Positions 1 through 64,000 of a DNA stretch of 64,000 bases are shown piece by piece (position 1 is the first letter of the stretch; every line of letters begins with the position of its first letter). Origin of the DNA: a candidate division WOR-3 bacterium. GTDB lineage: Bacteria > Hydrothermota > Hydrothermia > LBFQ01. The translations under genes were made by a program, and so were the position numbers. The notes beneath the pieces were generated by a model, which made no database searches, had not been told where the DNA came from, and worked only from the letters and a program-made list of their open reading frames with translations. The stretch is taken from the NCBI GenBank assembly GCA_039802605.1, contig JBDRWW010000001.1, positions 160,001 to 224,000 on the forward strand, given 5' to 3'.

Positions 1-1853
1 ACCGCCCTAACCTCTGCCTCCCCTATTTTCCTTTCAACAACCTCGGGTTCTAACTGACCCGAAAGTATTTCCTTTACATCGTCCAAAAGGGAATATATAA
101 CCTTGTGAATCCTTATGGGTACACCCCTATTTTCCGCGGTTTCCCTTGCGGCACTATCAACTTTTGTATTGAAACCGAGTATTATTCCGTTTGATGCTAT
201 GGCAAGTTCCACATCGGCTAAGGTTATATTTCCCACGGCGTAATGTATAACCTCGGGTTCAATCTCTTTAAACTTCATTTTTGATAACGCCTCAACTATG
301 GCTTCAACGGATCCCTGAGTATCCCCTTTTACTATTATTGGGAGTTTTAATTTTTCGCCGGCTTTTAACTTTTCCTGAATCATCCGCGCTATCTTAACAT
401 GTTGTTTTTGTTCAATTTGGTATTTTAATGTTTCCGAATACTCTTCCGCTTTTTCTTTCGCTTCGTTCAAATCCTCAACAACCACCAAAGTATCACCAGC
501 CCTTGGCACCTCCTCAAACCCAACGACCAAAACCGGCATAGATGGAGGGGCTTCTTCTACCTGATTTCCCTTATCGTTCAACATTAGCCTAACCCTACCA
601 TAAGTGGGACCACACCAAAATGCATCGCCAACCCTAAGGGTTCCGCTTCTTACTATAACCGTTCCAACAGGCCCTAAGCCCTTATCTATCTTAGACTCTA
701 TTACCGTAGCCTTTGCCCTACCGCTATAAGGCGCTTTTAGCCCCAACTCCTCGGCTTTTACTATGATGGCATCCAAAAGGTCGTCTATACCTATACCCTT
801 CTTTGCGGAAATTTCAACAACTATTGTATCCCCTCCGTATTCTTCCGGAACCAAATTATACCTCATAAGTTCGTTTTTTACCCTTTGCGGATCGGCTGTT
901 GGTAGGTCTATTTTGTTTATCGCAACTATTATGGGAACCCCGGCGGTCCTGGCATGGTTTATCGCCTCAACGGTTTGGGGCATAACGCCGTCATCGGCGG
1001 CAACCACAAGGACAACTATATCCGTAACCTGCGCACCCCTTGCCCGCAAAGTTGTAAAGGCCTCATGGCCAGGGGTATCTATAAATGTAATGGTATAATC
1101 CCCATGCCTAACCTGATACGCCCCGATGTGCTGGGTAATCCCGCCAGCCTCCTGCTGGGCAACATTTGTATTCCTTATAGTATCAAGTAGGGTGGTTTTC
1201 CCGTGGTCTACATGACCCATAACGGTTACGATAGGCGGCCTGGGTCTAACATCTCCCCCATCCTCAGGTGTTTCTTCAACAACTTCTTCGGCTGTTTCCG
1301 ATAGTTCCACTTCAATACCGAATTCAGAAGCCAAACCTATGATGGTTTCAACATCCAAAACCTGGTTGATGGTTATAAGTATCCCATTTTCAAAAGCTTT
1401 CTGTATAACCTCTTCTGGGGTTTTACCCAAGGCCTCGGCAAATTCTTTAACAGTCATAGACCCGGTAATTGTTATCTTTTCTACGGTTGATGTAAGTTTT
1501 GTTTCCTTCTTTTTGGGTTTCGTTATACTCTTTGATACCTTTTTCACCACTTTGGGTTCCCTATCCTCAAATTTTTCCTCCCTATCCCTTCTATCCCTTT
1601 TAACTTTACGGGAAGGTTTCGGAGGGGCCTGGTATATTTCCTTCTTTACTTTTAATTCCTGCCCTATACTCTCCATATGCTTGCTTAATTCCCTACGGAC
1701 TACATCCTCCATATCCTTGTTCATCTTGTGGGAATCGCTGCGAACATGTTTGTACCCGTTGTTTCTAAGGATGTTTATAATTATCTTTGGATCCACACCT
1801 ATCTCCTTGGCAAACTCCTTAATCGGTACAGGTCCTTTTTTAGGTTTAGACAT
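1..1853 (-). CDS. infB: Translation initiation factor IF-2 (3' end runs off the window)
   Basis: Not in the ORF track. Manual translation from ATG 1853 gives [19 protein letters not shown]...[20 protein letters not shown]...[12 protein letters not shown]...[10 protein letters not shown]...AINKID. Overlaps the nusA stop. Confidence 0.98.
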
Positions 1854-3312
1854 GTTCCTCCCCCTTTTCCTTTAAAGCGTCTTCTATGATTTCCAAAATC
1901 CTTATTGTTGTTGCCTCGTCTGTGCCCAACAACCTTTGCATATAGGCCAGAGGTATCAATCTCTTGAAATATACAAGTGTGGCCTCTTTTAGTTTTTCAT
2001 ATATTTCCGAGGCAAGTTTGTCTTTAAGTTCATATAAGGTAACTCCCATTTCCGGAGGTGTGAATTCACTTATGTGTAAAGCGTTTATCTTTTTACCCAC
2101 AAGCCTTGAAGCGAGTTTTATGTTTATGCCGTCCTTACCCTTTGCCTTCAAAACCTCTTCATCATCCTCGTAATACACATTTATTTCCTCTTTAAGTTCG
2201 CCATCAACCCTTTCCTTTTTCTCGTATGCCGCCACCGCCCCCTTTGCGGGCTGAAGGGAAAGTATGGCAAACCTAACAATATCGCTGTCGTAAGGTATAA
2301 CATCTATTATTTCTTCTTTGGGCATTTTACTCTTTATGGCATAAAGTCTCGTTCCCCTTGGACCGAGGATCGTGGTAACCGGGGAAACGAAGGGATCCCT
2401 TGACTTAACGGCTATCTTTGTCATAACGCCCGCCTCCCTTGCTATGGAAACTATTTGTACCGTACCATCCTGAAGTTCGGGTATTGACCTTTCAAGCAAC
2501 GCTTGAACAAACCTCGGATCCGAACGGGAGAGGAGGAGGGGATACGAAGCCCTATCCTCCACATTCAATACCACCGCTTCTATATCCTGCCCAGGCTTAT
2601 AAACTTCGCTTTCGACCATACCCTCCTTTGGTATCCTTCCCTCTACACCCAATTCGGGAATACCGACCAAAACACCCATCTTTTTATCAACCTTTTGTAC
2701 TTTTCCCGTTATAATCTTGTTAATGTATGCCTGCAACCTTGGGAGTTTTGCCTTTAAGATCTCGTTCTTTATCCTGTAAAGGAATTTTTCCTTTAACCTT
2801 TGGACATCGTAATGCGAAAACTTTTCCGGTGTAATAATCTCCTCGTAGCCGATTTCTTTAACTTTGAACAAATCTTGGTTCTGCTCCACAACTTCCCCAC
2901 CCCTTCCATAAACCTTTTCTATCTTTGCGATTTTCCCACTTACATTAAACTTTATTTCAAGATCTTTTCCGTTATCGGTTATAATTCCAATAACATCGCC
3001 GAATTTAACCTCCTCATCTACCTCTTTTTTGGGCTTGAATATACCCTTTATTGGGGCTTTTATATAGAAAACTTCACCTTTTTCAGCCGATATATCCTCA
3101 TTAACAAACTCTACCCTAACCAATATTTTACCCCTACTTAAATCCACCTCGGGTTTTATGCTTCTTGGCTTTGGGTGCGAATATTTATACTTTTCGGAAA
3201 AAACATCCTTTAAAGCGCTTACGAGTGCCTTTTCAACCGTCTCGGGATCAATTTTATGCTCATGGGCAAACGCTTCAAGTGCAAGCCTTAGTTCATCTAC
3301 CCTTATGGCCAT
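1846..3312 (-). CDS. nusA: Transcription factor NusA, divergent, with an inserted domain
   Basis: S1 domain ending LLLSRSDPRFV, IPELQDG, IAREAG, two KH GxxG loops (GPRG, GKDG); lies between rimP and infB; SD GGAGGT upstream. Confidence 0.93.
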   Translation of the reverse strand: MAIRVDELRLALEAFAHEHKIDPETVEKALVSALKDVFSEKYKYSHPKPRSIKPEVDLSRGKILVRVEFVNEDISAEKGEVFYIKAPIKGIFKPKKEVDEEVKFGDVIGIITDNGKDLEIKFNVSGKIAKIEKVYGRGGEVVEQNQDLFKVKEIGYEEIITPEKFSHYDVQRLKEKFLYRIKNEILKAKLPRLQAYINKIITGKVQKVDKKMGVLVGIPELGVEGRIPKEGMVESEVYKPGQDIEAVVLNVEDRASYPLLLSRSDPRFVQALLERSIPELQDGTVQIVSIAREAGVMTKIAVKSRDPFVSPVTTILGPRGTRLYAIKSKMPKEEIIDVIPYDSDIVRFAILSLQPAKGAVAAYEKKERVDGELKEEINVYYEDDEEVLKAKGKDGINIKLASRLVGKKINALHISEFTPPEMGVTLYELKDKLASEIYEKLKEATLVYFKRLIPLAYMQRLLGTDEATTIRILEIIEDALKEKGEEHV

Positions 3313-3315
3313 TTT

Positions 3316-3765
3316 TTACCTCCTTTCGTTATCCAATTGTAAAACCGCAACTTCTTCAAGGTTATAAAAATTGTCATCAACACCTATTGTTTTTTCTTCC
3401 TCGTTAAAGTAATTTAAAACCCCCTTTACGGTCTCACCGGTTTTTAGCACGACCTTTACCCTTCTCCTTAAAGCCCAATTTATTTCCCTCGGTTTAACGA
3501 GTTTTCTATTTATACCGGGTGATGATACCTCCAATGTGTATGGAACATCTATAAAATCCTCGGCATCGAGCATATCGGAAAAAGCCCTTGAAAACCTCTC
3601 GCAATCCTTTATAGTTATGCCATTTTCCTTGTCTATATAAACCCTCAAATAACCCCTCTTACCGCCAAAACTCCACTCTGTATCCACCAAATAATATCCC
3701 AACCTCTTTGCCAACTTCTCAGCCAACTCCTCGGCCCTTTTTTGTATGTACTCCTCCCACCTCAT
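3316..3765 (-). CDS. rimP: Ribosome maturation factor RimP
   Basis: LRVYIDKENGITIKDCERFSR and YTLEVSSPGINRKL motifs; start moved to ATG 3765 (MRWEEY). Confidence 0.95.
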   Translation of the reverse strand: MRWEEYIQKRAEELAEKLAKRLGYYLVDTEWSFGGKRGYLRVYIDKENGITIKDCERFSRAFSDMLDAEDFIDVPYTLEVSSPGINRKLVKPREINWALRRRVKVVLKTGETVKGVLNYFNEEEKTIGVDDNFYNLEEVAVLQLDNERR

Positions 3766-3796
3766 AATCGTAAGTTGGTATTTTACGGCTGAAATA

Positions 3797-4666
3797 TTAT
3801 TTCTTTGAAAGTAAATCGTCCAAGGCCAAATCAATCGTTGGATACTTAAATACGAAACCTTCATCTATTAGCCTTTTGGGTATAACCCTTTGCCCCTCCA
3901 ATATTAAGTAATCCGCCACCTCACCCATTACAATTTTCAAAGCAAATGGGGGGATATGGAAAATGAGGTGTCTTTTCATCTTTTTTGCCAAAATCCTTGA
4001 AAACCCCTCGTTTGTTATAGGATTTGGGGAAACAACATTGTATATACCGGTTTTTTCATTTAAAATGAGGTATTCAACAATACTACACAAATCTTCTATA
4101 TGTATCCAACTCATCCATTGTTTCCCATCCCCTATTATTCCACCGACAAAAAATTTAAACGGTAAAACCATAAGTTTAAATGCTTTTGCATCTTTTGAAA
4201 GAACTACACCAAACCTAGTTATAACCCTCTTTATTCCCAAATCCTCTATTTCCCTTGTTGAATCTTCCCAATTCCTAACAACTTGCGTTAAAAAGTCTTC
4301 CTTTAAAGGTTGAGATTCTTCGGTGAATTCCGTATTTCTATCCCTACCGTAAAAACCAACTGCGGATGCCTGAACAAAGAGTTTTAACCTTTTGCCGGAT
4401 TTTTTAATCTCATCAACCAAAACCCTACCGGTATTCACCCTTGATTCCAAAATATTACGCTTAACCCTTTCATTCCACCTTTTTGATATGTTTTCACCCG
4501 CAAGGTTAACGATAACATCCCCATCGCTTATGTGTTTGTGGAGTTCATCGTATGTTAAACCCTTACCTTTAAACCTTGAAACCAATATTACATCGTAATC
4601 TTTTGAAAGGTAAGCCTTTAAATGCCTACCGATAAGCCCACTGCCACCAGCTATAAAAATTTTCAT
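3797..4666 (-). CDS. TIGR01777/YfcH-like NAD-dependent epimerase
   Basis: GGSGLIG Rossmann motif, NLAGENI..RW, ASAVGFYG, GDGKQWMSWIHIED. Confidence 0.9.
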   Translation of the reverse strand: MKIFIAGGSGLIGRHLKAYLSKDYDVILVSRFKGKGLTYDELHKHISDGDVIVNLAGENISKRWNERVKRNILESRVNTGRVLVDEIKKSGKRLKLFVQASAVGFYGRDRNTEFTEESQPLKEDFLTQVVRNWEDSTREIEDLGIKRVITRFGVVLSKDAKAFKLMVLPFKFFVGGIIGDGKQWMSWIHIEDLCSIVEYLILNEKTGIYNVVSPNPITNEGFSRILAKKMKRHLIFHIPPFALKIVMGEVADYLILEGQRVIPKRLIDEGFVFKYPTIDLALDDLLSKK

Positions 4667-4670
4667 CCAA

Positions 4671-4694
4671 AAATTATAAACCGGTTTATAATTT
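4671..4694. promoter_or_regulatory. Perfect 24-bp palindrome forming two back-to-back TATAAT -10 boxes
   Basis: AAATTATAAACCGGTTTATAATTT; each TATAAT lies 6 nt from an ATG (4666 minus, 4699 plus). Confidence 0.8.
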
Positions 4695-4698
4695 CTAT

Positions 4699-5092
4699 AT
4701 GCGGAAGGTTGTTTTTATTCTTGCCGCGGTTTTATTTATTACAAAATGCGCTAGTACGCCTATACCCTACGACACGGCGAGGATAGATGACAGTAAAGCA
4801 TTCGCAGGTGTATCCTTACAGAGTATGGATGTTCAAAACTATGAGTGCGATCTTTGGGGATGCAGTACGACATATTATGAAATTACCTTTATCAGGGGGT
4901 AATCCGGAGGTTTTAACACTCGGTATAAGTCTTAATTCTAACCTCCTGGATGCCTTTGCCTCCCCCTTTGCATCATTACACTTGCGGGACTTCACTTTTT
5001 CAATCCTTTACGGATATGGCCCTCAAATAGACCGTCCAGATAAAGGATATATCTCGACTTTTCATTTAGGCGTAGCAAAAAAGTTCAAATAA
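4699..5092 (+). pseudogene. Split putative lipoprotein / outer-membrane protein
   Basis: Lipoprotein-like signal MRKVVFILAAVLFITKC, stop at 4902 just after a G5 run; the +1 frame continues with beta-strand-like sequence ending FHLGVAKKFK. Confidence 0.45.
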
Positions 5093-5118
5093 ATCCTACA
5101 TCCTTAAAATTCACGCTT

Positions 5119-5355
5119 ATGTTTGAGGAGATGGGTAGGTTTATAGTTTTAATGGGGGTAATATTGGTTTTTATTGGACTGATTTTTATGGCCTTTGAGA
5201 AGTTTTCAATACCCCAAAATCCCCTTGACTTCCACTTTAAATGGAAGGGTATAGATATTTATTTCCCCTTGGGAACATCCATTCTAATATCCATAGGACT
5301 TACGCTTTTGCTTAACCTTGTGATATGGCTTTTTATATGGCTTACGAAAAGGTAA
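5119..5355 (+). CDS. Small membrane protein, DUF2905-like
   Basis: Two TM helices around PLDFHF..IYFPLGTSILIS. Confidence 0.75.
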   Translation: MFEEMGRFIVLMGVILVFIGLIFMAFEKFSIPQNPLDFHFKWKGIDIYFPLGTSILISIGLTLLLNLVIWLFIWLTKR

Positions 5356-5783
5356 TAACCGAAAACAAAAAGGCTTATCACGATTACGAGATAGAGGAAA
5401 CCTTTGAAGCGGGTATAGTTTTGGAGGGAAGTGAGGTTAAATCCGTAAAAATGGGAAAGGTTAGTATATCCGAAGCGTTTATACATCCAAAGGATGGCGA
5501 ATTATTCATATACAACATGCACATAGCACCTTATACAAAATCCAATGTTTTCACCCCAGATCCCAAAAGGCCGAGAAAATTGCTTTTACACAGAAGGGAG
5601 ATAGATAAAATAATAGGTAGGATAACCATAAGGGGATATACCGCCATACCCCTAAAAGTAATAGTTAAAAGGGGATGGGTTAAGGTTATTATAGCATTGG
5701 CAAAGGGTAGAAAGAAATACGAAAAGAAAGAACTTATTAAGCAAAGGGATATAGAAAGGGCTATGAGAAGGGGTGAATATTAA
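5337..5783 (+). CDS. smpB: SsrA-binding protein SmpB
   Basis: NKKAYHDY, EAGIVLEGSEVKS, RKLLLHRREI, KGRKKYEK; exact start (5325 or 5337) uncertain. Confidence 0.97.
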   Translation: MAYEKVITENKKAYHDYEIEETFEAGIVLEGSEVKSVKMGKVSISEAFIHPKDGELFIYNMHIAPYTKSNVFTPDPKRPRKLLLHRREIDKIIGRITIRGYTAIPLKVIVKRGWVKVIIALAKGRKKYEKKELIKQRDIERAMRRGEY

Positions 5784-5805
5784 ACCGCTATAAAATCCCA
5801 AGAAT

Positions 5806-6285
5806 ATGAAGAAATTGTGGGCTCCTTGGAGGTTTAAGTTCATCTTACATGTGGATAAAAGCGAATGTATATTTTGCACAAAGCCAAAAGAAGAAGACGA
5901 TAAGGCTTATATACTATTCAGGGGAAAGCACAACTTTGTTATATTGAACATATTCCCCTATAACTCCGGGCATGTGATGATAGCCCCGTATTCCCACAAA
6001 TCAACGCCCGAACTTTTAAGCGAAGAAGAATATAATGAAATGTTCAAATTATTACAGGTTTCCATAACGAATATCAAAAGGGCTTATAATCCCGACGGTT
6101 TTAACATAGGGTTTAACATAGGGAGGGTTGCCGGTGCGGGGTATGAAGGTCATATACACCTTCACATAGTCCCTAGGTGGAACGGGGATACAAACTTTAT
6201 GCCCATAATAGGGGATGTAAAGGTAATATCTCAGGGAATAGAGGAAACATATAAAACCCTAAAACCCCTTTTTGAGCGGCTTTAA
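5806..6285 (+). CDS. HIT-family hydrolase (Ap4A phosphorylase/Fhit-like)
   Basis: LWAPWR, CIFC, PYNSGH, HIHLHIVPRWNGDTNFMP. Confidence 0.92.
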   Translation: MKKLWAPWRFKFILHVDKSECIFCTKPKEEDDKAYILFRGKHNFVILNIFPYNSGHVMIAPYSHKSTPELLSEEEYNEMFKLLQVSITNIKRAYNPDGFNIGFNIGRVAGAGYEGHIHLHIVPRWNGDTNFMPIIGDVKVISQGIEETYKTLKPLFERL

Positions 6286-6296
6286 AATATATAGTT

Positions 6297-6941
6297 ATGC
6301 GAATAAAGGTTTTGGGTATTAACGGTTCTGCGAGGAGAAACGGTTGGACGGCAAAGTTTTTAAAGAGGGCTTTAATATTTTCCCAAAGGGCGGGTGCGGA
6401 AATTAAGTTAATAAACCTAGTTGATTACCCAATGAACTATTGTGCCGGTAATTACAGTGAACACCCGGCATTATGTCATTTGGAGAATTGCATTAAGGAT
6501 AAAATTGGGGATGCATTTGGTTCTTTGGTATGGGATATTTTGGAATCGGAGGCCATAATCTTTGCATCTCCCGTATATTGGTATTCCCCATCCGCACTTT
6601 TAAAAACATTAATAGAAAGATTGACATCCTTAGAGAACCAGAACGAGTTTATGCTTAGGGGTAAGGTTGCGGGTGTAATAGTTATCGCTGAAGAGGATGG
6701 GGGTATGCAGGTGGGTTCGCAAATCCTATCCGCACTAACCCAAATGGGTTTTATAATTCCCCCCTTGGGTGTGGTATACGCGCATAGGTTGTGGAGGGGG
6801 GATAGGATACACGAGGCGCTGGAGGATGCCGCAATGTTGGGGGTTAATGTGGTTAAACTCGCGGAAATGGTATCAAAACAGGATTGGGATTGGATAGAGG
6901 GTTGGAGGAAGTTCGCAAAGTCAAAAATCAAACGGTCTTGA
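6297..6941 (+). CDS. Flavodoxin-fold NADPH-dependent FMN reductase / iron-sulfur flavoprotein-like
   Basis: GINGSARRNGWT, ASPVYWYS, Cys cluster CAGNYS..C...C. Confidence 0.85.
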   Translation: MRIKVLGINGSARRNGWTAKFLKRALIFSQRAGAEIKLINLVDYPMNYCAGNYSEHPALCHLENCIKDKIGDAFGSLVWDILESEAIIFASPVYWYSPSALLKTLIERLTSLENQNEFMLRGKVAGVIVIAEEDGGMQVGSQILSALTQMGFIIPPLGVVYAHRLWRGDRIHEALEDAAMLGVNVVKLAEMVSKQDWDWIEGWRKFAKSKIKRS

Positions 6942-7552
6942 AGGTAAAGATCGCGCCTTCAATAATAGCGGCAAATTGGGTTGATATATATTCCGATGTT
7001 GAGAGGGCAAAAAGGGGAGATTTTATACATGTTGATATAATGGATGGGCATTTCGTTCCGAATCTAACATTGGGCCCGGATATAGCAAAGGCGATCCATA
7101 AATTGAGTAATAAGCCCTTGGATATACATTTAATGCTTGAAAGGCCGGATAAATATATAGAACGGTTTGTATTTGAAGGGGTTTTTAGAATAACTTTTCA
7201 TTACGAGAGTTATGCGATATTGACGCAAACAATAAACACTATAAAGGATTTCGGATTAAAGGTTGGTATAGCCATATCCCCTGATACTCCTGTAAATAGG
7301 ATTATAAAGGTTTTGCCGGAAATAGATCAGGTATTGGTTATGACGGTTTATCCGGGATTTTCCGGCCAGAAACTCTTAGAGTGGGTTATATCAAAAATAT
7401 ACGAACTGGACGATTTGAGGAAAAAATACGGTTTAGAATTTACAATAACCGCGGATGGGGGTATAAATTACACAAATCTGGAAAAATTGGGACCAGTTGA
7501 TGAAGTGATAATGGGGGCGGGGTTTTTCACCCCACCCCAAAGGGTTATTTGA
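6938..7552 (+). CDS. rpe: Ribulose-phosphate 3-epimerase
   Basis: IAPSI, HVDIMDGHFVPNLTLG, DIHLM, MTVYPGFSGQ, DGGI; TTG 6938 overlaps the upstream TGA. Confidence 0.95.
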   Translation: MKVKIAPSIIAANWVDIYSDVERAKRGDFIHVDIMDGHFVPNLTLGPDIAKAIHKLSNKPLDIHLMLERPDKYIERFVFEGVFRITFHYESYAILTQTINTIKDFGLKVGIAISPDTPVNRIIKVLPEIDQVLVMTVYPGFSGQKLLEWVISKIYELDDLRKKYGLEFTITADGGINYTNLEKLGPVDEVIMGAGFFTPPQRVI

Positions 7553-7982
7553 TCGGTATTTCCTTGGCTTTGGCCTTTTCAGTTTTGGGTATTTCTATGG
7601 TTAAAACCCCGTTTTCCAACTTCGCGGATATCTTATCGGGCTCCACATTGGAAGGCAATTGTATAGATCTTTGGAAAGAACCGTATAGGATTTCCCTCCT
7701 GTAATATTGGGCTTCCCTCTCCTCCTTTTCCTCTTTCCTCTCGCCCGATATGGTTAGGACATTATCAGAGACTTCAAGTTTTAGGTCTTCCTTTTTGACA
7801 CCCGGAACATCCACTTTGAGGATGTACTTATCGGGGAGTTCCTTTACCTCTATGGCCGGAGCCCAAGCGAATTCCCTATCAAGCCTCCTCTCGCTTATAA
7901 ATGCATCAAACAGCCTCTCCATCTCCCTCCTCAAATTCTCCAATTCCTTAAAAGGATCCCAGCGAACGATTTCCCTTGCCAT
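7545..7982 (-). CDS. Small heat-shock protein Hsp20
   Basis: WDPF, DVPGVKKEDL, LTISGER, YGSFQRSIQLP, LENGVL, terminal IPI; SD AAGGAGGTG. Confidence 0.96.
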   Translation of the reverse strand: MAREIVRWDPFKELENLRREMERLFDAFISERRLDREFAWAPAIEVKELPDKYILKVDVPGVKKEDLKLEVSDNVLTISGERKEEKEEREAQYYRREILYGSFQRSIQLPSNVEPDKISAKLENGVLTIEIPKTEKAKAKEIPIK

Positions 7983-8018
7983 GGCTTCACCTCCTTTTTA
8001 ACTTATGTTAACCACTCA

Positions 8019-8047
8019 ATTATGCCACAAAATTATTGCTTTGTCAA
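8019..8047 (-). promoter_or_regulatory. Sigma70 promoter of hsp20
   Basis: TTGACA-17 nt-CATAAT with an extended TG on the minus strand. Confidence 0.8.
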
Positions 8048-8064
8048 GTATGCGTTTTAACTTC

Positions 8065-8093
8065 TTGACTACAAAAATTTCCAACCTTAAAAT
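8065..8093 (+). promoter_or_regulatory. Sigma70 promoter, near-leaderless, for ORF 8103
   Basis: TTGACT-17 nt-TAAAAT, 9 nt before the ATG. Confidence 0.75.
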
Positions 8094-8102
8094 TTTCGGC
8101 GT

Positions 8103-8870
8103 ATGATGTGGATAGTATTACTTTCGCAAAAGCCGGCCGTAGAGCCAATAGGGGTAAAAGATAGCACGGTGAAGGATGTGTATGACAAGGGGGAGATAGA
8201 CTGGACGCATGGGTTCATAAGGGCAAAGGGATACGGGTTCATAGACCCCAATAAACCCAAAGGTCAGGCCAAACTCCTTGCGGAAAGGGCCGCGGTTGTG
8301 GATGCCCGGAGGAATCTACTGGAAATCGTTAAGGGTGTTCATATAACCTCCGAGACGGTGGTTGAGGATTATATGGTTTCCAGCGATATAGTCGTTCAGA
8401 GGGTTGAGGGTCTGGTTAAAGACGCCAAGGTAATCGGAAAACCGAAGTACTATGAAGATGGAAGGGTTGAAGTTTGGGTTGAGATGAAACTGGATAACTT
8501 GGCCAAGACATTGCCCACAAAACCTTCCGTTAGCGAACCCCAAGAGAAACCCGAAGAAGGCGGTGTTATAATAAAAACCCCTGAGGGTACCAAGGCTTGC
8601 ATGTATCCAAGGATTCTTGATGAAAACGGCAATGTTTTGTTTGATGCTTCCCAATACCCGGAGGCAAAGGATATGTGGAGTAAGGCTATAAAATATGTGA
8701 AGGGTAAGGTTTCAACTCTACCCGGAGGTTCCATGGTTATAGAAGCATCGGAAACCAAAGGGTGTGATATAATCGTTAAAAAGGAGGATTTGGATAAGGT
8801 GAGCAAACTCAAAAAGTGGGGTTCATACATCCTCAAAGCCGGAAAGCTCATCATCAACCTTGTAATGTGA
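8103..8870 (+). CDS. LPP20-like exported protein
   Basis: GEIDWTHG.IRAKGYG and AERAAVVDARRNLLEIVKGV..SETVV; very short hydrophobic N-terminus; no lipobox Cys. Confidence 0.65.
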   Translation: MMWIVLLSQKPAVEPIGVKDSTVKDVYDKGEIDWTHGFIRAKGYGFIDPNKPKGQAKLLAERAAVVDARRNLLEIVKGVHITSETVVEDYMVSSDIVVQRVEGLVKDAKVIGKPKYYEDGRVEVWVEMKLDNLAKTLPTKPSVSEPQEKPEEGGVIIKTPEGTKACMYPRILDENGNVLFDASQYPEAKDMWSKAIKYVKGKVSTLPGGSMVIEASETKGCDIIVKKEDLDKVSKLKKWGSYILKAGKLIINLVM

Positions 8871-8890
8871 TACTATATAAACATCCATAT

Positions 8891-8917
8891 GGCCCCCATC
8901 TCTGGGGGCTTATTTTT
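8891..8917 (+). terminator. Rho-independent terminator
   Basis: GGCCCCC-ATCTCT-GGGGGCT followed by TATTTTT. Confidence 0.8.
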
Positions 8918-9011
8918 GTTAATTGTGAAAAGATTGACGCATCTTTATAACATCGTAAGGGGGTGTATAAAATGCTAACCAAACCCACAAACCTATTTCC
9001 ACCAGGTTATA

Positions 9012-9029
9012 AAACCCTTTCAAGGGTTT
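9012..9029 (-). terminator. Hairpin at the mutS 3' end
   Basis: AAACCCTT-TC-AAGGGTTT inverted repeat. Confidence 0.45.
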
Positions 9030-11481
9030 ATCCTTTATTAGGATCCAAAATCCTCTTTATTTCGTAGAGTATGTCCAATGCGTCCTTTGGAGAAAGGGCA
9101 TCAACATTTAAGCCCTTTAAATACTCAACCAATTCTCCGCCTTCCGAAGAAGTTTTTATAAGAAACTCCCTTTCAAATTTCTCTTGCAATTCCTTTGCCC
9201 TAGCCACAACATCTTCCGGTATTCCCGCAAGTTTTGCGACATATATACCATAACTTTTGTCCGCACTGCCGGGCATAACCTTGTATAAAAACCTTATAGT
9301 GTTTTCCTCTTCTTCTACCTTTACGGTTAGGTTAAAGGCGTTATCGTGATCGGATGCCAATTTCGATAGTTCAATATAATGCGTGGCAAAAAGGGTTTTT
9401 GCCTTTATGTTGTTGAGTATATACTCGGAAACCGCCCATGCTATCGCAAGGCCGTCGTGCGTTGAGGTTCCCCTACCGATTTCATCCAAGAGTATTAAAC
9501 TGTTTTTTGTAGCGGTGTTTAGAATATTGGCCACCTCCTGCATTTCCGCCATAAAGGTTGATATTCCCCTAGTTAAATCGTCGGAGGCCCCTATTCTCGT
9601 AAAAACCCTATCAAGCAGTGGTATTTTTGCATAATCCGCTGGGACAAAACAACCCATATGTGCCATAAGGCATATAATTCCCACTTGTCTGAGATATGTT
9701 GATTTCCCGCCCATATTTGGACCGGTTATCAGGGCAAAAAACTTGTTTTCGTCGAGGTATGTATCGTTTGGTACAAAAACCGTATCCATGAAGCCCTCAA
9801 CGGTTGGATGCCTCCCGTTTTTTATTTCCAGAGCATAACCTTTATAAACTTCGGGTTTCGTATATCTAAACTTTTTTGACACTTTTGCAAAGGATAGGGT
9901 TAGATCTATCTCGGCTATCTTTGAGGATACCATCTTTATATCCTTTGAAAACTTCAAAATTTCTGATAGGAGGTTTTTATAGATTTCCCTTTCCAACCTT
10001 ATGGCCTTTTCTTTTGATGCTATGATTTTGTCTTCCAAGGATTGCAATTCATCCGTTGTAAATCTCTCAACATTTGTTAATGTTTGCTTCCTATGATAAT
10101 ATTCCGGAACATTCTTCGCCTGACCCCTGCTAACCTCTATGTAATATCCAAATACCGAATTATACCCTATGCGCAGGTTCGTTATACCCGTCCTTCTCCT
10201 TTCTTCCTCCTCTAACTTTTTCAGCATACCCTCCGCATTCCTTTGAATGTTCCTCAATTCATCCAAATTCTTATCAACACCATCCCTTATATACCCACCG
10301 TCAGAAATGTTTGCCGGTGGGTCTTCAACTAGGGTGTTTTCAATCCTTTCGCAGATATTCTCCAATTCGGGGTTAAAATTAACCTTCAAAACTTTTAAGA
10401 TTTTTAAAGCGTTTCTTAACGATTTTGAAAACCTTAAAAGGTTTTTTGGAACTATTTTACCCGAAGAGATCCTTGAAAGGTCCCTTTCAAAGTCGTAAAC
10501 CCCTTTAAGGTTTTCCTCAACAATCTGGGCTATATTTGTATTGTTTAAAAAGAATTCAACCCTCCTCAAACGGGTTTGTATTTGTTCAATGCGGGCAAAA
10601 GGGTGTAAAACGGTAAATTTTAAAAGCCTTTTACCCATAGGGGTTAAGCAATGGTTCAGTAGTGTATAAAGCGACCTTTCTCCCAAAAGGCCAAGGGTTT
10701 CAACGGTTCTTTTGTCAAGGGGGATGTACTCGTTTAAAGGGTATTCAACCGGTGGTTGTAAATGCCCTATACTATCACCCTTTTTTTCCCGCAAATATCC
10801 CAACGCTCCACCCAAAACGCTTAAAACCAAAGGTGGATAGTTTCCAGTAATATTAAAAATTTCCCGCATTAATCTATACCCGTTTTTCGTTGAAAATGTC
10901 TCAATATCCCTATAAGTTTTCGCCACATTTATATCCACATCTACCCCTTTGGGTAAAACAATTTCCCTTATGTTTAACCTCCGCATTTCCTCCAAAACCT
11001 CTTCCTTTTTACCGAGGATGTAATAAATATCGCCGGTTGAAACATCAATAAGGCAGGTTGCCGCCTCACCCATAGCCTCGTTATAAGAGGCCAAATACTG
11101 GTTTGTATCCTCGGGTAAAAGGGTTTCGGATATTATAGTGCCCGGTGTAATAACTTCCGTTACAACCCTTTTTAAAAGGGTTTTACTCTCCTTTTCTTCG
11201 GTCTGGTCGCATATGGCAACCTTATAACCCGCCTCTAAAAGCTTGTTTATGTATATATCGGCGGACTTAACGGGAATACCCGCCATAGGCACCCTTATGT
11301 TTTTACCCATGGGCCTGCTGGTTAAAACTATACCCAAGACCTTTGAGACTATCTCGGCATCTTCAAAAAAAGTCTCGTAAAAATCTCCCAAATGAAACAA
11401 TAAAATCTCCTCCGGATACTGGCTTTTTATCTTTTTATACTGTTCAAGCAGGGGTGTATCATTTTGCCTCTTCATAATCAA
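9028..11481 (-). CDS. mutS: DNA mismatch repair protein MutS
   Basis: TPLLEQY, GDFYETF, TGPNMGGKSTYLRQ, STFMAEM, DEIGRGTST, FATHY, SYGIYVAKLAG. Confidence 0.98.
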   Translation of the reverse strand: MIMKRQNDTPLLEQYKKIKSQYPEEILLFHLGDFYETFFEDAEIVSKVLGIVLTSRPMGKNIRVPMAGIPVKSADIYINKLLEAGYKVAICDQTEEKESKTLLKRVVTEVITPGTIISETLLPEDTNQYLASYNEAMGEAATCLIDVSTGDIYYILGKKEEVLEEMRRLNIREIVLPKGVDVDINVAKTYRDIETFSTKNGYRLMREIFNITGNYPPLVLSVLGGALGYLREKKGDSIGHLQPPVEYPLNEYIPLDKRTVETLGLLGERSLYTLLNHCLTPMGKRLLKFTVLHPFARIEQIQTRLRRVEFFLNNTNIAQIVEENLKGVYDFERDLSRISSGKIVPKNLLRFSKSLRNALKILKVLKVNFNPELENICERIENTLVEDPPANISDGGYIRDGVDKNLDELRNIQRNAEGMLKKLEEEERRRTGITNLRIGYNSVFGYYIEVSRGQAKNVPEYYHRKQTLTNVERFTTDELQSLEDKIIASKEKAIRLEREIYKNLLSEILKFSKDIKMVSSKIAEIDLTLSFAKVSKKFRYTKPEVYKGYALEIKNGRHPTVEGFMDTVFVPNDTYLDENKFFALITGPNMGGKSTYLRQVGIICLMAHMGCFVPADYAKIPLLDRVFTRIGASDDLTRGISTFMAEMQEVANILNTATKNSLILLDEIGRGTSTHDGLAIAWAVSEYILNNIKAKTLFATHYIELSKLASDHDNAFNLTVKVEEEENTIRFLYKVMPGSADKSYGIYVAKLAGIPEDVVARAKELQEKFEREFLIKTSSEGGELVEYLKGLNVDALSPKDALDILYEIKRILDPNKG

Positions 11482-12215
11482 AACTCCAACCTTTTAAAAA
11501 TCCACTCCGGAATTGCCCTAACAACTAGCATTATAAACCGCCAATAATAAGGCGTATATACCACATCCTTACCCCTTTTTATGGCCTTGAATATGTCCTT
11601 TGCCACCCTTTCGGGTGTGGACAATAAGGGTTTTGGTATATCCAAGTCCTTTGTCATAGGTGTATCCACAAAACCGGGTTTTATGGTTATAACCCCTACC
11701 CCTTTTTTGAACATCTTAGCCCTTAAACCGCTTAGGTATTGCGTAAGGCCGGCCTTTGCGCTTCCATATACAAAATTTTTAGCCCTACCCCTATCACCCG
11801 CAACGGAAGATATAGCCACTATTGTCCCCTTGCCCCTCCGCTCCATATAATCCGCTATTATGTTGATTATTGAAATTGCGCCCAAATAATTCGTTTCAAC
11901 GATTTTACGGGCTTCGGAAAAATCCTTTAAAGCCTTATCGTTATTCCCCAAGTATCCAAAGGATATTACCGCTACATCAACATCCCCGAAATCCTTTAAA
12001 ACATTGTCCCAAAAACCCTTATGGCTTTCGTAATCGGTAGCATCAAACTCCCCGAATTTAATATCCTTACCGTATTTCAAACGCAAATCCTTCGCAACCC
12101 TTTCCAACTCCTCTATATTTCTACTTGCCAAAAATACATCCCAACCTTCTTTTAACATCTCAACGGCCAAAGCCCTCGCAATAAAAGAGTTTGCACCCAA
12201 AATAACAACCTTCAA
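11478..12215 (-). CDS. SDR oxidoreductase (DprE2-like subfamily)
   Basis: GANSFIA, SSVAGDRGR..N..YGSAKAGL (YxxxK), KPGFVDTPMT. Confidence 0.85.
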   Translation of the reverse strand: MKVVILGANSFIARALAVEMLKEGWDVFLASRNIEELERVAKDLRLKYGKDIKFGEFDATDYESHKGFWDNVLKDFGDVDVAVISFGYLGNNDKALKDFSEARKIVETNYLGAISIINIIADYMERRGKGTIVAISSVAGDRGRAKNFVYGSAKAGLTQYLSGLRAKMFKKGVGVITIKPGFVDTPMTKDLDIPKPLLSTPERVAKDIFKAIKRGKDVVYTPYYWRFIMLVVRAIPEWIFKRLEF

Positions 12216-12233
12216 CCTATCATTTTAAACCCG

Positions 12234-12710
12234 TTAAACTTTTTCCGCACTTATCTTTTGTCCCCCTTCCCTCAAACCCTCGGGATAGTACCAATTCCGA
12301 AGTTTCCCAAATCCCGATTCCAAAAGAACCCTACCCATTCTGCTTTCCGAAGGGTCTCCATCCCTTTTTAGGGCATTAAATGTTTGCGTATCCTCGTAAT
12401 ATTCCACATATAACCTTCCACCCTTTGGTAGGAATTCGTAAAACCTTTTAAACATTTCCCTTTCGATTTTACTGCCGAAAAAACTATAACCGCAAGGTTT
12501 GGGATTTATGGAAAATACTTCAACCCAAGGCTTATAGTAATCGTATCCGAGAAATACTTTTACAAAACACAGGAAATCTTCACGGTTGCCCTTTTTCAAA
12601 AAAACCGTTATGTTTTTTTCCCATTTAAACCTTCCTTCATCAACCTTTTTTATATAGATTTTGTACCCGTCCGCTTCAAAGTTCAGGTCTAAGCCTTCCA
12701 AACTCACCAT
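12234..12710 (-). CDS. DUF1122-like protein (hyperthermophile family)
   Basis: YYKPWVEVF, LYVEYYED..T, RNWYYPEGLREGGQKISAEK. Confidence 0.75.
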   Translation of the reverse strand: MVSLEGLDLNFEADGYKIYIKKVDEGRFKWEKNITVFLKKGNREDFLCFVKVFLGYDYYKPWVEVFSINPKPCGYSFFGSKIEREMFKRFYEFLPKGGRLYVEYYEDTQTFNALKRDGDPSESRMGRVLLESGFGKLRNWYYPEGLREGGQKISAEKV

Positions 12711-14164
12711 ACCACAACAAGCCTATAGGTTTTTTCCAACCCCTTAACGAAATACACCCCCTGTGGTAGATAACCTTCAAACCTCTTACCCGAGAAAACC
12801 CTCCTCCCCCCAACATCAAATATATCCACACCTGACAAACCTTCTACAATAACTTTACCCTTACCCTTTACTATCCTTACACCACTCTCCGATACATTCC
12901 CCACAAAGGTTGGGGATGGTGTGGCCAAAAGGGCCCTGTAAGAGTTTATCAATCCATACCCATAAAACCAATCCTTCCCAAATTCGCCCATGTCTATTGC
13001 CGTCCCGGTGATTATACCCCTTACATCGGCGGGGGAAAGGTTTGGGTTCTTTGATAGGATTAAGGCCGCAAGACCACTAACATGCGGGGTTGCCATTGAT
13101 GTCCCCTCAAGGTATCCGTATGAACTTATAAAGGGCATCGTGGATAAAATCATTACCCCGGGTGCAACCACATCCAACTCCGGGCCATAATTGCTGAAAT
13201 AAGCCTTTTCTCCTAGTGTATCGATTGCTCCCACCGCCATACTGGCCCGATAAGCCGCCGGATAATCTACGCTCGAAGAACCGTCGTTTCCGGCCGCTGA
13301 AACTACCACAACCCCAGCGGTATCAACGGCGTAATTTACGGCACTTTCAAGTTCGCTTGAAGGCATCGGACCTCCAAGGCTCATATTTATAACTTTTGCT
13401 CCCGTATCCGCGCACCACCTTATACACTGGGATACCCAAGCGGTTGAACCCGTTCCGCTGTCGTTTAATGCCCTGCAAGAGAGTATCAAACTTTGGGCTA
13501 CACCCACAACGCCCAAACCGTTATTCATGACCGCCGCTATCGTCCCGGCTACATGCGTTCCGTGAAACTCCAAAGAATTAACCGGATACGGGTCGTTATC
13601 GCCATTAACCATATCCTTTCCATACCCATAATTTGGGGCCAAATCCTCGTGGTTGTAATCCACACCCTGATCTACCACGCAAACCTTTACACTCCTGCTA
13701 CCAACCGTTATATCCCAAGCCTTGTCGGCGTATATAACCCATAACCCCCATAACGAAGTGCCGAGATAGGGATCGTTGGGCCAGTATAAGGCTTTATACT
13801 TTAAATTCGGTTCGGCGAATTCAACATTCGGATCCGAATTGAGTTCGTCTAATAAACTTTTAACAAAATCCAAACTTTTCGCATACTCGGGTAATTCAAC
13901 GAGATATGAAGGGGAGTAATTTAAGGGTTTAACATTGAAGCCCTGCAAAACCCTGGGTAAGGTTTTCCCAGTTTTTAGTCTCAATATTATGCTTTTGCCA
14001 TCCCAGTTTCTCCAATAATCCGCAGAATCCTTATATAACTCGTACCACTTATGAACCACAAGGTTGGAATGGACTCTCCTGAAATGCTCCTTTAACATAT
14101 CAACCCTTGCAAAGTCTATCCTATCATCCACATAAGGCCTGAAAAAGGATAAAATTACTATCAT
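12704..14164 (-). CDS. S8 subtilisin/thermitase-like serine protease with T9SS-like C-terminal tail
   Basis: VVDQGVD, HGTHVAGTI, AAGN, GTSMATPHV triad; tail IFDVGGRRV...GVYFVK. Confidence 0.95.
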   Translation of the reverse strand: MIVILSFFRPYVDDRIDFARVDMLKEHFRRVHSNLVVHKWYELYKDSADYWRNWDGKSIILRLKTGKTLPRVLQGFNVKPLNYSPSYLVELPEYAKSLDFVKSLLDELNSDPNVEFAEPNLKYKALYWPNDPYLGTSLWGLWVIYADKAWDITVGSRSVKVCVVDQGVDYNHEDLAPNYGYGKDMVNGDNDPYPVNSLEFHGTHVAGTIAAVMNNGLGVVGVAQSLILSCRALNDSGTGSTAWVSQCIRWCADTGAKVINMSLGGPMPSSELESAVNYAVDTAGVVVVSAAGNDGSSSVDYPAAYRASMAVGAIDTLGEKAYFSNYGPELDVVAPGVMILSTMPFISSYGYLEGTSMATPHVSGLAALILSKNPNLSPADVRGIITGTAIDMGEFGKDWFYGYGLINSYRALLATPSPTFVGNVSESGVRIVKGKGKVIVEGLSGVDIFDVGGRRVFSGKRFEGYLPQGVYFVKGLEKTYRLVVVW

Positions 14165-14589
14165 CTCAACCCCCTTAGATAAGACCTAACCCAATATGTT
14201 TTTGAACTTATAAGCGCGGAATTCCCGACAACAACATAATAAACCCCCTTTGCCAATACCGGTGAATAGGAAACATCTGGAACCGCCTCAACATAACCGT
14301 TTAACTGGGCGCTTTCGCCGTTATCCCATTTTGCATAATTTACGCTGTCCGCCCAAAAGGCATAGCTTATATCACCATCACCCGTTTTAACCCTCGCTTC
14401 AAAGTAAAGGGTATCCCCGTCTTGGGCTTCAAACTTTATCCAAAAGTATGAGCGGGGACCTAAGGAAACCGTGCCGTGGTATAGGTCAATGCTTGTAGGC
14501 CTTCCCGATTGCTGAGGAGGGTGTTGTTCCTCCTCATTTTTACATCCCAAAATTGCGGCAAAAAGTATAAACATAACAAACAACCTCAT
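14161..14589 (-). CDS. Hypothetical lipoprotein
   Basis: MRLFVMFILFAAILGC lipobox; TATAAT 9 nt upstream of ATG 14589; beta-rich domain with GVYYVVVGN. Confidence 0.7.
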   Translation of the reverse strand: MRLFVMFILFAAILGCKNEEEQHPPQQSGRPTSIDLYHGTVSLGPRSYFWIKFEAQDGDTLYFEARVKTGDGDISYAFWADSVNYAKWDNGESAQLNGYVEAVPDVSYSPVLAKGVYYVVVGNSALISSKTYWVRSYLRGLR

Positions 14590-14673
14590 AAAGGTAATAT
14601 TATAACCCTGTTCTGTTAGAGGACTTGTATAACCGTATCCCACAAAAAACCCGACAAAATTATAATACCCTAT

Positions 14674-16386
14674 ATGCAAGCGGATTTTAAAAGGGTTCTT
14701 ATCGTCGGTGGGACGGGCCTGGTGGGAAGGGCGGTACTGAGGAAGGTTTATCCAAGGAGTAGGAGGGTTTATATTGTGGGTTTAACAAGAAGCGAGGTTG
14801 AGGAAACTTTACGGGAATTTGGTAAAATAAAAAAGGGTAGAGACGAGCACTTGGGGGAATACATTTATGCCGGTAAGGTTGTAGGGTTTTGGGGTGATAT
14901 ATTCCTCACCGTTTCGTTAAAGGATACCCCAAAGTGGAAGATTTTAGAAGACGAGGAATTGCGGATTCAGGCAATTGAGGAAAACCTGGGGTTTAAAGAT
15001 GTAAAAGAAAACTTTCTTTACAACCTTTTGGTTAGGTTAAAGCCGGAAATAGTTATAGATACGGTTAATACGGCTACGGCCGTTGCTTATAGGGATATCT
15101 TTTCCGCCGTAAGGGATGTTTATGAGTATATCAAAGGGGGAAATGGGGAATACGGTACACTAAAAGAGAAGGTTGAGAAACTCATGCTTTCCCTTTACAC
15201 TCCCCTTTTAATAAGGCATTTCTTCGTTTTGCGGGAGGGTTTGAGGAGATCGGGGGCAAAATTATACTTAAAGGTAGGAACAACGGGAACTGGGGGTATG
15301 GGATGGGATATACCCTACACCCATGGGGAGGAAAGGCCTTCAAGGGTCTTACTTTCAAAAACGGCAATGGCCGGGGCATCGAGTTTGCTTTATGTGATAC
15401 TATCGCGGGCAAACGATTCACCCGTAATAAAAGAGATTAAACCCGCAGCAGCCATTGGTTGGAAGGCAATAGATAACGGGGAAATTGTCAAAAGGGGGGA
15501 ACCAATAAGGATAAAGAAACCCGTAAAGGTTAGCCTTGAAGGTGGCAATATACCAAAATATGATTGCGAGGAAACCGGTGAGGTTTTAAGAACCGCCTTT
15601 ATAGATACCGGGGAAAACGGTTTGTTCTCCTTGGAAGAGTTTAGGAGTATAACCAATGTCGGGCAGATGGAAATGATAACCGCCGAGGATATAGCAGAGG
15701 TTGTTATGCTTGAAATTGAGGGAAAAGGGACGGGTAAGGATGTAGTGGGTGCGATAGAAAGCGCCCTTTTGGGACCATCTTACAGGGGAGGGGTTTTGAG
15801 GAGGGATGCCCTTGAATACCTTGAAAGGCTCTCAAAAAATGCCGAGTATCCGAGCGTAGCTTTTGAAATACTCGGACCTCCGAGATTATCAAAACTGCTA
15901 TTCGAGGCCTACATTTTGAGCCAAACATTTGAAACATACAATAGACTGGCAAATGCCGAACCCTTTGATATCTCCCAAAAAATGTGGGGATATTTGGAGA
16001 AAAATCCGAAAATTCTAAACTATATTACCTCCGTAGGCATAGGTGTTCTATCCCCCAATGGGGAACTATATTACACCGAAAACCTCAAAGTTCCGAAATT
16101 GCCCGTTGAAAACTTTAAGGAAAAGGATATTAAAAGGTGGGCAAAGGAGGGGTGGGTTGATACCACATACGATAACGCCAAACTTTGGAGGAATAGGGCT
16201 ATCGTGTTTATTGAAAATATATCGCAAAAGCAGAGGGGTCTTGTGAATGATAAGGCATCTTCCCTTTACGATAGGGTGGCTTTGAACCCCAAAGACCTGA
16301 AAGTGGATATGAGGATAATACCGGGGGATATAGTGGCCTTTATATTCATAAACGAGGACAAGGGTAAAAGGAGTAGGCCTTACTAA
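14674..16386 (+). CDS. Uncharacterised large Rossmann-fold (SDR-like) protein
   Basis: GGTGLVG at the N-terminus; conserved-looking blocks KVGTTGTGGMG..IPYTHGEE, IDTGENG, FEILGPPRLSKLL. Confidence 0.7.
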   Translation: MQADFKRVLIVGGTGLVGRAVLRKVYPRSRRVYIVGLTRSEVEETLREFGKIKKGRDEHLGEYIYAGKVVGFWGDIFLTVSLKDTPKWKILEDEELRIQAIEENLGFKDVKENFLYNLLVRLKPEIVIDTVNTATAVAYRDIFSAVRDVYEYIKGGNGEYGTLKEKVEKLMLSLYTPLLIRHFFVLREGLRRSGAKLYLKVGTTGTGGMGWDIPYTHGEERPSRVLLSKTAMAGASSLLYVILSRANDSPVIKEIKPAAAIGWKAIDNGEIVKRGEPIRIKKPVKVSLEGGNIPKYDCEETGEVLRTAFIDTGENGLFSLEEFRSITNVGQMEMITAEDIAEVVMLEIEGKGTGKDVVGAIESALLGPSYRGGVLRRDALEYLERLSKNAEYPSVAFEILGPPRLSKLLFEAYILSQTFETYNRLANAEPFDISQKMWGYLEKNPKILNYITSVGIGVLSPNGELYYTENLKVPKLPVENFKEKDIKRWAKEGWVDTTYDNAKLWRNRAIVFIENISQKQRGLVNDKASSLYDRVALNPKDLKVDMRIIPGDIVAFIFINEDKGKRSRPY

Positions 16387-16404
16387 GTTAAAGTTTTACC
16401 ACCT

Positions 16405-16433
16405 TATAATACCCGACTAAATCGGTCAGGATA
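16405..16433 (+). promoter_or_regulatory. sod -10 box followed by an Rrf2/IscR-type operator
   Basis: TATAAT at 16405-16410 overlaps ATACCCGACTAAATCGGTCAGGATA (imperfect GAC-N7-GTC dyad); SD AAGGAGGTG downstream. Confidence 0.6.
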
Positions 16434-16448
16434 AAAAGGAGGTGAAAC

Positions 16449-17090
16449 ATGGCATTCAAGAAGTATGAAGCGATAAATTGGGATGAGGCAAACCCGAATA
16501 TATTTAAGTTGGAAGGCATATCCGAAAAGAGCGTTAGGGAGCATATAAAACTTTACAACGGATATGTCGCAAAGTATAACGAGGTTCAGGAGATGATAGA
16601 AAAACTATCAAAGGAAGAGCTGTCCAAGGCAAACCCCACATATAGCCTTATAAGGTCATTAAAAGTGGATTTAACTAGGGCCATAGGTGGGATAAAGAAC
16701 CACGAGATATACTTCTTCAACCTCGGGGGTAAGGGTGGAAAACCATCCGGTGACCTCTTAAAGCAGATAGAGAGGGATTTCGGATCCTACGAAAGGTTTG
16801 AGGATGAACTCAGGGCTACGGCTATGGCCGCAAGGGGTTGGGCTTGGGTTGCTTACGACTTCAACTTTGACAGGCTATTTATAGCCATAGGAGATGAGCA
16901 GAATACATACCCATTCTGGAACGCCTATGTTATCTTGGCCCTTGATGTGTTTGAGCACGCATTCTTTATGGATTACGGGACGGCAAAGGGTGGATACATA
17001 GACGCCTTTTTCAGGAATCTTAATTGGGACGATGTATCCCAAAGGTTTGAAAAGGCCTTAAAGTTGCGCGAGGCTTTGGGGCTAAGCTAA
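16449..17090 (+). CDS. sod: Fe/Mn superoxide dismutase (Aquifex-like)
   Basis: EGIS...H..LYNGYV, NHEIYF, RGWAW, LDVFEHAF, YIDAFFRNLNW. Confidence 0.93.
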   Translation: MAFKKYEAINWDEANPNIFKLEGISEKSVREHIKLYNGYVAKYNEVQEMIEKLSKEELSKANPTYSLIRSLKVDLTRAIGGIKNHEIYFFNLGGKGGKPSGDLLKQIERDFGSYERFEDELRATAMAARGWAWVAYDFNFDRLFIAIGDEQNTYPFWNAYVILALDVFEHAFFMDYGTAKGGYIDAFFRNLNWDDVSQRFEKALKLREALGLS

Positions 17091-17106
17091 ACCCCTCCTT
17101 TTTGTT

Positions 17107-17484
17107 ATGGGAGAGTGTTCAACCGTTCAACGGATAATGGAGGGAATAAAAGATTTGGGTGAATGGGGTGTTGTTGAGGAAATGCAGAGGTTGGGGTTGT
17201 TAATGATACCGGAAAATCATTGCAAGGGCGGGAGAATTATAAAAATTAGAAGGGTAAAGTACAAATGCAGCATATGCGGGTATGAATTCTCACCAAAACA
17301 AGGCTCACCATTTGAGGGTTTAAGAATCCCTTATTGGAAAATTTTGGCCTTTTATAAACTTTTCATTAGCGGCTTTAATTACAAAATGATCTCCCAAATC
17401 CTTAACCTCTCAAAACCCACAACTTTACGCCTTTTAAGGATTTTTAAAGGTTTGAACGAAAAAACTTACCGGGAAGCTCTGTAA
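17107..17484 (+). mobile_element. IS1595-like transposase N-terminal part (Zn ribbon + HTH), no DDE domain
   Basis: C..RIIKIRR.KYKCSICGYEFS...GSPFEG.RIP...ISQILNLSKPTT; the ORF stops before any catalytic domain; no terminal inverted repeats seen. Confidence 0.6.
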
Positions 17485-18463
17485 TATAACCCTTCACTTG
17501 GAGTTCCAATAGGATGTTGTAAATCCGATTTCCGAAATTTTCCACAATTTCGTCTATATGCCTTTCCTCGCGCAGAAATTCCAACAAATCGCTTTCGTAT
17601 TCGTTTAATATAGGTTTTGGCGTGTTATATATTAAGTTCCCTTCCTTTATCTCCGCTAGGAATTCACCGATGTCGTATAGGGGTTTTGCACCCTCGTATA
17701 TTAGTTTGTTTGAACCGAAATTCCGCAAGTCTTCCGGATCCCCGGGTATAGCCCATATATCCTTTCCCTGATCCAATGCCCATTTCGCGGTAATTATTGC
17801 CCCGGATTTTGCCGGGGATTGCCCTATAACCACAACATCGCTTAAAGCGCTTATAACCCTATTCCTCGCCGGAAAATTCCCCGGGTTTGGAGGAATGCCC
17901 AGGGGAAACTCGCTTAATATTAAACCGCCTTTTTTAACTATTTCGTTAAACATAGGTATGTTATCGCGGGGATACAACCCATTAAGACCACAACCCATAA
18001 CAACAACCGTCCTATTTATGCACCCTTTATGGGCTGCGGTATCTATACCCAATGCACCACCCGAAACAACGGTAAAGCCGTTTTCGCATAGGGCCTGCGA
18101 TAATTTATACACAAAGTTCTTCGCCGATACGGACGGATACCGTGTTCCAACTATGCCAACGGTTTTATGATTTAGAACATTAAGGTTTCCTTTGTAGTAT
18201 ATAACCTTGGGTAGGTTTTGAAAATCCCTTAACCTTTTGGGGAACTCGGGGTTCAAAAAGGTTATAAATTTTATCCCCTTTTCCCCCAACTTAACGATAT
18301 AATCCTTTACATACCCTAAATCCGGAATACGGGGGGAAATTGTATTTCTGTATTTATACGCCTCTTCAAACGAACCAAACCTGTTTAATATTTTCCCCAG
18401 TTTTACGGGCCCTATTCCATCCGCTAAATGAAAGGCTAATAGGTATATCTCTTCATTCGTCAT
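17444..18463 (-). CDS. dprA: DNA-processing protein DprA
   Basis: IVGTR, VSGGALGIDTAAH, NFPARNRVISALS, SGAIITA, C-terminal winged helix. True start is likely ATG 18463 or 18472. Confidence 0.96.
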   Translation of the reverse strand: MTNEEIYLLAFHLADGIGPVKLGKILNRFGSFEEAYKYRNTISPRIPDLGYVKDYIVKLGEKGIKFITFLNPEFPKRLRDFQNLPKVIYYKGNLNVLNHKTVGIVGTRYPSVSAKNFVYKLSQALCENGFTVVSGGALGIDTAAHKGCINRTVVVMGCGLNGLYPRDNIPMFNEIVKKGGLILSEFPLGIPPNPGNFPARNRVISALSDVVVIGQSPAKSGAIITAKWALDQGKDIWAIPGDPEDLRNFGSNKLIYEGAKPLYDIGEFLAEIKEGNLIYNTPKPILNEYESDLLEFLREERHIDEIVENFGNRIYNILLELQVKGYITELPGKFFRSNL

Positions 18464-18650
18464 CGTTTGCATTCCCTTTAACCTCCTCAGCACATTCAAG
18501 GCATACTGGGATTTCCTTATCCGGGGAACCCACAAATGTCCATGCCCCATCCAACCCCTTATACTCAAACCTATCAAAAACCAGTTTTCTACCGCAAAAG
18601 GCACACAAACCCTTTGTTTTCATGAAAATTTCCCATAAGGTCTTTATCAT
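18453..18650 (-). CDS. 65-aa Zn-binding miniprotein, HNH-like but lacking catalytic His/Asn
   Basis: CAFCG...GAW...PVCLEC; CCT-TAAAAT 8 nt upstream of ATG 18650; stop overlaps the dprA start. Confidence 0.65.
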   Translation of the reverse strand: MIKTLWEIFMKTKGLCAFCGRKLVFDRFEYKGLDGAWTFVGSPDKEIPVCLECAEEVKGNANDDE

Positions 18651-18705
18651 AGATGAAAATTTTAAGGTTTACCTCTTTTATTTTCAACAGGGGTAAAATA
18701 CCCGT

Positions 18706-19059
18706 ATGCATGTAAAGGAATTCTGGCATGAGAGGGAAAAACTCAACGAAATGGTATTAAAAGAGGGGAATTTATATACAAGGCGGTTCTTTGCCCTTGA
18801 TAACGATGTATATAAAGAAGGGGCTATACCGAAAAAGTATAAGGAGATGATGGGTTTGGTGGCATCGTTGGTTTTGAGGTGTGATGATTGTATAACATAT
18901 CACATAATTCAATGCGTCAATGAGGGGATTACAAAGGAGGAGTTTTACGAGTTGATAAACATCGCCTTGGTCGTAGGTGGCTCCATAACAATACCCCATG
19001 TTAGAAGGGCGGTAAAGACCTTTAACGAGTTGCTTGAAAACGAAACTCCACCCTTATAA
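18706..19059 (+). CDS. Carboxymuconolactone decarboxylase/AhpD-family protein
   Basis: KYKEMMGLVAS..LRCDDCITYH, VVGGSITIPH. Confidence 0.9.
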   Translation: MHVKEFWHEREKLNEMVLKEGNLYTRRFFALDNDVYKEGAIPKKYKEMMGLVASLVLRCDDCITYHIIQCVNEGITKEEFYELINIALVVGGSITIPHVRRAVKTFNELLENETPPL

Positions 19060-19068
19060 TAATCGGTA

Positions 19069-21087
19069 ATGATCGGGATTTTAATAGCATCATCTCTGGT
19101 TAGGATATACGCACCTTTAAAGGAGGTTGAGAGGCTCCCCATAAAGGATTTGGATATTGCCGGGTTTTCCGCAAGGGGTGAATGGACGGATATACATGTA
19201 AAGGATCTTGGGGAGTTAAAGTTTTTAAAAGAAGCGGGTTTTAGGTATGAGGTAATTATCCCGGATGTTGATAGTTATATATCAACCGTAGCATGGGCGT
19301 ATCACAATACAAACGATGTTTATACCCTCCTCGTGAATTACAAAAACTCCTATCCTTCAATAACGAAACTTGATACTCTTGGTTTCTCCTGGGAGGGAAG
19401 GCCGATAGTGGCCATTAGGATAACGGACAATCCAAACACAAACGAAGGGGAGCCGGGAGTCTTGGTTATGGGAACACATCACGCCCGGGAATGGCCGGCC
19501 CTTGAAATACCCCTGTTTTTCATAGACACACTTTTAAGGGGATACGGTAGCGACCCGTTTATAACAAACGCCATAAACAACCTTGACATATGGATTATCC
19601 CCTTGGTTAATCCGGATGGGCATAACTATTCAAGAACCGTTTATTCAATGTGGAGGAAGAATAGGAGATATTTCCCATCGTTTGGGACATATGGGGTTGA
19701 TTTAAACAGGAATTACGGCGGTTCTGCGGATGGGAATCCAGGGGGTGAATGGTGTACCCCTACACCCGGGACATCAAATTATCCAAACTCCGATACATAT
19801 TGCGGCCCCGAAATTTTCAGCGAACCCGAAATTAAGGCGGTTTTAAACCTCTTGGATTCCGTTGATATAGTCGCTTCAATATCCTATCATACTTATACCG
19901 GTGCGGTCCTATACCCTTGGGGATATACCACAAACCCCACTCCGGATAACACATACCTATCAAATATAGCATCGGATATGGCATCCCAAATGGTTACGGA
20001 AAATAACAACCCATATGTTGCCATACAGGCCCCACAAATAGGTTATACCGCTACGGCGGATTCGGATGATTGGATTTACGGTTATTCCCTTTTCGTTAAG
20101 GGCTATCCCACATTGGCCTTTACCGTTGAAGCCTGTGAGAGTTTTCAACCCTCCGCATCCCTTTTGGATCAGATAGTTAGGGAAAACTACAAGGGTTTTA
20201 AGGTTATATTACAGAACGCCCCAAACATAAGATCAAATATGATACCATATCCGATAATATCCCAAATCCTCGTTCCCGATACCGTTTCTTCACCCTTTAA
20301 TATAAACATAAGCCTTAAAAACCCCATATCGTCACCAACAAAGTATGCCTTGAAGTATTATACCGGTTATTCCTATTCAACGGATGGGGCGGAAGGCGGT
20401 CTAGGTTTGTGGAATTATAACGGTTTTACAACATCGTCCACAAGGGCGCATTCCGGAACATACTCTTTTAGGGCAAATTACGGCAACAATGTGGCATACC
20501 ATATGACCACAAAATACCCGTATTATGTAAAACCCGGGGATAGTTTAACATTTTGGACATGGTACGATATAGAGGAAAACTACGACGCGGCCTTTGTTGA
20601 AATATCCGAAGATGGCAGGTATTTCTATCCTTTGGAGAAGATAACGGGTACCTCTACGGGATGGGTTAGGAAATCCTATTCCTTGCACCCTTGGGTTGGA
20701 AAGTGGATTTATATTAGGTTTAGGTTTGCCACAGATGGTTCGGTAACCGCAAATGGTTTTTATGTTGATGACATAAACCCGGTTCCATCCTTTTCATCGC
20801 AAGTTGTTGTGGATACAAACATAACATCCTTGCCCTATACCCTATCCCTTCCAAACGGAGAATATTATTTTTCCGCAAGGGGATACAATTCCGCCAAGGG
20901 TTGGGGTGATTGGAGCATGCCCAAAAAGGTGGTAGTTGTACCCGCAACTTATATAAGCGAAAAGGACAGCAAAGGCCCCGAAAGCGGGATTATATACGAT
21001 ATAACCGGGAGGAAGGTTGAAAAAACGACAAAAGGGGTGTATTTTATCGTAAAAGGGGGCAGGGTTGAGAAAATTATAAAGAGATGA
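19069..21087 (+). CDS. M14 zinc carboxypeptidase (carboxypeptidase T-like) with immune-inhibitor-A-like domain and T9SS-like tail
   Basis: HHAREW, NPDG, WRKNR, GVDLNRNY, SYHTY; WYDIEENYD and GFYVDDI domain; tail IYDITGRKV..KGVYFIV. Confidence 0.93.
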   Translation: MIGILIASSLVRIYAPLKEVERLPIKDLDIAGFSARGEWTDIHVKDLGELKFLKEAGFRYEVIIPDVDSYISTVAWAYHNTNDVYTLLVNYKNSYPSITKLDTLGFSWEGRPIVAIRITDNPNTNEGEPGVLVMGTHHAREWPALEIPLFFIDTLLRGYGSDPFITNAINNLDIWIIPLVNPDGHNYSRTVYSMWRKNRRYFPSFGTYGVDLNRNYGGSADGNPGGEWCTPTPGTSNYPNSDTYCGPEIFSEPEIKAVLNLLDSVDIVASISYHTYTGAVLYPWGYTTNPTPDNTYLSNIASDMASQMVTENNNPYVAIQAPQIGYTATADSDDWIYGYSLFVKGYPTLAFTVEACESFQPSASLLDQIVRENYKGFKVILQNAPNIRSNMIPYPIISQILVPDTVSSPFNINISLKNPISSPTKYALKYYTGYSYSTDGAEGGLGLWNYNGFTTSSTRAHSGTYSFRANYGNNVAYHMTTKYPYYVKPGDSLTFWTWYDIEENYDAAFVEISEDGRYFYPLEKITGTSTGWVRKSYSLHPWVGKWIYIRFRFATDGSVTANGFYVDDINPVPSFSSQVVVDTNITSLPYTLSLPNGEYYFSARGYNSAKGWGDWSMPKKVVVVPATYISEKDSKGPESGIIYDITGRKVEKTTKGVYFIVKGGRVEKIIKR

Positions 21088-22142
21088 TATTATTACTCCT
21101 TGCGGATACCGATTACAAGGCCGAGCTTGAAAGGATAAAGAGGAGGATAGAGCGTATAACCGAGGAAATAAATTTTTTAAAACAGAGGGAAGAGGAAACG
21201 GTTAAAAGGGTGGGGCTTCTGGAAAACAAGATATACCTTTTGGAAAACTACCTTTACAAACTACGCCTTCAAGAAAACAATTTAAAACTCAGGTTAAAAT
21301 CCACGGAAGTTCGCCTAAGGGAATTGGAAGAGGAAAAGGGAATAATATTGAAGAAACTAAAAAAGGGGATAAACCTTTTGTACCTTTTGCCTAAGCCCAC
21401 CCTTTGGGAGTTTATATTCAATCCCGAAAAGGCCTATGCTTACTATGAAAGGGCGGTTATCACGGAATCCCTAATTTATGCTTATCGGAATTCGGCAAGG
21501 GAAATAGAGGGTTTTGAAAGGGAATATACCCTTTTAAGGGAGAGGAGGAAGGCTTTGCTTGAAGATATTAGAAAAAACATCAGCGAACAAGAGCAAGCAC
21601 TCTCAGAATTGAAATCCTCAAAGGAGGAGCTGTCACGGGAAATTGAAAGTATTAGAAAGAGTAAGGCCCAAAAGGAGGCATATCTTTCCGAATTGCGGGA
21701 AAAGGAGAAAAGACTGGAAAAAATCATAAAAGAACTCGCAAAAAAGAAGGAGAAGAAAAAAGAGGATATTTACGGGGGTAAAACCCTAACTTGGCCTTTA
21801 AGGGGTAGGATTGTGGGCGAATTTGGTTATTATACCGATCCGAGGTATGGGGTTAGGATAAAGAGCAACGGAATAAGGATTTCCGCACCCACGGGTAGCG
21901 ATGTTTATGCTTCGGCGGATGGGAAAGTTGTATATTCGGGATATTTGGAGGGTTATGGAAATGTTGTAATAATTGAAAGCGGAGGGTTGTATTTGATTTA
22001 TGGGAACTTAATGGATATACTCGTTGGGGTGGATAAGATCGTAAAGGCTGGTATGAAAATAGGAACCGTTGGGAGCAAACCTTTGTACTTTGAGGTTAGG
22101 GAGGGAACCAAGCCCGTTGATCCTCTAAAATATCTACCATGA
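21084..22142 (+). CDS. EnvC-like murein hydrolase activator (coiled coil + degenerate M23)
   Basis: Long coiled coil, WPLRG, NGIRI (no HxxxD), LYFEVR (no HxH), PVDPLKYL. Confidence 0.85.
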   Translation: MILLLLADTDYKAELERIKRRIERITEEINFLKQREEETVKRVGLLENKIYLLENYLYKLRLQENNLKLRLKSTEVRLRELEEEKGIILKKLKKGINLLYLLPKPTLWEFIFNPEKAYAYYERAVITESLIYAYRNSAREIEGFEREYTLLRERRKALLEDIRKNISEQEQALSELKSSKEELSREIESIRKSKAQKEAYLSELREKEKRLEKIIKELAKKKEKKKEDIYGGKTLTWPLRGRIVGEFGYYTDPRYGVRIKSNGIRISAPTGSDVYASADGKVVYSGYLEGYGNVVIIESGGLYLIYGNLMDILVGVDKIVKAGMKIGTVGSKPLYFEVREGTKPVDPLKYLP

Positions 22143-24163
22143 AGGGGGTTTTTTATAAAATATCCGAAAGAAAGGTTGTTGTTGAGGATGTTCCGCCTCC
22201 AAAGTTTAAAAAAGGTGGCGTTTTGATAAAAACCCTGTATTCCGCGATAAGTCCTGGAACGGAGGGTGCAACGGTCTCTTTGGTAAAAGGGGGGCCTTTA
22301 AAGATTTTAAAAGAGAGAAAAGAGCAGGTTTTGGATATTTTGAGGGTTTTTAAGGATTACGGTCCAATTTTTTTGATAAACAAGATAAGGTCAAGGGCGG
22401 AAATGCTCACACCTTTGGGTTACAGCCTTTGCGGGGAGGTTATAGAGGGTTGGGGGGATATTAAAAAGGGGGAACTTGTGGTGGCTGTTGGGGGGGAATT
22501 CGCAAACCACTGTGAAATTGTATGGGTTCCGGAAAATCTGGTTGTCAAAGCCAACAGGAGGGATAAGGCCAAAGAGTTGAGCTTTGGCGCTTTAATTTCC
22601 ATAGCCGTACACTCAATAAGGAGGTCGGGTATATCGGGTGGGGAGAGGGCATTGGTAATTGGAATGGGTATAATAGGGCATTTAATAGCGAGGATTTTAA
22701 GGGTTTGGGATGTTGAGGTTTGGGGGATGGATAAAGACGATTATAGGTTAAAGTTTGCCGAAGGTTATGGTATAAATGTGGTTAGCGGAAAACCTCCCGA
22801 GGATTATTTTGATGTTGCATTTATTACCGCACCGGACAAAAGCGGAGAGGTTGTGAATATTGCGGGGAAATCACTTAGGGATAGGGGGAGGGTTGTGGCT
22901 GTTGCCGATGCAAACTTTTCATTTGATTGGAAAACCTATTATTACAAGGAATTGGAGATTTTGGTTAGTAGGTCTTATGGCCCGGGGAGGTATGACCCGG
23001 AATACGAGGTTGGGGGTAGAGACTATCCCATAGGCTATGTTAGGTGGACGGAAAAGAGGAATTTGGAATATGCGGTTAAACTGGTGGAATCGGAAAGGTT
23101 AAAGATAGAAGACCTTATAACGCACGAGTTCCCAATAGATAAAGCCCCGGATGCTTACGACCTGATAACGCATAAAAGGGATAAGTTTTTGGGAATAGTG
23201 ATAAAATATCCATCCACCGAAATACCTCAAAAAAGGGTTTATATATCAAAAGGTATAAGGAAGGAAAGGGGAAAAATAGGGGTCGGTTTCGTAGGTGCCG
23301 GGAGTTATGCGCAAGGTTTTTTAATCCCAGAGGTTAAGGGGTTAAAGGATGTTCAACTGATAGGTGTGGCGACATCTAAGGGTAATACCGCAAAATCCAT
23401 ATCCCAGATTTTTGGATTCCCCGTATATACCACGGATTATAAAGAACTTTTGAAGATGGAGGAGGTTGATGTTATATTTATAGCAACAACGCATTCAACC
23501 CATGCAAAGATAACCTTGGAGGCATTAAAAATGGGCAAGGCGGTATTCGTAGAAAAACCATTGGCGATAACTATGGAGGAATTATCGGAAATAGAAAGCT
23601 TTCTTTCGGAAAAAGGTGGTTATTTAACCGTCGGTTTTAACAGGAGGTTTTCACCGCACACGCGATTTTTGAAAAGTTTTTTAAACCATCCCTTCCAATT
23701 AAACTACCTCGTTGATGCGGGTATGATAAAAAAGGAACATTGGATTTATAGGGAGGGGGGGAGGGTTTTGGGAGAAGCCATCCATTTTGTTGATTATGCG
23801 ATTTTCCTATCGGATGGTAAAGAGCCGGTGGTTCATATATCAAACAGTGGGGATGGTGCAGTTATAGTCTTGGCTTGGGGTGATAGTGTTGCCACCATAA
23901 CATACGGAACATTTGGGGGCAAGATGAGAAAAGAGGAAATAACATTAATGTGTTCCGGTAAAACTGTTAGGATAGAGGATTTCAGGGTTTCTTATACGGA
24001 TAAGGAAAAGTTTAAAACACCCTTTATTGACAAAGGCCAGAGGGAATTGATAAGGGCTTTCTTTGAAGGTTTGGAAAGTGGAAAACCCCCCATACCCTAC
24101 GAACAGATATTCTTATCCCATAAAGTTTTAATCCCTCATTCCTCCCAAAACCATATTTTATAA
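22139..24163 (+). CDS. Bi-domain oxidoreductase (MDR + Gfo/Idh/MocA)
   Basis: SAISPGTE, SRSYGPGRYD..YE..G.DYPIGYVRWTEKRN, GAGSYA, FVEKPLA, VGFNRRFSP. Confidence 0.9.
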   Translation: MKGVFYKISERKVVVEDVPPPKFKKGGVLIKTLYSAISPGTEGATVSLVKGGPLKILKERKEQVLDILRVFKDYGPIFLINKIRSRAEMLTPLGYSLCGEVIEGWGDIKKGELVVAVGGEFANHCEIVWVPENLVVKANRRDKAKELSFGALISIAVHSIRRSGISGGERALVIGMGIIGHLIARILRVWDVEVWGMDKDDYRLKFAEGYGINVVSGKPPEDYFDVAFITAPDKSGEVVNIAGKSLRDRGRVVAVADANFSFDWKTYYYKELEILVSRSYGPGRYDPEYEVGGRDYPIGYVRWTEKRNLEYAVKLVESERLKIEDLITHEFPIDKAPDAYDLITHKRDKFLGIVIKYPSTEIPQKRVYISKGIRKERGKIGVGFVGAGSYAQGFLIPEVKGLKDVQLIGVATSKGNTAKSISQIFGFPVYTTDYKELLKMEEVDVIFIATTHSTHAKITLEALKMGKAVFVEKPLAITMEELSEIESFLSEKGGYLTVGFNRRFSPHTRFLKSFLNHPFQLNYLVDAGMIKKEHWIYREGGRVLGEAIHFVDYAIFLSDGKEPVVHISNSGDGAVIVLAWGDSVATITYGTFGGKMRKEEITLMCSGKTVRIEDFRVSYTDKEKFKTPFIDKGQRELIRAFFEGLESGKPPIPYEQIFLSHKVLIPHSSQNHIL

Positions 24164-24954
24164 GGCCATTTTAGACCTTCAAAACCGTTGCCGTTTAATC
24201 CAAATATTGAAGAACCCGAACCACTCATAACCGCAACCCAACCGTTTTTTATAAGTGTATGTTTTATACTTTTCAATTCCGGAAACCTTTCAAATACCAC
24301 GTCCTCAAAATCGTTTTCAAACTCCGGAACTTTTCCCATTTTTAAAGATTTCATCATCTCGTTTAGTTTTTCCTCTGCGACCTTTTCATCCGTAAAAATC
24401 CCCCTTTCGCTTACAAGGCTATACGCCAGCTTTGTGGGAACCGGAAAAGATGGAAATACCAAAATCCACCTACCCTTAATATCAAAATCCAAGGGTTCCA
24501 ATATCTCCCCTATTCCCCTGCCAACCGCCGCCCTTTGAGGTAATAGGAAAAATGGTACATCCGCCCCAACTTTTAAGGCTACCTTCGTTAGTTCGTCTAT
24601 ACCCAAGCCCAGTTTAAAAATTACATTTGCCGCCTTTAAAACCGCCGCGGCATCGCTTGAACCCCCTCCCAACCCACCGCCAACGGGAATCCTCTTCTTT
24701 ATCCTAACCTTCAAACATATGTTTTGGCCAACAAATTCGCTTAGATATTTAAGGGCTTTATAAACCGTATTCGTTGAAGTACTCTTTATCCCCTCACACT
24801 TAACCAAGGACTTATCCCACTCCTCCACCCAAATCTCATCGCACAGGGGTATTTTGTAAAAAAGTGTTAGGATTTTGTGATAGCCCGAAGGTAGTTTCCC
24901 GGTTATCCACAAACCCAAATTTACCTTTGCGGGAGCGGGTATCCTTACCTGCAA
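24136..24954 (-). CDS. ispE: 4-diphosphocytidyl-2-C-methyl-D-erythritol kinase
   Basis: APAKVNLGL, KRIPVGGGLGGGSSDAA, GADVPFF, MSGSGS. Confidence 0.96.
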   Translation of the reverse strand: MQVRIPAPAKVNLGLWITGKLPSGYHKILTLFYKIPLCDEIWVEEWDKSLVKCEGIKSTSTNTVYKALKYLSEFVGQNICLKVRIKKRIPVGGGLGGGSSDAAAVLKAANVIFKLGLGIDELTKVALKVGADVPFFLLPQRAAVGRGIGEILEPLDFDIKGRWILVFPSFPVPTKLAYSLVSERGIFTDEKVAEEKLNEMMKSLKMGKVPEFENDFEDVVFERFPELKSIKHTLIKNGWVAVMSGSGSSIFGLNGNGFEGLKWPYKIWFWEE

Positions 24955-24961
24955 CTTTGAA

Positions 24962-25345
24962 TTATAAAGGTGTATTACCCCCTTCCAAAACCCTTAAACG
25001 CAAAACCATCCATATCAAGGGAATACCAACAATGATTACCAAAAATATGGCTATTATGTTTCCCGATATAAATGCCATAAAAAGCCCTCCCAAAACCCCC
25101 AATATGGAAAAAGTTAGAGCAATCCTTTTAACCCTTTTTGGGACAGCCTTGTACTTCTCCCAAATTTTTATTTGTTCGCCCACATACGGTATTGATAAAA
25201 GGAGATTGTAAAGGGTTTTTGAACTGCGGGCAAAGAAGTAAGCGGCGATTATAAAAAATACCGTGGAAGGCATTACGGGTAAAATGGCACCTATGATGCC
25301 CAACAAAACAAAGAATATACCGAGGAATATGTATAAAACCCTCAA
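24962..25345 (-). CDS. YbaN/DUF454 membrane protein
   Basis: LGIIGAILPVMPSTVF...FARSS. Confidence 0.88.
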   Translation of the reverse strand: MRVLYIFLGIFFVLLGIIGAILPVMPSTVFFIIAAYFFARSSKTLYNLLLSIPYVGEQIKIWEKYKAVPKRVKRIALTFSILGVLGGLFMAFISGNIIAIFLVIIVGIPLIWMVLRLRVLEGGNTPL

Positions 25346-26796
25346 AACTCCGAATAATCCTTATATAACTTCCAAACGCTTTTGACGGCGCAATTCTTTT
25401 GGGATACCATAGGCCTTTTTGCCTCGTATGTTGCGGCCAAACTTACCAAGTATTCGGGATATTCGGGAACAAATTGGAAATCCTTCGCAAAGTTTGTAGT
25501 ATATCTCCCAGAAACGAACGGCTCGCTTTCCAAAACCTTTATAAGGTAAGGTATATTCGTCCTTATACCGAATATCTTATACTCCTTTAACGCCCTTAAA
25601 AGCCTTTTACGGGCTTCTTCCCTCGTATTCCCGTATGCTATAACCTTTGAAAGTATCGGATCGTAGAATATGGGAACTTCATAACCCTCGTATATGCCGC
25701 TATCAACCCTTATAAATGGTCCGGAAGGCTCTTGCAAAAACTCAATCCTTCCGCTTGAAGGTGAAAAGTCTTCGTAAGGGTCTTCCGCGTTTATCCTGGC
25801 CTCTATGGCATAACCCCTGAATTCAACATCTTCAAGGTTTAGTTTATAGCCGAGGGCTACCTTTACCTGTAAGGCTACCAAATCTAAGGATGTGCGCATT
25901 TCGGTAACCGGGTGTTCAACCTGCAACCTTGCATTCATCTCCAAGAAATAAAACTTATTTCTATCCTCGTCGTATAAAAATTCTACGGTACCCGCATTTG
26001 TATATCCAATAGCCCTTGCAAATTCCTTTGCCGCCTCCATTATGTCTTTGCGGGTTTTCCCGTCTATAATTGGGGAAGGGGATTCCTCTATGAATTTTTG
26101 ATGCCTCCTCTGTAATGAGCACTCCCTCTCCCCCAAGGCATAAACATTCCCATACTTATCCGCTATTATTTGAACTTCAACATGATGGGGGTTTAAAACC
26201 AACCTTTCCAAATAAACCCTACCATCTCCGAAGGCGGATAATGCCTCCGCCGACGCTATGGGGAATAACTCCCTAAGTTCCTCCTCATTTCTAACCACCC
26301 TCATGCCCTTACCGCCACCGCCGGCGGCCGCTTTAATCATCAAGGGATAACCTATACCCCTTGCCAATTCAACGGCGACATTAATATCGTCAATGGAATC
26401 CGTACCCTCAAGCAATGGAATCCCAGATTTTGCGGCTATCCTCCTCGCCTCAACCTTATCCCCCGCCAACCTCATAGCTTCCGAATCTGGACCTATAAAT
26501 ATTATCCCGTGCTTTTCCACCTCATACGCAAATTCGGGTCTTTCGGAGAGAAAGCCGTATCCGGGATGTATCATATCTGCCCCGGATTTTCTGGCAGCCC
26601 ATATTATCTTTCCTATGTCCAAATAACTGGTATTTGGCGTATCCCCACCTATTTCAACGGCATAATCCGCGTTTATAACATGCAATGCCTTTCTATCGGG
26701 TTCAGAAAATACCGCCACCGATTCAAAACCCAGATCCCTTAAAGTCCTCTCCACCCTAACCGCAATTTCACCCCTGTTTGCTATTAAAACCCTCAT
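25342..26796 (-). CDS. Biotin carboxylase subunit (AccC/PycA-like)
   Basis: LIANRGEIA, HPGYGFLSE, GGGGKGM, ERECSLQRRHQK, EMNARLQVEHPVTE, RINAED; no biotin-carrier domain. Confidence 0.95.
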   Translation of the reverse strand: MRVLIANRGEIAVRVERTLRDLGFESVAVFSEPDRKALHVINADYAVEIGGDTPNTSYLDIGKIIWAARKSGADMIHPGYGFLSERPEFAYEVEKHGIIFIGPDSEAMRLAGDKVEARRIAAKSGIPLLEGTDSIDDINVAVELARGIGYPLMIKAAAGGGGKGMRVVRNEEELRELFPIASAEALSAFGDGRVYLERLVLNPHHVEVQIIADKYGNVYALGERECSLQRRHQKFIEESPSPIIDGKTRKDIMEAAKEFARAIGYTNAGTVEFLYDEDRNKFYFLEMNARLQVEHPVTEMRTSLDLVALQVKVALGYKLNLEDVEFRGYAIEARINAEDPYEDFSPSSGRIEFLQEPSGPFIRVDSGIYEGYEVPIFYDPILSKVIAYGNTREEARKRLLRALKEYKIFGIRTNIPYLIKVLESEPFVSGRYTTNFAKDFQFVPEYPEYLVSLAATYEAKRPMVSQKNCAVKSVWKLYKDYSEF

Positions 26797-26849
26797 AAGG
26801 CGTGTATTTTATCGTGGTTTAATATCTTTCAAGTTTATAATCCCTAGCC

Positions 26850-27782
26850 ATGATATGGATGGTTTTGTTGCAAGTTGAAGAGGATCCTTATAAACCCGAC
26901 TCTTTAAACATGCGCATAGCGAAAAGTTTAAAACTCCCAACCCCTTGCTTTGGTATAACTATATCTGGAAAATACGCCTATCTATCCTCTTTGAGGAAAA
27001 TTTATGTGGTTGATATAAGTAAACCGGATAGTTTATATTTGGCCGCCACAATACCCACAACCAATATACCCTTAGGTTTAGCGGTTTATAAAAACTATCT
27101 CTATGTCGGGCACGGTTATAAGGGTTTATCCGTTTTTAATATATCCGATCCAAACATAGCATCCGAGATATATACGCTGCCCATGCCGGATACGACTATG
27201 GAGGTTAAAATGGTTGGAAATTATTTATATTTAACGCTGGGGGATTCCGGTTTTGCAATTGTTAGTATATCAAACCCTTCAAAGCCGCAACTGGTTAGTA
27301 TAACGAAAAGTCAGGGTTTTGTAAGGGGTATAACGGTTAAAGGTAATTACGCTTATGTTGCAGCAGGAAGGGAAGGGTTAAAGGTTTATAACATTGCCAA
27401 TCCCCAAAAACCCCGCCTTGTGGGGAGCTTCAAAACCGACGGATTTGCAATAGGTGTGGACGTTGAAGGGGGATTCGCATATGTCACTTTGGGTAGGAAG
27501 GGTATAGATATACTTGATGTTTCAAATCCCGAAAACATAAAGGAATTTAGATTGGCAAAAGGTCCGGGGGATGCATTAAACGCTAGGACTATAAACGGTT
27601 TGATATATGTGGCATTTGGATACGGTGGGGTTAGCGTTGTGGATCCAATAAACAAGGTGGAGGTTGCGAGGTATAAACCTCCAAAATATAGGGGTGATTA
27701 TGTTTTTGATATAGTTGTTCAGGATAAGTATGTTTTTGCGGCTTCAAGGAATGGGATGGTGGTATATGAAATTCTAAGATGA
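26850..27782 (+). CDS. LVIVD-repeat beta-propeller protein
   Basis: Repeats of G.YAYV...GL.V.DISNP..P; very short hydrophobic N-terminus. Confidence 0.88.
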   Translation: MIWMVLLQVEEDPYKPDSLNMRIAKSLKLPTPCFGITISGKYAYLSSLRKIYVVDISKPDSLYLAATIPTTNIPLGLAVYKNYLYVGHGYKGLSVFNISDPNIASEIYTLPMPDTTMEVKMVGNYLYLTLGDSGFAIVSISNPSKPQLVSITKSQGFVRGITVKGNYAYVAAGREGLKVYNIANPQKPRLVGSFKTDGFAIGVDVEGGFAYVTLGRKGIDILDVSNPENIKEFRLAKGPGDALNARTINGLIYVAFGYGGVSVVDPINKVEVARYKPPKYRGDYVFDIVVQDKYVFAASRNGMVVYEILR

Positions 27783-28627
27783 AACCAAAGGTTTCGGTAA
27801 TAATTCCAACTTATAACAGGCCAAAGGAATTGGAGAAAGCCGTAAAGAGCGTTTTGGAAAACGGGTATGAAAATGTTGAGGTTTTAATCGGATATGATGG
27901 AGAAGCGTATGGGGAGTTTAAAGACAATAGGGTTAAAACCTTTGTATTTGAGCATACGGGAAACCCGAGTTATGTAAGGAACAGATTGGCGGAATTATCA
28001 ACGGGTGATTTTATAACCTTCCTTGACGACGACGATATATACCTCTATGGGAAAATAGAAAGGCAGGTGGATGTTTTGAGGAAAGGGGATTATGATGCCA
28101 CCTTTTGCAATGTTTTGGTTTTTGATAACGAGAAAGGGGAATTTTTTGGATTGGCCTATAAAAATAAAACGATAAAATTGGAAAATTTTTTATACATACA
28201 CGCGAAGTTTGGGGTATTGGTTTTCGTAGGGGCTTGGATGTTAAAGCGGGATTTTTTTAACAGAATAGGGGGATTTAATGAGGATTTAAAATTTGTTGAG
28301 GATTGGGAATTTGGGGTTAGGGTTTTTTTAAACGGTAAGGTTTTATTTGATAATTTTACGGGGGTTATACATTATATGTACCGTCCGGATAGTTTGAATG
28401 TAAGGGAGGGAAGACCCGAGAATTTCTTAAAGGCGGCATTAGAAGTTTCCAAATTATTAAAAGGTTTTGAAAAGAGGAAGTTTTTAGGGTATGCTTACGG
28501 CGTAGCCTCTTATAAATCTTCAAGGGTTGGTAAAAAAGAGGAGTCCTTAAAGTATTCAATTATAGGGTTATCTTACTTTCCCAATATCTTTTCCCTTCGC
28601 GGAATGATAAGGGCAATACTCCGATAA
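27779..28627 (+). CDS. Glycosyltransferase family 2
   Basis: VSVIIPTYNR, FLDDDD, GGFNEDL..VEDWE. Confidence 0.93.
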   Translation: MKPKVSVIIPTYNRPKELEKAVKSVLENGYENVEVLIGYDGEAYGEFKDNRVKTFVFEHTGNPSYVRNRLAELSTGDFITFLDDDDIYLYGKIERQVDVLRKGDYDATFCNVLVFDNEKGEFFGLAYKNKTIKLENFLYIHAKFGVLVFVGAWMLKRDFFNRIGGFNEDLKFVEDWEFGVRVFLNGKVLFDNFTGVIHYMYRPDSLNVREGRPENFLKAALEVSKLLKGFEKRKFLGYAYGVASYKSSRVGKKEESLKYSIIGLSYFPNIFSLRGMIRAILR

Positions 28628-29260
28628 TGGGCATATTTCACACTTTGGATTTTTCGGCTTACATATCGCCTGTCCAAAGGCTACCAAGAGTTTATTAACA
28701 ACCGACCATTTTTCCTTTGGAAGGTTTTCCATCAGGAACTTTTCAACATCCTCAGGTTTTTTTGCGCTTTCTAGGAGCTTCCACCTATCTTTAATTATTC
28801 TGAAAACATGTGTATCAACCGCTATTGCCGGTTTTCCGAAGGCTACGGATAAAACTATATTGGCAACTTTCCTACCAACACCCCTGAACTTTAACAATTC
28901 ATCCAAACTGTCCGGAACTTTGCCGTTATACCCTTTAACGATTTTTTCGGCCGCCAATTTTATGTTCCTGGCCTTCTGCTTGTATAATCCGAGGGGTTTC
29001 AAAATACCTTCAATTTCGCTTAATTTCATACGGGCCAGATGATAGGGTGTAGGAGCCCTTTTAAACAATTCCTGGGCGACCCTATATGTTAATTCGTCCT
29101 TTACCCTTGGGGAAAGCATGGTGGTTATAAGCGCCCTATAAGGGTCTTTACCCTTAACCCTATGCATAAGTTTTATAGGAGCATCCCTTTCGGAAAGGGA
29201 AGGGTATAAGTCTTCCAAAACGCTCAAAAATTTTAAGAGTTTTTCAGAAGATTTTGACAT
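28568..29260 (-). CDS. nth: Endonuclease III
   Basis: HhH GVGRKVAN, AVDTHVFRI, Fe-S motif C-X6-C-X2-C-X5-C. Confidence 0.95.
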   Translation of the reverse strand: MSKSSEKLLKFLSVLEDLYPSLSERDAPIKLMHRVKGKDPYRALITTMLSPRVKDELTYRVAQELFKRAPTPYHLARMKLSEIEGILKPLGLYKQKARNIKLAAEKIVKGYNGKVPDSLDELLKFRGVGRKVANIVLSVAFGKPAIAVDTHVFRIIKDRWKLLESAKKPEDVEKFLMENLPKEKWSVVNKLLVAFGQAICKPKNPKCEICPLSEYCPYHSAKGKDIGKVR

Positions 29261-30035
29261 TAAGGTTTATGTATTTTGTGGGGTTTTTCCTTATATCCTC
29301 AACCAATTCTTTTAATTGCCTTACCGTTGTGTTTAATTCTATGTATAGGGAATCGTCGGTTAATAGTTTTTGGACCGTTCCATCCGAGGATACCAACGAA
29401 TCCAACTTTTCGGCCGTTTCATCCACCTTATTCGCCGTTTGCATCAGTTGATAATAAATAACTTCAACCCTTTTGTCGGTATTGTTTACGGTATTTTTAA
29501 GGGATGACGCCAATTCCCTTAAATCCCCCGATATCGATCTAAGTTCATCCTTAGCGGAGATCACCAATTCGTTTGTATTGGTCAAAAGTATGGATGTTTT
29601 CCTTGATACACTATCTACATTTTGAAGGATTGAATTCACCGCAAACATGAAATCCGTGAAGGTTGGGGTATCCTCACCTTTAATTAGAGCATTTTCCGGC
29701 AAAAATTCCCCCCTACCCTGATATATGGAAAGCCTCCTACCACCTATGAAACCCTCGTTTTCAACCCTTGCATAGGCCCCCTCCCTGAGCTTTATATCCT
29801 CCAAATAAAAATGCACAACCACACTATCGGTGAATATCTGGATGAACTTAACCTTACCCTTTACCACACCATTTACGCTTACCGGATCACCATTACCCAA
29901 CCAACTTGCAGATTTAAGGGAAGCCCTGTAATCGTACCGTTTTTTGAGGGAAAAGGTGTCTCTTATCCAAAAAACCCCAAATATAAAAAGTGTCAAGAAG
30001 AGTATAAAGAATATCCCTACCTTTACCTTATACAT
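29244..30035 (-). CDS. MlaD/MCE-family protein
   Basis: N-terminal TM, L..GDPVSVNGVVKGKV, helical tail ending L..DIRKNPTKY. Confidence 0.9.
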   Translation of the reverse strand: MYKVKVGIFFILFLTLFIFGVFWIRDTFSLKKRYDYRASLKSASWLGNGDPVSVNGVVKGKVKFIQIFTDSVVVHFYLEDIKLREGAYARVENEGFIGGRRLSIYQGRGEFLPENALIKGEDTPTFTDFMFAVNSILQNVDSVSRKTSILLTNTNELVISAKDELRSISGDLRELASSLKNTVNNTDKRVEVIYYQLMQTANKVDETAEKLDSLVSSDGTVQKLLTDDSLYIELNTTVRQLKELVEDIRKNPTKYINLNVKIF

Positions 30036-30678
30036 TTACACCCATAGATTTTTTCCAATCGGAAATGAATTTCTCAAGCCCTATATCCGTCAACGGGTGC
30101 TTTATCAACTTCCATATAACCTCCGGGGGTACGGTTGCAATGTGGGCTCCCGCCAATGCGGCCTCAACGAAATGAAGGGGATGTCTTATACTGGCGGCAA
30201 TGATTTGGGTCTCTATACCATGAAGTGTAAAGATTTGTGAAACCTGTTTGATCAAATCTATCCCGTAGTATCCTATGTCATCTATCCTACCTATAAAGGG
30301 TGATACGAAATCGGCGCCGGCTCTGGCGGCCAAAAGGGCTTGAGATGGGGAAAATATAAGGGTCATATTAACCCTAACTCCCTTCTCTTTTAAACCCTGT
30401 AAGGCTATTAAACCCTCTTGGGTCATAGGGAGCTTAACAACTATGTTTGGGTGTATGGAGGCGTATTCCAACCCTTCCTTTATCATAGATTCGGCATCTT
30501 CCGAGACCACTTCCGCCGAAACATGCTCAACCAATTGTGCCAACTCGTAATAAACCTCTTTCGGTTCTTTGCCCGTCTTTGATAAAAGCGTGGGATTTGT
30601 CGTTACACCGGAAACAAACCCCAACTTAACGATCCTCCTTATCTCGTCTATATCGGCACTATCAATAAAAACCTTCAT
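30028..30678 (-). CDS. tal: Transaldolase / fructose-6-phosphate aldolase family
   Basis: FIDSA, GVTTNPTL, VVKLPMT, FVSPFIGR, AASIRHP, HPLTD.G. Confidence 0.93.
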   Translation of the reverse strand: MKVFIDSADIDEIRRIVKLGFVSGVTTNPTLLSKTGKEPKEVYYELAQLVEHVSAEVVSEDAESMIKEGLEYASIHPNIVVKLPMTQEGLIALQGLKEKGVRVNMTLIFSPSQALLAARAGADFVSPFIGRIDDIGYYGIDLIKQVSQIFTLHGIETQIIAASIRHPLHFVEAALAGAHIATVPPEVIWKLIKHPLTDIGLEKFISDWKKSMGVNV

Positions 30679-30746
30679 CAAGCGTGTATTTTAAAGGCGA
30701 AAATATTCCCAAACAAAATATTAATTCACCCTTAAAATTTTTGCCT

Positions 30747-32780
30747 ATGGTTTGGATGGTGGGATTAACATGGGTACCTTTAAGTATAAATGGGGGAAAT
30801 GTTAGGGTTTATTCCTTTGGGGATACCCTGGCCGCCGTGGGTATAACATCAATATGGGTATCGTACAACAGGGGTAATTCTTGGAACCTCGCATATTGGG
30901 GGGATATTAATTCATGCTGTGTTAAGGCATATACCACATCCTCCAAAAAGTTGTTTTTCGCAAACGGAAATGTGGTGTATGAATTGAATTTAAACACCCT
31001 AACAACCAATACATTCCCATTACCTTATGGAGTGGTGGGTATGGTTGGGGAACCGCATCCCAACCCATCCTTTTACCCCCTTTACATATTCACATCAACA
31101 TTCGCTTTGGATTCAATAATAGTTTTCAAATCAACGGACGGCGGGGCCTCTTGGAGTGAAGTTTCAAGGTTTTTTGTTGGGTATAATACGAGGTTTTTGA
31201 ACGCATCGTCGAAAGGTTCTTCGGTTTTTATGGTTTTATATACCGCAAATCCAACGGATTCCACGCTGAAATTTTACCTTTCAAACAATGGGGGGTTGAG
31301 TTGGAGTTTGGTATATACCCTTCCCGCAACTTCCGGAAATTATCAGAATGTTTATTCCACGGATGTTTTATCGGGTAAATTGTTATTCACCGTACTCAGG
31401 TCATCATTTCCACAAAAGGGTTTCCTTTATATATCAAGGGATGGGGGTTTAACATGGAATGCCGTGGATTCATCCGATAGTTGGGGATTTGCAAAGTTTA
31501 TAAATGACAGTTTAATAATAGGTTTTAGGCCTTTTGCCGTATCCAAAAACTGGATTGTTTTCAACATAAATACCAACTCCTATACCGTTATTGATACTTT
31601 TGACATACCTAGGAATCACGATTTAACGCCCTATGGTTGGGTTTTCGGATTGGCCTCAAACGGCGTTAGGCTAGCCCCGGATGTTTTAAACCCATCCACT
31701 TGGAGTTTGCTAAACAACGGTTTAAGGGCTTACGCCGTTGGAAGGAATGCTATATCAATAAACGGAAGTAATATCCTAATCGTTGATGTTACTGGAAATC
31801 GTATTTTCCTATCAAACGACAACGGAGCCACTTGGAACATGGTTTATAACCCCATATTTGATTATACTTCGGGCGTTGGTGGGTTTAGTGTGGAGTTTTT
31901 CGGAACGAATAAGGCAATATCCTCCATAGTTAATGGCGGTGCCTATTCCGTATTAAGTACATCTTCTGATGGTGGGAATACTTGGACGCCTCTGATGTAT
32001 AACCTCAATGTTATGGTGGATATTCAGAGGTGGAACGGGGATACGCTTCTGGGTGTTGGTTTAAACTATATATTCGGTCAGTCGGGCGTTTTTAGGAGTT
32101 TTAACGGGGGTTTAAGTTGGGCAAACACCTACCCCTATGCCCTTCCTTTAAATTATTACTCCTTCACCCACAAAATAATAAAATCCGGTTTAAGTCTTTA
32201 CCTTTTGAGGGAAACCACAAATGTCTTTGTTTCAAATGACATGGGTACGAGTTTTAACATAATACCCAACCCCTCACCAAACGATACGATACTATCAATA
32301 TGCCCGGCAAATAGTGGGTTTTACGCCCTGGTTTCCTCCCCAACATTTGACGGCATAAGGCTTTATAACGGGAGTTGGACGGATGTTTGGACTTCCCCTT
32401 TGTACATATTACCAAACAGACTTTTGGCGGATATATCCTCAAACGGGAATTTCGTGGCGGCCACATTTAGCTATCCTTTACCAATTGTTTATTACAGGGG
32501 TATAACATCAACCACCGAGGGCATGGATACCCTTCCGGATTACATATTACCAACCGCTATAAGCATAACCGCGAATAATAGGATAATAGTTTGTAGTGTT
32601 TGGACAACGGGTTGTGTTATCAGCGATCCTTTGACTGGGATATCGGAAAGGGTTTATAAGACATCCGCAAAAGGTTCGGTTATATACGATGTTTTGGGCA
32701 GGAAGGTGAAGGGTATGGATAAGAGGGGTGTTTATTTTGTGAAAGAGGGGGGAAAGGTTAAAAGGGTGATTGTTAGGTAA
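30747..32780 (+). CDS. BNR/Asp-box beta-propeller protein with T9SS-like tail
   Basis: Several S.DGG..W boxes; tail IYDVLGRKV...RGVYFVK; TAAAAT 8 nt upstream of ATG 30747. Confidence 0.85.
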   Translation: MVWMVGLTWVPLSINGGNVRVYSFGDTLAAVGITSIWVSYNRGNSWNLAYWGDINSCCVKAYTTSSKKLFFANGNVVYELNLNTLTTNTFPLPYGVVGMVGEPHPNPSFYPLYIFTSTFALDSIIVFKSTDGGASWSEVSRFFVGYNTRFLNASSKGSSVFMVLYTANPTDSTLKFYLSNNGGLSWSLVYTLPATSGNYQNVYSTDVLSGKLLFTVLRSSFPQKGFLYISRDGGLTWNAVDSSDSWGFAKFINDSLIIGFRPFAVSKNWIVFNINTNSYTVIDTFDIPRNHDLTPYGWVFGLASNGVRLAPDVLNPSTWSLLNNGLRAYAVGRNAISINGSNILIVDVTGNRIFLSNDNGATWNMVYNPIFDYTSGVGGFSVEFFGTNKAISSIVNGGAYSVLSTSSDGGNTWTPLMYNLNVMVDIQRWNGDTLLGVGLNYIFGQSGVFRSFNGGLSWANTYPYALPLNYYSFTHKIIKSGLSLYLLRETTNVFVSNDMGTSFNIIPNPSPNDTILSICPANSGFYALVSSPTFDGIRLYNGSWTDVWTSPLYILPNRLLADISSNGNFVAATFSYPLPIVYYRGITSTTEGMDTLPDYILPTAISITANNRIIVCSVWTTGCVISDPLTGISERVYKTSAKGSVIYDVLGRKVKGMDKRGVYFVKEGGKVKRVIVR

Positions 32781-32835
32781 ATGTAAAAGCCATCTTTATT
32801 TCGCATACGGTTCCTACGAGTTTCGGCTATATAAA

Positions 32836-34791
32836 CTAATACAGTTTTCTTTTTATCTCCTCATAGGCCCTCTTTACTTCCTCAATGCTTGCCTCATCTT
32901 CAAGCGTTGTTATATCTCCCAAAGATTTCCCCATAAAAACCGCCCTTAAAAGCCTCCTCATAATTTTCCCACTCCTCGTTTTCGGGAGTTTATCCACAAA
33001 CACTATCGCCTTCGGAACTGCTATTGGGCCTATAATCCTTTTGACCTGATCTTTTAATTCATCCTCTAACCCCCCATAAGGGTTTATCCCTTCCTTTAAA
33101 ACGACAAATGCAACGGGAACTTCCCCTTTAACCTCATCCGGTATGCTAACGACTGCGGCTTCCGAAACCTTATCGTGTTCCACAAGTGCGGATTCAATTT
33201 CATAAGTTCCCAGTCTATGACCCGCGACATTCATAACCTCATCCGCCCTACCCAAAACCCAAACATAACCGTCGTTATCCATTATGGCAAAATCTCCGGT
33301 ATAAAACTTCCCGGGGAACTTTTCCCAATAGGTTTCCACATATCTTTTATCATCCCCCCAAATGCTTAGGGGCATCCCCGGCCAAGGTGTGGTTATAACA
33401 AAATATCCCTTCTCACCTTTATCGGCTTTACTTCCGTCGGCTCTCAATACCTCTACCCCGATACCCGGTATGGGCAAACCGTTTGTACCCGGCTTTAAAG
33501 GTACCAGTTTCCACCCCGGCGTATGCGAAACCATTATTCCACCCGTCTCCGTCATCCACCAAGTTGATCCAACGGGACACCTACCACCTCCCACCAAAGA
33601 AAAATACCACTCCCAAGCCTCTGGATTTATAGGCTCCCCTACTGAATGCAAAATCCTTAAAGTGGAAAGATCGTATTTTTTAACATAATCGTCCGAATAC
33701 CTCATAAGCAACCTTATGGCCGTGGGGGAAGTATAAAATATGCTAACCCCATACCTTTCAACAATTTTCCACCAAATCCCCGGATCCGGCCAATTGGGTA
33801 CCCCCTCATACATAACGCTCGTTGCGCCCATCATAAGGGGACCAAAAACTATATAAGAATGCCCGGTTATCCAACCTATATCCGCAGCACACCAATAAAC
33901 ATCATCGTCGTTTATATCAAAAACCCACTTCATAGTGGCATGCAGTATAACCGCATACCCTCCGGTATCATGAACTATCCCTTTGGGTTTCCCGGTGGTT
34001 CCGGATGTGTAAAGTATAAAAAGCGGATGGGTGGATTCTATCTCCAAAGGTTCCAAATATACATTCTTCGGAACATCGGATAAGATTTCTTCCGCAAACA
34101 CATCTTTTTCATCCTTCTCCCAACCCCTCCCAAGCCTACGAACCACTATAACCTTTTCAACGGGATGTTCTTTTAAAACCTCCTTAACATTCGTTTGTAA
34201 AAATATTTCCTTACCCCTGCGATAATAACCATCCGCCGTTATCAGTATTTTTGCATCGCAATCCTTCATCCTCTGGGCCAAAGCGCTACCGGAAAATCCC
34301 GAAAAAACCACCGAAAATATCACCCCTATCCTTGAAAGGGCGAGCATAACCGTGGGTAACTCCGGTATCATAGGAAGATATATTGCAACCCTATCGCCCT
34401 TTTTGAGACCGAGTTTCTCCTTAAAAACATATGCCCACCTATTAACTTCGCGGTACAGTTGGTAATATGTAATTATCCTTTCAACCCCGTCCTCTCCGAG
34501 ATGAAAGTAAGCCACCTTGTTTTTCTTACCGTTTTTTATGTTTTTATCAAGGCACAAATAGGACATGTTAAGCGTTCCATCTTCAAACCATTTATAAAAA
34601 GGATGCGTTCCCGTTACCGATTTTGTGGGTTTTTTAAACCACTCTATGTTTTCCGCAACTTTAAGCCAAAAATCCGCATTGAGGGTTTTTGAGTGTTCGG
34701 ATAAGTATTCCTCCGGCGAAAGGAATTCCCAACCCTTTACGGTTATATATTCATCAAAGGGCAAACCAACATCCCTATCCTTTCCCATCAT
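32836..34791 (-). CDS. acs: Acetyl-CoA synthetase (AMP-forming)
   Basis: LYTSGTTGKPKG, ADIGWITGHSY, GEPINPEAW, WWMTETGG, LPKTRSGKIMRR; start set by TAGAAT 9 nt upstream. Confidence 0.96.
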   Translation of the reverse strand: MMGKDRDVGLPFDEYITVKGWEFLSPEEYLSEHSKTLNADFWLKVAENIEWFKKPTKSVTGTHPFYKWFEDGTLNMSYLCLDKNIKNGKKNKVAYFHLGEDGVERIITYYQLYREVNRWAYVFKEKLGLKKGDRVAIYLPMIPELPTVMLALSRIGVIFSVVFSGFSGSALAQRMKDCDAKILITADGYYRRGKEIFLQTNVKEVLKEHPVEKVIVVRRLGRGWEKDEKDVFAEEILSDVPKNVYLEPLEIESTHPLFILYTSGTTGKPKGIVHDTGGYAVILHATMKWVFDINDDDVYWCAADIGWITGHSYIVFGPLMMGATSVMYEGVPNWPDPGIWWKIVERYGVSIFYTSPTAIRLLMRYSDDYVKKYDLSTLRILHSVGEPINPEAWEWYFSLVGGGRCPVGSTWWMTETGGIMVSHTPGWKLVPLKPGTNGLPIPGIGVEVLRADGSKADKGEKGYFVITTPWPGMPLSIWGDDKRYVETYWEKFPGKFYTGDFAIMDNDGYVWVLGRADEVMNVAGHRLGTYEIESALVEHDKVSEAAVVSIPDEVKGEVPVAFVVLKEGINPYGGLEDELKDQVKRIIGPIAVPKAIVFVDKLPKTRSGKIMRRLLRAVFMGKSLGDITTLEDEASIEEVKRAYEEIKRKLY

Positions 34792-34826
34792 GGTATGCAT
34801 ATTCTACGGAAGTATAATTCCCAACT

Positions 34827-35237
34827 ATGGAAAAATGGGCGAAACTATTTTTCAACGGTGAAAATTTTGATGTGGAAACCGATTCCGGGAATTTAAATGT
34901 GGGCGATAATTCTTTATCTCCCATGGGTTTGCTATTGGTGGCCCTTGGGGGATGTACTGGAATGGATGTTTCTTCGATGCTTAAAAAGATGAAGAAAACC
35001 TTTGATTTAAGGATTGAGGTGTTTGGGAAAAGGGCGGAGGAACACCCCAGGGTTTATAGGGAAATCCGCCTAATCTATTACATATCTGGTGATGTCGATG
35101 AAAGGGAAGTTAAAAGGGTGGTTTCCCTCTCTTTAAACAAGTACTGCTCGGTTTCCGCAATGCTCAGCAAGTCATGTCCTATATTTTATACGGTTTACCT
35201 AAACGGAAAGGAGGTTGAAGGTGGAAAGAAGGGATAA
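34827..35237 (+). CDS. OsmC-family protein
   Basis: SPMGLLLVALGGCTGMDV, KYCSVSAML. Confidence 0.92.
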   Translation: MEKWAKLFFNGENFDVETDSGNLNVGDNSLSPMGLLLVALGGCTGMDVSSMLKKMKKTFDLRIEVFGKRAEEHPRVYREIRLIYYISGDVDEREVKRVVSLSLNKYCSVSAMLSKSCPIFYTVYLNGKEVEGGKKG

Positions 35238-36069
35238 ATGGCATATAAGGGGTAAAATCCTAGATGTATCCGATACGATAATTATGGGCATTCTCAACAT
35301 TACACCGGACAGTTTTTACCCGGGTAGTAGGCTAAAAGGGGTTGATGAAGCCTTAAAAAGGGCGGAAGAAATGATAAAAGGCGGGGCAAAAATACTTGAC
35401 ATAGGTGGGGAGAGTACGAGACCGGGTTCGGAACCCGTAGGAGAGGATGAGGAAAAGAGAAGGGTTATACCCGTCATAGAAGCCGTTAAAAAGGAGTTTC
35501 CCGATGCGGTTATATCTATAGACACATATAAATCCTCGGTGGCTAAGGAGGCCGTTGAGGCGGGAGCGGAAATAATAAACGACATATCGGGAGGTGTTTT
35601 TGACCCGGATATATTAAAAGTGGCAAAGGATTACGATACCGGAATAATTTTAAACCACATAAGGGGAAATCCAAAAACCATGCAGGAAAACCCGTATTAT
35701 GAGGATGTGGTTGGGGAGGTGAAGAAAGAGTTAATGGAAAGGGTACAAAGGGCTTTAAATGCGGGTATAAAGCCGGAAAGTATATGCATAGACCCGGGTA
35801 TAGGTTTTGGTAAGAGGTTGGAGGATAATTTAAAACTTATAAAAAATGCGGATGAATTCGTAAAAACGGGATATGTCGTCCTTTATGGGGTTTCAAGGAA
35901 GAGTTTTATAAAAATGGCCTTGGGTTATGAAAATCCGGAGGATAGACTATTTGCAACCTTAGGTGTTAATGCATATCTGTACTTAAAGGGGGTTCATATC
36001 CTAAGGGTTCATGATGTTAAGGAAAATATGGATGTTATTGATATTTTGAGGTTTGTGAAAAATGCCTAG
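35221..36069 (+). CDS. folP: Dihydropteroate synthase
   Basis: MGILNITPDSF, DIGGESTRPG, INDISG, DPGIGFGK, GVSRKSF, LRVHDV; GTG start after GGAGG. Confidence 0.97.
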   Translation: MERRDKWHIRGKILDVSDTIIMGILNITPDSFYPGSRLKGVDEALKRAEEMIKGGAKILDIGGESTRPGSEPVGEDEEKRRVIPVIEAVKKEFPDAVISIDTYKSSVAKEAVEAGAEIINDISGGVFDPDILKVAKDYDTGIILNHIRGNPKTMQENPYYEDVVGEVKKELMERVQRALNAGIKPESICIDPGIGFGKRLEDNLKLIKNADEFVKTGYVVLYGVSRKSFIKMALGYENPEDRLFATLGVNAYLYLKGVHILRVHDVKENMDVIDILRFVKNA

Positions 36070-36853
36070 CGAACTCGTTAAAGAGGGGGAGTACATAATA
36101 CTTTTTGGAGGACCCGATGCAAACTTTATAACGGAGTACAGGCCGGGAAAGGCTATACATTCCCATAGGGGGATATTTTACCTCCCGGAAAACCTTAAAT
36201 GGGGTGATGCTTTGGTATCAAGTAAAGGGAGGGTTTTTTATGTTATAAGGCCTTCAAATGCGGATTTCATATTGCGTTTAAAGCGCAAAACGAATATATT
36301 TTATCCGAAGGATATGGGTTTGATTTTGCTATACACAAACTTTTCCCCACTATCAAAGGTTGTGGAGGTTGGAACGGGTAGTGGTGCCATGGCGGTTTTA
36401 ATCAGCAGACTTTTAACCCCTCCGGGTAAGTTGTTTTCATACGACAATAACCCAAAGCATCAGAGGATTGCGAAGGAGAATATTGAAATGTTTGGAAAAC
36501 CCGAAAATGTCGTTTTTAGGCTTAGGGATGTCTATGAATGCGGTTTTTTGGAAAGGGATGTTGATATTGTTATAATTGATGTTCCGGAACCTTGGAGGGT
36601 TGTTCCACATGCTTACAAATCCTTAAAGGGTGGGGGATTTTTGGTTTTTGCATCCCCAAACATAGAGCAGGTTAAGGAAACCCGTAAAGTTATGGCGGAA
36701 ATGGGTTTTACGGCTATGAGAACCGTAGAGGTTCTTATGAGGGATTGGCAAATAAGGGATGTGGGTTGTAGGCCGGAACACGAGATGAGGGGGCATACCC
36801 TATTTTACTCCTTTGGTAGGAAAACCCTTAGAAGTTCAAAAGATACCACATAA
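36062..36853 (+). CDS. trmI: tRNA (adenine-58-N1)-methyltransferase
   Basis: KRKTNIFYPKD, EVGTGSGAM, DVPEPW, RPEHEMRGHT. Confidence 0.93.
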   Translation: MPSELVKEGEYIILFGGPDANFITEYRPGKAIHSHRGIFYLPENLKWGDALVSSKGRVFYVIRPSNADFILRLKRKTNIFYPKDMGLILLYTNFSPLSKVVEVGTGSGAMAVLISRLLTPPGKLFSYDNNPKHQRIAKENIEMFGKPENVVFRLRDVYECGFLERDVDIVIIDVPEPWRVVPHAYKSLKGGGFLVFASPNIEQVKETRKVMAEMGFTAMRTVEVLMRDWQIRDVGCRPEHEMRGHTLFYSFGRKTLRSSKDTT

Positions 36854-37556
36854 CTTCGTCTTTTTTCCAAGGTGGCGTCGGCTTTTCCCCACCCCATACC
36901 GTAGTGTCTCCCACAATTAAAACCTTTTCCTTACAATCACCGAGGGCATAAACCTTAAAAGACCTATTTTTTTCAAAACCGTTTATTGGGCATATTTGAA
37001 AGGCCAAGAAACCATCACCGTATAAATCCGACAAATCCAAACTAACGGATTGTCCTTTAACCAACTTTAAAAGGTCCCTCTGTTCCATCATCGTAAAGGC
37101 ATAAACCCTAAAAATGTATTCTTCTGCCCTTCCCATCCACTTTATGTCCACTTCACCCCAATCCGGGAGGAAATCCCCCAAAGGTTCCAATATTTTGTTG
37201 CATTCGGGAAATGTTAAAAGGAACCTGTTCTTTGATATTAAAACCTCAACCGTGTCGCCGGTTTTAAACTTGGATGTATAAACGCTTATAGGTGTTGAAT
37301 CCATAACGAGGTTCTGGGTGTAATTTGTTCCGTATGTCCCCAAAAACACCCTACTGTGGTATTCAAATGTCCTTTCCTCACCCTTTGAAATGACGGAAAC
37401 CCTTATCTTTTTGCCTATGGTATCCGGTTGAAAGGCGCACAATCCGTTCCCATCCCTTGAAAGTACAACAACCATATTTCCGGGAAATACTTCTTCCCTT
37501 TTAAAAAGGGTAGCACACGATAGAACAAATGCGCTAAACGGAAGAATATACCGCAT
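36828..37556 (-). CDS. Hypothetical lipoprotein
   Basis: MRYILPFSAFVLSC lipobox; 242-aa ORF overlapping the thiE end. Confidence 0.65.
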   Translation of the reverse strand: MRYILPFSAFVLSCATLFKREEVFPGNMVVVLSRDGNGLCAFQPDTIGKKIRVSVISKGEERTFEYHSRVFLGTYGTNYTQNLVMDSTPISVYTSKFKTGDTVEVLISKNRFLLTFPECNKILEPLGDFLPDWGEVDIKWMGRAEEYIFRVYAFTMMEQRDLLKLVKGQSVSLDLSDLYGDGFLAFQICPINGFEKNRSFKVYALGDCKEKVLIVGDTTVWGGEKPTPPWKKDEVMWYLLNF

Positions 37557-38145
37557 CCCTTATCCTCCTCGTCGCATCCTCGGGGTCTGGGGATTTTAGA
37601 ACCGCACTAACCACGGCCACGCCGTATGCGCCTTTCTTAACCATTTCGCGGGCCCTATACTCGTCTATCCCTCCTATCGCGTAAAAGGGTATCTTTAAAA
37701 CTTCCTTAGCCCTTTCAAATAAAGAAAAGTCCGTTATTTCCTTCTCCTTTGTGGGTGATGGGTATGGGCTTGAAAAGGCCACATAATCCACACCCCTTTC
37801 TTGTAATTTCAAGGCTAAATCCAAATCATCATAGCAGGAAACCCCTAAGATTTTCCCCCTTAGAATTTCCCTAGCCCTTTCAAAAGGCATATCATCCTTG
37901 CCTATATGGGCCCCCGAGAATACCCTCCCCAATTCAACAAAATCGTTTATTATTAGTGGAACACCGTAATCAAGGCATATTTTAAACAATTCCGAAGCAA
38001 CTTTCTGTACCCTTTCGGGTTCCCAATCCTTAGCCCTTAACTGAATAACATCCGCACCACCCTTCAAAACCCTTTCACAAACCCCAGGCATATCGCCCTC
38101 ATCAACATAAAAACTGTCAATAATTATATAAACCCTTCCCAACAA
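37534..38145 (-). CDS. thiE: Thiamine-phosphate synthase
   Basis: IQLRAK, LIIND, GAHIGKDD, GVSC, PSPTK, AIGGI, AVVSAV. Confidence 0.93.
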   Translation of the reverse strand: MLGRVYIIIDSFYVDEGDMPGVCERVLKGGADVIQLRAKDWEPERVQKVASELFKICLDYGVPLIINDFVELGRVFSGAHIGKDDMPFERAREILRGKILGVSCYDDLDLALKLQERGVDYVAFSSPYPSPTKEKEITDFSLFERAKEVLKIPFYAIGGIDEYRAREMVKKGAYGVAVVSAVLKSPDPEDATRRIRDAVYSSV

Positions 38146-38178
38146 GTTGGAAATTTTAAAGCCGTAGAATAAACGGCT

Positions 38179-40140
38179 ATGAATTGGGAAGAGGTTGCAT
38201 ACTATTGCCTGTTATCCCGACAAATGGATATAAAGGAGAAAAGGGAGAGATTACCCATGAGCTTTTCCGCAGCCGGGCATGAACTGGTTCAGGTTTTAAC
38301 CGCATTACTTATGGAACACAAAAGGGATGCCGCCGCGGTTTATTACAGGTCAAGACCCTTTGCCCTTGCAAGCGGCGTTAAACCGGAAGATATATTTGCC
38401 GCAAATTTGGGTAAAAGTGGTTTTCCCTCAAACGGCAGGGATGTGGGTATGATGTATTTTCTACCAGAAGGAAAGGGGAAAAACATAATTTTACCAACCG
38501 CGGGCGATGTGGGTAGTCAGTTTCCAAAGGCCCTGGGTTGGGCACAGGCGATAAGGTATCATAGCGAAGTTTTGGGAAACAGCGAATGGGAAGGGGCGGT
38601 TGCGGTTGCCATGGGCGGTGATGGGAGTATTGCTTCAAATGGGTTTTGGAGCGCTTTAAATGCCGCAACGACATTAAAACTTCCTCTAATTTTTGTTATA
38701 GAAGACAACGGTTGGGGTATAGGTGTTCCATCTTATTTACAAACGCCGAACGGAAATATAGCGGAAAACCTTAAAAACTTTGGAAACTTAAAGGTTTTGG
38801 ATGGTGTGGGTTATGTTCCGGAGGAAACGCTTGGGGTTTTAAAGGAGGGGTTTAACCACGCGAGGATGGGTAAAGGTCCAGTTTTGGTAAGGTTAAGGGT
38901 TGCGAGGATTGAGGGACATAGCATAAGCGATAGGCAGGAGTATAGGAGTAAGGAAGAGTTGGAAGAAGAATCGCAAAAGGACCCTTTAAATTATTTAAAG
39001 GCTTTGGTTCCAAACTGGGAAAATCTGGAAGAGAGGGTAAAAACGGATATCGAAAGGGCTTGGGAAGAGGCCATAAAAAGGGATTATCCGAAGGGTGAAA
39101 GTGCAAAAAGGTTTGTTTTCTTTGAGGGTGAGAGGGCTTATGGAGATGCTACTAGGAAATTCTCATTTAACAAACATCCTAAGATGAAAATGGCATTGGC
39201 GATAAGGAAAGCCCTTGAAGAGGCTTTGGAAGAGGATAAAACGGTTTTAATTTTTGGTGAGGATGTTGGTTTAAAGGGTGGGATTTATGGGATAACGAGG
39301 GGTTTAATGGAAAGGTTTGGGGGAAATAGGGTTTTTGACACATCTTTGAACGAATTGGGAATTGTGGGAAGGGCGGAAGGTTTGGCAATATCCGGATTAA
39401 AGCCAATTGCGGAGATACAGTTTAGAAAGTATGCGGATGAGGCGAGGCAGGCCATACATAATATAGGTTTTCTAAGGTGGAGGACTTACAATAACTTTTC
39501 CGCACCCGTTATAATAAGGATACCCGTGGGCTTTATAAAGGGAATATCGGATCCTTGGCATAGTTTTTCGGCCGAACAGGAGTTCTTACATATGTTCGGT
39601 TGGAAGGTTGCATACCCTTCAAATTCCGAGGATGCGTATTATTTGTTAAAAGACGCCCTTTCCTCAAACGATCCGGTGATATTCTTAGAGCATAGGGAGT
39701 TATACTTCTCAAAGTTGGCGGAAAGGGAGATAAAGGAATACCTTCCCTTTGGAAAGGCGAGGTTTTTAAAGGGGGGGAATTTATTGACCGTTGTGAGTTG
39801 GGGGTATATGGTTTATGAGGTATTGGAGGGGGTTGATGGTTTGGATGTTGAGGTAATAGATTTGAGAACTTTGAGGCCTTGGGACGAGGATGCGGTAATA
39901 AACTCCGTAAAAAAGACGGGAAGGCTGCTCGTAGTCCATGAAGATTCTTCAACCTGTGGTTTTGGGGCGGAAATAGTTTCAAGGGTTGTTGAAAGGTGTT
40001 TTGGATTTTTAAAGTGCGCACCCAAGAGGTTAGCCGTTCCGGATATACCGGTACCCTTTTCAAAAACACTTTTTGAAGAGGTGGTTCCGAACTCACAAAA
40101 GATAAGGAATGCTGCCCTTGAAATAATACAGCAACATTAA
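38179..40140 (+). CDS. Fused alpha/beta 2-oxoacid dehydrogenase E1
   Basis: GHE, YYRSRP, TPP motif GDG...N, GHS..D, FGEDVG.KGG, RVFDT.L.E, IAEIQF, IDLRTL. Confidence 0.92.
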   Translation: MNWEEVAYYCLLSRQMDIKEKRERLPMSFSAAGHELVQVLTALLMEHKRDAAAVYYRSRPFALASGVKPEDIFAANLGKSGFPSNGRDVGMMYFLPEGKGKNIILPTAGDVGSQFPKALGWAQAIRYHSEVLGNSEWEGAVAVAMGGDGSIASNGFWSALNAATTLKLPLIFVIEDNGWGIGVPSYLQTPNGNIAENLKNFGNLKVLDGVGYVPEETLGVLKEGFNHARMGKGPVLVRLRVARIEGHSISDRQEYRSKEELEEESQKDPLNYLKALVPNWENLEERVKTDIERAWEEAIKRDYPKGESAKRFVFFEGERAYGDATRKFSFNKHPKMKMALAIRKALEEALEEDKTVLIFGEDVGLKGGIYGITRGLMERFGGNRVFDTSLNELGIVGRAEGLAISGLKPIAEIQFRKYADEARQAIHNIGFLRWRTYNNFSAPVIIRIPVGFIKGISDPWHSFSAEQEFLHMFGWKVAYPSNSEDAYYLLKDALSSNDPVIFLEHRELYFSKLAEREIKEYLPFGKARFLKGGNLLTVVSWGYMVYEVLEGVDGLDVEVIDLRTLRPWDEDAVINSVKKTGRLLVVHEDSSTCGFGAEIVSRVVERCFGFLKCAPKRLAVPDIPVPFSKTLFEEVVPNSQKIRNAALEIIQQH

Positions 40141-40151
40141 AATTCCCGCCA

Positions 40152-41162
40152 ATGAAAATATCCTTTTGGATAAAGGCTTTAAGGGTTATACCGAGAATAG
40201 ATAAGGAGGAATGGGATAAACTTGATTTCATATCCAAATGGCTTATTTTGACGAGGGCGGCCGTTTTCGTGATAACGCTAATACCTTCCTTCATAGTGGC
40301 AATATTATCGTATTTGAACGGGAAGTTTGATTTTATAAATTGGTTTATTTTTACGGTAGGTATAGTTTCCGCACACGCCCTTAACAACATGCTAAACGAC
40401 CTTACGGATTATTTAAAAGGGGTTGATAAAGACAACTATTTTAGGGCTCAATACGGTCCCCATGCCCTTGAACACGGTTTAACAAACAAGAAAGAGTTCT
40501 TTGCGTATGTGGTATTTACGGCCTTTGTAGCGTTGGCCGTTGCGGTTTATTTTATATACCTAAGGGGTATAAGCGCCTTACTTTTGGTGATTGCCGGTTC
40601 ATTTTTTGTTCTGTTTTACACATACCCGCTCAAATATATAGGCCTTGGTGAATTAAGCGTTTTAATCGTTTGGGGTCCCCTTATGATAGGCGGAGGATAC
40701 TATGTAATAACCAACGAGTGGAATTTAAATGTTATCCTTACGAGTTTCATTTACTCCCTTGGGGCGACAAGCGTCCTTATGGGTAAGCATATTGACAAAT
40801 ATGAGGATGATAAATCCAAAAAAATCCACACACTACCCGTTATTATAGGCAAGAAAAACGCGAGATTGTTAAACATAGCCCTGATGTCCTTGCAATACAT
40901 AATAACCGTTTATATGGTGTTAATCGGATTCTTTAAAATTACAATGTTGGTGGTTTTGATCGGCCTTTACTGGTTTTTCAAAAGGACATTGAAGGTTTAT
41001 TTAAGCGAAAAACCCAAGGAAAAACCAAAGGATTATCCCGACGGTGTGTGGCCGCTTTGGTATGTAGCCTTTGCATTTGACCACAACAAAAAGTTTGGAT
41101 ACCTATTTGTTTTGGGTTTGCTATTGGAGGTGATACTAGAAATGAATCGTTCCGCTATATAA
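40152..41162 (+). CDS. UbiA/MenA-family prenyltransferase
   Basis: NNMLNDLTDYLKGVD, YTYPLKYIGLGE, KHIDKYEDD; multiple TM segments. Confidence 0.88.
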   Translation: MKISFWIKALRVIPRIDKEEWDKLDFISKWLILTRAAVFVITLIPSFIVAILSYLNGKFDFINWFIFTVGIVSAHALNNMLNDLTDYLKGVDKDNYFRAQYGPHALEHGLTNKKEFFAYVVFTAFVALAVAVYFIYLRGISALLLVIAGSFFVLFYTYPLKYIGLGELSVLIVWGPLMIGGGYYVITNEWNLNVILTSFIYSLGATSVLMGKHIDKYEDDKSKKIHTLPVIIGKKNARLLNIALMSLQYIITVYMVLIGFFKITMLVVLIGLYWFFKRTLKVYLSEKPKEKPKDYPDGVWPLWYVAFAFDHNKKFGYLFVLGLLLEVILEMNRSAI

Positions 41163-41172
41163 TTCTTTTATC

Positions 41173-42213
41173 ATGTTAATGGCATTACTATCCGCACCTT
41201 TAACGCCGGAGCAGTTGGAGCATATGAAAAGTGGTGGGGATTGGGTTCCATTTACCCTATTTTCCCCACCAGCGGGTGTAATAAGCGTGTCCATGATGGA
41301 CCCTCAAATATACACATTCCAATATCCACCCGGTCAGGAACATTACAGATTGGGTTGTTGGTGTAACGGATTCGGGGTTGGACATACATACGGGGGTACA
41401 TTTTACGGATATACCGACGGTGATGCCAGTTATTATTCTTTAACAAATCTCGGATCAGGGTACGGCACTTGGGGACCATCAGTTTATCAGTGGTGGACGA
41501 GAACACAAACAACCGATGGGAGGATAGAGGTTTATCAACAATATTCCTATTGTCCATCCGTAGGGGCTTTAAGGGGTAGGGCCACTATAAGGAATCTTAC
41601 GGGATATACCCTAACGGGTGTAAAATTCAAAAGATACATAGATTGGGATATGAATCCGGGATATTTCGTGAATAACTATTTTTACTGGGATGCCGGAAAC
41701 TCTATGTGCTATGCAGTTGCAAACAGTTGGGCGCATTATGCGGGTTTAACGGGAATAACACCTACAAGCACATATGCACTTTACGGATGGTCATACTACT
41801 ATACATACAATACCACGATTGATTATACATCATATACTGGTGATGGGTATTGCCTTTTGGATTGGTACATAGGAAACCTAGGCCCTTATGCGAGTGTGGA
41901 TATAAATTATTGCTATGTCGCCGGTAATTCTTATTCCGCTTTGGTTTCCGCAAGGGCGCTTTGTGGAACATGTCCCCTTGCAAGCGATGGAGAATTGGGT
42001 GTAGATGAAGGCAATTCTATAAAAAACCCATCCTTTGAGTATTCCAACGGTTTTATAGTGGTTAGGAATTATTCCGGTGATATAACTATATACCGTCTTG
42101 ACGGTTCAATATACGCGAAGGGGAAATTCAAGGATGGCGACAGGATAAGGGTTAACAAGGGTGCCTATATCATTAAGATAGATGGGGCTACATTCCGAGT
42201 TGTTGCCAAATAA
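41173..42213 (+). CDS. Hypothetical secreted Y/G/W-rich protein with T9SS-like tail
   Basis: Short hydrophobic N-terminus; tail GVDE...IYRLDGS...KGAYIIKI. Confidence 0.7.
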   Translation: MLMALLSAPLTPEQLEHMKSGGDWVPFTLFSPPAGVISVSMMDPQIYTFQYPPGQEHYRLGCWCNGFGVGHTYGGTFYGYTDGDASYYSLTNLGSGYGTWGPSVYQWWTRTQTTDGRIEVYQQYSYCPSVGALRGRATIRNLTGYTLTGVKFKRYIDWDMNPGYFVNNYFYWDAGNSMCYAVANSWAHYAGLTGITPTSTYALYGWSYYYTYNTTIDYTSYTGDGYCLLDWYIGNLGPYASVDINYCYVAGNSYSALVSARALCGTCPLASDGELGVDEGNSIKNPSFEYSNGFIVVRNYSGDITIYRLDGSIYAKGKFKDGDRIRVNKGAYIIKIDGATFRVVAK

Positions 42214-42237
42214 TATTAAAGATAAGGGGCATACCTT

Positions 42238-43548
42238 TTAACCCAATCTTTCCCTTATAACATCCTCCAAGGTGGGTTTTCCTATTTCTTGTAATTCGTA
42301 TCTAACCCTTAAAATGGGTTTATCCGTTTTAACAACCCTTGATAGGTTTATGGGTGTAGCGCTTATAACGATATCCGCCGGGCAAGAATTTATTACCTCT
42401 TGTAATTCCTCTATTTGCTTTGGAGAATAACCCAATGCGGGTAGAACATCAACAACACCCCAGGTTTCCATAGCCTTTTTTATGCTACCTATGGCGTATT
42501 CGTAAGGTTTTATTATTTCCTTTGCACCAAACTTCAATGCGGCTATGTATGCAGCCCCGAACTTCATCTCTCCGTGTGTGGTCGTCGGTCCATCCTCTAT
42601 ACATAATACCCTTTTGCCCTTAATCATTTCGTAGTTCTCGACAAATATGGGTGATGCGGCCTCTATAACCGTTGCCTTTGGGTTTGCCTCCATTATGTTC
42701 TTTCGCAGGATGTTTATATTTTCCAAGTTTGCGCTATCAATTTTATTGATTACTATAACATCGGCCATGCGTAAATTGGTTTCTCCGGGATGGTATTTTA
42801 ACTCATGGCCCGCCCTATGGGGATCCGTTACCACGATGAACAAATCGGGTTTAAAGAAGGGGAAATCGTTGTTTCCCCCATCCCAAAGTATGACATCACC
42901 AACCTTTTCGGCTTCTTCCAAAATCTTCCCGTAATCAACACCCGCAAATACGATATTACCCCTATCCAAATGTGGTTCAAACTCCTCCCTCTCCTCAACC
43001 GTTACATTATATTTATCCAAATCCTCATAAGTTTCAAACTTTTGAACCACTTGTTTTCTCAAATCCCCATAGGGCATTGGATGCCTAACGACGGCAACTT
43101 TTTTACCATAAGATTTTAATATATCGGCAACCCTGCGGCTCGTTTGGCTTTTCCCACATCCGGTTCTTATAGCCCCAACCGCCACCACCGGCTTTTTGGA
43201 TTTTAGCATAGTATCCTTTGGACCCAAAAGCATAAAAGATGCCCCGCAAGCCATGGCCCTTGAAGCCCTACTCATAACATATTCGTGCGACACATCCGAG
43301 TAGGCGAAAACCACCAAATCCACATCCTTTTCCTTTATCAACTTCTCCAAATCTTCCTCGGGATATATGGGAATCCCTTTTGGATACCTTTCACCCGCGA
43401 GTTCCGGTGGATATACCCTACCCTCTATATCCGGTATTTGTGTAGCGGTAAATCCCACAACCTCATACGCGTCGTTTTCCCTAAAAAACACATTAAAGTT
43501 ATGGAAATCCCTACCCGCTGCTCCCATTATTAAAACCCTTCTCTTCAT
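42238..43548 (-). CDS. COG2403-type NTPase (cyclic 2,3-DPG synthetase / arginine synthetase-like)
   Basis: MGAAGRDFHNFN, AIRTGCGKSQTSR, RHPMPYG, WDGGNND, EDGPTTTHG, LPALGY. Confidence 0.88.
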   Translation of the reverse strand: MKRRVLIMGAAGRDFHNFNVFFRENDAYEVVGFTATQIPDIEGRVYPPELAGERYPKGIPIYPEEDLEKLIKEKDVDLVVFAYSDVSHEYVMSRASRAMACGASFMLLGPKDTMLKSKKPVVAVGAIRTGCGKSQTSRRVADILKSYGKKVAVVRHPMPYGDLRKQVVQKFETYEDLDKYNVTVEEREEFEPHLDRGNIVFAGVDYGKILEEAEKVGDVILWDGGNNDFPFFKPDLFIVVTDPHRAGHELKYHPGETNLRMADVIVINKIDSANLENINILRKNIMEANPKATVIEAASPIFVENYEMIKGKRVLCIEDGPTTTHGEMKFGAAYIAALKFGAKEIIKPYEYAIGSIKKAMETWGVVDVLPALGYSPKQIEELQEVINSCPADIVISATPINLSRVVKTDKPILRVRYELQEIGKPTLEDVIRERLG

Positions 43549-43626
43549 AGGTGGGAATAATAATACCGTTTGGTTTGTTAAGATGTGTTTGAACGATCGT
43601 TCAACACGGCCTTAGAATATACGCTT

Positions 43627-43908
43627 ATGCTTTTTGTGGTAATATGTTCCGCGCCGTTTATGGGGGAATTTGAAAACGCCCTTATGGATAGGGGAATAGA
43701 GGGTTATACGATAATACCCAAGGTTTTGGGTAGAGGTGGAAGTAGCGAGCCCGTAATGGATAACGATGTATGGCCGGGTTATTCCGTAATGTTTGTAATT
43801 TTCGTAGAAAGCGAAAAATTGGGGGATTTGAAGGGGGTATTAAAGGACTTTTCGCAAAGGGTTAAACCGTTTAAGGTTTTTGCATTAAAGGAGGTGGAAG
43901 TAATATGA
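43627..43908 (+). CDS. PII-like / PG0541-type transporter-associated protein
   Basis: GYTIIPKVLGRG....P.M...VWPG; TAGAAT 8 nt upstream of ATG 43627; coupled to the TolC gene. Confidence 0.75.
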   Translation: MLFVVICSAPFMGEFENALMDRGIEGYTIIPKVLGRGGSSEPVMDNDVWPGYSVMFVIFVESEKLGDLKGVLKDFSQRVKPFKVFALKEVEVI

Positions 43909-45212
43909 TGTGGGTTATAGCGGTTTTGGAATTAACGGAAGATAAGGCGGTTGAAATTGCATTAAAAAACAGTCCGAGTATTTTGGCGGACAGTTTTGAT
44001 GTTTTATACGCTTACGAGCAGAGTAAAGAGGTGGGCTCTTCCCTTTGGCCGAGCATATCCTTGCAGTTCGGTTATACCTATAACTCCTACGCCACAACAT
44101 TCCAGCAGATAATCCCCACAAAATGGGGATTTCAGGAAATCCCACCGGGTTCCGGTCAGGGGATAGTTTTCCCAATAGAGGCGGAAACCGTTGGTGTTCA
44201 GTTCAACAGACATCACAACTACCGCTTTACCCTATCAATTTCAAGACCCTTATGGAGTTGGTGGAGGATGGAAAGGGGATACCAATTGCAAAAGGAAAAC
44301 ACAAAGGCAAAGTATAACGACTACCTATCCAAAAAGGCGGCTTATGAGTATAACATTAGAATGGTTTATACCCTTGCCTTGCTATCCAAGGAGGCTTTAA
44401 AAATAGCGGAGGAAAATTTAAAGTTTTCGGAAAAACGGTTAAAATTGATTGAAGAAGCGTATAAATCGGGAAGGGCCAATGGGGTAGATTATCTAAGGGC
44501 TACGGCGGATTACGAAAGCGCAAAGGCAAACCTCTTGAACGCCGAAAACAATTATAAATCCTCGTTAAAAACCTTAGCCTTATTTATCGGATTACCGGAT
44601 ACCGTAGAGATAGAATTAAAGGACAGCCTGGGTTCGGAGGATAAAAGCCTCCCACAGGTTGAAATACAGAGATATGATATCGCATATCTTGAAGAGCAGG
44701 TAAAAATTTTGGAAAGTATGTCAAGGGAGGAGTTAAAGGGTTATTTACCCACCGTCCTTGGACAATTTTCCCTTAATTATCAAAGACCCTTGGGATTTGA
44801 AGACAAATGGGGGAGTAACTGGACAGCGGGTATTACCCTAAACTGGACATTGTTTGACGGCCTATCCCCCTCGGTAAGGAGTAAAAAGTATAAATTGCAG
44901 GCGGAGGCCTTGAAGAGGAGGATAGAGTTTTTAAAATTGCAGGCTCAAAAGGAAATAGCAGATGCACAAAGGGAATATGAATACGCGGTTGCTGTTTTGG
45001 ATGCCCAAGAAAAGGGTTTGAACGCCATGAAAAAGGCTTTTGATCTGGCCTTGGAGGCCTATAAATCCGGTAGGATGACATACACGGAGTTTAAACAGGT
45101 TGAGTTGGCGTACTGGAATGCAAAACTATCTTACAAAAAGGCCATAAGCGATGTAAAATTGGCAAAGTTAAAGGTTAAATTCTTGGGTTTAACCTCCTTG
45201 GCATCAAGATGA
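43905..45212 (+). CDS. TolC-family outer-membrane efflux protein
   Basis: LTEDKAVEIALKNSP, P.ISL, two YKSGR repeats, W.AGITLNWTLFDG; SD GGAGGT. Confidence 0.9.
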   Translation: MMWVIAVLELTEDKAVEIALKNSPSILADSFDVLYAYEQSKEVGSSLWPSISLQFGYTYNSYATTFQQIIPTKWGFQEIPPGSGQGIVFPIEAETVGVQFNRHHNYRFTLSISRPLWSWWRMERGYQLQKENTKAKYNDYLSKKAAYEYNIRMVYTLALLSKEALKIAEENLKFSEKRLKLIEEAYKSGRANGVDYLRATADYESAKANLLNAENNYKSSLKTLALFIGLPDTVEIELKDSLGSEDKSLPQVEIQRYDIAYLEEQVKILESMSREELKGYLPTVLGQFSLNYQRPLGFEDKWGSNWTAGITLNWTLFDGLSPSVRSKKYKLQAEALKRRIEFLKLQAQKEIADAQREYEYAVAVLDAQEKGLNAMKKAFDLALEAYKSGRMTYTEFKQVELAYWNAKLSYKKAISDVKLAKLKVKFLGLTSLASR

Positions 45213-45875
45213 TTTAATCCTTTTCCTCCTCTCCTCCTGCAAAACCTTATGGGCTAAAAAAGTGGGAATTTCCCAACCGTTTTTCAAAAAATTTAAGATA
45301 ACCTTTAAACTCGTATCCAAAGATACTTTATGCCCCGGTGAAACGAATAAAAGTTTTTTACCGAGTTTTGGCCTTATAACCCAGCCTATAATTTCGTTGT
45401 TGTATTTGGAATACAGGGGTTTGTATCTTTGAGGTGGGGGTTCGTAATACTTACCAAACAGGAGGGATTTTGCGACGCCAATACTCGGAACATCAAGGAT
45501 GACCCCAAAATGGGAGGCTATTCCCATCCTTCTGGGATGCGCTATTCCCTGTCCATCAATTAAATATAAATCCGCCTTTGTTTTTAAAGATTCATAACCC
45601 CTTAAAAGCAGAGGTAACTCCCTATAAGCCAAAAATGTGGGTATATATGGGAAATCAACAAAACCATCAACGACCGTTTTTTCCAAGATCTTACCGTTTT
45701 TAAAATCAACCACAACGAATGCCACAAGCCCCACAGTTGGATTTTTCCAAATATCCAAAAAGGTTAAATCCGCACCGGCAACTAATTCCAACTTATCAAA
45801 ACCATCCTTTAAAACTATCCTTTTGGCCAGTTCCCTTTGCTCTTTTTCTAACCGCTTCCTATCAAATGTATCCAA
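45204..45875 (-). CDS. nfi: Endonuclease V
   Basis: VAGADL, FPYIPTFLAYRE, IDGQGIAHPRRMGIASH, GVAKS, FVSPGH. Confidence 0.96.
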   Translation of the reverse strand: MDTFDRKRLEKEQRELAKRIVLKDGFDKLELVAGADLTFLDIWKNPTVGLVAFVVVDFKNGKILEKTVVDGFVDFPYIPTFLAYRELPLLLRGYESLKTKADLYLIDGQGIAHPRRMGIASHFGVILDVPSIGVAKSLLFGKYYEPPPQRYKPLYSKYNNEIIGWVIRPKLGKKLLFVSPGHKVSLDTSLKVILNFLKNGWEIPTFLAHKVLQEERRKRIKSS

Positions 45876-46944
45876 GGCTTCTTAGGGTTTCCGTCATAAC
45901 CCCTAAGAGTTCCTTTATATCGTCCGTTGTAAAATCTCCCATATGCCCCACCCTAAAAGTCTTATTTTTCAGTTGGCCGTACCCGTTTGCTATCGCATAA
46001 CCCCTATTCGCCAATTCGGATAAAAATTTCCCAACATCAATGTTTCTGGTATTCTTTATACAGGTTATGGTTTTTGACCAATAGCCCTTTTCGGGGAACA
46101 TATCAAAGTATTCAAGGGCCCAGTCTTGCACAAGCCTCGCCATTTCCTCATGCCTTCTATACCTGTTTTCCAACCCTTCCCTTTCAATCCTCTGCAGCTG
46201 ATAATCAAGGGCGTATAAAAGGGATATATTGGGTGTAAATGGGGTTTGCTTTCTATCCTCATAGTATCTAAGCATCTCCTCAAAGTTGAAATACAAACCT
46301 TTATCCTTTATCCCCTTTGAAACCTCCATAGCCCTTTGGCTAACAAAGGCCACCGCTATCCCGGGGGGCAACCCAAAGGCCTTTTGAACGCTTGCCGTTA
46401 TGGCATCAACATTCCAATTTTCAAGTTCTAAGTGTGTCCCCATCATTGATGTAACCGCATCAACTATTAAAAGCGTATTCGGAGATTTTTCTTTCAAAAC
46501 CTCACCTATTTCCTTTAAGGGACTCAATACACCCGTCGAAGATTCGTTATGTACAACTATTACGGCATCGTAATGCTCCTTTTTTACTTCTTCCTCCACC
46601 ATCTCGGGTTTAACCGCCTTTCCCCATTCTATATCATATGACTTTACCCTTTTACCGTTCAACTCGCATGCCTCAACCCACCTTTCGGCAAAAGAGCCGT
46701 TTTGCATAACCAAAACCTTTTCCTTGACAAAATTCCTAATAAAACCCTCCATTACTCCGGTGGCGGATGCGGTGAAGACAAAAGCGTAGTGGTTCGTTTT
46801 GAAAAGTCGCCTCAGGGTTTCTATGATCCTTTCATACATTTCCGAGAATTCCTTAGATCTGTGGCCTATAAGGGGTTTTGATTGTTGCTCTAAAATTTCC
46901 TTTTTAACCTCTACGGGACCCGGTAAAAAAAGCTTCTTGTACAT
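45862..46944 (-). CDS. Class V PLP aminotransferase (serine-pyruvate/alanine-glyoxylate type)
   Basis: LPGPV, HRS.EF, HNESSTG, VDAVTS, SVQKAFGLPPG, FRVGHMG. Confidence 0.93.
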   Translation of the reverse strand: MYKKLFLPGPVEVKKEILEQQSKPLIGHRSKEFSEMYERIIETLRRLFKTNHYAFVFTASATGVMEGFIRNFVKEKVLVMQNGSFAERWVEACELNGKRVKSYDIEWGKAVKPEMVEEEVKKEHYDAVIVVHNESSTGVLSPLKEIGEVLKEKSPNTLLIVDAVTSMMGTHLELENWNVDAITASVQKAFGLPPGIAVAFVSQRAMEVSKGIKDKGLYFNFEEMLRYYEDRKQTPFTPNISLLYALDYQLQRIEREGLENRYRRHEEMARLVQDWALEYFDMFPEKGYWSKTITCIKNTRNIDVGKFLSELANRGYAIANGYGQLKNKTFRVGHMGDFTTDDIKELLGVMTETLRSLGYI

Positions 46945-46996
46945 AGTTCGGATATTCTAATGTTGAAAGGATTTTTCATCCTTAGAATTTCCGCTT

Positions 46997-47464
46997 ATGA
47001 GGTGGATTGTCTTGGTAGTAGGTTTGTTAAGTCTTATAACCTGTTCAAAAAGGGAAGATAACAGCATTAAAGGTTTGAGCTTTAAAACCTTGGATGGTAA
47101 AATTTATAAATGGGAGGATTTGCAGGGTAAGGTTTTGATCGTTGATTTTTGGGCTACATGGTGTCAGCCTTGCAGGAAGTCCCTACCCGAGTTGGACGCA
47201 ATTTATAAGGAGTATAACGGTAAGGTTGTGGTTATAGGTTTTTCAAAGGATGATTCGGAAGAAGAAGTTAAAAACTTTTTGGAAAAGGAAATTAAAGTTT
47301 CCTATCCAATTGCTATGTCAAATCAAAAGCTGGAAAAAATGTTCGGTGGTATATTGGGTTTGCCCACAAGCTTTTTGGTTGATAAGGATGGTAAAGTTGT
47401 TAGGAGGTTCCTGGGATATGTCCCCAAGGAAGTTTTGGAAGAAAACATAAAAAGACTTTTATAA
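46997..47464 (+). CDS. TlpA-like thioredoxin lipoprotein
   Basis: Lipobox LITC; FWATWCQPC; GLPTSFLVD. Confidence 0.92.
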   Translation: MRWIVLVVGLLSLITCSKREDNSIKGLSFKTLDGKIYKWEDLQGKVLIVDFWATWCQPCRKSLPELDAIYKEYNGKVVVIGFSKDDSEEEVKNFLEKEIKVSYPIAMSNQKLEKMFGGILGLPTSFLVDKDGKVVRRFLGYVPKEVLEENIKRLL

Positions 47465-47492
47465 AGATTTCACCCTTATAATACCGCCCTCT

Positions 47493-48320
47493 ATGAAAGT
47501 TATCAAGTTTGGTAATATAATCATCTTTGTAAAGGATTTCCCGAGGACAATAAAAGGGCTAGCGGTATTTTTAACGGTCATTATTTCCATCTTATTCGGG
47601 GGTTTAACATTTTTTTATTTAAAGTTTCTGAAAAAGTTGTATTCTCAAAGGGTTTATACCAACCTGATTAAAGAAAATCAAGAGCTTAGGAAAACCCTGA
47701 GGGAACTTTCCAAAAAGTTGGATGATATGTATAATAGGCAAAGGGTACTGGCATCGGTATTGAATGTCCCCCTTTACGATATATCCTCCGATAACTTCGC
47801 AATAGGCGGTCAGATAAGGGATGTGGATATTGACAAAATTACCTCGTACGCAAAATTCCAAGAGGATGTATTAAACCAATTGGAAATAAAGGCAAAACTA
47901 ACAAAAGAGGAATTAAAGCGCATCCCGAGCATACCCCCTATAAAGGGGGTTTTCTCTTCGGGTTTTGGGATAAGAAAGGATCCGTTTACGGGTGGCATTG
48001 AATTCCACAAGGGCATTGATATATCCGCCCCCACGGGCACCCCTATAGTTGCCACAGCCGATGGGGTGGTTGAATATGCCGGTTGGAATTCCGAAGGTTA
48101 TGGGAACCAGGTGGTTATAGACCATGAAAACGGTATAAAAACACGCTACGCGCATATGTTTAAAGTCTTAGTTAAGGAAGGCCAAAGGGTTAAAAGGGGA
48201 CAGGTTATAGGGTTGGTTGGAAGCACCGGTAAATCCGTTGCCCCGCATGTGCATTACGAGGTTTATTTAAACGGGAACCCTGTAAATCCCACAAGGTATA
48301 TTCTAGTTGATTTGAGATGA
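47493..48320 (+). CDS. M23 metallopeptidase (intact motifs)
   Basis: HKGID, YGN, YAHM, PHVHYEV; N-terminal TM and coiled coil. Confidence 0.94.
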   Translation: MKVIKFGNIIIFVKDFPRTIKGLAVFLTVIISILFGGLTFFYLKFLKKLYSQRVYTNLIKENQELRKTLRELSKKLDDMYNRQRVLASVLNVPLYDISSDNFAIGGQIRDVDIDKITSYAKFQEDVLNQLEIKAKLTKEELKRIPSIPPIKGVFSSGFGIRKDPFTGGIEFHKGIDISAPTGTPIVATADGVVEYAGWNSEGYGNQVVIDHENGIKTRYAHMFKVLVKEGQRVKRGQVIGLVGSTGKSVAPHVHYEVYLNGNPVNPTRYILVDLR

Positions 48321-48646
48321 ACTGCGTTTTCTGTAAAATTGTTAATGGGGAGATAAAGGCCAAGACGGTTTATGAAAACGAGAGGGCAATGGCCTTTTAC
48401 GATATAAACCCACAGGCCCCCATACATGTACTAATAATTCCCAAAAAACATTACGAAAACCTTTTTGAGGGTATGGATAGGGAAGATGTTGAGGGAATAT
48501 TAAACTGCATAAAGGGTGTCGTAAATGGCTTGAACATAAAGGAGTACAGGCTTGTTAGCAATGCGGGGAAGGGTGCAGGTCAAGAAGTCTTTCATTTACA
48601 CATACATCTACTCGCGGGTAAGGAGTTTCCGGCCAATACGGTATAA
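48317..48646 (+). CDS. HIT/HinT-family protein
   Basis: CVFC, DINPQAPIH, GQEVFHLHIH. Confidence 0.94.
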   Translation: MNCVFCKIVNGEIKAKTVYENERAMAFYDINPQAPIHVLIIPKKHYENLFEGMDREDVEGILNCIKGVVNGLNIKEYRLVSNAGKGAGQEVFHLHIHLLAGKEFPANTV

Positions 48647-48648
48647 GT

Positions 48649-48978
48649 ATGGAGTGCGTATTTTGTAAAATAGTTGAGGGGAAAGAGCCCGCTAAAAAGG
48701 TTTATGAAGAAGATAAAGTTTTGGTTTTCCACACATTGGTACCCGAGGCAAAAATTCACCTCCTCCTCATACCAAAAAAGCATTTCGTTAAGTTTGATGA
48801 ACTCGATGCTGAAACCGCCTATGCCCTGTTTAATACAATTCCGAAAGTTGTTAAAATGTTAAACTTAGACCATTTCAGGATAGTGAATAAAAACGGTTAT
48901 GGTGCGGGTCAGAGGGTACCGCATCTACACATACACATACTATCCGGAAACCTTCCGAAAACTATATTGCCGGGATAA
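48649..48978 (+). CDS. Second, tandem HIT/HinT-family protein
   Basis: CVFC, H.LLIPKKH, GQRVPHLHIH. Confidence 0.92.
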   Translation: MECVFCKIVEGKEPAKKVYEEDKVLVFHTLVPEAKIHLLLIPKKHFVKFDELDAETAYALFNTIPKVVKMLNLDHFRIVNKNGYGAGQRVPHLHIHILSGNLPKTILPG

Positions 48979-49858
48979 TCTCTGAGTGGTTTTTGGATAT
49001 AACGGCATATGTTCGTGGTGTTTCGTAAATTTTTAGAATATCCGCTTGCGTTTTATTGAAAATATATTCCGCTATGTTTTCAAGTGTGGGGTTATCAATG
49101 AAATCGTTTAAAATGTTATGGTCAAATTCTTTTACCACTCTTTCCGCTTTGGAAAAAGCCTTATCATCTTTTGAAAACACCACGAGCAAATAGTTATGAC
49201 CATGGGATTCCCTTTTGGCGCATTTCCCAAAAACTTTAAGGTTTTCCTCGTATTTGAATGTCTTCAATCCGAGTATATGGGCTGCGGAAAATTTGTAAGT
49301 TTTAAAATTTAGCCTTTCACCCCTTACTAATATATATCCCCCTTTATCCTCAACCCTTTCATACCTTTCAAAAAACCTCTTAGGGGAGGTAAAAATCCCT
49401 TTCAAATCCTCAACAATACCCCTATTATCCAAATATCCTTTAACCCAAGTTTCGTACTTCCAAGTGGCACCATTAAAGTTTAACCACTTAAAAGATCCGA
49501 GCAGATTATTCTTACCATCGTATGCCCCGAAAACATCCTCATCCTCAAAAACCTTCACGGAATAAACATTTTCCAAAACCCCCTTTACATTTTCGTAAAG
49601 AACCTTTGATATAATTTCAACGGTTGGGTTTAAACCCTCAAATTCCGGCATAGAATTTAAAAGGGTGTGATCAAATCTTTCAATTATGGGATTAACTTTT
49701 TCCTTTATTTCCGATATGTTCATAACCATACCCAAGTCGTTTATTTTCCCCTTAACGATAACCCAAACCTCATAGTTGTGGCCGTGGAGGTTTTTTAATT
49801 TTCCACCAAAGTTGTAGAAATGCGCCGATTCAAACTCAAACTTCCTCGCCAAAAACAT
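48962..49858 (-). CDS. Two-domain QueD/6-pyruvoyl-tetrahydropterin synthase
   Basis: Two T-fold units, each with F..AH, HGHNY, DH..LN and PT.E; Cys only in the second (GKCAKRESHGHNY). Confidence 0.85.
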   Translation of the reverse strand: MFLARKFEFESAHFYNFGGKLKNLHGHNYEVWVIVKGKINDLGMVMNISEIKEKVNPIIERFDHTLLNSMPEFEGLNPTVEIISKVLYENVKGVLENVYSVKVFEDEDVFGAYDGKNNLLGSFKWLNFNGATWKYETWVKGYLDNRGIVEDLKGIFTSPKRFFERYERVEDKGGYILVRGERLNFKTYKFSAAHILGLKTFKYEENLKVFGKCAKRESHGHNYLLVVFSKDDKAFSKAERVVKEFDHNILNDFIDNPTLENIAEYIFNKTQADILKIYETPRTYAVISKNHSEIIPAI

Positions 49859-49901
49859 CACCGGAAATTATAAGGGGTTAAGGGTTTTTAAATGCCAATG
49901 C

Positions 49902-50399
49902 AAATACCTGCGTATTTCCCTAACGGATAGGCGCAATTTGAGGTGTAGGTATTGTATGCCAGCATTTGGGGTAAAGTTTATGGACTGGGAAAAGGTCTTA
50001 ACATCTCGGGAAATATTAAGACTTGCAAAGATATTTAAAGAATTGGGTATATCTAAGGTTAGGCTTACGGGTGGAGAACCGCTTTTAAGATGGGATTTAA
50101 GGGAAATAGTTGAGGGTTTAAAAGAACTAAACCTATCGCTAAACATCACGACAAATGGCATATTGTTGGATAACTACTTGGATTTCTTGAAAGACAAGGT
50201 GGATTACCTTTACAAAGCCTTGGAAAAGGGGTTTAAAATGGTTAAAATAAACACAGTAATAGCAAATGGGTTTAACGATGATAAAATCTTTAACTTTGTT
50301 GAGTTTGCCAAAGAAAAACCGGTTGCAATTGGGTTTATAGAATTTAAAACCCCTTTTATGAAAGGCCCTTTGGCCATACGGGTGCGGAGAAAATATTAA
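49902..50399 (+). pseudogene. moaA: Degraded MoaA (GTP 3',8-cyclase)
   Basis: YLRISLTDR-R-NLRCRYCMP (first radical-SAM Cys codon is CGC), VRLTGGEPLLR, TTNG, VKINTV...NDD, FIEF; internal deletions, no C-terminal cluster. Confidence 0.88.
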
Positions 50400-50420
50400 G
50401 GTCTCTGCAAGCGATCAAAA

Positions 50421-50535
50421 GGGATCGCCGGCATGATGGCGGCAAAAAGAACGGGCGAAATAATAACATACCCTTACTTTGGTAAAGGCCATACACCAAA
50501 CGGGTGTGGAGATGGGGGCGTTGTTAACCGTATAA
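50421..50535 (+). pseudogene. moaC: MoaC remnant
   Basis: GIAGMMAAKRTGEII, then in another frame VKAIHQTGVEMGALL; these match MoaC motifs AGIMAAKRT and TGVEMEAL. Confidence 0.8.
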
Positions 50536-50539
50536 TAGT

Positions 50540-50907
50540 ATTGTTCCGACAACCTTGGGTTTCAAAAGTTTAAACCCCTATTTGAGGTTTATTATATCGG
50601 CTTTTGTGGGTGGGGGTTTGGGATTCTTGGCGGGAATCATAGGGATAGGAGGGGGAATATTTTTAAGCCCGGTATTGATATTTTTCGGATTTGATCCCAA
50701 AACTACCTTATAAACTCCGCAAGCGGGCTCATAGCCCGTTTGGGTTTCGTGGATATAGATTGGAAATTTACGGTTTTAAGCGTTATATCCGTATTCATAG
50801 GGGGTTTTGCCGGCTCATATCTCGGATCTTATAGGTTTCAAAGTAATACGCTTAGAACTCTCCTCGGTTTGGTTCTTGTAGTTGCCGGTATTAAACTCCT
50901 ACTCTAA
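50540..50907 (+). pseudogene. TauE/SafE (TSUP) permease remnant
   Basis: GGGLGFLAGIIGIGGGIFLSPVL ends in a stop at about 50713; a frameshifted piece NSASGLIAR...GGFAGSYLG...LLGLVLVVAGIKLLL follows; N-terminal half is missing. Confidence 0.8.
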
Positions 50908-52491
50908 TACCAAAACCCTTTTAACCCCGTTAGAACCTTTATAGAAATAAATCCCCTTATTTTCCGGTTTTGAAACCCTCCTACCATCAACCGTATACAG
51001 AAAACCGTTTTCCTTTATTATAAATCTCTCTTTCTCCATAACGATTGTGGAAGGTTCTTTAAAGCCTATATTTGCTATCCAAGTAGTCCATAAAGAATCC
51101 GTTCCCGCCTTCGGCAATTCCGCTATAACCCATAATGAGGAATCAACGGGATCAGGAGAACCCCCAAAATAATCCCCCCACCTGTTTCTACCGGAACCGT
51201 GGTCGTTAAAGTACCAACTTAAACCCGCTTTATACACATTGTAAGGGGAAAATAGTGTATCATAACTCACCCTTGCTATGTATGTGGCGGATGGATAGTT
51301 CGTACCGGATATGCCAACCCTCGTGAAGCTTATGGCAACACCCTTAGGCGATACGCTCACAGCCGGGTATATCCAACTTATCCCGTTCTCGTATAACCTC
51401 CTATCCTCCAAAACCACACCCGTTGTATCAACCACGACAAACCTAACGGATACCAACGAGGAATTAAGGGGGTGCGCTTCGTTAAATGCGTAGTAAATCT
51501 TTCCGTTTAGATAATAAACCTGAAAGGTTGCGAGTACAACTTCAAGGTTCGGATAACCCCCTCCCTGGGGGGCATCAGGAGGGGTGGAATATGGGGAGAT
51601 CGACAGGGTTATGCATGGTGAGAGTTGGGGCGATGAAACAGGCCCGTAGATTTTATACATCCTGTTAAACCTTATCAGATAAACGGCATCGGAATAATCA
51701 TAAGTACTCCTTGAAACCCTCGGCCAAGAGGGCATACAACCCAACTCCGAATCAACAAAATCCTCCCAAGATGATAGGGTACCATTATATGCGTCGGCTT
51801 TATTTAAAACCCTAACCTTTGGGTAATACGCATAGGATGAAAAACCTATCTGTTGTGAGGATATTACTATCCACTTATCGTTAAAACCCAATTCCGGATA
51901 ATCCGCCCAGTTGTTTGTTAAGGTGTTATCATCGTATTTGGCGTTTAGTCGGTAAAAGTACCATCCCCCTAAGGGGTTATCCCCCTCCGAAACGGCCAAC
52001 AGGTAATGGGATTCCCTGCTTGAAGAGTTGTAATACAAGGCCAAAACTATCCACCTTCCGGAAATTATGTCGTAAGCTATCTTAGGGTCAAAGGGCAAAC
52101 CCCCGGAGGGTATTACGGATGAAAAAAACCCGCGAAGAGTATTGATATATTCCGTAATCCCGGTAAATTTGTTTATAAATGCGATACTCGTATTAACCAC
52201 CACACCCACATGTGTGCTACAAGCGGCGAGTTGTGGATCCGGTGGTATCCAACCCGTATAGAAAATGCCTTCAAAATCCCTTATAAGGGTATCGGATGGG
52301 TAGGGGAGAAAGTCGGGATAAGGCCCCGTTTTATTTCCAAGGGGAACTTCTGCGGATTTTTCCCAAACATTTACATTCCTAAATTCCATAACCTCCTCCG
52401 GTGTTATCGGTATGTACTCCTTTGGGGGATTTGGCATATACGCCGTTTTTATTAAAACCGTATCAATTGCCAATATAAATAATCCCATCAT
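50899..52491 (-). CDS. Hypothetical secreted protein with T9SS-like tail
   Basis: PPDPQLA, FDPKIAYD...RW, WADYPELG, NRWGDY; tail LYTVDGRRV...KGIYFYK. Confidence 0.8.
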   Translation of the reverse strand: MMGLFILAIDTVLIKTAYMPNPPKEYIPITPEEVMEFRNVNVWEKSAEVPLGNKTGPYPDFLPYPSDTLIRDFEGIFYTGWIPPDPQLAACSTHVGVVVNTSIAFINKFTGITEYINTLRGFFSSVIPSGGLPFDPKIAYDIISGRWIVLALYYNSSSRESHYLLAVSEGDNPLGGWYFYRLNAKYDDNTLTNNWADYPELGFNDKWIVISSQQIGFSSYAYYPKVRVLNKADAYNGTLSSWEDFVDSELGCMPSWPRVSRSTYDYSDAVYLIRFNRMYKIYGPVSSPQLSPCITLSISPYSTPPDAPQGGGYPNLEVVLATFQVYYLNGKIYYAFNEAHPLNSSLVSVRFVVVDTTGVVLEDRRLYENGISWIYPAVSVSPKGVAISFTRVGISGTNYPSATYIARVSYDTLFSPYNVYKAGLSWYFNDHGSGRNRWGDYFGGSPDPVDSSLWVIAELPKAGTDSLWTTWIANIGFKEPSTIVMEKERFIIKENGFLYTVDGRRVSKPENKGIYFYKGSNGVKRVLVLE

Positions 52492-52501
52492 CCCATTTAT
52501 T

Positions 52502-53119
52502 CTAAGGGAGGGAGATCCTATAAATGGATACCCGGGTTTTGTATATGTCCCTTTTGTGAAAACCCATAGAACGCCTTATTTTAAAGACAACATCCCCCTT
52601 CCTTTCAAAGGAAAAACCGTAAATTTTAGACAGCTTATCCAGAAACGGGTCACTGTTTGCCCCCAAAAGTGTCCAAACAACCTTTGCGCCCCTTATGGCG
52701 CATTCAATGAACTCTCTATCCGCCCCCTTTCTCTGCATACCAAAAGGGGGATTCATAATAACGGTATCACACTTAAAGTTAAACACCCTAACATCGGCGT
52801 TAATAAAATACACCGGTAATTTCCCATAAATTTCATCGGCCAGTAAAAGGTTCCTTTTTGCAACCTTTAACGCTTCAAGGTCAATATCAACACCTACGAC
52901 AAACTTTGCACCCAATATGGCGGCCCCTATACTCAAAACACCCGTCCCGCACCCAAGATCAAAAACGACCTTACCCTTTATATCCTTATAAGCCATATTC
53001 AGAAATTTCGCCGCTATTTCCGGAGGGGTTGGGTATTGTTCCAAGCGGGGTTTCGGATTTATAAAGGTTGCAAGGGTTTGTAAGAATATTTCATCCTGTT
53101 TCCTTAACATACCCTTCAA
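52502..53119 (-). CDS. METTL5/COG2263-like N6-adenine RNA methyltransferase
   Basis: PKPRLEQYPTP..IAA, DLGCGTGVL, VDID, IMNPPFG, AD..F. Confidence 0.9.
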   Translation of the reverse strand: MKGMLRKQDEIFLQTLATFINPKPRLEQYPTPPEIAAKFLNMAYKDIKGKVVFDLGCGTGVLSIGAAILGAKFVVGVDIDLEALKVAKRNLLLADEIYGKLPVYFINADVRVFNFKCDTVIMNPPFGMQRKGADREFIECAIRGAKVVWTLLGANSDPFLDKLSKIYGFSFERKGDVVFKIRRSMGFHKRDIYKTRVSIYRISLP

Positions 53120-54291
53120 GTCTTTTTATAATTCCGTAGAAACACGATAATTAGGATGAATGTGGAATAGAGAATAACGGTCCATAAAGGGATTTTGAAT
53201 TCAAGGGCTGGCAATCGTAGGTTATAAGCAAGCACAACCAAACCGTAAAGTGTATTGAAGAGAAGTTCCGCCGATTTGTCAAAGGGGTAGCCCACGAACA
53301 TTGCCAGTATTTGGGAATACATAAACAAGGTCATTATGGGAATAACCAAAAGGTTTAAAGGAGCATAAATTATTGGGGATTTCCCAAAGAAATAAAGGGA
53401 AAAGGGTGTTGAGAATATTAAGGCGCCGAAAACGGATGTTATGGTGTTTTTTGGTAATAAAATAAACCCGAGAATTGCGGAAAATGATAACCAAAAGGAT
53501 GGGGAGAATATCCAAATGGGTTCCCATAGAAGGCATAAGGCAAAGGCCAACATAAACACATTTAAGGGCTTTACGGGCCTTGATATAATCTTTGATACTG
53601 CATAAAGGGTTAGCATTAGAGACGCCCGGAAAACGGAAGGGATAAGGCCCACAAAAAACGCATAAACCCAAACGAATAGGGATGAAAGAACATAAGACCA
53701 AACCCCAAGCCTTAGAAACCTGAGAATATGCAAAATCGCCAAGAATATTATACCTACATGCAATCCGGAGATCGCAAGGATATGCCCAACACCCGTATCG
53801 TAAAACATAGTTTTTGTTTTATAATCCAATTCCCTAACACCGGTTATAACCGATTTTGCAAACAAATACTGCCTTTCAGAACCGGTTGATTTTATAAGTA
53901 ATTTATCAACGATATCAACAAATGGCCGAAAGGAGGAGAATTTGTAATATTCGGAAACATAGAGGGTATCTTTTGAAAAATTTCCTTTAACCAAAATATT
54001 TCCAACGGGATAAGCCAACTTATCACCAAACAAAACGGTTTTAAACCCTTCGCCTACAACAAACCCCTTACCGATATCATAAACTTGAACCTCGTAAAAA
54101 TCACTCCCCTTTGGTATAAGCCTCTCCCAAACCCTTATGTATCCCAAGAGGAAGCAAAGTATAATTCCAAGAACCTCTAGGGGCTTTCTTAGAAACAATG
54201 GCAATAAAACAAAGGGTAAAAGGGCGAAGCCCGTAAATTTAAAAGATATGCCCAAAAATACAAAAAACGAGCATAAGGAGGGATAGTACAA
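53116..54291 (-). CDS. comEC: ComEC/Rec2 competence membrane protein (no beta-lactamase domain)
   Basis: TGVGHILAISGLHVG, PSVFRA, SFWLSF, N..VIP; TTG 54291 inferred from TATAAT 6 nt upstream. Confidence 0.92.
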   Translation of the reverse strand: MYYPSLCSFFVFLGISFKFTGFALLPFVLLPLFLRKPLEVLGIILCFLLGYIRVWERLIPKGSDFYEVQVYDIGKGFVVGEGFKTVLFGDKLAYPVGNILVKGNFSKDTLYVSEYYKFSSFRPFVDIVDKLLIKSTGSERQYLFAKSVITGVRELDYKTKTMFYDTGVGHILAISGLHVGIIFLAILHILRFLRLGVWSYVLSSLFVWVYAFFVGLIPSVFRASLMLTLYAVSKIISRPVKPLNVFMLAFALCLLWEPIWIFSPSFWLSFSAILGFILLPKNTITSVFGALIFSTPFSLYFFGKSPIIYAPLNLLVIPIMTLFMYSQILAMFVGYPFDKSAELLFNTLYGLVVLAYNLRLPALEFKIPLWTVILYSTFILIIVFLRNYKKT

Positions 54292-54344
54292 GAAAAAATT
54301 ATATGTTGGTTTGGAAAATTTCACCGACCATAGAATAAACAACT

Positions 54345-54629
54345 ATGGAGATTTTGTTGAATGCGCTTGTTGTGGTTTCAATTTTGAGTTTAATATCCAT
54401 CACGGTGGCGATATGGTATTTGGTATTGAAGATTACAAAAACCCTTGAAAGCATAGACAAGAACATAGAAAAGATGGCGGACGATATGGAGAGGATTTTG
54501 AAGAATGCCGATAGCATAACGGAAAAAATTGACAACATCTTAACCCCCATTGAAAGGATAACAAAGATTACACCGATTTTGAGTTTAATTGTTAGGTTTT
54601 TCCCCTTTTTCAAAAAGGGTAAAAAATAA
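54345..54629 (+). CDS. Small TM + coiled-coil protein (DUF948-like)
   Basis: N-terminal TM then heptad repeats; TAGAAT 8 nt upstream. Confidence 0.7.
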   Translation: MEILLNALVVVSILSLISITVAIWYLVLKITKTLESIDKNIEKMADDMERILKNADSITEKIDNILTPIERITKITPILSLIVRFFPFFKKGKK

Positions 54630-54649
54630 CGGCCTTATAATACCACCTT

Positions 54650-56305
54650 ATGAAAAGGTGTATATTTGTTTTACCGCTGTTGGCAGGCCCCTTAGGGGCA
54701 CAACTCTTCTACGCGTATCCCCAGACGGTATTCGGTCTCAGAGGGGTGTATTCCTTCCGCTTCATGCACACGGCTTTCCTGTTTGAGGACGACTTGGATA
54801 GGCTGTTCTACCCCGTTAAACTCTCGGAAATAGAGGGTGGTAGGTTCTTCTCCGCGTTGTCCAACCCCTTCGGGAACGAAAGGGCGCTTGACCCCACGGC
54901 CCCTACAAACAACCAGTTAATCTTAGGAGCAAAGACAAATGTTTTCCTAAACCTTTCTCCTTTGTATATGCAAACGGATCTAAACTTTGGAGTTTCTTCC
55001 AAATTGGACACGGTTTATTATCAAAATTGGAGTAATCCGGATAACAAGTACGCGGATAGGATAGAATTAAAGGATACCGTGTTCCAAGGTAGAGGATACG
55101 GCGAAAAGGGTTTCCTATTATCCCTAGGAAATCAAACCTTTGGCTTCCTGTTCCTCTATTCAAGCATGAATATTAAGGTTTATCCACAAAGAACGGGGGT
55201 TTTCCCATTCTCTTATGGAAATTACGCGTATGTGCGTAAAGAATACGATAACATAAACAACACCTTACAATCCTCAGATTCCGCGGTATCTTACAGAACC
55301 GTTGATACAAGTATAACACCCGTTTTGTTTGGGGTATCGCTTGGTTTCGGAGGGTTTTCCGGAATGGTTTTTGGCGGTTTTATGGGCGCAGGCGATAGGG
55401 ATACGGCAAATAGGTATGCGGAGAGAAACACAAATCCGGCAAGTCCGTTTACCGGTCAGAAATGGAATGGTGTTTTAACCGCTAACGGTAGAGCCTCAGG
55501 GCCCATATTCGGATTGCAGGGGGATTTGGCCTTCGGTTCCGAAACCTGGAAGTCCAACCTGATGTTTGCCTATGCCCTTAGATACCTTTCAAACGGAAAA
55601 GGTAAATCAAACGAGGTGAACTGGTGGGGAATATATAACGCCACTCAATACCCCACTTTTAGCACACTCGATTCTACTATCGGCGAGTACAAATATTCTT
55701 CAAATACACACGATATAACCATATATCTGAGGAATAAATATCCGGTTCACGAGCAGGTTTTGTTCGGTGCCGGATTGGCCTTAGAAATGGTGTTTGGGGG
55801 AATGAGTAGGGATTACACAAATGTTTTAAACAAAAGGATAACCTTTAACGATACCGATGGGGACGGTCTCGTTGATGCCCCCGGAGATGTTAGAACAACC
55901 AATTATACCAAATATTCTTATAAGGAGAATGTATCAACCACATCTTTTAACTACCACATACCCGTTGGCTTTGAAGTTGTACCCATAGCGAGTTGGGAGG
56001 ATGTTAAGTTAAGGCTTGGGGCACTGTATTCCCATACATCAACTACAACGACTACAAAAACCTATAATTGGAGCGTGGAGAGTAAAACTAAAACCGAAAC
56101 ATCGGGGGGAACAACGGAAACCCCAAACGATATAACCGTACCTGGTGAGAACATATCCAAGACAAAAACCTCCATATCAAACACCGCTTTCTATTACGGC
56201 GCATCCGTGGCGATAGCAAAGAGGGTTGTTATAGACTTTACCGGCTTTGGAAACGGGATATTAACACCGGCTTTTTGGAACATATCCGTTGTACTAAGGT
56301 ATTAA
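54650..56305 (+). CDS. Putative outer-membrane beta-barrel protein
   Basis: Canonical signal peptide, amphipathic strands (IPVGFEV, LRLGA, FYYGASV), C-terminal WNISVVLRY. Confidence 0.7.
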   Translation: MKRCIFVLPLLAGPLGAQLFYAYPQTVFGLRGVYSFRFMHTAFLFEDDLDRLFYPVKLSEIEGGRFFSALSNPFGNERALDPTAPTNNQLILGAKTNVFLNLSPLYMQTDLNFGVSSKLDTVYYQNWSNPDNKYADRIELKDTVFQGRGYGEKGFLLSLGNQTFGFLFLYSSMNIKVYPQRTGVFPFSYGNYAYVRKEYDNINNTLQSSDSAVSYRTVDTSITPVLFGVSLGFGGFSGMVFGGFMGAGDRDTANRYAERNTNPASPFTGQKWNGVLTANGRASGPIFGLQGDLAFGSETWKSNLMFAYALRYLSNGKGKSNEVNWWGIYNATQYPTFSTLDSTIGEYKYSSNTHDITIYLRNKYPVHEQVLFGAGLALEMVFGGMSRDYTNVLNKRITFNDTDGDGLVDAPGDVRTTNYTKYSYKENVSTTSFNYHIPVGFEVVPIASWEDVKLRLGALYSHTSTTTTTKTYNWSVESKTKTETSGGTTETPNDITVPGENISKTKTSISNTAFYYGASVAIAKRVVIDFTGFGNGILTPAFWNISVVLRY

Positions 56306-56334
56306 ACATTTCACCTTTATAATACAAGGTTAGC

Positions 56335-56425
56335 GGAGAGGTGGCCGAGCGGTCTAAGGCGGCGGCTTGCTAAGCCGTTGGGGAGGGTAATACCTCCCCC
56401 GTGGGTTCAAATCCCACCCTCTCCG
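56335..56425 (+). tRNA. tRNA-Ser(GCT), CCA not encoded
   Basis: GGAGAGG acceptor stem pairing with CCTCTCC, D-loop GGTCTAAGGC, anticodon arm GCGGC-TT-GCT-AA-GCCGT, long variable arm, GGTTCAAATCC; TATAAT at 56318. Confidence 0.97.
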
Positions 56426-56437
56426 CTTTTTTGGGTT

Positions 56438-56707
56438 ATGGAACTTTATGAAATCTACATAGAGGTTTTTAGTACAGAGGTTATACCTTTGAGCGAATTC
56501 CTTTTGGATGTAAAAAAGGGGAAATATGGGAATTTTTCGGAAGAGGATATAAGGGCTTTTAGGTATCGGTTGGAAAACAACATTCAGGAAAGCGCGTACT
56601 TGAAGGGCGAGGAATTATCCCTAAGCGACATAGATATTGAAAGTGTTATTGAAGAAAACATAGAGGAGATTAGAAAAACCTTTTTGGAGGTCTTCGGTTG
56701 GTTGTAG
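56438..56707 (+). CDS. Acidic hypothetical protein
   Basis: ATG 56438 just after the tRNA; the ORF-track start lies inside the tRNA; overlaps the uppP start. Confidence 0.6.
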   Translation: MELYEIYIEVFSTEVIPLSEFLLDVKKGKYGNFSEEDIRAFRYRLENNIQESAYLKGEELSLSDIDIESVIEENIEEIRKTFLEVFGWL

Positions 56708-57450
56708 AAAAGATAATATTGGGTATTGTTCAAGGCATTACCGAGTTTTTACCCGTTTCAAGTTCCGGGCATCTGGTTTTTTTAAAACACATTTTTGGAT
56801 TGGAATTTAAGGGGGCATTCTATGAAACGTTTTTACATACCGCCACATTTCTTTCCGTAGTATTTGTATTGCGGGATAAAATTTTTAACCCACAAAATTT
56901 TAGAAAATATTTTCCACTTTCGGTGGTGGCCACAATACCCCTAATTCCCACCGTTTTTATAATAAAACCCCTTGAAGATACGTTTAACAACCCAAAAATT
57001 TTAGCTTTTACATTTCTCATAACCGGTGTTTTCCTGTTTTTAACCCTATTTGCACCAGAGGGGAATGAAAAACCCAATTTAAAAAATTCAATAATTATGG
57101 GTATATTTCAAACAATGGCCTTGCTGCCGGGAATTTCCAGGTCGGGGATTACAATATCTTCGGGGATATTTTCAAAAATGGAACCCGAAGAGGCCTTCAA
57201 TCTATCCTTTTGGATATTTTTACCCGCATCCCTCGGCGCCTTTGTTCTGGAAAGCAGATACATAAAAGAAATAAGCCTTAATATTTACGATTTTATCGTA
57301 TGGATAATAACATTCCTCGTTGGCGTTATATCCCTTAAAATATTAAGGCGGGTTCTTCTGGGTAAATTCTTCTGGGTTTTTTCGGTTTATACCCTATTCC
57401 TTTCCATCCTATCCTTCCTAATTTTCAACCTTAGAATTATTACACCATGA
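56698..57450 (+). CDS. uppP: Undecaprenyl-diphosphatase
   Basis: GIVQGITEFLPVSSSGHL, ALLPGISRSG.TI. Confidence 0.96.
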   Translation: MVVEKIILGIVQGITEFLPVSSSGHLVFLKHIFGLEFKGAFYETFLHTATFLSVVFVLRDKIFNPQNFRKYFPLSVVATIPLIPTVFIIKPLEDTFNNPKILAFTFLITGVFLFLTLFAPEGNEKPNLKNSIIMGIFQTMALLPGISRSGITISSGIFSKMEPEEAFNLSFWIFLPASLGAFVLESRYIKEISLNIYDFIVWIITFLVGVISLKILRRVLLGKFFWVFSVYTLFLSILSFLIFNLRIITP

Positions 57451-57854
57451 AAAGGATTTTAGTGATATTGGCATTTGTTTTGCCTATCGTGGTATTTGCG
57501 GATAAGGGGCATAAAAAGGGGAAACCCGTTAAGGAGATAGAGGGAGTAATAAGCGGGGCGGTCTGCGGGGTTTATGGTATTGCGTGTAACCACCGGCCTG
57601 GGGAACGCGGATACGAGTTACTCGGATTGTTCAACGATAAAAGGGGATTCTTTTACTTGGCAAATGTTCCTCAGGATATTTTGGCAAAGATAAACAGGGA
57701 AGAGGTCTTAGTTGTGGGTGAGGTTTATAGGGAGAGGGCAACGATAATAGCCGAAAAAATTATAAAGGATGGGAATGTAGTGTGGCAAGCGGAGGTGAAG
57801 GAAGACAAAGCAAAGGAAGGGGAGGAAAAGGACAAAGGGAGTAAGAGTAAGTAA
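57447..57854 (+). CDS. Hypothetical exported protein
   Basis: Canonical signal MKRILVILAFVLPIVVFA; two Cys; charged tail. Confidence 0.65.
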   Translation: MKRILVILAFVLPIVVFADKGHKKGKPVKEIEGVISGAVCGVYGIACNHRPGERGYELLGLFNDKRGFFYLANVPQDILAKINREEVLVVGEVYRERATIIAEKIIKDGNVVWQAEVKEDKAKEGEEKDKGSKSK

Positions 57855-57857
57855 AAA

Positions 57858-58841
57858 CTAGGGAATTATAGCATACTTAAAGCCTTTGCCATTTTTGAGG
57901 TTTTCAAAGGCTTCACCAATATCTTCCAAAGGGTAGTATCCGCTTATGAGAAATTCAAAATTTTTGTGGTTTTTCAACAAAAAATTATAAGCCTTCCTAA
58001 CGCTTATCGGCGTATGGTGAAAGGAAGTTAATATTTGTATTTCGTTGTAATGCAAAGTGTGCGGATTTAATGTTATACTAGCATTCCTTTCCAAACCCGC
58101 AAACATTAGGAAATATCCCCCTTTATTTACGAACTCGAAAAACCTGTGTATAACATCCACGCTTGCGGTTGTATCTATTACGAGGTCAAATTTTCCGGAA
58201 AGTTTATCCGCTTTACATATCCCTACACCCGTGTGTTTTGCAAATAAATTAAGCTTTTCTTCACTCCTTCCACAAACAAGGACATCCTTATCGTAGGATC
58301 TTAGTACCAAAGAAAACATTGCGGAAATTGAACCGCTACCGAGGATTAAAACGCTTTCAAACCTATCAAAGGGCAACTTTTCAAGGGCTCTCATTACGCA
58401 TGAGAGGGGTTCAATAATGGGGGCTATATGGAAGGGCAAGTATTCCGGTTTTTTAAAGAGGTTTATCTTTACAACATTTTCCGGTATGAGTAGGTATTCG
58501 GCATATGCCCCCAAAACCATGTTTTTAAATAGGTTCTCACATAAGTTAAACCTATTTTTCACACATTGAGTGCACTTAAAACAAGGCGCCGTATTTACCC
58601 CAAAAACCTCATCTCCCACTTCAAAACCCACAACCCCCTCACCCACACTATGAACCACCCCGGAATATTCGTGCCCAAATGGTCCACGTCTTAATATCGG
58701 ATGTCCCCTTAAAACCGCTTTTAAATCCGTCCCATCCGTTAGGGCCGCCTTTACCTTTATAACCAACTCACCATAAGAGGGTTGTGGCTCCGGAACCTCC
58801 AAAACTTCTAAACCCTTATCCGTTAAATATGCGGCCTTCAA
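57858..58841 (-). CDS. Zn-dependent MDR dehydrogenase (sorbitol/threonine DH-like)
   Basis: GHEYSG, structural C..C..C.......C, IEPLSC, GSGSI. Confidence 0.9.
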   Translation of the reverse strand: MKAAYLTDKGLEVLEVPEPQPSYGELVIKVKAALTDGTDLKAVLRGHPILRRGPFGHEYSGVVHSVGEGVVGFEVGDEVFGVNTAPCFKCTQCVKNRFNLCENLFKNMVLGAYAEYLLIPENVVKINLFKKPEYLPFHIAPIIEPLSCVMRALEKLPFDRFESVLILGSGSISAMFSLVLRSYDKDVLVCGRSEEKLNLFAKHTGVGICKADKLSGKFDLVIDTTASVDVIHRFFEFVNKGGYFLMFAGLERNASITLNPHTLHYNEIQILTSFHHTPISVRKAYNFLLKNHKNFEFLISGYYPLEDIGEAFENLKNGKGFKYAIIP

Positions 58842-58880
58842 GCCGATATTCTAAATCCGACAACCTTAAAATATATTATT

Positions 58881-59078
58881 GTGCGTAGGGAATTGGTTTG
58901 GAGGGGTCTTGATAAAGTATATAGATATTTGGGTTATGTCCTATTAGGGGTTGAGTTCTTAACGGATAATTTGATAAAGATACATATACTAACGCCGAGA
59001 TGGACGATAAAGGAGTTAATAGCGATAGTGGAATTTAAGGGGGAATTTGCCTTTAAGGTAAAAATACTAAAACAATGA
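58881..59078 (+). CDS. Small hypothetical protein
   Basis: 65-aa ORF with CCT-TAAAAT 8 nt upstream of the GTG. Confidence 0.5.
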   Translation: MRRELVWRGLDKVYRYLGYVLLGVEFLTDNLIKIHILTPRWTIKELIAIVEFKGEFAFKVKILKQ

Positions 59079-59099
59079 TTCTGCCTTAGAATACTCTCT

Positions 59100-59573
59100 A
59101 TGACGGAATTAAAAGTTGAAAAGGGTAAATATGTTAAGTTTGAATACGAGTTGTATTTGGCGGATAACGATCAACTCGTGGATGCGGGTGTTGTTGATTA
59201 TTGCCACGGCAACGGCGAGATATTTCCAAAGTTGGAACGGGCATTGGAAGGTGCTTCCGTTGGGGATATTCTGGATATAACCCTTTCCCCACAAGATGCG
59301 TTTGGGGAGTTTGATAGGGAACTCGTTAAGGAGATACCGCTGGATTATTTTGAGGATAAGGATGTTAAGCCCGGGCAAATTTTAAGGGCACAAACGGTTG
59401 ATGGTACGGTTTTTCAATTTACGGTTCTTGATGTTAAGGATAACATCGTATATGCGGATTTTAATCATCCATTAGCGGGTGAAACGGTTAGGTTTAAGAT
59501 AAGGATTTTGGAAATAAACGATGAAAAACCGGAAGGCGGATGTTGTTGCGGAGGAGGTTGCGGTTGCTCGTAA
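59100..59573 (+). CDS. slyD: FKBP-type PPIase SlyD with Cys-rich tail
   Basis: HG.GEIFPKLE.ALEG, P.DAFG, DFNHPLAG, tail GGCCCGGGCGCS. Confidence 0.94.
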   Translation: MTELKVEKGKYVKFEYELYLADNDQLVDAGVVDYCHGNGEIFPKLERALEGASVGDILDITLSPQDAFGEFDRELVKEIPLDYFEDKDVKPGQILRAQTVDGTVFQFTVLDVKDNIVYADFNHPLAGETVRFKIRILEINDEKPEGGCCCGGGCGCS

Positions 59574-60765
59574 AATAAGGCTGGAATTCCCATCGCTTAA
59601 AGAAAACGCGGTATATCTTGATTCCGGTGCTACCTCTTTAAAACCAAAAACGGTTATAGATGCCGTAAGGAAATACGAAGAGGAATTTCCGGCCAATGTG
59701 CATAGGGGGGCATACCCTTGGGCGGAAAGGGCTACGGAGGAGTATGAAAATGCGAGGAAAAAAGTTGCAAAACTTATAAACGCAAAGCCCGAAGAGGTTG
59801 TATTTACAAAAAATTGTACGGAAGCCCTGAACCTAGCGGCAAAGATTCTATCCGAATATGTTAAAGAAGGGGATAGGATAGTTGTAAGTATCCTTGAACA
59901 CCACGCGAATTTTTTGCCCTGGATGAGGTTGGCTAGGGAAAAGGGAGCGGAGTTTGTCGTGGTGGATATTACCCCCGAAGGTTTTCTGGATTTGGAAGAC
60001 CTCAAAAGGAAAATAACCCAAAACACAAAAATCGTAGCCATAACAATGGCTTCAAATGTATTGGGTACCATTCCCCCCATAAAAGAAGTGGTTAAACTCG
60101 CGAAGGATGTCGGGGCCTATGTTGTCCTCGATGGCGCTCAATACCTTCCACATCATCCCGTCAATGTGGGGAGCATAGGCGCGGATTTTGTGGGGTTTGC
60201 CGGGCATAAGATTTTTGGGCCATCCGGAACGGGTTTCCTTTGGGGTAAGTTGGAATTGCTTGAAAAGGGGGAACCTTTATTGGTTGGCGGTAGTATGATA
60301 AAGGAGGTTTATATAGACGATTATATAATGGCTGAAAGTCCGACAAGATACGAATCCGGAACGCCCAATATAGGAGGCGTGATAGGCTTGGGTGCGGCGG
60401 TTGATTTCATAAATTCCATAGGATACGATTTCATGGAAAGGTATGAAGCCAAACTCGTGGAATACCTTTACAACTCCCTTAAAAGCGTTAAAGGGGTTGA
60501 GGTTTATGGCCCAGAACCAAAGTACAGGACATCATTGGTTGCCTTTAATGTTAAGGGGATACACCCCCATGATGTGGCCTGGTATTTGGGTTTGGAGGGA
60601 ATAATGGTTAGATCGGGGGGGCATTGCGCCCACCCCTTACACCAAAGGTTAAAGATCCCCCACCACCAAAGCGTAAGGGCGAGTTTATCCGTTTTTAATA
60701 CGACGGAAGACATAGACAAACTTATTGAGGGTATTTTGAAGGCCAAAAAGGCCTTTAAAGTTTAA
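59521..60765 (+). CDS. sufS: Cysteine desulfurase, SufS type
   Basis: YLDSGATS.KP, ANVHRG, EHHAN..PW, AGHKIFGP.G, ESGTP, RSGGHCAHP. Confidence 0.95.
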   Translation: MKNRKADVVAEEVAVARKIRLEFPSLKENAVYLDSGATSLKPKTVIDAVRKYEEEFPANVHRGAYPWAERATEEYENARKKVAKLINAKPEEVVFTKNCTEALNLAAKILSEYVKEGDRIVVSILEHHANFLPWMRLAREKGAEFVVVDITPEGFLDLEDLKRKITQNTKIVAITMASNVLGTIPPIKEVVKLAKDVGAYVVLDGAQYLPHHPVNVGSIGADFVGFAGHKIFGPSGTGFLWGKLELLEKGEPLLVGGSMIKEVYIDDYIMAESPTRYESGTPNIGGVIGLGAAVDFINSIGYDFMERYEAKLVEYLYNSLKSVKGVEVYGPEPKYRTSLVAFNVKGIHPHDVAWYLGLEGIMVRSGGHCAHPLHQRLKIPHHQSVRASLSVFNTTEDIDKLIEGILKAKKAFKV

Positions 60766-60767
60766 GC

Positions 60768-63176
60768 CTATCTAATTACCCCAAACCATTTTTCAACCTT
60801 CTTATTATTTACGACTACCCTTAGAACATAAATATCCGGGGGCAAATCCGGCAAGGGGATTTCAACGGTATTTAACTTTTGGGTGGTAATCTCTTTGCCT
60901 AGAACCCTTGCCGCCCTTATGTTAAACACCTCTATTTTTACCTTAACATTTCCACCAGTTCCGTCATCGCCTATGAATATTTTAATTTTCCCGCTACCCT
61001 TAACGGGGTTGGGTATTACAAGAACATTCTTTGGATCCAGTAATGGGGGTTTGTTTAAAACTTTAAAGTTTGTTGAAGCCTTGGAAGAGGTTGTATAATC
61101 GTTATATGCCTCTACGGATACGGAATGTACTCCTGGACTCAGGTTGTCGGTTTTAACATAAACATAATCATAAGGAGATCCATCCAAATAAAACATACCT
61201 CCCCTTATCACGAATGCGGACGAGACTTGTGCTAGAACCAATACGCTATCCCCTATATAAGCGCTATCGGGTATAGTCCTTATAAAATCTATAAAAGCAT
61301 TTTCTCTCTTTTGTGTGATAAAGTAAAATGAATCCCTTCCGGCCCAATTTCCGACTACATCCTTTAAAGAATCAACTATAACCCAAACGGTGTCGCCGTA
61401 CGGTAGGGGATTTTTGGGGGATATCGTGATAATCTTTTGGGAGACCCAATTCTTGTTATATCCCGTAGAATCCAAAACGGTAGTATTGTACCTTATCCTT
61501 ATGGAATTTGGGTAAAATTCAACCGTATTCATGGGCTCGTTAAAGGTAATTTGAATATATGTAGCCGTTGAAACACCGGTTTGACCGTTTGCCGGATATG
61601 TATAAACTATATAAGGGCCCACGGTATCGTATATTTGCAGATAAAAGGAATCCCTTGAAGTGTTTCCGTAGAAGTCCGACGCATAAGCAAACATTTTATA
61701 AGTACCCTGTGGTAAATTTTCGGAGCTTATATGCACACATATGGTATCGGGGTTGGAGTAAGAACTTGAACCGTCGCAAGGCCTCAATGTAGCCCTTCTG
61801 TTATTGGCGCTATCCGTTATCCAAGCATCCAAAATGCCCGGTATAGCGGGGAAATCTCGAACGAAAACCCTTAAGGTATCGGTATAGGGTTGGTATATAA
61901 CAAGGGTATCAACATCCGTTGTATCGGAATCTATTAGGACCTTTACAATTGGCGGGGTTATATCCCCCAATGAGGAATAATATATTGCCGAATCCGGGTT
62001 TGATATTCCTACACCCCAAAGGTTTTTAATAAAAGTACCCACTTTTATTTTCACGGTATCACCGGCGTTGTAAGCGGTAATAAACATGTTTCTGTGCAAT
62101 GGGTTAAAGGTATCGGGAACTATTTTGAATCTTAAATTTCTGGGTAGGTTATTCACCCAAAACATAGTATCCCTGATACTTCTGGGGTCTATGGGTTGGT
62201 TAAAAATAACCACAATGCCCGCATTTGGAGGAACATCTGAACCGCTTGGGGGATTGAAGGATATTATAGAAGGTGGAGATCCGGGAGGTGGAACATAAAC
62301 ATCTTTGTATTTAAGCCCAACTTCGGAGGTATCTATGATGAATGTGCTATCCCCTGATAAGTCATAAACATAAAACCTATAAGCCGTTTTTATATCCCTG
62401 CTTTTAATTCCGAAGTTTCGAATAACCACCCACCTTACACTATCAATCCCGTCTATACTATCAATCCGTATGTTATAAGCCGTATCAACCCATCCGGTTG
62501 TTAGTTTTAATCTAAAAGCAATAGGGGTTAAAGTAGTCATTGTATCAGCCCTTATATCCAATACCCGTGAGTTTGTTTGTATAAATTTAATTGAATCGTT
62601 TCGCCCATCGTCATCAATGTCATCATTAAACATAACATAATTCATAATAGGCTTGTATATGCAGGTATCCAAAACGGGCCAACTATCGCTTGATGATAAA
62701 CCCTCCTTTACAAACCTCACACCATCAAAGGAATAAGGAACATTCTCTAATAAATCAACAATTCCATATACCATAGATGTATCAAGGATAACACCACGCA
62801 AGTGATTTGCCAAGGTATCCGGGCTTAGGGTATCTCCGATTATGGTGCTATCAACGAATTTCCATCGTAGGATATAACCAAATTTGTAGGTTTCCGGTAT
62901 CAAATAATTACACACCCCAAATGAAGATATAGTCGTAGAATACACCGAATACACACTATCCTTTATATAACCGGAACCCATTTTTCTACCGCTTATTCTA
63001 TAAACCCAATAATTTCCCGTTCCAACGCCTATGTATCCCAAGTCCCCCGAGCCCATTGGAGAGCCCGAAGGCCGTTTTATGGTTTTTATGCCCATATATT
63101 CGTGTTTAAGGTGGTCAAATATACTATCCAATTTTGCCAGATTTCCCAATATCCAAAAGGGTAAAAGCATATTCAT
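60768..63176 (-). CDS. Large secreted protein with Ig-like (Big_5-like) domains and T9SS-like tail
   Basis: P..G...V....I.V.FNQPID / I.FNEPM repeats; tail PNPV...IEVFNIRA...LPPDIYVLRV; SD AGGAGG. Confidence 0.78.
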   Translation of the reverse strand: MNMLLPFWILGNLAKLDSIFDHLKHEYMGIKTIKRPSGSPMGSGDLGYIGVGTGNYWVYRISGRKMGSGYIKDSVYSVYSTTISSFGVCNYLIPETYKFGYILRWKFVDSTIIGDTLSPDTLANHLRGVILDTSMVYGIVDLLENVPYSFDGVRFVKEGLSSSDSWPVLDTCIYKPIMNYVMFNDDIDDDGRNDSIKFIQTNSRVLDIRADTMTTLTPIAFRLKLTTGWVDTAYNIRIDSIDGIDSVRWVVIRNFGIKSRDIKTAYRFYVYDLSGDSTFIIDTSEVGLKYKDVYVPPPGSPPSIISFNPPSGSDVPPNAGIVVIFNQPIDPRSIRDTMFWVNNLPRNLRFKIVPDTFNPLHRNMFITAYNAGDTVKIKVGTFIKNLWGVGISNPDSAIYYSSLGDITPPIVKVLIDSDTTDVDTLVIYQPYTDTLRVFVRDFPAIPGILDAWITDSANNRRATLRPCDGSSSYSNPDTICVHISSENLPQGTYKMFAYASDFYGNTSRDSFYLQIYDTVGPYIVYTYPANGQTGVSTATYIQITFNEPMNTVEFYPNSIRIRYNTTVLDSTGYNKNWVSQKIITISPKNPLPYGDTVWVIVDSLKDVVGNWAGRDSFYFITQKRENAFIDFIRTIPDSAYIGDSVLVLAQVSSAFVIRGGMFYLDGSPYDYVYVKTDNLSPGVHSVSVEAYNDYTTSSKASTNFKVLNKPPLLDPKNVLVIPNPVKGSGKIKIFIGDDGTGGNVKVKIEVFNIRAARVLGKEITTQKLNTVEIPLPDLPPDIYVLRVVVNNKKVEKWFGVIR

Positions 63177-63186
63177 ACCTTACCTC

Positions 63187-64000
63187 CTACCTTTCAACGG
63201 CGTTTTTTAACCTAAAATAAACATTCCTATATTTCTCGTTATCCGGCTGCAATTCATATGCCCGTTTTATATATGCATAGGCTTTTATTACATCACCTTT
63301 TTGATAAGCCTCCAAGGATTTTATATAAAGGGATGCGGCATCCTCCTTTATCTGCTGTATAACCCAACTCAAAAGTGAAGCGGCCTCGCTATTGGGCTCA
63401 ACGCTTAGAACATTCTCCAAATAATATTTTGCTTCCACATACCCATTCTATATATACCCTCCTTTCGGATGGGGGTAATGTTTTAATAATTTTGAGAGCC
63501 TCTGAAATCATTCCCTTGTTTAGAAGGTTTTTTATGCGATCTTTCTTCTTTTGAATAACCTCCTCGTTGGCCTTCTGTTCGACGGATGTCCTTTCTCCCG
63601 CTTTTAACTTTCTTTGAATATCTTTTATTATCCTATCAACGGAGGTATCCTCGGGGAATTCCTCTTTCATAAGGTATGCCTCCGCAAGGGCATCGGAATG
63701 GAGTTTGTTTTTTAGTAATATGTTTATTCGGTTTAGGTATGCCTCTTTTTTGTTTTTCTTAATAACTTCCCTTAGACTATCAATTTTAAGGTCTATATCC
63801 TTATCGCCAGAAAATGCCCTTGCTATTTGAAGTTTCATTAAGGCTTCTTCCGGATTTGGTGTTTGAAGGGCTTGCTTTACGAGTTCATCCGCATAAGCCC
63901 GAGAACCTTTTTCCAACTCCTGTATTTTCTTTTCCAATTCCGTAATTCTCTTCTCGTGCTTCGCCAACATTTCTCCGTACTCTTCAAATCTCCTTTCAAA
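63187..64000 (-). CDS. TPR-like helical protein, 5' end outside the window, reading frame broken near 63440
   Basis: Frame is open from the window end to a stop at 63398; a second frame (EAKYYLENVLSVEPN...AYELQPDN) continues to 63187. Confidence 0.6.

Follow-up and report, generated by a model that had tools for sequence, protein, structure and literature searches.

NusA acts in transcription elongation, pausing and termination; it is found universally, has been studied intensively, and is anchored to RNA polymerase by its N-terminal domain. Both the polymerase and NusG are known to carry folded insertions specific to particular lineages. The NusG of Thermotoga maritima carries an extra domain, DII, which is described in PMC5224480 as binding polymerase and nucleic acids, and which is proposed there as a heat stabiliser of the factor-polymerase complex. 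The NusG of Aquifex also possesses an extra domain, unrelated to Thermotoga DII. For E. coli NusA, PMC5842316 has the flap-tip helix bound to helices a1, a2 and a4, and the alpha2-CTD bound to the head of the N-terminal domain. In the chain, this head (helix a3, strands b3 and b4) follows strand b2 and precedes the long connecting helix.

The NusA encoded in the window, i.e. the whole 64,000 bp stretch of candidate division WOR-3 DNA analysed here, possesses an inserted domain in the same place as the E. coli head, but of unrelated fold and about twice as large (85-92 vs 30-49 residues). Like Thermotoga DII, it is an extra folded domain in the polymerase-binding N-terminal domain of an elongation factor of a hyperthermophile. 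DII, in contrast, consists of two subdomains and belongs to a different factor. The earlier note had assigned the SBHM fold to the Thermotoga NusG insertion as well; the likeness seen here lies in position and proposed role, and no NusG chain is present among the 50 best structural matches listed for the insert. In a literature search of titles and abstract openings, no description of a folded insertion in the NusA N-terminal domain was found. The insert-bearing NusA is a real, undescribed architecture, whose function we infer.

The gene order rimP-nusA-infB is present, with all three ORFs on the minus strand (Table 1). The 488 aa product of the central gene is a divergent NusA. It matches the Pfam families KH_5 (PF13184, 2.2e-13) and S1 (PF00575, 3.4e-8), both above their cut-offs, the NCBIfam NusA model TIGR01953 (E 2.8e-53) and solved NusA sequences (E 3e-25). 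Its full-length model (pLDDT 91) retrieves solved NusA in Foldseek with E 3.4e-27 and has the overall NusA fold, in which a long helix (167-194) comes after the N-terminal alpha/beta domain. The divergence extends over the remainder of the protein, as the earlier note on this DNA had claimed: TIGR01953 scores 181.1 bits, below the curated whole-protein cut-off of 253.4, and NusA_N 19.2 bits, below its cut-off of 23.8. Two NusA relatives carry the source label "hypothetical protein". In the model, residues 1-73 form helices 5-18 and 23-41 and strands 49-57 and 62-70, and a strand 147-160 leads out of the insert and back to the N-terminal domain. The short extension of the KH2 hairpin is confined to insert-bearing NusAs in the alignment of closest relatives, and it may conceivably touch the insert within the same molecule.

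Table 1. Features of the nusA locus, with positions in the window and the basis of each assignment.
Feature	Window positions	Strand	Basis
infB (IF2), downstream of nusA and truncated by the window edge	3..1853	-	ORF list; name from reading the translation
nusA CDS, 488 aa + stop	1846..3312	-	ORF list; Pfam KH_5, S1; TIGR01953; full-length model
Acidic helical C-terminal region, lineage-specific, residues 416-488	1849..2067	-	Model helices 427-482; pI 4.8; no Pfam family
S1, KH1 and KH2 RNA-binding domains, residues 198-415	2068..2721	-	Pfam S1 198-257, KH_5 294-357; alignment to solved NusA
Eight-residue extension of the KH2 beta-hairpin, residues 369-376	2185..2208	-	Alignment; model strands 359-369, 372-381
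N-terminal domain, return strand plus long connecting helix, residues 158-197	2722..2841	-	Full-length model
Inserted biotinyl-carrier-like barrel-sandwich hybrid domain (predicted), residues 74-157, eight strands	2842..3093	-	Gap in relatives; AF2; BCCP matches; AccB profile match; hhalign
D-N-G-K at the hairpin tip (residues 113-116), counterpart of the BCCP A-M-K-M biotinylation hairpin	2965..2976	-	AccB/BCCP alignment
Motif G-I-F-K-P-K-K, residues 90-96	3025..3045	-	Invariant in 14/14 insert sequences
N-terminal domain, first part, residues 1-73	3094..3312	-	Full-length model; profile alignment to solved NusA N-terminal domains
rimP, upstream of nusA in the rimP-nusA-infB operon	3316..3864	-	RimP_N 3.8e-25; longest ORF, true start probably later

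The N-terminal domain, which binds RNA polymerase, has approximately 84 extra residues (74-157, window 2842-3093) in its beta2-beta3 hairpin. The earlier note had located the insert at about residues 78-155, which is indeed what window positions 2848-3081 encode, and the boundaries turn out slightly wider; the peptide quoted there corresponds to residues 80-151, and its numbering of Lys116 is correct. Among the 19 closest NusA proteins, seven possess the insert and 12 show a clean gap of about 80 alignment columns. A look at the distribution among relatives, which had also been proposed, finds the insert in four of the five species of the window organism's genus and in none of the seven of the sister genus. 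In whole genomes, it is present in G000, G001, G002 and G004, and lacking in G003 of the same genus and in 7/7 sister-genus genomes; 20 additional relatives from the order and class were aligned, all of them without insert. Two of the congeners are Candidatus Caldipriscus, from hot springs. A word-indexed region search with NusA residues 70-160 retrieved the two nearest relatives and no others, because too few words are held in common.

As the source of the segment, a chimeric assembly and a misjoined reading frame are both refuted. The same in-frame insert occurs in the genomes of four species, in three further genome contigs and in seven metagenome contigs; contigs of two other DNA runs span the whole insert with zero differences inside and no joints, and dN/dS is low (see below). 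Contigs of two RNA libraries cross both insert junctions, not its middle (2915-3024); they are not counted as proof of transcription, since such libraries may contain DNA. The segment is a true insertion, far from chance.

AF2 predicts the insert alone (seven sequences, no templates) as an eight-stranded barrel with pLDDT 90.5 and pTM 0.76, and the same fold is recovered in the full-length NusA model. The Foldseek search that the earlier note had suggested for this segment returns E. coli BCCP 4hr7_G as top match (E 5.1e-4, TM 0.72/0.78, rmsd 1.7), i.e. a biotinyl-type fold, and VIA-align against 48,161 chains gives BCCP 2d5d_A with Z 12.4 (rmsd 1.2 A, 69 residues aligned) and 1bdo with Z 12.0. 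These models show residues ~74-157 as a barrel-sandwich hybrid domain with eight strands that folds on its own and belongs to the biotin carboxyl carrier type. The gap in relatives, the AF2 model, the BCCP matches and the AccB profile match given below all agree with the biotinyl/lipoyl (SBHM-like) domain that had been proposed at first reading for the NusA N-terminal domain. The flattened barrel of eight strands is common to the insert and to BCCP (AccB, PF00364, single-hybrid-motif fold), with rmsd 1.2-2.5 A over 69-72 residues, and so are the motifs A-P-x-x-G, G-D-V and the terminal L-F-K-V/I. BCCP, however, stands at the end of a flexible linker, whereas the insert is embedded within another domain.

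Lipoyl domains reach Z 8.8-10.3 among the VIA-align matches listed, membrane-fusion/aspartoacylase-type domains Z 8-11, and RNA polymerase SBHM Z 6.3-6.8 (beta-flap SBHM 6.6-6.8, SI3 6.3). The latter are the beta/beta' insertions of the SBHM fold of which the earlier note had spoken, and they do appear here, as weaker structural matches. These insertions of RNA polymerase (beta/beta' flap, SI3) fall into the same broad fold class and are lineage-specific additions as well, but they are located in the polymerase, not in NusA, and their Z values lie far below the biotinyl Z of 12. The presence of such domains among the matches listed, the weak solved-structure sequence matches headed by an aspartoacylase-family protein (E 0.11), and three non-NusA loci caught by pattern scans and matching residues 4-40 would accord with a domain derived from RNA polymerase SBHM or from another barrel-sandwich family (membrane-fusion, aspartoacylase C-terminal) instead of a biotin carrier. 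Such a derivation is very improbable, given that biotinyl domains lead both structure searches, that significance within the organism's own proteome is restricted to biotinyl proteins, and that scores drop with distance from the lineage's own AccB.

In a search of 11,161 frames of the genome with a profile of seven inserts, the organism's own AccB is the best non-self match (E 1.1e-5), followed by a 124 aa biotinyl protein (4.1e-4) and then by nothing better than 0.068. Alignment of the inserts to 30 AccB domains with hhalign has a probability of 97.3% over 72 columns, and BLASTP identity of the insert to the lineage's own AccB is 33-36%. PF00364 matches four of four inserts at E <= 1, with a best value of 2e-6 for an insert of the second clade; the window's own segment obtains 12.3-12.7 bits, below the gathering cut-off of 22.1. 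Scores of the insert profile against AccBs, ordered by kinship, are 26.7-29.4 bits in the genus, 24.1-29.6 in the family, 21.2-25.8 in the order and 10.6-22.6 in the remaining families of the class. The domain tree attaches the inserts beside the family's own AccBs. The insert probably arose when the part of the lineage's own accB that encodes the C-terminal biotinyl domain was duplicated; this origin is likely and unproven, because the inserts join the AccB tree at an unresolved polytomy and their branch is very long (6.1). Transfer from a distant donor was also considered, and is less likely given the gradient of AccB scores.

With tblastn, the insert has no match in its own genome except itself at E < 0.4, so that the relation to AccB is one detectable by profile. 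A phmmer search of 1.84 billion representatives yields one NusA relative and P0122, and no BCCP at E 0.001; P0122 (477 aa, tandem repeats) was judged a chance match. A profile of four inserts against solved-structure sequences finds nothing under E 0.1, and solved BCCPs are absent among the 15 solved-structure sequences listed at E <= 10. The best value of a feature search in the ESM Atlas, 0.76 for "lipoyl-binding domain" clusters, lies below the meaningful level.

The attachment motifs for biotin and lipoate are (A/V)-M-K-M or D-K-A. The hairpin flanks of the inserts follow the consensus D-[N/D/L/V/F]-G-[K/R]-[D/S]; in BLASTP and hhalign, the biotin-lysine of BCCP/AccB aligns with the invariant Gly115, so the insert has a glycine, and no lysine, at the hairpin tip. 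The eight extra residues of AccB between strands 2 and 3, which we take to be the BCCP "thumb", are gone, and the invariant K-P-K-K loop is found there instead. These alignments show a domain that has apparently lost the requirements of a cofactor carrier, its modified lysine having become an invariant glycine. They bear out the observation in the earlier note that the hairpin is without an EAMKM or DKA motif, and they speak against the modifiable lysine considered there. Among the 14 insert sequences, ten have K at position 116 and four have R, and modification of Lys116 is unlikely because of this arginine and because the AccB lysine is aligned to Gly115.

A regulatory domain biotinylated or lipoylated at Lys116, and thereby linking metabolism to transcription, would share its fold with the biotinyl/lipoyl carriers, would have its lysine one residue past the hairpin turn in ten of the 14 sequences, and would reside in a genome that also encodes a normal AccB with the motif E-A-M-K-I-M. 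The mismatch of the AccB lysine with residue 116, the arginines at that position and flanks unlike either attachment motif nevertheless leave it barely credible. The lysine-less domain might, on the other hand, act as a BCCP decoy that binds AccC or biotin ligase and couples fatty-acid synthesis to NusA, with the plant BADC proteins as a parallel. Its closest relatives in sequence and structure are AccB biotinyl domains of its own lineage, but the domain lacks both the biotin-lysine and the eight residues that AccB has between strands 2 and 3, the branch from AccB is very long, and a decoy is highly improbable.

The segment that corresponds to the insert was compared in 121 NusAs: it comprises 30-49 residues in 89, less than 20 in 18, and 51-76 residues of low complexity in seven. 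The earlier note had the insert replacing a usual short loop, which does not hold, as ordinary NusAs (89/121) possess the 30-49-residue head segment in this place. According to the alignment, relatives within the class retain the canonical head segment, and the family of the window organism has a short hairpin instead. The whole family may, tentatively, have lost the canonical NusA N-terminal "head" before the insert was gained, and with the head previously lost, the insert would stand in for a head and not for a short loop. A complex prediction of NusA residues 1-200 with the organism's own alpha C-terminal domain scores 0.22 (mark 0.32). In a tree computed without the insert columns, the insert-bearing NusAs form one clade (support 99/97), which fits a single gain inside the genus.

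The insert is kept under purifying selection. Its dN/dS compared to the rest of the gene is 0.049 vs 0.062 for G000 vs G002, and 0.109 vs 0.171 for G004 vs G001. Between the two clades, dN amounts to 0.437 in the insert and 0.216 in the rest of NusA, i.e. the insert evolves about twice as fast, and identity to 42-46% in the insert vs about 65% in the rest. Charged residues of surface type that are invariant across both clades are K85, K93, K95, K96, E100, E101, E119, K121, E132 and E140. The insert comprises 15 K+R vs 16 D+E, with a pI of 5.6, and is not basic overall. Purifying selection is equally expected of a passenger domain, bound to stay folded inside an essential protein.

Such a passenger would be a duplicated BCCP domain tolerated in a permissive hairpin, partnerless and contributing at most bulk or stability. 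Length changes are frequent at this site, as the range of segment lengths among the 121 NusAs attests, close relatives manage without the domain, and the domain outpaces the remainder of the gene in divergence between clades and is charge-neutral overall. Against this stand a dN/dS of 0.05-0.11, as low as in the rest of this essential gene, charged surface-type residues that remain invariant across clades in spite of the low identity, and a position 116 that alternates between K and R alone. On balance, a mere passenger is unlikely.

The best explanation overall, to which we assign a probability of roughly 0.6, is a BCCP-type domain that was gained once, lost its cofactor site and putatively became a new head of NusA. 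With the canonical head already lost, the new domain, placed at the tip of the beta2-beta3 hairpin, would serve as a substitute head for the truncated N-terminal domain. Its far end would carry the conserved basic K-P-K-K loop and the K/R116 hairpin, a geometry of the distal tip that we take from the BCCP structure, and through this end NusA may obtain an extra hold on the elongation complex. Candidate targets are a surface of the polymerase close to the flap, the hairpin of the nascent RNA, and upstream DNA; binding would thereby be stabilised at ~80 C, an effect like the one proposed for Thermotoga DII. Since the domain is not basic overall, a contact to nucleic acids would depend on one loop alone. 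A substitute head that gives NusA this extra hold is a possible reading of the analysis, of somewhat less than even probability.

A more extensive, domain-wise rewiring of the NusA-polymerase interface may also be conceived. The family would have lost its canonical head while the C-terminal domain of its polymerase alpha subunit diverged past Pfam recognition, and one clade would subsequently have built a new, AccB-derived head from a duplicated and lysine-less biotin carrier domain. The conserved basic tip (K-P-K-K and K/R116) would then grip a polymerase surface, upstream DNA or the hairpin of the nascent RNA, and thereby set pausing and termination behaviour at ~80 C. We regard this scenario as doubtful.

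A putative new head of this kind would mean that the transcription machinery has taken up a carrier domain from metabolism that had lost its cofactor site. The reach of the finding is limited to a small and uncultured clade, in which the insert-less congeners provide natural controls. If the domain makes no contact, it would be a clean case of a domain insertion tolerated in an essential protein; if the new contact is true, it would be an example of how the interface between factor and polymerase may be rebuilt in hyperthermophiles.

The nusA gene stands in the usual order rimP-nusA-infB. Its product possesses the NusA KH domain (Pfam, 2.2e-13) and S1 (3.4e-8), matches NCBIfam TIGR01953 at 2.8e-53 and aligns with solved NusA sequences from residue ~160 on (E 3e-25). 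It is a NusA by domains, fold and gene order, albeit a divergent one, despite scores under the curated cut-offs (NusA_N 19.2 bits against 23.8; TIGR01953 181 bits against 253); two relatives are named 'hypothetical protein' in their source. The range 2848-3081, where the earlier note placed an inserted domain, comprises the codons for residues 78-155, the peptide quoted there residues 80-151, and translation of the ORF confirms its numbering of Lys116. Plus-strand frames across this range are short and antisense to a K/E-rich gene; homology and selection results settle the coding strand. The longest rimP frame overlaps the end of an upstream 289-aa frame by 68 bases; the RimP_N match starts only at residue 48, and the true start is therefore probably a later ATG. 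NusA ends in an acidic helical region of 73 residues (pI 4.8), present family-wide and free of Pfam matches. MAFFT sets it opposite the C-terminal regions of two distant NusAs, which are helix-hairpin-helix-like.

Coordinates of the features discussed, in the window unless another record is named
Feature	Position	Strand	Remark
nusA	1846-3312	minus	single open frame, 488 codons
Insert in nusA	2842-3093	minus	residues 74-157
KH2 hairpin extension	2185-2208	minus	residues 369-376
Acidic C-terminal region of NusA	1849-2067	minus	
rimP	3316-3864		longest frame; adjoins nusA
Frame upstream of rimP	3797-4666		289 aa; overlap 3797-3864
infB	3-1853		other flank of nusA; continues beyond the window
Frame with putative hybrid-barrel segment	47451-48317	plus	289 aa; G000:C1:207451-208317
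NusG of the same genome	L099:1360-2394		G000:C6:63070-63951; outside window
rpoA of the same genome	L061:1021-2034		outside window
Lachnoclostridium frame	L028:2305-3240		311 aa, non-NusA

Among 8,000 candidates scored in a search of 5.8 billion clustered proteins, 363 matched. Aligned with its 18 nearest matches, the query belongs to seven proteins with the insert (479-488 aa), and the other 12 of the 19 (364-420 aa, 51-68% identity outside the gap) show a clean gap of ~80 columns at this place; the segment is an insertion. NusA was matched in 39 of 41 genomes searched. The window's own genome (G000) and its congeners G001, G002 and G004 match without interruption, G001 being cut by a contig end; in the congener G003 and 7/7 sister-genus genomes the match is broken in two (1-72 and 158-488). 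The insert is absent from all 28 relatives in the N-terminal-domain alignment (G003, the seven sister-genus genomes, 20 from order and class). Pattern scans, confirmed by tblastn, recovered it in three further genome contigs among 185,579 species genomes, two of them Candidatus Caldipriscus sp., and in seven contigs of the JGI metagenome collection; they used two peptide patterns and would miss other NusAs in which another domain occupies this site. Near-identical DNA occurs in 20 public runs; these come from 11 studies, and most bear a hot-spring metagenome label. One abstract from the literature on the lineage describes hyperthermophilic communities at 82-84 C. Contigs from two DNA runs span the whole insert with zero differences inside and zero joints, and contigs from two RNA libraries cross both junctions. 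An assembly artefact is excluded.

Modelled alone with AlphaFold2 from a 7-sequence alignment without templates, the 84-residue insert has eight strands (pLDDT 90.5, pTM 0.76). In a Foldseek search of the PDB, biotinyl domains of biotin carboxyl carrier proteins (BCCP) rank first, led by E. coli 4hr7_G (E 5.1e-4, TM 0.72/0.78, rmsd 1.7 A), with Arabidopsis BCCP1, 1bdo and Pyrococcus BCCP among the other leading matches. VIA-align 2, independent of Foldseek and run on 48,161 representative chains, yields Z 12.4 for 2d5d_A (rmsd 1.2 A, 69/70 residues), 12.0 for 1bdo, 8.8-10.3 for lipoyl domains and 8-11 for membrane-fusion and aspartoacylase barrel-sandwich domains; for RNA polymerase it gives 6.6-6.8 (beta-flap) and 6.3 (SI3 SBHM). 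The fold class of the earlier note therefore holds; within it, with Z 12 versus 6.3-6.8, the insert is of biotin-carrier type and appears not to be of polymerase SBHM type. Searched in turn, the full-length model (64 sequences, pLDDT 91, pTM 0.72) pairs with solved NusA (E 3.4e-27) and once more with BCCP domains. It begins with helices 5-18 and 23-41, strands 49-57 and 62-70 and then the eight insert strands, with a last strand (147-160) continuing into the N-terminal domain. Next come a long connecting helix (167-194), S1, KH1 and KH2, and the C-terminal region is helical.

In two congeners, the whole-NusA query of the genome search had an unexpected additional match (E 1-2e-4, query 83-184), and this locus is accB. 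Single BLASTP comparisons of insert and AccB give 36% identity (E 1e-8) in G004 and 33% (1e-7) in the window's genome. A profile of the seven inserts was run against all 11,161 stop-to-stop frames of at least 50 aa of this genome. Apart from NusA itself, AccB matches best (E 1.1e-5), ahead of a 124-aa biotinyl protein (4.1e-4); after these, E rises to 0.068. This profile (E 0.068) and PF00364 (E 0.14) weakly match the 289-aa frame at 47451-48317 of the window, probably another protein with a hybrid-barrel segment. Using hhalign, the insert alignment matches 30 AccB biotinyl domains with 97.3% probability over 72 columns, and Pfam Biotin_lipoyl matches 4/4 inserts at E <= 1, with 2e-6 as the best value and only 12.3 bits for the insert of the window. 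Other results speak against the relation. The single insert sequence recovers itself alone by tblastn against the genome, phmmer against 1.84 billion representatives returns only one NusA relative and a chance repeat protein, and a 4-insert profile finds none of the solved-structure sequences below E 0.1. Solved BCCPs (E. coli, Pyrococcus, plants) are absent among the matches listed at E <= 10. A non-NusA frame of a Lachnoclostridium record shares the stretch G-E-E-V-K-F-G-D-V with the insert; over residues 4-40 the two are 41% identical, and the match lies in the C-terminal part of the frame. The structural matches suggest that a barrel of this kind is present in aspartoacylase-type enzymes.

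In alignments with AccB, the insert has an 8-residue gap exactly opposite Y-R-A-P-A-P-G-A, which we take to be the BCCP 'thumb', and a K-P-K-K loop occupies its place. The AccB hairpin E-A-M-K-I-M aligns with T-D-N-G-K-D, and the biotin-lysine falls on the invariant Gly115. Residue 116, proposed earlier as a modifiable lysine, is lysine in 10 of 14 insert sequences and arginine in the other 4, a charge-conserving exchange that points to an electrostatic role instead. Attachment of a cofactor to the insert is highly improbable, and a role as BCCP decoy just as hard to credit. As fold and homology are biotinyl and the defining lysine is wanting, the domain is named biotinyl-carrier-like, not a carrier. 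G-I-F-K-P-K-K (residues 90-96) is invariant in the 14 sequences (13 distinct), as are the charged residues K85, K93, K95, K96, E100, E101, E119, K121, E132 and E140 in the 7-protein alignment; overall charge is neutral (15 K+R, 16 D+E, pI 5.6).

In a NusA tree computed without insert and KH2 extension columns and without the truncated P0019, the seven insert-bearing NusAs form one clade (99/97), sister to the insert-less P0008 and P0009; the tree is rooted on the sister genus. A single gain is the most economical reading. The KH2 beta-hairpin is eight residues longer only in these seven, which may be a same-branch coincidence or a change linked to the insert. Insert-profile scores on AccB biotinyl domains are 26.7-29.4 bits in the genus, 24.1-29.6 in the family, 21.2-25.8 in the order and 10.6-22.6 in other families of the class. 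In a biotinyl-domain tree (82 columns) the inserts group together (99/99) at the end of a very long branch, meet the family's own AccBs at an unresolved node and lie outside the AccB clade of order and class (81/84). This score gradient, the lack of solved BCCP matches and the tree placement make duplication of the lineage's own accB domain likely, though not proven.

Relatives in the class retain after strand b2 the canonical segment of the N-terminal domain (consensus K-x-V-V-E..D-P..E-I-S-L-E-E-A-K...G-E..I). The whole family possesses a short hairpin alone in its stead, and the insert sits at the hairpin tip. Among 121 NusAs, 89 have 30-49 residues in this segment and 18 have fewer than 20; in 7 it extends to 51-76 residues, of low complexity and mostly acidic, and the 7 with the barrel have 85-92. 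With such variable lengths the site is a known soft spot; in this sample a recognisable folded domain occurs there only in the insert-bearing clade. With the model of the alpha C-terminal domain, PF03118, the other families of the class reach 53-86 bits (22/22 over cut-off), the sister family of the order 22-31 and the window organism's family only 15.7-19.9 (0/12 genomes over cut-off, one without match). The last is the same family whose NusA lost the head contacted by this domain in E. coli.

The BCCP barrel has its chain ends at one end and lysine hairpin and thumb together at the opposite one. If this geometry holds, the K-P-K-K loop and K/R116 would form a basic tip directed away from NusA. 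In the E. coli complex, as described in PMC5842316, the polymerase flap-tip helix inserts among NusA helices a1, a2 and a4, the alpha2 C-terminal domain touches the NusA head (a3, b3, b4, part of b2), and the RNA hairpin lies beneath a positive cradle made up of N-terminal domain and S1. The helices expected to form the flap-tip pocket are present in our model; the head is missing from the family, and the barrel stands in its place in the insert-bearing clade. Given the putative basic tip as well, we propose that the domain is a substitute head that would touch the elongation complex at an additional point (on nascent RNA, on upstream DNA or on a polymerase surface) and stabilise NusA binding at high temperature, a tentative reading to which we assign a probability of roughly 0.4.

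The main rival is a passenger domain, tolerated and without partner, which we hold to be rather unlikely. Nei-Gojobori dN/dS is 0.049 in the insert (84 codons, dS 0.79) and 0.062 in the rest of the gene between G000 and G002, and 0.109 versus 0.171 between G004 and G001; between the two insert-bearing clades, dN is 0.437 in the insert versus 0.216 in the rest.

The nearest precedent for a substitute head is the extra domain of Thermotoga NusG, likewise inserted in the N-terminal domain of the factor, for which PMC5224480 reports polymerase-subunit and nucleic-acid binding and proposes heat adaptation. Among the papers listed by full-text literature searches, judged by titles and abstract openings, none describes such a NusA. 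NusG of the window's genome appears enlarged as well: the 172 positions of TIGR00922 are stretched across 294 residues, implying an insertion of ~120 residues in its N-terminal domain. The extra region has no Pfam family and a weak UBA-like match (0.013); the six-frame search of the genome misses PF02357 at E <= 0.001, but on the ORF this model scores 25.3 bits. The NusA insert is real and well supported, with natural insert-less controls, and is limited to a small uncultured clade; its function is a proposal. Since NusG appears enlarged too, extra domains may be present in each of the organism's two general elongation factors.

Follow-up and report, generated by a model that had tools for sequence, protein, structure and literature searches.

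Genes that have their own promoter in this relative of Candidatus Caldipriscus (WOR-3), an uncultured hot-spring bacterium with a genome of 59% AT, mostly carry that promoter pressed against the start codon, and most of their messages therefore probably begin at the AUG or within a few bases of it. A promoter matrix marks 72 to 86% of operon heads and 39% of all genes (595 of 1,528 carry the box), values that lie above those published for bacteria and are partly circular because the matrix was trained on these same genes. Abutting promoters are already known from Deinococcus and actinobacteria, and the layout described here is a genome-wide variant of that architecture, more extreme and with a longer spacing. 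The motif, its spacing, its conservation, and its distribution are direct observations.

A preliminary description of the window, the stretch of 64,000 nt analyzed here, had listed 37 starts with TATAAT, TAAAAT, or TAGAAT (TATTAT once) 6 to 10 nt upstream, and this holds for every one of them, with an in-frame codon on the expected strand (Table 1). The codon is ATG at 31 starts (gap from box to codon of 6 nt at 3, 7 nt at 3, 8 nt at 15, 9 nt at 9, and 10 nt at 1), TTG at 5 (6 nt at 4 and 7 nt at 1), and GTG at 1 (8 nt). The box was also said to be often preceded by CCT, which is true of only 14 of the 37; a C that lies six bases upstream of the box and escaped notice at the time is present at 34 (33 by script, plus 43548, for which the script gave an 11-nt register and the 8-nt register was read by eye).

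Table 1. Promoter elements in the window, with positions spanning element and start codon
Feature	Start	Positions	Strand	Element	Gap (nt)	Remarks
TIGR01777 oxidoreductase	ATG 4666	4664..4684	-	C-N5-TATAAT	6	Back-to-back with 4699; starts 33 nt apart
67-aa ORF, no family	ATG 4699	4681..4701	+	C-N5-TATAAT	6	Box kept in L002 homolog
DUF2905 heading smpB	ATG 5119	5099..5121	+	C-N5-TAAAAT	8	Box kept in L002-L004
ATP adenylyltransferase-like	ATG 5806	5785..5808	+	C-N5-TAAAAT	9	
FMN reductase	ATG 6297	6277..6299	+	C-N5-TAAAAT	8	
hsp20	ATG 7982	7980..8047	-	TTGACA-17-CATAAT	36	Second promoter class; strong SD
	ATG 8103	8082..8105	+	C-N5-TAAAAT	9	
SDR	TTG 12215	12213..12233	-	C-N5-TAAAAT	6	TTG needed because family match starts at residue 2
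	ATG 14589	14587..14610	-	C-N5-TATAAT	9	
	ATG 14674	14655..14676	+	C-N5-TATAAT	7	
sod	ATG 16449	16399..16451	+	C-N5-TATAAT	38	Same promoter type, leadered; strong SD
65-aa ORF (unconfirmed) heading dprA	ATG 18650	18648..18670	-	TAAAAT	8	No C at -18; no family hit, no homolog among fetched loci
Peroxidase-like	ATG 18706	18688..18708	+	C-N5-TAAAAT	6	
	ATG 19069	19049..19071	+	C-N5-TATAAT	8	Promoter partly within upstream gene's end
ispE	TTG 24954	24952..24972	-	C-N5-TATAAT	6	Family match from residue 1
Biotin carboxylase	ATG 26796	26794..26817	-	C-N5-TAAAAT	9	
	ATG 26850	26830..26852	+	C-N5-TATAAT	8	
Fructose-6-phosphate aldolase	ATG 30678	30676..30699	-	C-N5-TAAAAT	9	Pair of in-frame codons (or TTG 30681, gap 6)
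	ATG 30747	30727..30749	+	C-N5-TAAAAT	8	
Acetate-CoA ligase	ATG 34791	34789..34812	-	C-N5-TAGAAT	9	Back-to-back with 34827
OsmC family	ATG 34827	34807..34829	+	C-N5-TATAAT	8	
thiE	TTG 38145	38143..38164	-	C-N5-TAAAAT	7	Back-to-back with 38179
Fused 2-oxoacid dehydrogenase E1	ATG 38179	38159..38181	+	TAGAAT	8	No C at -18
Prenyltransferase	ATG 40152	40132..40154	+	C-N5-TAAAAT	8	
	ATG 41173	41152..41175	+	C-N5-TATAAT	9	
	ATG 43548	43546..43568	-	C-N5-TATTAT	8	
PG0541 family heading TolC-family gene	ATG 43627	43607..43629	+	C-N5-TAGAAT	8	
Aminotransferase	ATG 46944	46942..46965	-	C-N5-TAGAAT	9	
ResA-like thioredoxin	ATG 46997	46977..46999	+	C-N5-TAGAAT	8	
M23 peptidase	ATG 47493	47471..47495	+	C-N5-TATAAT	10	
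QueD	ATG 49858	49856..49878	-	TATAAT	8	No C at -18; pair of in-frame codons (GTG 49861, gap 5)
	ATG 52491	52489..52510	-	C-N5-TAGAAT	7	
ComEC	TTG 54291	54289..54309	-	C-N5-TATAAT	6	Start uncertain; TTG aligns with ATC in one relative
	ATG 54345	54325..54347	+	C-N5-TAGAAT	8	Box kept in homolog L097
	ATG 54650	54630..54652	+	C-N5-TATAAT	8	
tRNA-Ser(GCT), 56335-56425		56312..56440	+	Same promoter, box 56318-56323	11	
	ATG 57447	57426..57449	+	C-N5-TAGAAT	9	Promoter inside uppP end
Zn-dependent dehydrogenase	TTG 58841	58839..58859	-	C-N5-TAGAAT	6	Family matches from residue 1
65-aa ORF (unconfirmed)	GTG 58881	58861..58883	+	C-N5-TAAAAT	8	No family hit, no homolog among fetched loci
FKBP-type isomerase	ATG 59100	59081..59102	+	C-N5-TAGAAT	7	

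Comparison with shuffled controls, which the preliminary description had proposed, gave a clear positional enrichment. In a motif-blind test that took as starts those codons that are both the first start codon of the ORF and its best coding start, and as heads those genes that are divergent or more than 25 nt from the upstream gene, 244 of 397 heads genome-wide carried the box against a dinucleotide-shuffle mean of 8.9 (maximum, 16), a 27-fold excess; in the window, 13 of 18 heads did so against a mean of 0.39 (maximum, 2). No box peak was found at internal ATGs. The matrix matched 307 of 374 divergent heads (background, 1.5%) and 19 of 431 genes that overlap the upstream gene by 1 to 11 nt. 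By the head rule of GeneMarkS-2 group C, 439 of 608 heads (72%) are box-led. Nearly every independent start had been credited with a box, which stands for 72 to 86% of operon heads and not for all. The gene caller dropped some real genes.

The full element reads C-N5-TANAAT-WCCCR with little -35 sequence, and its consensus runs from an A-rich and a T-rich stretch through the C at -18 and RRCCT to TANAAT and WCCCR. The C at -18 is near-fixed (530 of 586 strict-box sites), discriminator positions 2 to 4 are C in 49, 59, and 57%, and the box-to-start spacing peaks at 8 to 9 nt rather than the usual 6 to 7 nt; the C-rich discriminator had been overlooked, as had the different spacing of TTG starts. 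The lack of an evident -35 box was borne out: of the TTGACA that canonical promoters carry 16 to 18 nt upstream, five-of-six matches occur in 37 of 608 cases genome-wide against 17 of 608 controls, and -35/-10 pairs in positions 24000 to 43999 show no excess over shuffles (48 versus 48.1). Nor does the element resemble a TGn extended -10, with C at -15 in 64% and G at -14 in 15%. Only one family, 11 of the 201 genomes, combines the C at -18 with the 8-nt spacing. A sigma or beta' alteration that would read the C was looked for and not found; the zipper and the arginine, which by E. coli numbering corresponds to R451 of sigma70, look ordinary. Effects of a spacer base near -18 on promoter strength have been described for sigma70 R451, which senses that position (PMC3130263), and for the beta' zipper spacer element (PMC3173786), whereas here the C is near-fixed.

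The same element stands before 41 of 46 tRNA genes, tmRNA, and RNase P RNA, as well as 21 to 83 nt before 16 SD-led genes, which argues that the box is a promoter and not a ribosome site; by sequence, the hexamer is a sigma70-type -10 box, as had been proposed. It is very improbable that the motif is instead a translation signal, like the non-SD ribosome site of Bacteroidota, or a product of AT-rich background. The motif does lie at an SD-like distance in a genome of 59% AT, but it is nearly absent before overlapped internal genes, the 16S tail keeps CCUCCUUU with the anti-SD intact, and the enrichment is equally strong in a relative of 58.6% GC, where 85 of 94 divergent heads are box-led versus 23 at a control distance; the untranslated-RNA genes, the shuffles, and this relative largely refute such a reading.

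SD-like pairing (dG <= -5) was found at 42 of 595 box-led genes, whereas 246 of 595 control stretches taken from within these genes showed it. At dG <= -8, it occurs at 134 of 489 overlapping genes (control, 44), 98 of 257 near genes (control, 33), and 20 of 595 box-led genes (control, 70), in agreement with the earlier remark that SD sites belong mainly to operon-internal genes plus hsp20 and sod. SD-led heads form a small second class encoding abundant proteins, which had gone unnoticed. The hsp20 promoter has a purine-rich discriminator and no C at -18, and the genome's own rRNA promoter is of this TTGACA/purine-rich class.

Orthologs keep start and box at 69 of 74, 44 of 48, and 34 of 38 aligned starts, and it is homology that supports the start calls. 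We consider it unlikely that the element is real but that transcription comes mostly from further upstream, by read-through or from an unseen promoter, with ordinary leaders read without SD sites. Terminator-like hairpins are not above chance in positions 24000 to 43999 (24 versus 28), so read-through is conceivable, and RNA-library contigs, indistinguishable from DNA, span some intergenic stretches. However, two ordinary leaders would not fit between divergent heads only 32 to 45 nt apart, orthologs maintain the spacing of 6 to 10 nt, and Rho is present. Two raw-read RNA runs gave 0 reads, and two contig-only runs, which are unable to show ends, contained no end pile-ups.

Our preferred explanation, to which we assign as a whole a probability of about 0.55, is that a housekeeping -10 box is placed for leaderless mRNA and that a C-rich discriminator shifts the start downstream; we infer promoter function, start site, leaderless translation, and scrunching from sequence. 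The hexamer would be the -10 box of the family's housekeeping promoter, and at about three-quarters of operon heads its placement would give mRNAs that are leaderless or have a leader no longer than about 4 nt. Transcription would be expected to begin on the start codon or a few nucleotides from it, and the ribosome would start from the 5' end without an SD site. The discriminator would most likely move the start 2 to 3 nt downstream, through DNA scrunching of the kind known from E. coli rrnB P1, to position 9 to 10 after the box and thus onto the A of most ATG genes. Operon-internal genes would rely on SD sites or on stop/start codon overlaps, and a small set of abundant proteins would retain a leader and a strong SD site.

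Purine positions are consistent with such a shift. None of the 41 tRNA promoters has a purine at positions 7 to 8, and the first purine falls at 9 to 10 in 35 of them (33 of 40 for three relatives within the family), a parallel shift that suggests a family-wide downstream start, as at rrnB P1. Position 7 holds the first purine at 7 of 9 tRNA promoters in genome G152, 5 of 10 in G138, and 5 of 7 in G006, matching their shorter ATG gaps; G053 (3 of 3 at 9 to 10) is an exception to this outgroup pattern. Counting from position 7, the first purine in genes with a gap of 8 nt is the A of the ATG in 134 of 167, and T occupies -1 at 335 of 432 box-led versus 42 of 97 SD-led starts. Counting against a scrunched start are the gap-9 genes, whose ATG is the first purine in only 57 of 123, the G053 exception, and the within-genome discriminator purine content (positions 2 to 4), which does not track the gap (rho 0.02, P = 0.64). 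TTG starts peak at gaps of 6 to 7 nt (34 of 49; P = 2e-9 versus ATG), which puts the G of the TTG on the predicted start and also counts against it; to serve these 34 genes, some transcripts must start earlier, at positions 6 to 8, and the preferred explanation would include such initiation. Experimentally defined leaderless mRNAs (5' UTR < 6 nt) are expected to begin almost only with AUG or GUG, yet 49 of 529 single-start boxes here lead to TTG.

A real possibility, though one that we doubt, is that the same promoters always start at position 5 to 7 and yield mRNAs with a pyrimidine leader of 1 to 4 nt (CUU-AUG, C-UUG), the ribosome preferring U-rich stubs whether polymerase-made or tRNA-cut. 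The TTG starts at gap 6 to 7 are real, as matches of SDR, IspE, ThiE, and the dehydrogenase begin at residues 1 to 4, and conserved, with six ortholog pairs in G146 that have TTG in both members (mean gaps, 6.5 and 7.0) and ATG/TTG swaps at gap 6. ATG and TTG both cut off sharply below gap 6, and positions 4/5 form a pyrimidine-purine step (purine at position 5 in 83%). A start codon also lies 0 to 5 nt after 26 of 42 terminal tRNAs (TTG at 1 nt in 11, ATG at 3 to 5 nt in 4), the same offsets as at the promoter, and these junctions read R-C/T-TTG and R-CTT-ATG, as downstream of the promoter. In the window, an 89-aa ORF (ATG 56438) without its own box begins 12 nt past tRNA-Ser(GCT), a junction shared with relative L162. 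Start codons 0 to 5 nt from an excised tRNA 3' end, on near-leaderless messages, are typical of tRNA punctuation in animal mitochondria; here, in contrast, every tRNA is served by a promoter of its own and abuts a gene on the 3' side only. However, G000 and G140 showed no member of the RNase Z family, a candidate for the cutting enzyme, and the TTG gap shift holds within the genus (G146, P = 0.009) but not in the sister genus (P = 0.24 and 0.54) and is reversed in G152. With a fixed early start, all 41 tRNA promoters would further have to initiate either on a pyrimidine at position 7 or, by 2 nt of anti-scrunching, at position 5, an event uncommon in E. coli (PMC5730371), and short leaders halve translation per nucleotide in Caulobacter (PMC8459731).

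The layout resembles that of GeneMarkS-2 group C or "TA-led" bacteria, with a Pribnow box about 10 nt from operon-first starts, SD sites on internal genes, and a dual start model; in those bacteria 25 to 50% of operons are leaderless, and the spacers of M. tuberculosis measure 6 to 8 nt (PMC6028130, PMC3160421). Here too, by sequence, a promoter element lies near operon-first starts above chance and SD sites are off box-led genes, but 72% of heads are box-led by the same rule and the spacing mode is 8 to 9 nt; the groups that those two sources name, so far as consulted, do not include WOR-3. Deinococcus deserti and D. radiodurans share -10-only promoters without a conserved -35, at about a third of all genes and the majority of mRNA starts (PMC4007540, PMC12340547). 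Their 60% of starts is measured, whereas our 72 to 86% is predicted, and their box is TANNNT at 6 to 7 nt, as opposed to full TANAAT plus the C at -18 at 8 to 9 nt. TTG accounts for 0.3% of D. deserti starts (3 of 1,174) and for none of 916 zero-leader genes (PMC4007540), compared with 49 of 529 here. In E. coli, a CCT discriminator shifts the start from 7 to 9 (PMC5730371), and rrnB P1 starts at 9 by scrunching (PMC7822876). Our discriminator is likewise pyrimidine/C-rich, and purine positions fit a predicted start 9 nt past the box, with no within-genome correlation with the discriminator; however, the shift is an exception in E. coli and apparently the default here, where there is no -35/UP anchor.

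Gene order breaks at these promoters. In the sister genus, the upstream neighbor is retained at 1 of 77 and 1 of 81 box-led genes, compared with 48 of 126 and 36 of 103 box-less same-strand genes; such breaks are expected at any transcript boundary. That each gene is a portable unit, as had been suggested, is overstated: only 595 of 1,528 genes carry the box, 746 of 1,528 are box-less and either overlap the gene upstream or start no more than 25 nt from it, and about 60% are operon-internal. Tentatively, and doubtful as a whole, the Caldipriscus family may represent 5'-end-driven expression, in which one promoter type, with an undescribed C at -18 and a start shifted downstream by default, would render most messages leaderless, and AUG/UUG initiation by the same ribosome 0 to 5 nt from polymerase-made or tRNA-excised 5' ends, as in mitochondria, would go together with 20-nt promoter-plus-start modules that let transcription units shuffle freely.

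The host genome (1.65 Mb, 41% GC, 90% complete; G000) was placed in the Candidatus Caldipriscus group of the phylum WOR-3 because its SmpB shares 90% identity with two Ca. Caldipriscus records. Its 16S rRNA ends in CACCTCCTTT, and the anti-Shine-Dalgarno (anti-SD) sequence is thus intact. The preliminary description listed 37 starts in the window with a TANAAT hexamer (the box) at a gap of 6 to 10 nt, and all 37 are in-frame start codons with a box at that distance. The CCT said to precede the box often was found at only 14 of these starts, whereas a C six bases ahead of the box (C at -18) is present at 34. Three listed starts are doubtful: 18650 and 58881, which are without a family or homolog, and 54291, where an ortholog carries ATC. 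Because the motif itself had been used to choose some of these starts, we built a gene caller that takes no upstream information, which returned 1,599 genes (93% coding) and dropped some short or overlapping ones. With starts fixed blindly in this way, the enrichment over shuffled controls was borne out genome-wide, as 244 of 397 operon-first genes (heads; divergent or more than 25 nt from the upstream gene) carry TANAAT against a shuffle mean of 8.9 and a maximum of 16. For heads with blind starts in the window, strict TANAAT at a gap of 6 to 10 nt precedes 13 of 18 (shuffle mean, 0.39), and no box peak was found before 7,282 internal ATGs of the genome. ATC, ATT, or CTG occupies the aligned first codon in some orthologs (locus L334 against window 54291, and other pairs); a few of these lie behind a conserved box, and they are possible rare start codons. 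A short hydrophobic stretch opens many box-led genes (window 8103, 14674, 26850, 41173, and others), the starts of which are fixed independently by the box.

Aligned on the box, 616 sites share an A-rich and then a T-rich stretch, the C at -18 (88%), RRCCT, TANAAT, and then A/T, three Cs, and a purine. A -35 box is usually not evident, as previously described, with a weak signal in 37 of 608 cases against 17 in the control. A promoter matrix trained on the G000 box sites, and therefore partly circular in its percentages (background, 1.5%), matches 307 of 374 divergent heads; when weak genes and genes following tRNAs are set aside, it matches 302 of 351. Under the GeneMarkS-2 definition of a head, 439 of 608 are matched, and over the whole gene set the figure is 595 of 1,528. 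Only 19 of 431 genes overlapping the upstream gene by 1 to 11 nt are marked. The earlier view that SD sites are mainly operon internal also holds: SD pairing is enriched at internal genes and depleted at box-led genes. We infer that the TANAAT element is a promoter because it also occurs before 41 of 46 tRNAs (at 8 to 16 nt; of the five that lack it, four lie inside one cluster), before tmRNA and RNase P RNA, and 21 to 83 nt upstream of 16 SD-led genes. These 16 leadered genes include sod and others that presumably encode EF-G-, ACP-, CspA-, HU-, and ferredoxin-like proteins; rpoD and the ribosomal protein operons likewise keep leaders. Leaders are thus retained by abundant proteins.

Within genes of G000, matrix matches are about twice as frequent in antisense (385) as in sense (218) orientation. 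Back-to-back promoters have starts 33 to 40 nt apart and -10 boxes 6 to 13 nt apart, such that any -35 would fall in the start region of the opposite gene; the first pair in the window is a near-perfect palindrome. A second promoter class, TTGACA-N15-GG-YATWAT-TG, was found at 11 sites in G000, with a purine-rich discriminator (the bases just after the box) and without the C at -18. Its genes include 16S rRNA, hsp20, and a groES-like gene, and the leaders of the latter two have in common a TTAAC-N4-GTTAA inverted repeat that is possibly a heat-shock operator.

Positions of promoter features, the tRNA-start junction, and a sigma factor gene
Feature	Location	Locus
Back-to-back promoter pairs	window 4666-4699, 34791-34827, 38145-38179, 58841-58881	
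Second-class promoter sites	window 7980-8047; G000 C3:80331, C14, C10:4540, others	
tRNA-start junction	window 56335-56440	
Divergent 279-aa sigma	G000:C13:8856-9695	L086

The gap between box and ATG in G000 is 6 nt in 24 genes, 7 in 66, 8 in 167, 9 in 123, 10 in 36, 11 in 16, and 12 in 9, which is longer than the 6 to 7 nt given for Deinococcus radiodurans in the available part of PMC12340547. For Escherichia coli, the accessible portions of two reports place the modal start at the 7th base after the box, shifted to the 9th by a CCT discriminator (PMC5730371), and the rrnB P1 start at the 9th base (PMC7822876). The discriminator here is C-rich, and, counting from position 7 after the box, no purine precedes the A of ATG in 134 of 167 gap-8 genes. 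Of the 41 tRNA promoters, which have no start codon to constrain them, all have pyrimidines at positions 7 and 8, and 35 have their first purine at 9 to 10 (33 of 40 in relatives). Further out in WOR-3, the first purine of tRNA promoters is at position 7 in 17 of 26 cases from genomes G152, G138, and G006, and G053 is the exception among outgroups (3 of 3 at 9 to 10). Mainly because mRNA and tRNA promoters shift in parallel, transcription start on the AUG itself is somewhat favored. Two observations count against an AUG start. First, 34 of 49 TTG starts are at gap 6 to 7 (p 2e-9), where the G lands on the predicted start; several of these are demanded by homology and conserved, and the TTG shift is present in the same-genus genome G146 and absent from the sister genus. 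Second, discriminator purines and gap showed no correlation within G000.

Start codons also abut tRNA genes. Of the 42 G000 tRNAs without a following tRNA, 26 have an in-frame start 0 to 5 nt past the tRNA discriminator base (22 TTG, 4 ATG), and 32 have a start within 12 nt; a separate pattern count of such junctions is poorly controlled and serves as a lead only. These starts have no promoter of their own, and CCA is not encoded. Such junctions were found at 8 of 12 tRNAs in G146, 7 of 16 and 10 of 19 in the sister-genus genomes G140 and G186, and 7 of 14 in G152, and more rarely in G138 (2/15), G006 (1/16), and G149 (1/9). Release of the downstream messages by RNase Z was considered and gained no support, as a search of G000 and G140 did not turn up family TIGR02651, although their tRNAs do not encode CCA; three other metallo-beta-lactamase-fold frames are present in G000. 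Leaderless tRNAs made without RNase P were ruled out by the presence of RNase P. The offsets after tRNAs (TTG at 1 nt, n=11; ATG at 3 to 5 nt, n=4) match those after promoters and would fit mRNAs carrying a short U-rich leader, a parallel that is weakened by the failure to find the RNase Z family, the presumed tRNA cutter; we consider such leaders the less probable reading, behind a start on the AUG. Under either reading, leaders would be shorter than 6 nt, the leaderless cutoff in the available part of PMC4007540, and near-leaderless initiation, with AUG starts and short leaders taken together, is predicted with a probability of about 0.88. RNA libraries were compared with window 4500-24400 (4 of 9 runs); the raw-read runs gave 0 reads each with 3% of data sampled, and the other two gave 22 and 11 contigs, without end pileups.

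Across WOR-3, C-N5-TANAAT-N8-ATG occurs in 151 to 221 copies in all 11 genomes of the Ca. Caldipriscus family (reversed control, 3 to 20) and in at most 62, near control, in the other 190 genomes searched. For boxes irrespective of the C, counts in 68 genomes minus those at a control distance of 38 to 40 nt gave an excess of 419 to 663 in eight family genomes, bigger at gap 8 to 10 in all eight; of 239 to 373 in seven sister-family genomes, divided evenly between gap classes; and of up to about 270 in other genomes, chiefly at gap 5 to 7. In sampled DNA of relatives (135 to 395 kb each), boxes at gap 5 to 11 precede 85 of 94 divergent heads in G140 (58.6% GC; control, 23), 83 of 94 in G152 (23), 22 of 30 in G138 (9), 20 of 38 in G053 (5), 14 of 32 in G006 (8), and 15 of 42 in G149 (6). 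Based on these genome counts and sampled heads, box-led heads are old in WOR-3 and dominant in this order. The C at -18 and the long spacing are family traits, the related genomes being nonindependent samples. Of the orthologs compared, 74 of 96 in G146, 48 of 72 in G140, 38 of 61 in G186, and 20 of 48 in G152 have a start codon aligned with that of G000, and among these the box is kept in 69, 44, 34, and 11, respectively.

Each gene had been proposed to be a portable unit. About 60% of genes, most of them operon internal, are without a box, so the unit is instead a short operon; what stands is that gene order breaks at promoter boundaries. Among genes with orthologs (about 390 kb per relative), box-led genes retain their upstream neighbor in 19 of 99 cases in the same-genus genome and in 1 of 77, 1 of 81, and 0 of 70 further out; the corresponding figures for same-strand genes without a box are 106 of 138, 48 of 126, 36 of 103, and 6 of 71. 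Within this comparison, which covers box-rich relatives only, shuffling is strong and located at promoter boundaries.

No obvious family-specific sigma change for reading the C at -18 was found among 26 aligned RpoD sequences. Regions 2.4/3.0 are near-identical to those of the sister family, which is without the C, and, in the E. coli numbering, regions 2.4, 3.0, and 4.2 retain their usual residues. The beta' zipper is ordinary in four family members and one outgroup, and CarD was not found in five genomes, which have only Mfd-length frames. Loss of initiation or processing parts was rejected as a cause, as IF3, an S1-like protein (full-length; 483 bits, below the 577 cutoff), both components of RNase P (RNA and protein), Rho, and the anti-SD are all present. 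Only three sigma factors were found in G000: RpoD, an ECF-like protein (175 aa), and the divergent sigma. The infC gene (L277, contig C2) has an apparent ATG start after a strong SD and starts with TTG in G146 and G156, rather than with the AUU known from other bacteria. An RpoD arginine near position -18, reported for E. coli in the available part of PMC3130263, is kept here.

The layout in its basic form is already known, and the architecture here is a variant. As far as the available parts of the sources describe them, it operates as in GeneMarkS-2 group C and Deinococcus (PMC6028130, PMC3160421, PMC4007540, PMC12340547). G000 has the sequence-level features of group C, but its starts go beyond the AUG and GUG to which leaderless genes are held. 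Relative to the same portions of those sources, the predicted share of heads is 72 to 86% in G000 versus 25 to 50% in group C and 60% measured in D. deserti, and G000 also differs in spacing, the C at -18, TTG use, and tRNA-abutting starts. No report of leaderless or promoter layout in WOR-3 was found in the largely open-access literature searched, and the words "leaderless" and "promoter" had no match in the text of the WOR-3 papers searched. Should 5'-end mapping bear this out, no bacterial transcriptome among the published ones compared would be more leaderless, and this in a lineage with an intact anti-SD tail. The family, apparently shifted by 2 to 3 nt alongside graded outgroups, would offer a natural test of what sets the position of transcription start and of the ability of ribosomes to initiate at 5' ends on UUG or behind very short U-rich leaders. 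In practice, gene starts in this family should be called from the promoter rather than from SD sites.

Follow-up and report, generated by a model that had tools for sequence, protein, structure and literature searches.

Many envelope and secreted proteins of an uncultured candidate division WOR-3 bacterium begin with a very short, uncharged hydrophobic stretch, and we consider it likely that these short N-termini are genuine, lineage-wide minimal export signals of the Sec type. The original prediction, made on a 64,000-nucleotide stretch of the genome (the window), named ten such proteins. A survey of the whole genome and of its relatives confirmed these N-termini and showed that they extend far beyond the window. 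We found no published description of them.

Short N-termini and start codons in the window

All ten N-termini read exactly as predicted. On the plus strand, the LPP20-like protein (8103..8870) begins with MMWIVLLS followed by Q, the M14 carboxypeptidase (19069..21087) with MIGILIASSLV followed by R, the M23 (EnvC-like) peptidase (21084..22142) with MILLLLA followed by D, and the LVIVD-repeat protein (26850..27782) with MIWMVLL followed by Q. Further along the same strand, the BNR/sortilin-type propeller protein (30747..32780) starts MVWMVGLTW, with MVWMVGLTWVPLSI preceding N, and a protein without Pfam family (41173..42213) starts MLMALLSAP, with MLMALLSAPLTP preceding E. The TolC-type outer-membrane factor (43905..45212, plus strand) reads MMWVIAVLE, a presequence MMWVIA(V) of 6-7 residues followed by LELTEDKAVEIAL, and its OEP domain runs from residue 13. 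The minus strand carries the S8 subtilase (12704..14164; MIVILSFF, then R), a second protein without Pfam family (50899..52491; MMGLFILAI, then D) and a Big_5 protein whose T9SS C-terminal sorting domain scored below the Pfam cut-off (60768..63176; reading MNMLLPFWILGN, that is MNMLLPFWILG, then N). Pfam gave export-type families for the window carriers (OEP/TolC, S8, M14, M23, LVIVD, BNR and Big_5 with Por_Secre_tail; LPP20 weakly), and matched no family to the products of 41173 and 52491.

It might be thought that such N-termini are an artefact, in which normal signals of 20 residues are masked by assembly errors, by mis-called or non-canonical starts or by a deviant genetic code. The assembly is 90% complete and in 23 contigs, start calls were heuristic, and at 30747 and 52491 the reading frame stays open for 27 and 29 codons upstream. 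In the other eight window genes, however, an in-frame stop lies 2-11 codons before the start: 2 at 63176, 3 at 19069 (where stops stand at both 2 and 3), 4 at 26850, 5 at 8103, 6 at 21084, 8 at 14164, 10 at 41173 and 11 at 43905. Those at 19069 and 26850 had been predicted. The stops are TAA, TAG and TGA alike and terminate real upstream genes; at 21084 the start overlaps the stop of the preceding gene. Few upstream alternatives had been expected and one was found, a GTG at 30684 that would lengthen 30747 by 21 residues. It is an unlikely start because it abuts a divergent gene and none of the extra residues is signal-like.

The starts themselves are also marked. A TAnAAT box lies 7-9 nt before six of the ten: TAAAAT at 8088..8093 (plus strand, 9 nt before ATG 8103, with TTGACT 17 nt further upstream), TATAAT at 19055-19060, 26836-26841 and 41158-41163, TAAAAT at 30733-30738 and TAGAAT at 52499-52504. 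The frame of the box relative to the ATG varies among the genes, which marks it as a signal in the DNA and not a coding feature. Strong SD sites precede 43905 (AAGGAGGTGG) and 63176 (GGAGG, 6 nt upstream), and a G-rich SD-like run precedes 14164. In five independent genomes (L004, L008, L010, L015 and L020) the TolC orthologue is preceded by an SD with a stop immediately before it, 2-6 codons from the start, and the normal-length signals of the present genome were read without difficulty. Stops, -10 boxes and SD sites fix the starts, and with the independent genomes they exclude the upstream starts and assembly errors that the original prediction had itself raised; an artefactual origin is extremely improbable.

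The -10 box is a general feature of the genome. In 444 of 1576 ORFs a TAnAAT stands 6-10 nt ahead of the first start codon; the spacing peaks sharply at 8-9 nt, and the consensus is AAAtttttCa.CcTTAtAAT. No enrichment of a -35 hexamer was seen (48/354 against 195/2000). The motif suggests leaderless transcription, and the mRNA of 8103 would be leaderless or nearly so.

The short N-termini in the whole genome

Genes were called as longest ORFs with the start picked by SD or -10 box, a heuristic without a trained gene finder. A strict set was defined by Met followed by at least five hydrophobic residues, with the first polar residue at position 7-13. This pattern exceeds chance: it occurs at 116 of 1576 ORF N-termini against 114 of 7211 internal-Met controls, a background of 1.6%. 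The typical presequence consists of Met, 4-6 strongly hydrophobic residues (I, L, V, F or M, often with Trp at position 3) and then 1-3 smaller residues. The hydrophobic run starts at residue 2 and spans 5-12 residues, and the first polar residue, at positions 7-13 with a mode of 8-9, is most often Gln, Asp, Asn or Glu. Trp3 was present in 31 of 98 short signals but in only 3 of 114 controls, and Gln was the first polar residue in 30 of 98 against 2 of 114. K or R was the first polar residue in 13 of the 98 and, by definition of the set, never preceded the hydrophobic run.

Conventional signals exist in the same genome, as the original prediction had noted for four lipoproteins and two other proteins of the window. 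The four proteins at 4699, 14589, 37556 and 46997 do have a lipobox Cys; among them are a thioredoxin-like lipoprotein with a K/R-led signal (46997..47464, plus strand; lipobox MRWIVLVVGLLSLITC) and two lipoprotein-type signals on the minus strand (36828..37556, MRYILPFSAFVLSC; 14161..14589, MRLFVMFILFAAILGC from ATG 14589). Two canonical signals on the plus strand (54650..56305, MKRCIFVLPLLAGPLGA then Q; 57447..57854, MKRILVILAFVLPIVVFA then D) are likewise K/R-led, but to count only two was too few. A rough genome-wide class of K/R-led non-lipoprotein signals holds 54, some of them anchors or cytoplasmic, and we estimate that about 20-50 proteins besides the lipoproteins retain such signals. 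The K/R-led signals have a total length of 15-21 residues, and those of the 35 lipobox proteins, also K/R-led, 15-25.

Proteins carrying the short N-termini

The carriers include BamA, TolC, LolA, Cu/Zn-SOD and TonB-dependent receptors, all of which are obliged to cross the inner membrane. Pfam was run on 56 of the 90 members of the strict set outside the window, and 37 gave a family: 27 were envelope or secreted types (BamA, a TamA-like protein, LolA, Cu/Zn SOD, two TonB-dependent receptors, OmpA, Wza, amidases, S8 and C25 among them), 6 were ambiguous and 4 were cytoplasmic types. The strict set thus includes false positives, since these 4 of 37 look cytoplasmic. Of 232 other proteins in the same stretches, 56 served as a control; 45 of them gave a family, and one was a clear envelope type. 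ORFs with a T9SS C-terminal domain, which are defined independently of the N-terminus, had short uncharged N-termini in 16 of 20 cases, K/R-led ones in 2 and ambiguous ones in 2. Pfam domains of the short-signal proteins begin at residues 8-13 (OEP at 13, CarboxypepD_reg and POTRA at 10, Poly_export at 11, Phosphodiest at 12), which is too early for a normal signal to precede them.

Conservation in relatives

Alignment with orthologues, one of the checks proposed with the original prediction, showed that TolC and BamA retain presequences of 6-10 residues in the family and order, in many cases with a stop codon only 2-6 codons before the start. In TolC, every readable locus of the family (11) and 4 of the sister family have 6-10 uncharged residues ahead of the conserved L-x-L-T/S-E start; none of these 15 presequences (f1 and f2) has K or R, and the last position is mostly S, A or T. 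In another family of the class, the residues preceding this start are MRRFIVSIGIFVGWSLA in one genome and MNRFFLTPFLLVGWLAA in a second. BamA presequences measure 7-9 residues in the genome's own family and in f5, 11-16 in f3, f4, f8, f10, f13, f27 and f31, and 20-25 with a K/R-led start in f12, f15, f20 and f25. Presequences in other families of the phylum have 11-25 residues. The proposal of a lineage with a minimal signal is supported, but the trait varies by degrees within the phylum and is not the property of one lineage.

These comparisons bear on whether the N-terminal peptide is the signal at all. Some other determinant or route might export the proteins and the hydrophobic start might have another role, as could be suspected from the lack of two defining features of a Sec signal, the n-region and the length, in a lineage whose targeting machinery is unusual in that SRP was not found. 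Against this, the short peptide occupies exactly the position at which canonical signals stand in the orthologues of sister families, it is the sole feature common to otherwise unrelated envelope proteins, SecA, SecY and LepB are intact, and no Tat-like RR motif was seen in the strict set. We regard this explanation as improbable.

Targeting machinery and proposed export route

The genome encodes SecY, SecA, LspA, LepB and a single YidC with a C-terminal tail of 6 residues. LepB, with Ser/Lys-type catalytic boxes, is also present in 29 of 31 relatives, and signal processing is therefore possible. The suggestion of a modified targeting route received unexpected support: neither the genome nor any of 64 species genomes of its class yielded Ffh, FtsY or 4.5S RNA, the components of the supposedly universal SRP system, while all three were detected in the majority of the phylum's other families. 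The PF02978 profile matched none of 31 genomes and PF00448 gave no strong match in any class genome, against two matches at 1e-61 to 1e-76 in 16 other families of the phylum. RF00169 (4.5S RNA) was detected in none of the class and in 49 of 81 of the phylum sample. Five FtsY proteins of the same phylum reached a best E of 0.063 in tblastn, and a same-phylum Ffh query found nothing in the 64 class genomes. In control genomes the HMM and RNA searches were positive in 14/14, 14/14 and 12/14. The class genomes measure 1.2-2.4 Mb and encode full envelopes, and the loss of SRP appears to be natural and to span the whole class. It is not strictly coupled to the short signals and is not their simple cause, because these also occur in two SRP-positive families of the phylum.

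In a lineage without SRP, targeting would most likely proceed through SecA to SecYEG. The short, very hydrophobic stretch may occupy the site at the SecY lateral gate that binds signals, with the free or formylated N-terminus, perhaps helped by Trp3, replacing the n-region. Lipoproteins, which have to be held in the membrane by Lgt and LspA, retain K/R-led signals of 15-20 residues.

Signal peptidase I (LepB) could then cut many of the short signals after residue 6-10. We propose this because LepB is present and because many short signals resemble the genome's canonical signals at their ends, with hydrophobic and small residues and then Gln. Canonical ends such as ...VVFA, ...LGYA and ...PLFA before Q compare with the short MIWVIFA, MMWILLA, MIILLLA and MVIFLIA. 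A small residue stands just before the first polar one in 39 of 54 K/R-led signals (11 of 12 where Gln follows) but in only 43 of 98 short signals (19 of 30 where Gln follows), so that many of the latter, MLLWVFIF, MIWMVLL and MLLGILVL before Q among them, lack a textbook cleavage site.

For this reason the short peptide could also be an export signal that is never removed: it would open SecYEG and, being too short to anchor, stay on the protein as a greasy tag or weak tether. Textbook geometry favours such an outcome, as a peptide of 6-9 residues is too short to cross the bilayer and offer a cleavage site to a peptidase on the periplasmic face, and without a basic n-region nothing keeps the N-terminus on the cytoplasmic side. 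The retention of LepB, however, speaks for processing, as do the S, A or T at the final presequence position of most TolC orthologues. The junction Gln, which also follows canonical signals (12 of 54), is hard to explain without it. We think a permanently uncleaved signal unlikely, though a serious candidate, and prefer cleavage, with many short signals probably cut before Gln.

Taken together, these observations allow a broader reading, which we offer tentatively and with some doubt. A whole diderm and apparently free-living class, judged from 64 species genomes, may have dispensed with SRP, FtsY and 4.5S RNA and may export most non-lipoprotein envelope proteins, BamA and TolC included, by uncharged signals of 6-10 residues through SecA and SecYEG alone, signal peptidase I cleaving presequences shorter than any thought workable. 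Both changes would belong to one trend in the phylum, in which short signals, present in SRP-positive families, came first and SRP loss after.

Prediction tools, secretome surveys and models of SecA, SecY and signal peptidase rest on the view that signal peptides universally have three parts. If 6-10 uncharged residues suffice in nature, it becomes possible to test how little is really needed to open the translocon, and very short export tags could be used in engineering. The secretomes of the phylum would then be badly under-called, since outer-membrane proteins and type IX cargo would for the most part look signal-less. A class without Ffh, FtsY and 4.5S RNA would also be a natural system for membrane-protein targeting without SRP, so far open to study only in mutants, organelles and decaying symbionts.

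Comparison with known signals and SRP-free systems

The canonical Sec/SPI signal peptide is tripartite (n-h-c) and has about 18-30 residues, with an h-region of about 7-15 and small residues at -1/-3 of the c-region. The short signals share with it the N-terminal position on envelope and secreted proteins and the succession of hydrophobic core, smaller residues and polar mature start, and the genome encodes SecA, SecYEG and LepB and has K/R-led signals besides. They differ in having no basic n-region, a core of 4-7 residues and a total of 6-13, and in following the small-residue rule before the junction in under half of cases. The short signals lack the lipobox of lipoprotein (Sec/SPII) signals, which ends in Cys at +1. 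In no member of the set does an R precede the hydrophobic run, where Tat signals have a twin-arginine motif. A type IV pilin (class III) signal has a short charged leader ending in Gly and then about 20 hydrophobic residues, whereas the run here has only 5-12 and begins at residue 2. In minimal or idealised E. coli signals of the 1990s with short poly-Leu cores, high hydrophobicity reportedly offsets shortness and missing positive charge. Those were laboratory constructs with about 8-10 core residues and an n-region; the class described here is natural, proteome-wide and shorter.

The Q-rule, Gln after the SPI signal, is described as holding in Bacteroidetes and not in the whole FCB group (PMC5837995, PMC10653852). 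The present lineage resembles Bacteroidetes in type IX secretion and in the enrichment of Gln after both kinds of presequence, but its presequences are far shorter. Gln at +1 goes together with a glutaminyl cyclase under this rule; the plant-type profile PF05096 matched none of 31 genomes and was equally silent in the Bacteroides control.

Life without SRP is described for Streptococcus mutans mutants (PMC8546722) and for mitochondria (PMC8321541). As in the present class, Ffh, FtsY and SRP RNA are dispensable or lost there; the loss described here differs in being natural and in extending across a class of bacteria with 1.2-2.4-Mb genomes and full envelopes. YidC2 and Oxa1 have ribosome-binding C-terminal tails, unlike the short-tailed single YidC of this genome.

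Start sites and gene families

All ten short N-termini of the original prediction were borne out on re-reading the sequence. The window spans 160001-224000 of contig 1 in the source genome. The genes, named by their start positions in the window, are 8103, 19069, 21084, 26850, 30747, 41173 and 43905 (TolC) on the forward strand and 14164, 52491 and 63176 on the reverse strand; each begins with only 5-9 hydrophobic residues and has no basic n-region. The proteins set beside them for comparison, four lipoproteins and two proteins with canonical signals led by Lys or Arg (K/R-led), also match their description. The starts had been judged unlikely to be mis-called, and upstream stops, TAnAAT spacing and Shine-Dalgarno (SD) sites all agree with this. 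Eight of the ten genes have an in-frame stop 2-11 codons upstream, while 30747 and 52491 have 27-29 open codons upstream of the start. The open stretch of 52491 is devoid of ATG, GTG or TTG. In that of 30747 the sole candidate is a GTG adjoining a divergent gene, and the 21 residues gained from it would not resemble a signal. In six genes the ATG is preceded at 7-9 nt by the hexamer TAnAAT, most often as CCTTAnAAT. The other four starts comprise two with a strong SD, one overlapping the stop of the upstream gene and one after a G-rich SD-like run. Eight of the ten belong to Pfam families working outside the cytoplasm (OEP/TolC, S8, M14, M23, LVIVD, BNR, Big_5 with a type IX sorting domain and, weakly, LPP20); the remaining two proteins had no Pfam match.

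A 107-codon, weakly P-II-like ORF (43585-43908, forward strand) runs 4 nt into the start of TolC. Within this ORF, an ATG preceded by a -10 box leads to MLFVVICSAPFMGEF, and a sister-genus relative shares the arrangement of P-II-like ORF and TolC (MVALVVCSAPFLREF).

A promoter-like motif at the start codon

Across the source genome (1.65 Mb in 23 contigs, rated 90% complete) TAnAAT ended 6-10 nt before the first start codon in 444 of 1576 long ORFs (~28%). Spacers of 6, 7, 8, 9 and 10 nt accounted for 59, 67, 158, 131 and 29 cases, and every other spacer from 0 to 34 nt for 15 or fewer. The aligned consensus was aaaAAAtttttCa.CcTTAtAAT. The hexamer is not in a constant frame with the ATG and is therefore a signal in the DNA rather than part of a coding sequence. 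In the window it occurs at 8088-8093, 19055-19060, 26836-26841, 30733-30738, 41158-41163, 46983-46988, 54636-54641 and 57432-57437 on the forward strand and at 52499-52504 and 14599-14604 on the reverse strand. No -35 hexamer was enriched (48/354 against 195/2000 random TAnAAT sites). TAnAAT is probably a promoter whose transcripts would begin at the ATG or no more than 1-3 nt from it; given its frequency, a very large number of mRNAs would then be leaderless or almost so. A -10 box 6-10 nt upstream was found at 0.28-0.32 of starts in the window's order and mostly at 0.08 or less outside the class.

No reads from two raw-read metatranscriptomes (about 3% of reads examined) fell on the stretch. 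Parts of the M14, M23 and LVIVD genes were matched at no less than 99% identity by contigs from two further RNA libraries; such contigs show presence in the library and cannot show a 5' end or start site. Those of a sediment metatranscriptome (X1) were free of mismatches over 19540-22106 and 27330-27913 (M14, M23, LVIVD and neighbouring genes, in part), so the organism or a near-identical strain was present in that RNA library.

Size and anatomy of the short-signal class

ORFs were called by a home-made procedure without a trained gene finder: the longest ORFs of at least 100 codons were taken, overlaps were removed greedily and starts were chosen by SD or -10 box. A strict rule required Met, residues 2-6 from ILVMFWACGST with at least four of ILVFMW, and the first D/E/K/R/N/Q/H at position 7-13. 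It was obeyed by 116 of 1576 N-termini (7.4%) as against 114 of 7211 internal Met positions (1.6%), and 98 of 1564 ORFs remained once proteins with a later membrane segment had been removed. What had been described for ten genes thus extends to about a hundred in the genome.

Trp at position 3 (M-x-W) occurred in 31 of the 98 short signals and in 3 of the 114 internal controls. The first polar residue of the 98 was Gln (30), Asp (25), Asn (15), Glu (12), Lys (9), Arg (4) or His (3); among the controls Gln accounted for 2/114 and Lys and Arg together for 43/114. Residues 2-5 were almost purely I/L/V/F/M/W, with Ser, Ala and Gly appearing from position 6 on. This distribution implies a miniature h-region followed by a c-region, with no n-region. 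Within the window Trp3 is found in 8103, 26850, 30747 and 43905, and also in one lipoprotein signal (46997, MRW...).

Orthologues and relatives

TolC was matched in all 31 relatives, and 20 loci were read. In the window's own family (f1) all 11 readable loci begin with Met and 5-8 uncharged hydrophobic residues before the conserved start L/I-x-L-T/S-E-E/D-K-A-V (one more locus is truncated). The presequences are MMWVIAV, MIWFIAT, MIFILS, MILLLVS, MTLVLLS, MILTLSM, MMLLAVA, MIWLFS and MLLLVCMP; the genes have an GGAGGTGGAGG-type SD, several with a stop 2-6 codons upstream, directly before it. The sister family of the order (f2) has 8-10 residues without K/R (4 loci). Elsewhere in the class, families f7 and f9 have 11-15 residues, and f5 has canonical MRRFIVSIGIFVGWSLA or MNRFFLTPFLLVGWLAA before the same conserved point. 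Most of the presequences end in S, A or T, which would be what a peptidase site needs.

BamA was matched in all 81 genomes sampled across the phylum, and 30 loci were read. Its presequence is MLLGILVL or MVLLLIG, each followed by Q, in the own family and M(I/L)xxAIxA, again followed by Q, in f5. It is 11-12 residues long, with one K in some, in f3, f4 and f10; uncharged and of 16 residues in f8; uncharged and of 10-14 residues in f13, f27 and f31; and K/R-led with 20-25 residues in f12, f15, f20 and f25. Across the phylum, the two series show a graded trait that reaches its extreme in the window's order.

The same pipeline was applied to 40-200-kb samples of other genomes, and the share of short signals among non-lipoprotein export-like N-termini was determined; as the numbers are small and the genomes kin, no statistical claim is made on these shares. 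Among genomes negative for the signal recognition particle (SRP) the share was 0.60 (98/162) in the source genome, 0.45 in a sister genus of the family, 0.67 and 0.60 in two genomes of the sister family, 0.38 in f5, 0.29 in f3, 0.25 and 0.17 in two genomes of f4, 0.20 in f24, 0.17 in f26 and 0.11 in f8; the f10 sample contained no export-like N-termini among 30 ORFs. A sample of f17, of unclear SRP status (one weak SRP54-type hit, SRP RNA absent), gave 0.29. Among SRP-positive samples G074 (f19) gave 0.50, G078 (f27) 0.46 and seven others 0.00-0.20. Inspection of the G074 rows showed about half of the hits to be cytoplasmic false positives; its real cases include a TolC-like protein in which MIFLLLLAFN precedes LTLEDAIEMGL. 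In G078 there are five or more real short signals. The trait is found in many genomes of the phylum.

Probable export of the carriers

Export was examined in three tests, each of which we present as choosing its proteins without regard to the N-terminus. The type IX sorting domain (PF18962) had 19 genomic matches, which with the window's own weak member made 20 ORFs. Cargo of this system must first cross the inner membrane through Sec. Short, uncharged and hydrophobic N-termini are found in 16 of the 20 (for example MMWIFGYYFL, MIWILVGSGAV, MVWIIS, MMVVVIS and MFLIIL); two are K/R-led and the starts of two were not resolved.

Outside the window the class has 90 members, and a Pfam scan covered 56, those in the 20 stretches holding most of them. 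A family was found for 37 of the 56 at E <= 1e-4; sorted by our general knowledge of where the families work, 27 were envelope or secreted types, 6 ambiguous and 4 cytoplasmic-looking (a glycosyltransferase, YidD, a BFN nuclease and a cytidine deaminase). The envelope types include BamA, a TamA-like Omp85, LolA, Cu/Zn superoxide dismutase, two TonB-dependent receptors, OmpA, Wza-type Poly_export, Amidase_2, Amidase_3, S8, C25, PD40, GSDH and three T9SS cargo proteins. As a control, 56 of 232 proteins without a hydrophobic N-terminus from the same stretches were scanned at the stricter E <= 1e-8. Families were found for 45, nearly all cytoplasmic enzymes, with one clear envelope protein: a TonB-dependent-receptor-like barrel whose N-terminus, MIYLLAYYISGYIYGE, is short and uncharged and was missed by the strict rule. 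Domains started at residue 13 (OEP), 10 (CarboxypepD_reg), 10 (POTRA), 11 (Poly_export), 12 (Phosphodiest) and 8 (thioredoxin fold). By these predicted boundaries, known domains begin too early to leave room for a normal signal.

SRP and the export machinery

A modified targeting or processing route had been suggested as possible. Modified targeting gains support in that the SRP components Ffh, FtsY and 4.5S RNA were not found in the searches; no obvious oddity of LepB and no pattern of SecA length with SRP status emerged. Apart from one 15-bit hit at chance level, the Ffh M domain (PF02978) matched none of 31 relatives at E <= 0.1, and it matched 14/14 control genomes. Ffh and FtsY should both be caught by the SRP54-type GTPase domain (PF00448); in the source genome its only match was a 20.8-bit P-loop hit. 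Across 81 phylum genomes this domain hit twice, at 1e-61 to 1e-76, in most members of 16 families (a single hit in G040, G071 and G075 within these); it gave only partial hits of 27-28 bits in f3, one hit near 1e-40 in f17, f21 and f25, where SRP RNA was absent, and none in f1, f4, f5, f8, f10, f11, f23, f24, f26 and f32. The single hits in f17, f21 and f25 may be FlhF. The 4.5S RNA model RF00169 matched 49 of the 81 genomes, exactly the families with strong protein pairs bar one f16 genome, and had no match in any other family of the sample. Five same-phylum FtsY proteins found nothing better than E 0.063 in the source genome (tblastn). A same-phylum Ffh protein matched none of 64 species genomes of the class, 44 of them at least 90% complete, in a search whose positive control is supplied by the HMM and RNA searches. 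None of the three components was found in several genomes with completeness ratings of 99-100% and 3-4 contigs (G020, G048). Beyond the class, all three were absent from searches of f11, f23, f24, f26 and f32 and present in 16 other families. We conclude from these searches that the SRP pathway is missing from the class and from certain other families, in the sense that it was not found in those searched; the lineage with short signals thus also appears to lack SRP.

A strict dependence of short signals on SRP loss is not supported, since SRP-positive G074 and G078 have clear ones and SRP-negative f4, f8, f24 and f26 are mostly K/R-led; the samples behind this comparison are small (40-200 kb) and the kin not independent. 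Nor was compensation by a long basic ribosome-binding tail of YidC seen: the tail has 6 residues in the source genome and 4-11 in three other SRP-negative genomes, and is longer only in G056 (39) and G080 (23). Of the 81 phylum genomes, 80 have one copy of YidC. The source genome's copy (contig 2, 69241-69768, forward strand; open frame 451 codons) is the shortest of the 81 sampled and ends 6 residues past the conserved domain, though no SRP was found.

SecY, SecA and LspA are present in the source genome, and SecA in all 81 phylum genomes. Loss of signal peptidase I, which might have forced signals too short to anchor, was rejected, as LepB (PF10502) is present in 29 of 31 relatives and in the source genome. 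There it lies on contig 1 at 226079-226657 (reverse strand; locus L074), 2 kb past the window's end. A single membrane helix at its N-terminus leads straight into the catalytic Ser box (SSSMENTL); the Lys box and GDNRDYSWDSR are also present, and the protein shows no obviously unusual feature as read. One position of the Ser box is Asn where Pro is usual.

Proposed targeting and cleavage

Without SRP, SecA is the only known targeting factor left, and the carriers are accordingly placed, by inference, on the SecA-SecYEG route. In published translocon structures the lateral-gate site holds about 4-7 very hydrophobic residues; the short signals would be targeted via SecA to SecYEG, where their run of 4-7 such residues would occupy this site. 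More speculatively, Trp3 and the N-terminal Met might hold the cytoplasmic interface in place of Lys/Arg.

Canonical signals are also kept. A rough K/R-led class in the source genome comprised 128 ORFs, 34 with a lipobox, 34 with further membrane segments and 60 others, which include clear SPI-type signals of 15-21 residues (MKRLFLVLSIIPAVVFA then Q, MKKVLLVFGFASPLFA then Q) besides anchors and some cytoplasmic proteins. Samples from relatives showed the same split, with K/R-led lipoproteins and many short non-lipoproteins. Gln follows the presequence directly in 12 of 54 K/R-led proteins (filtered class) and in 30 of 98 short signals; window genes with Gln at the junction are 8103, 26850 and 54650.

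We argue that many short signals are probably cleaved, because LepB is kept, junction Gln is enriched 15-fold over controls, as it likewise follows the genome's canonical signals, and TolC presequences end in small residues. These same points speak against the signals staying uncleaved, which is nevertheless a serious rival for part of the class: fewer than half of its members have a small residue at the junction, and a peptide of 6-9 residues cannot reach across the bilayer. Cleavage of many short signals, the reading we prefer, and its failure in others are not mutually exclusive.

Comparison with known systems

Neither natural Sec signals this short nor SRP loss in free-living bacteria is reported in the full-text literature searched, which covers few subscription journals. 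The main text of two WOR-3 papers does not mention ffh, ftsY, SRP, signal peptide or secretion. S. mutans mutants are reported to live (PMC8546722) and mitochondria to function (PMC8321541) independently of SRP.

Gln after the presequence in the source genome, in short and K/R-led signals alike, resembles the Q-rule, which is reported not to be valid across the whole FCB group (PMC5837995, PMC10653852). The plant-type glutaminyl cyclase (PF05096) matched 0/31 relatives, but a Bacteroides control was likewise silent, which leaves this result uninformative on cleavage before Gln.

At the level of sequence the short-signal observation is confirmed and widened, from ten genes to about a hundred in the genome and to many genomes of the phylum, and every test run supports the minimal-signal interpretation; export and cleavage by these signals are putative. 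Compared with the Sec signal peptide, the short signals of this genome are a variant that breaks two of its defining features.
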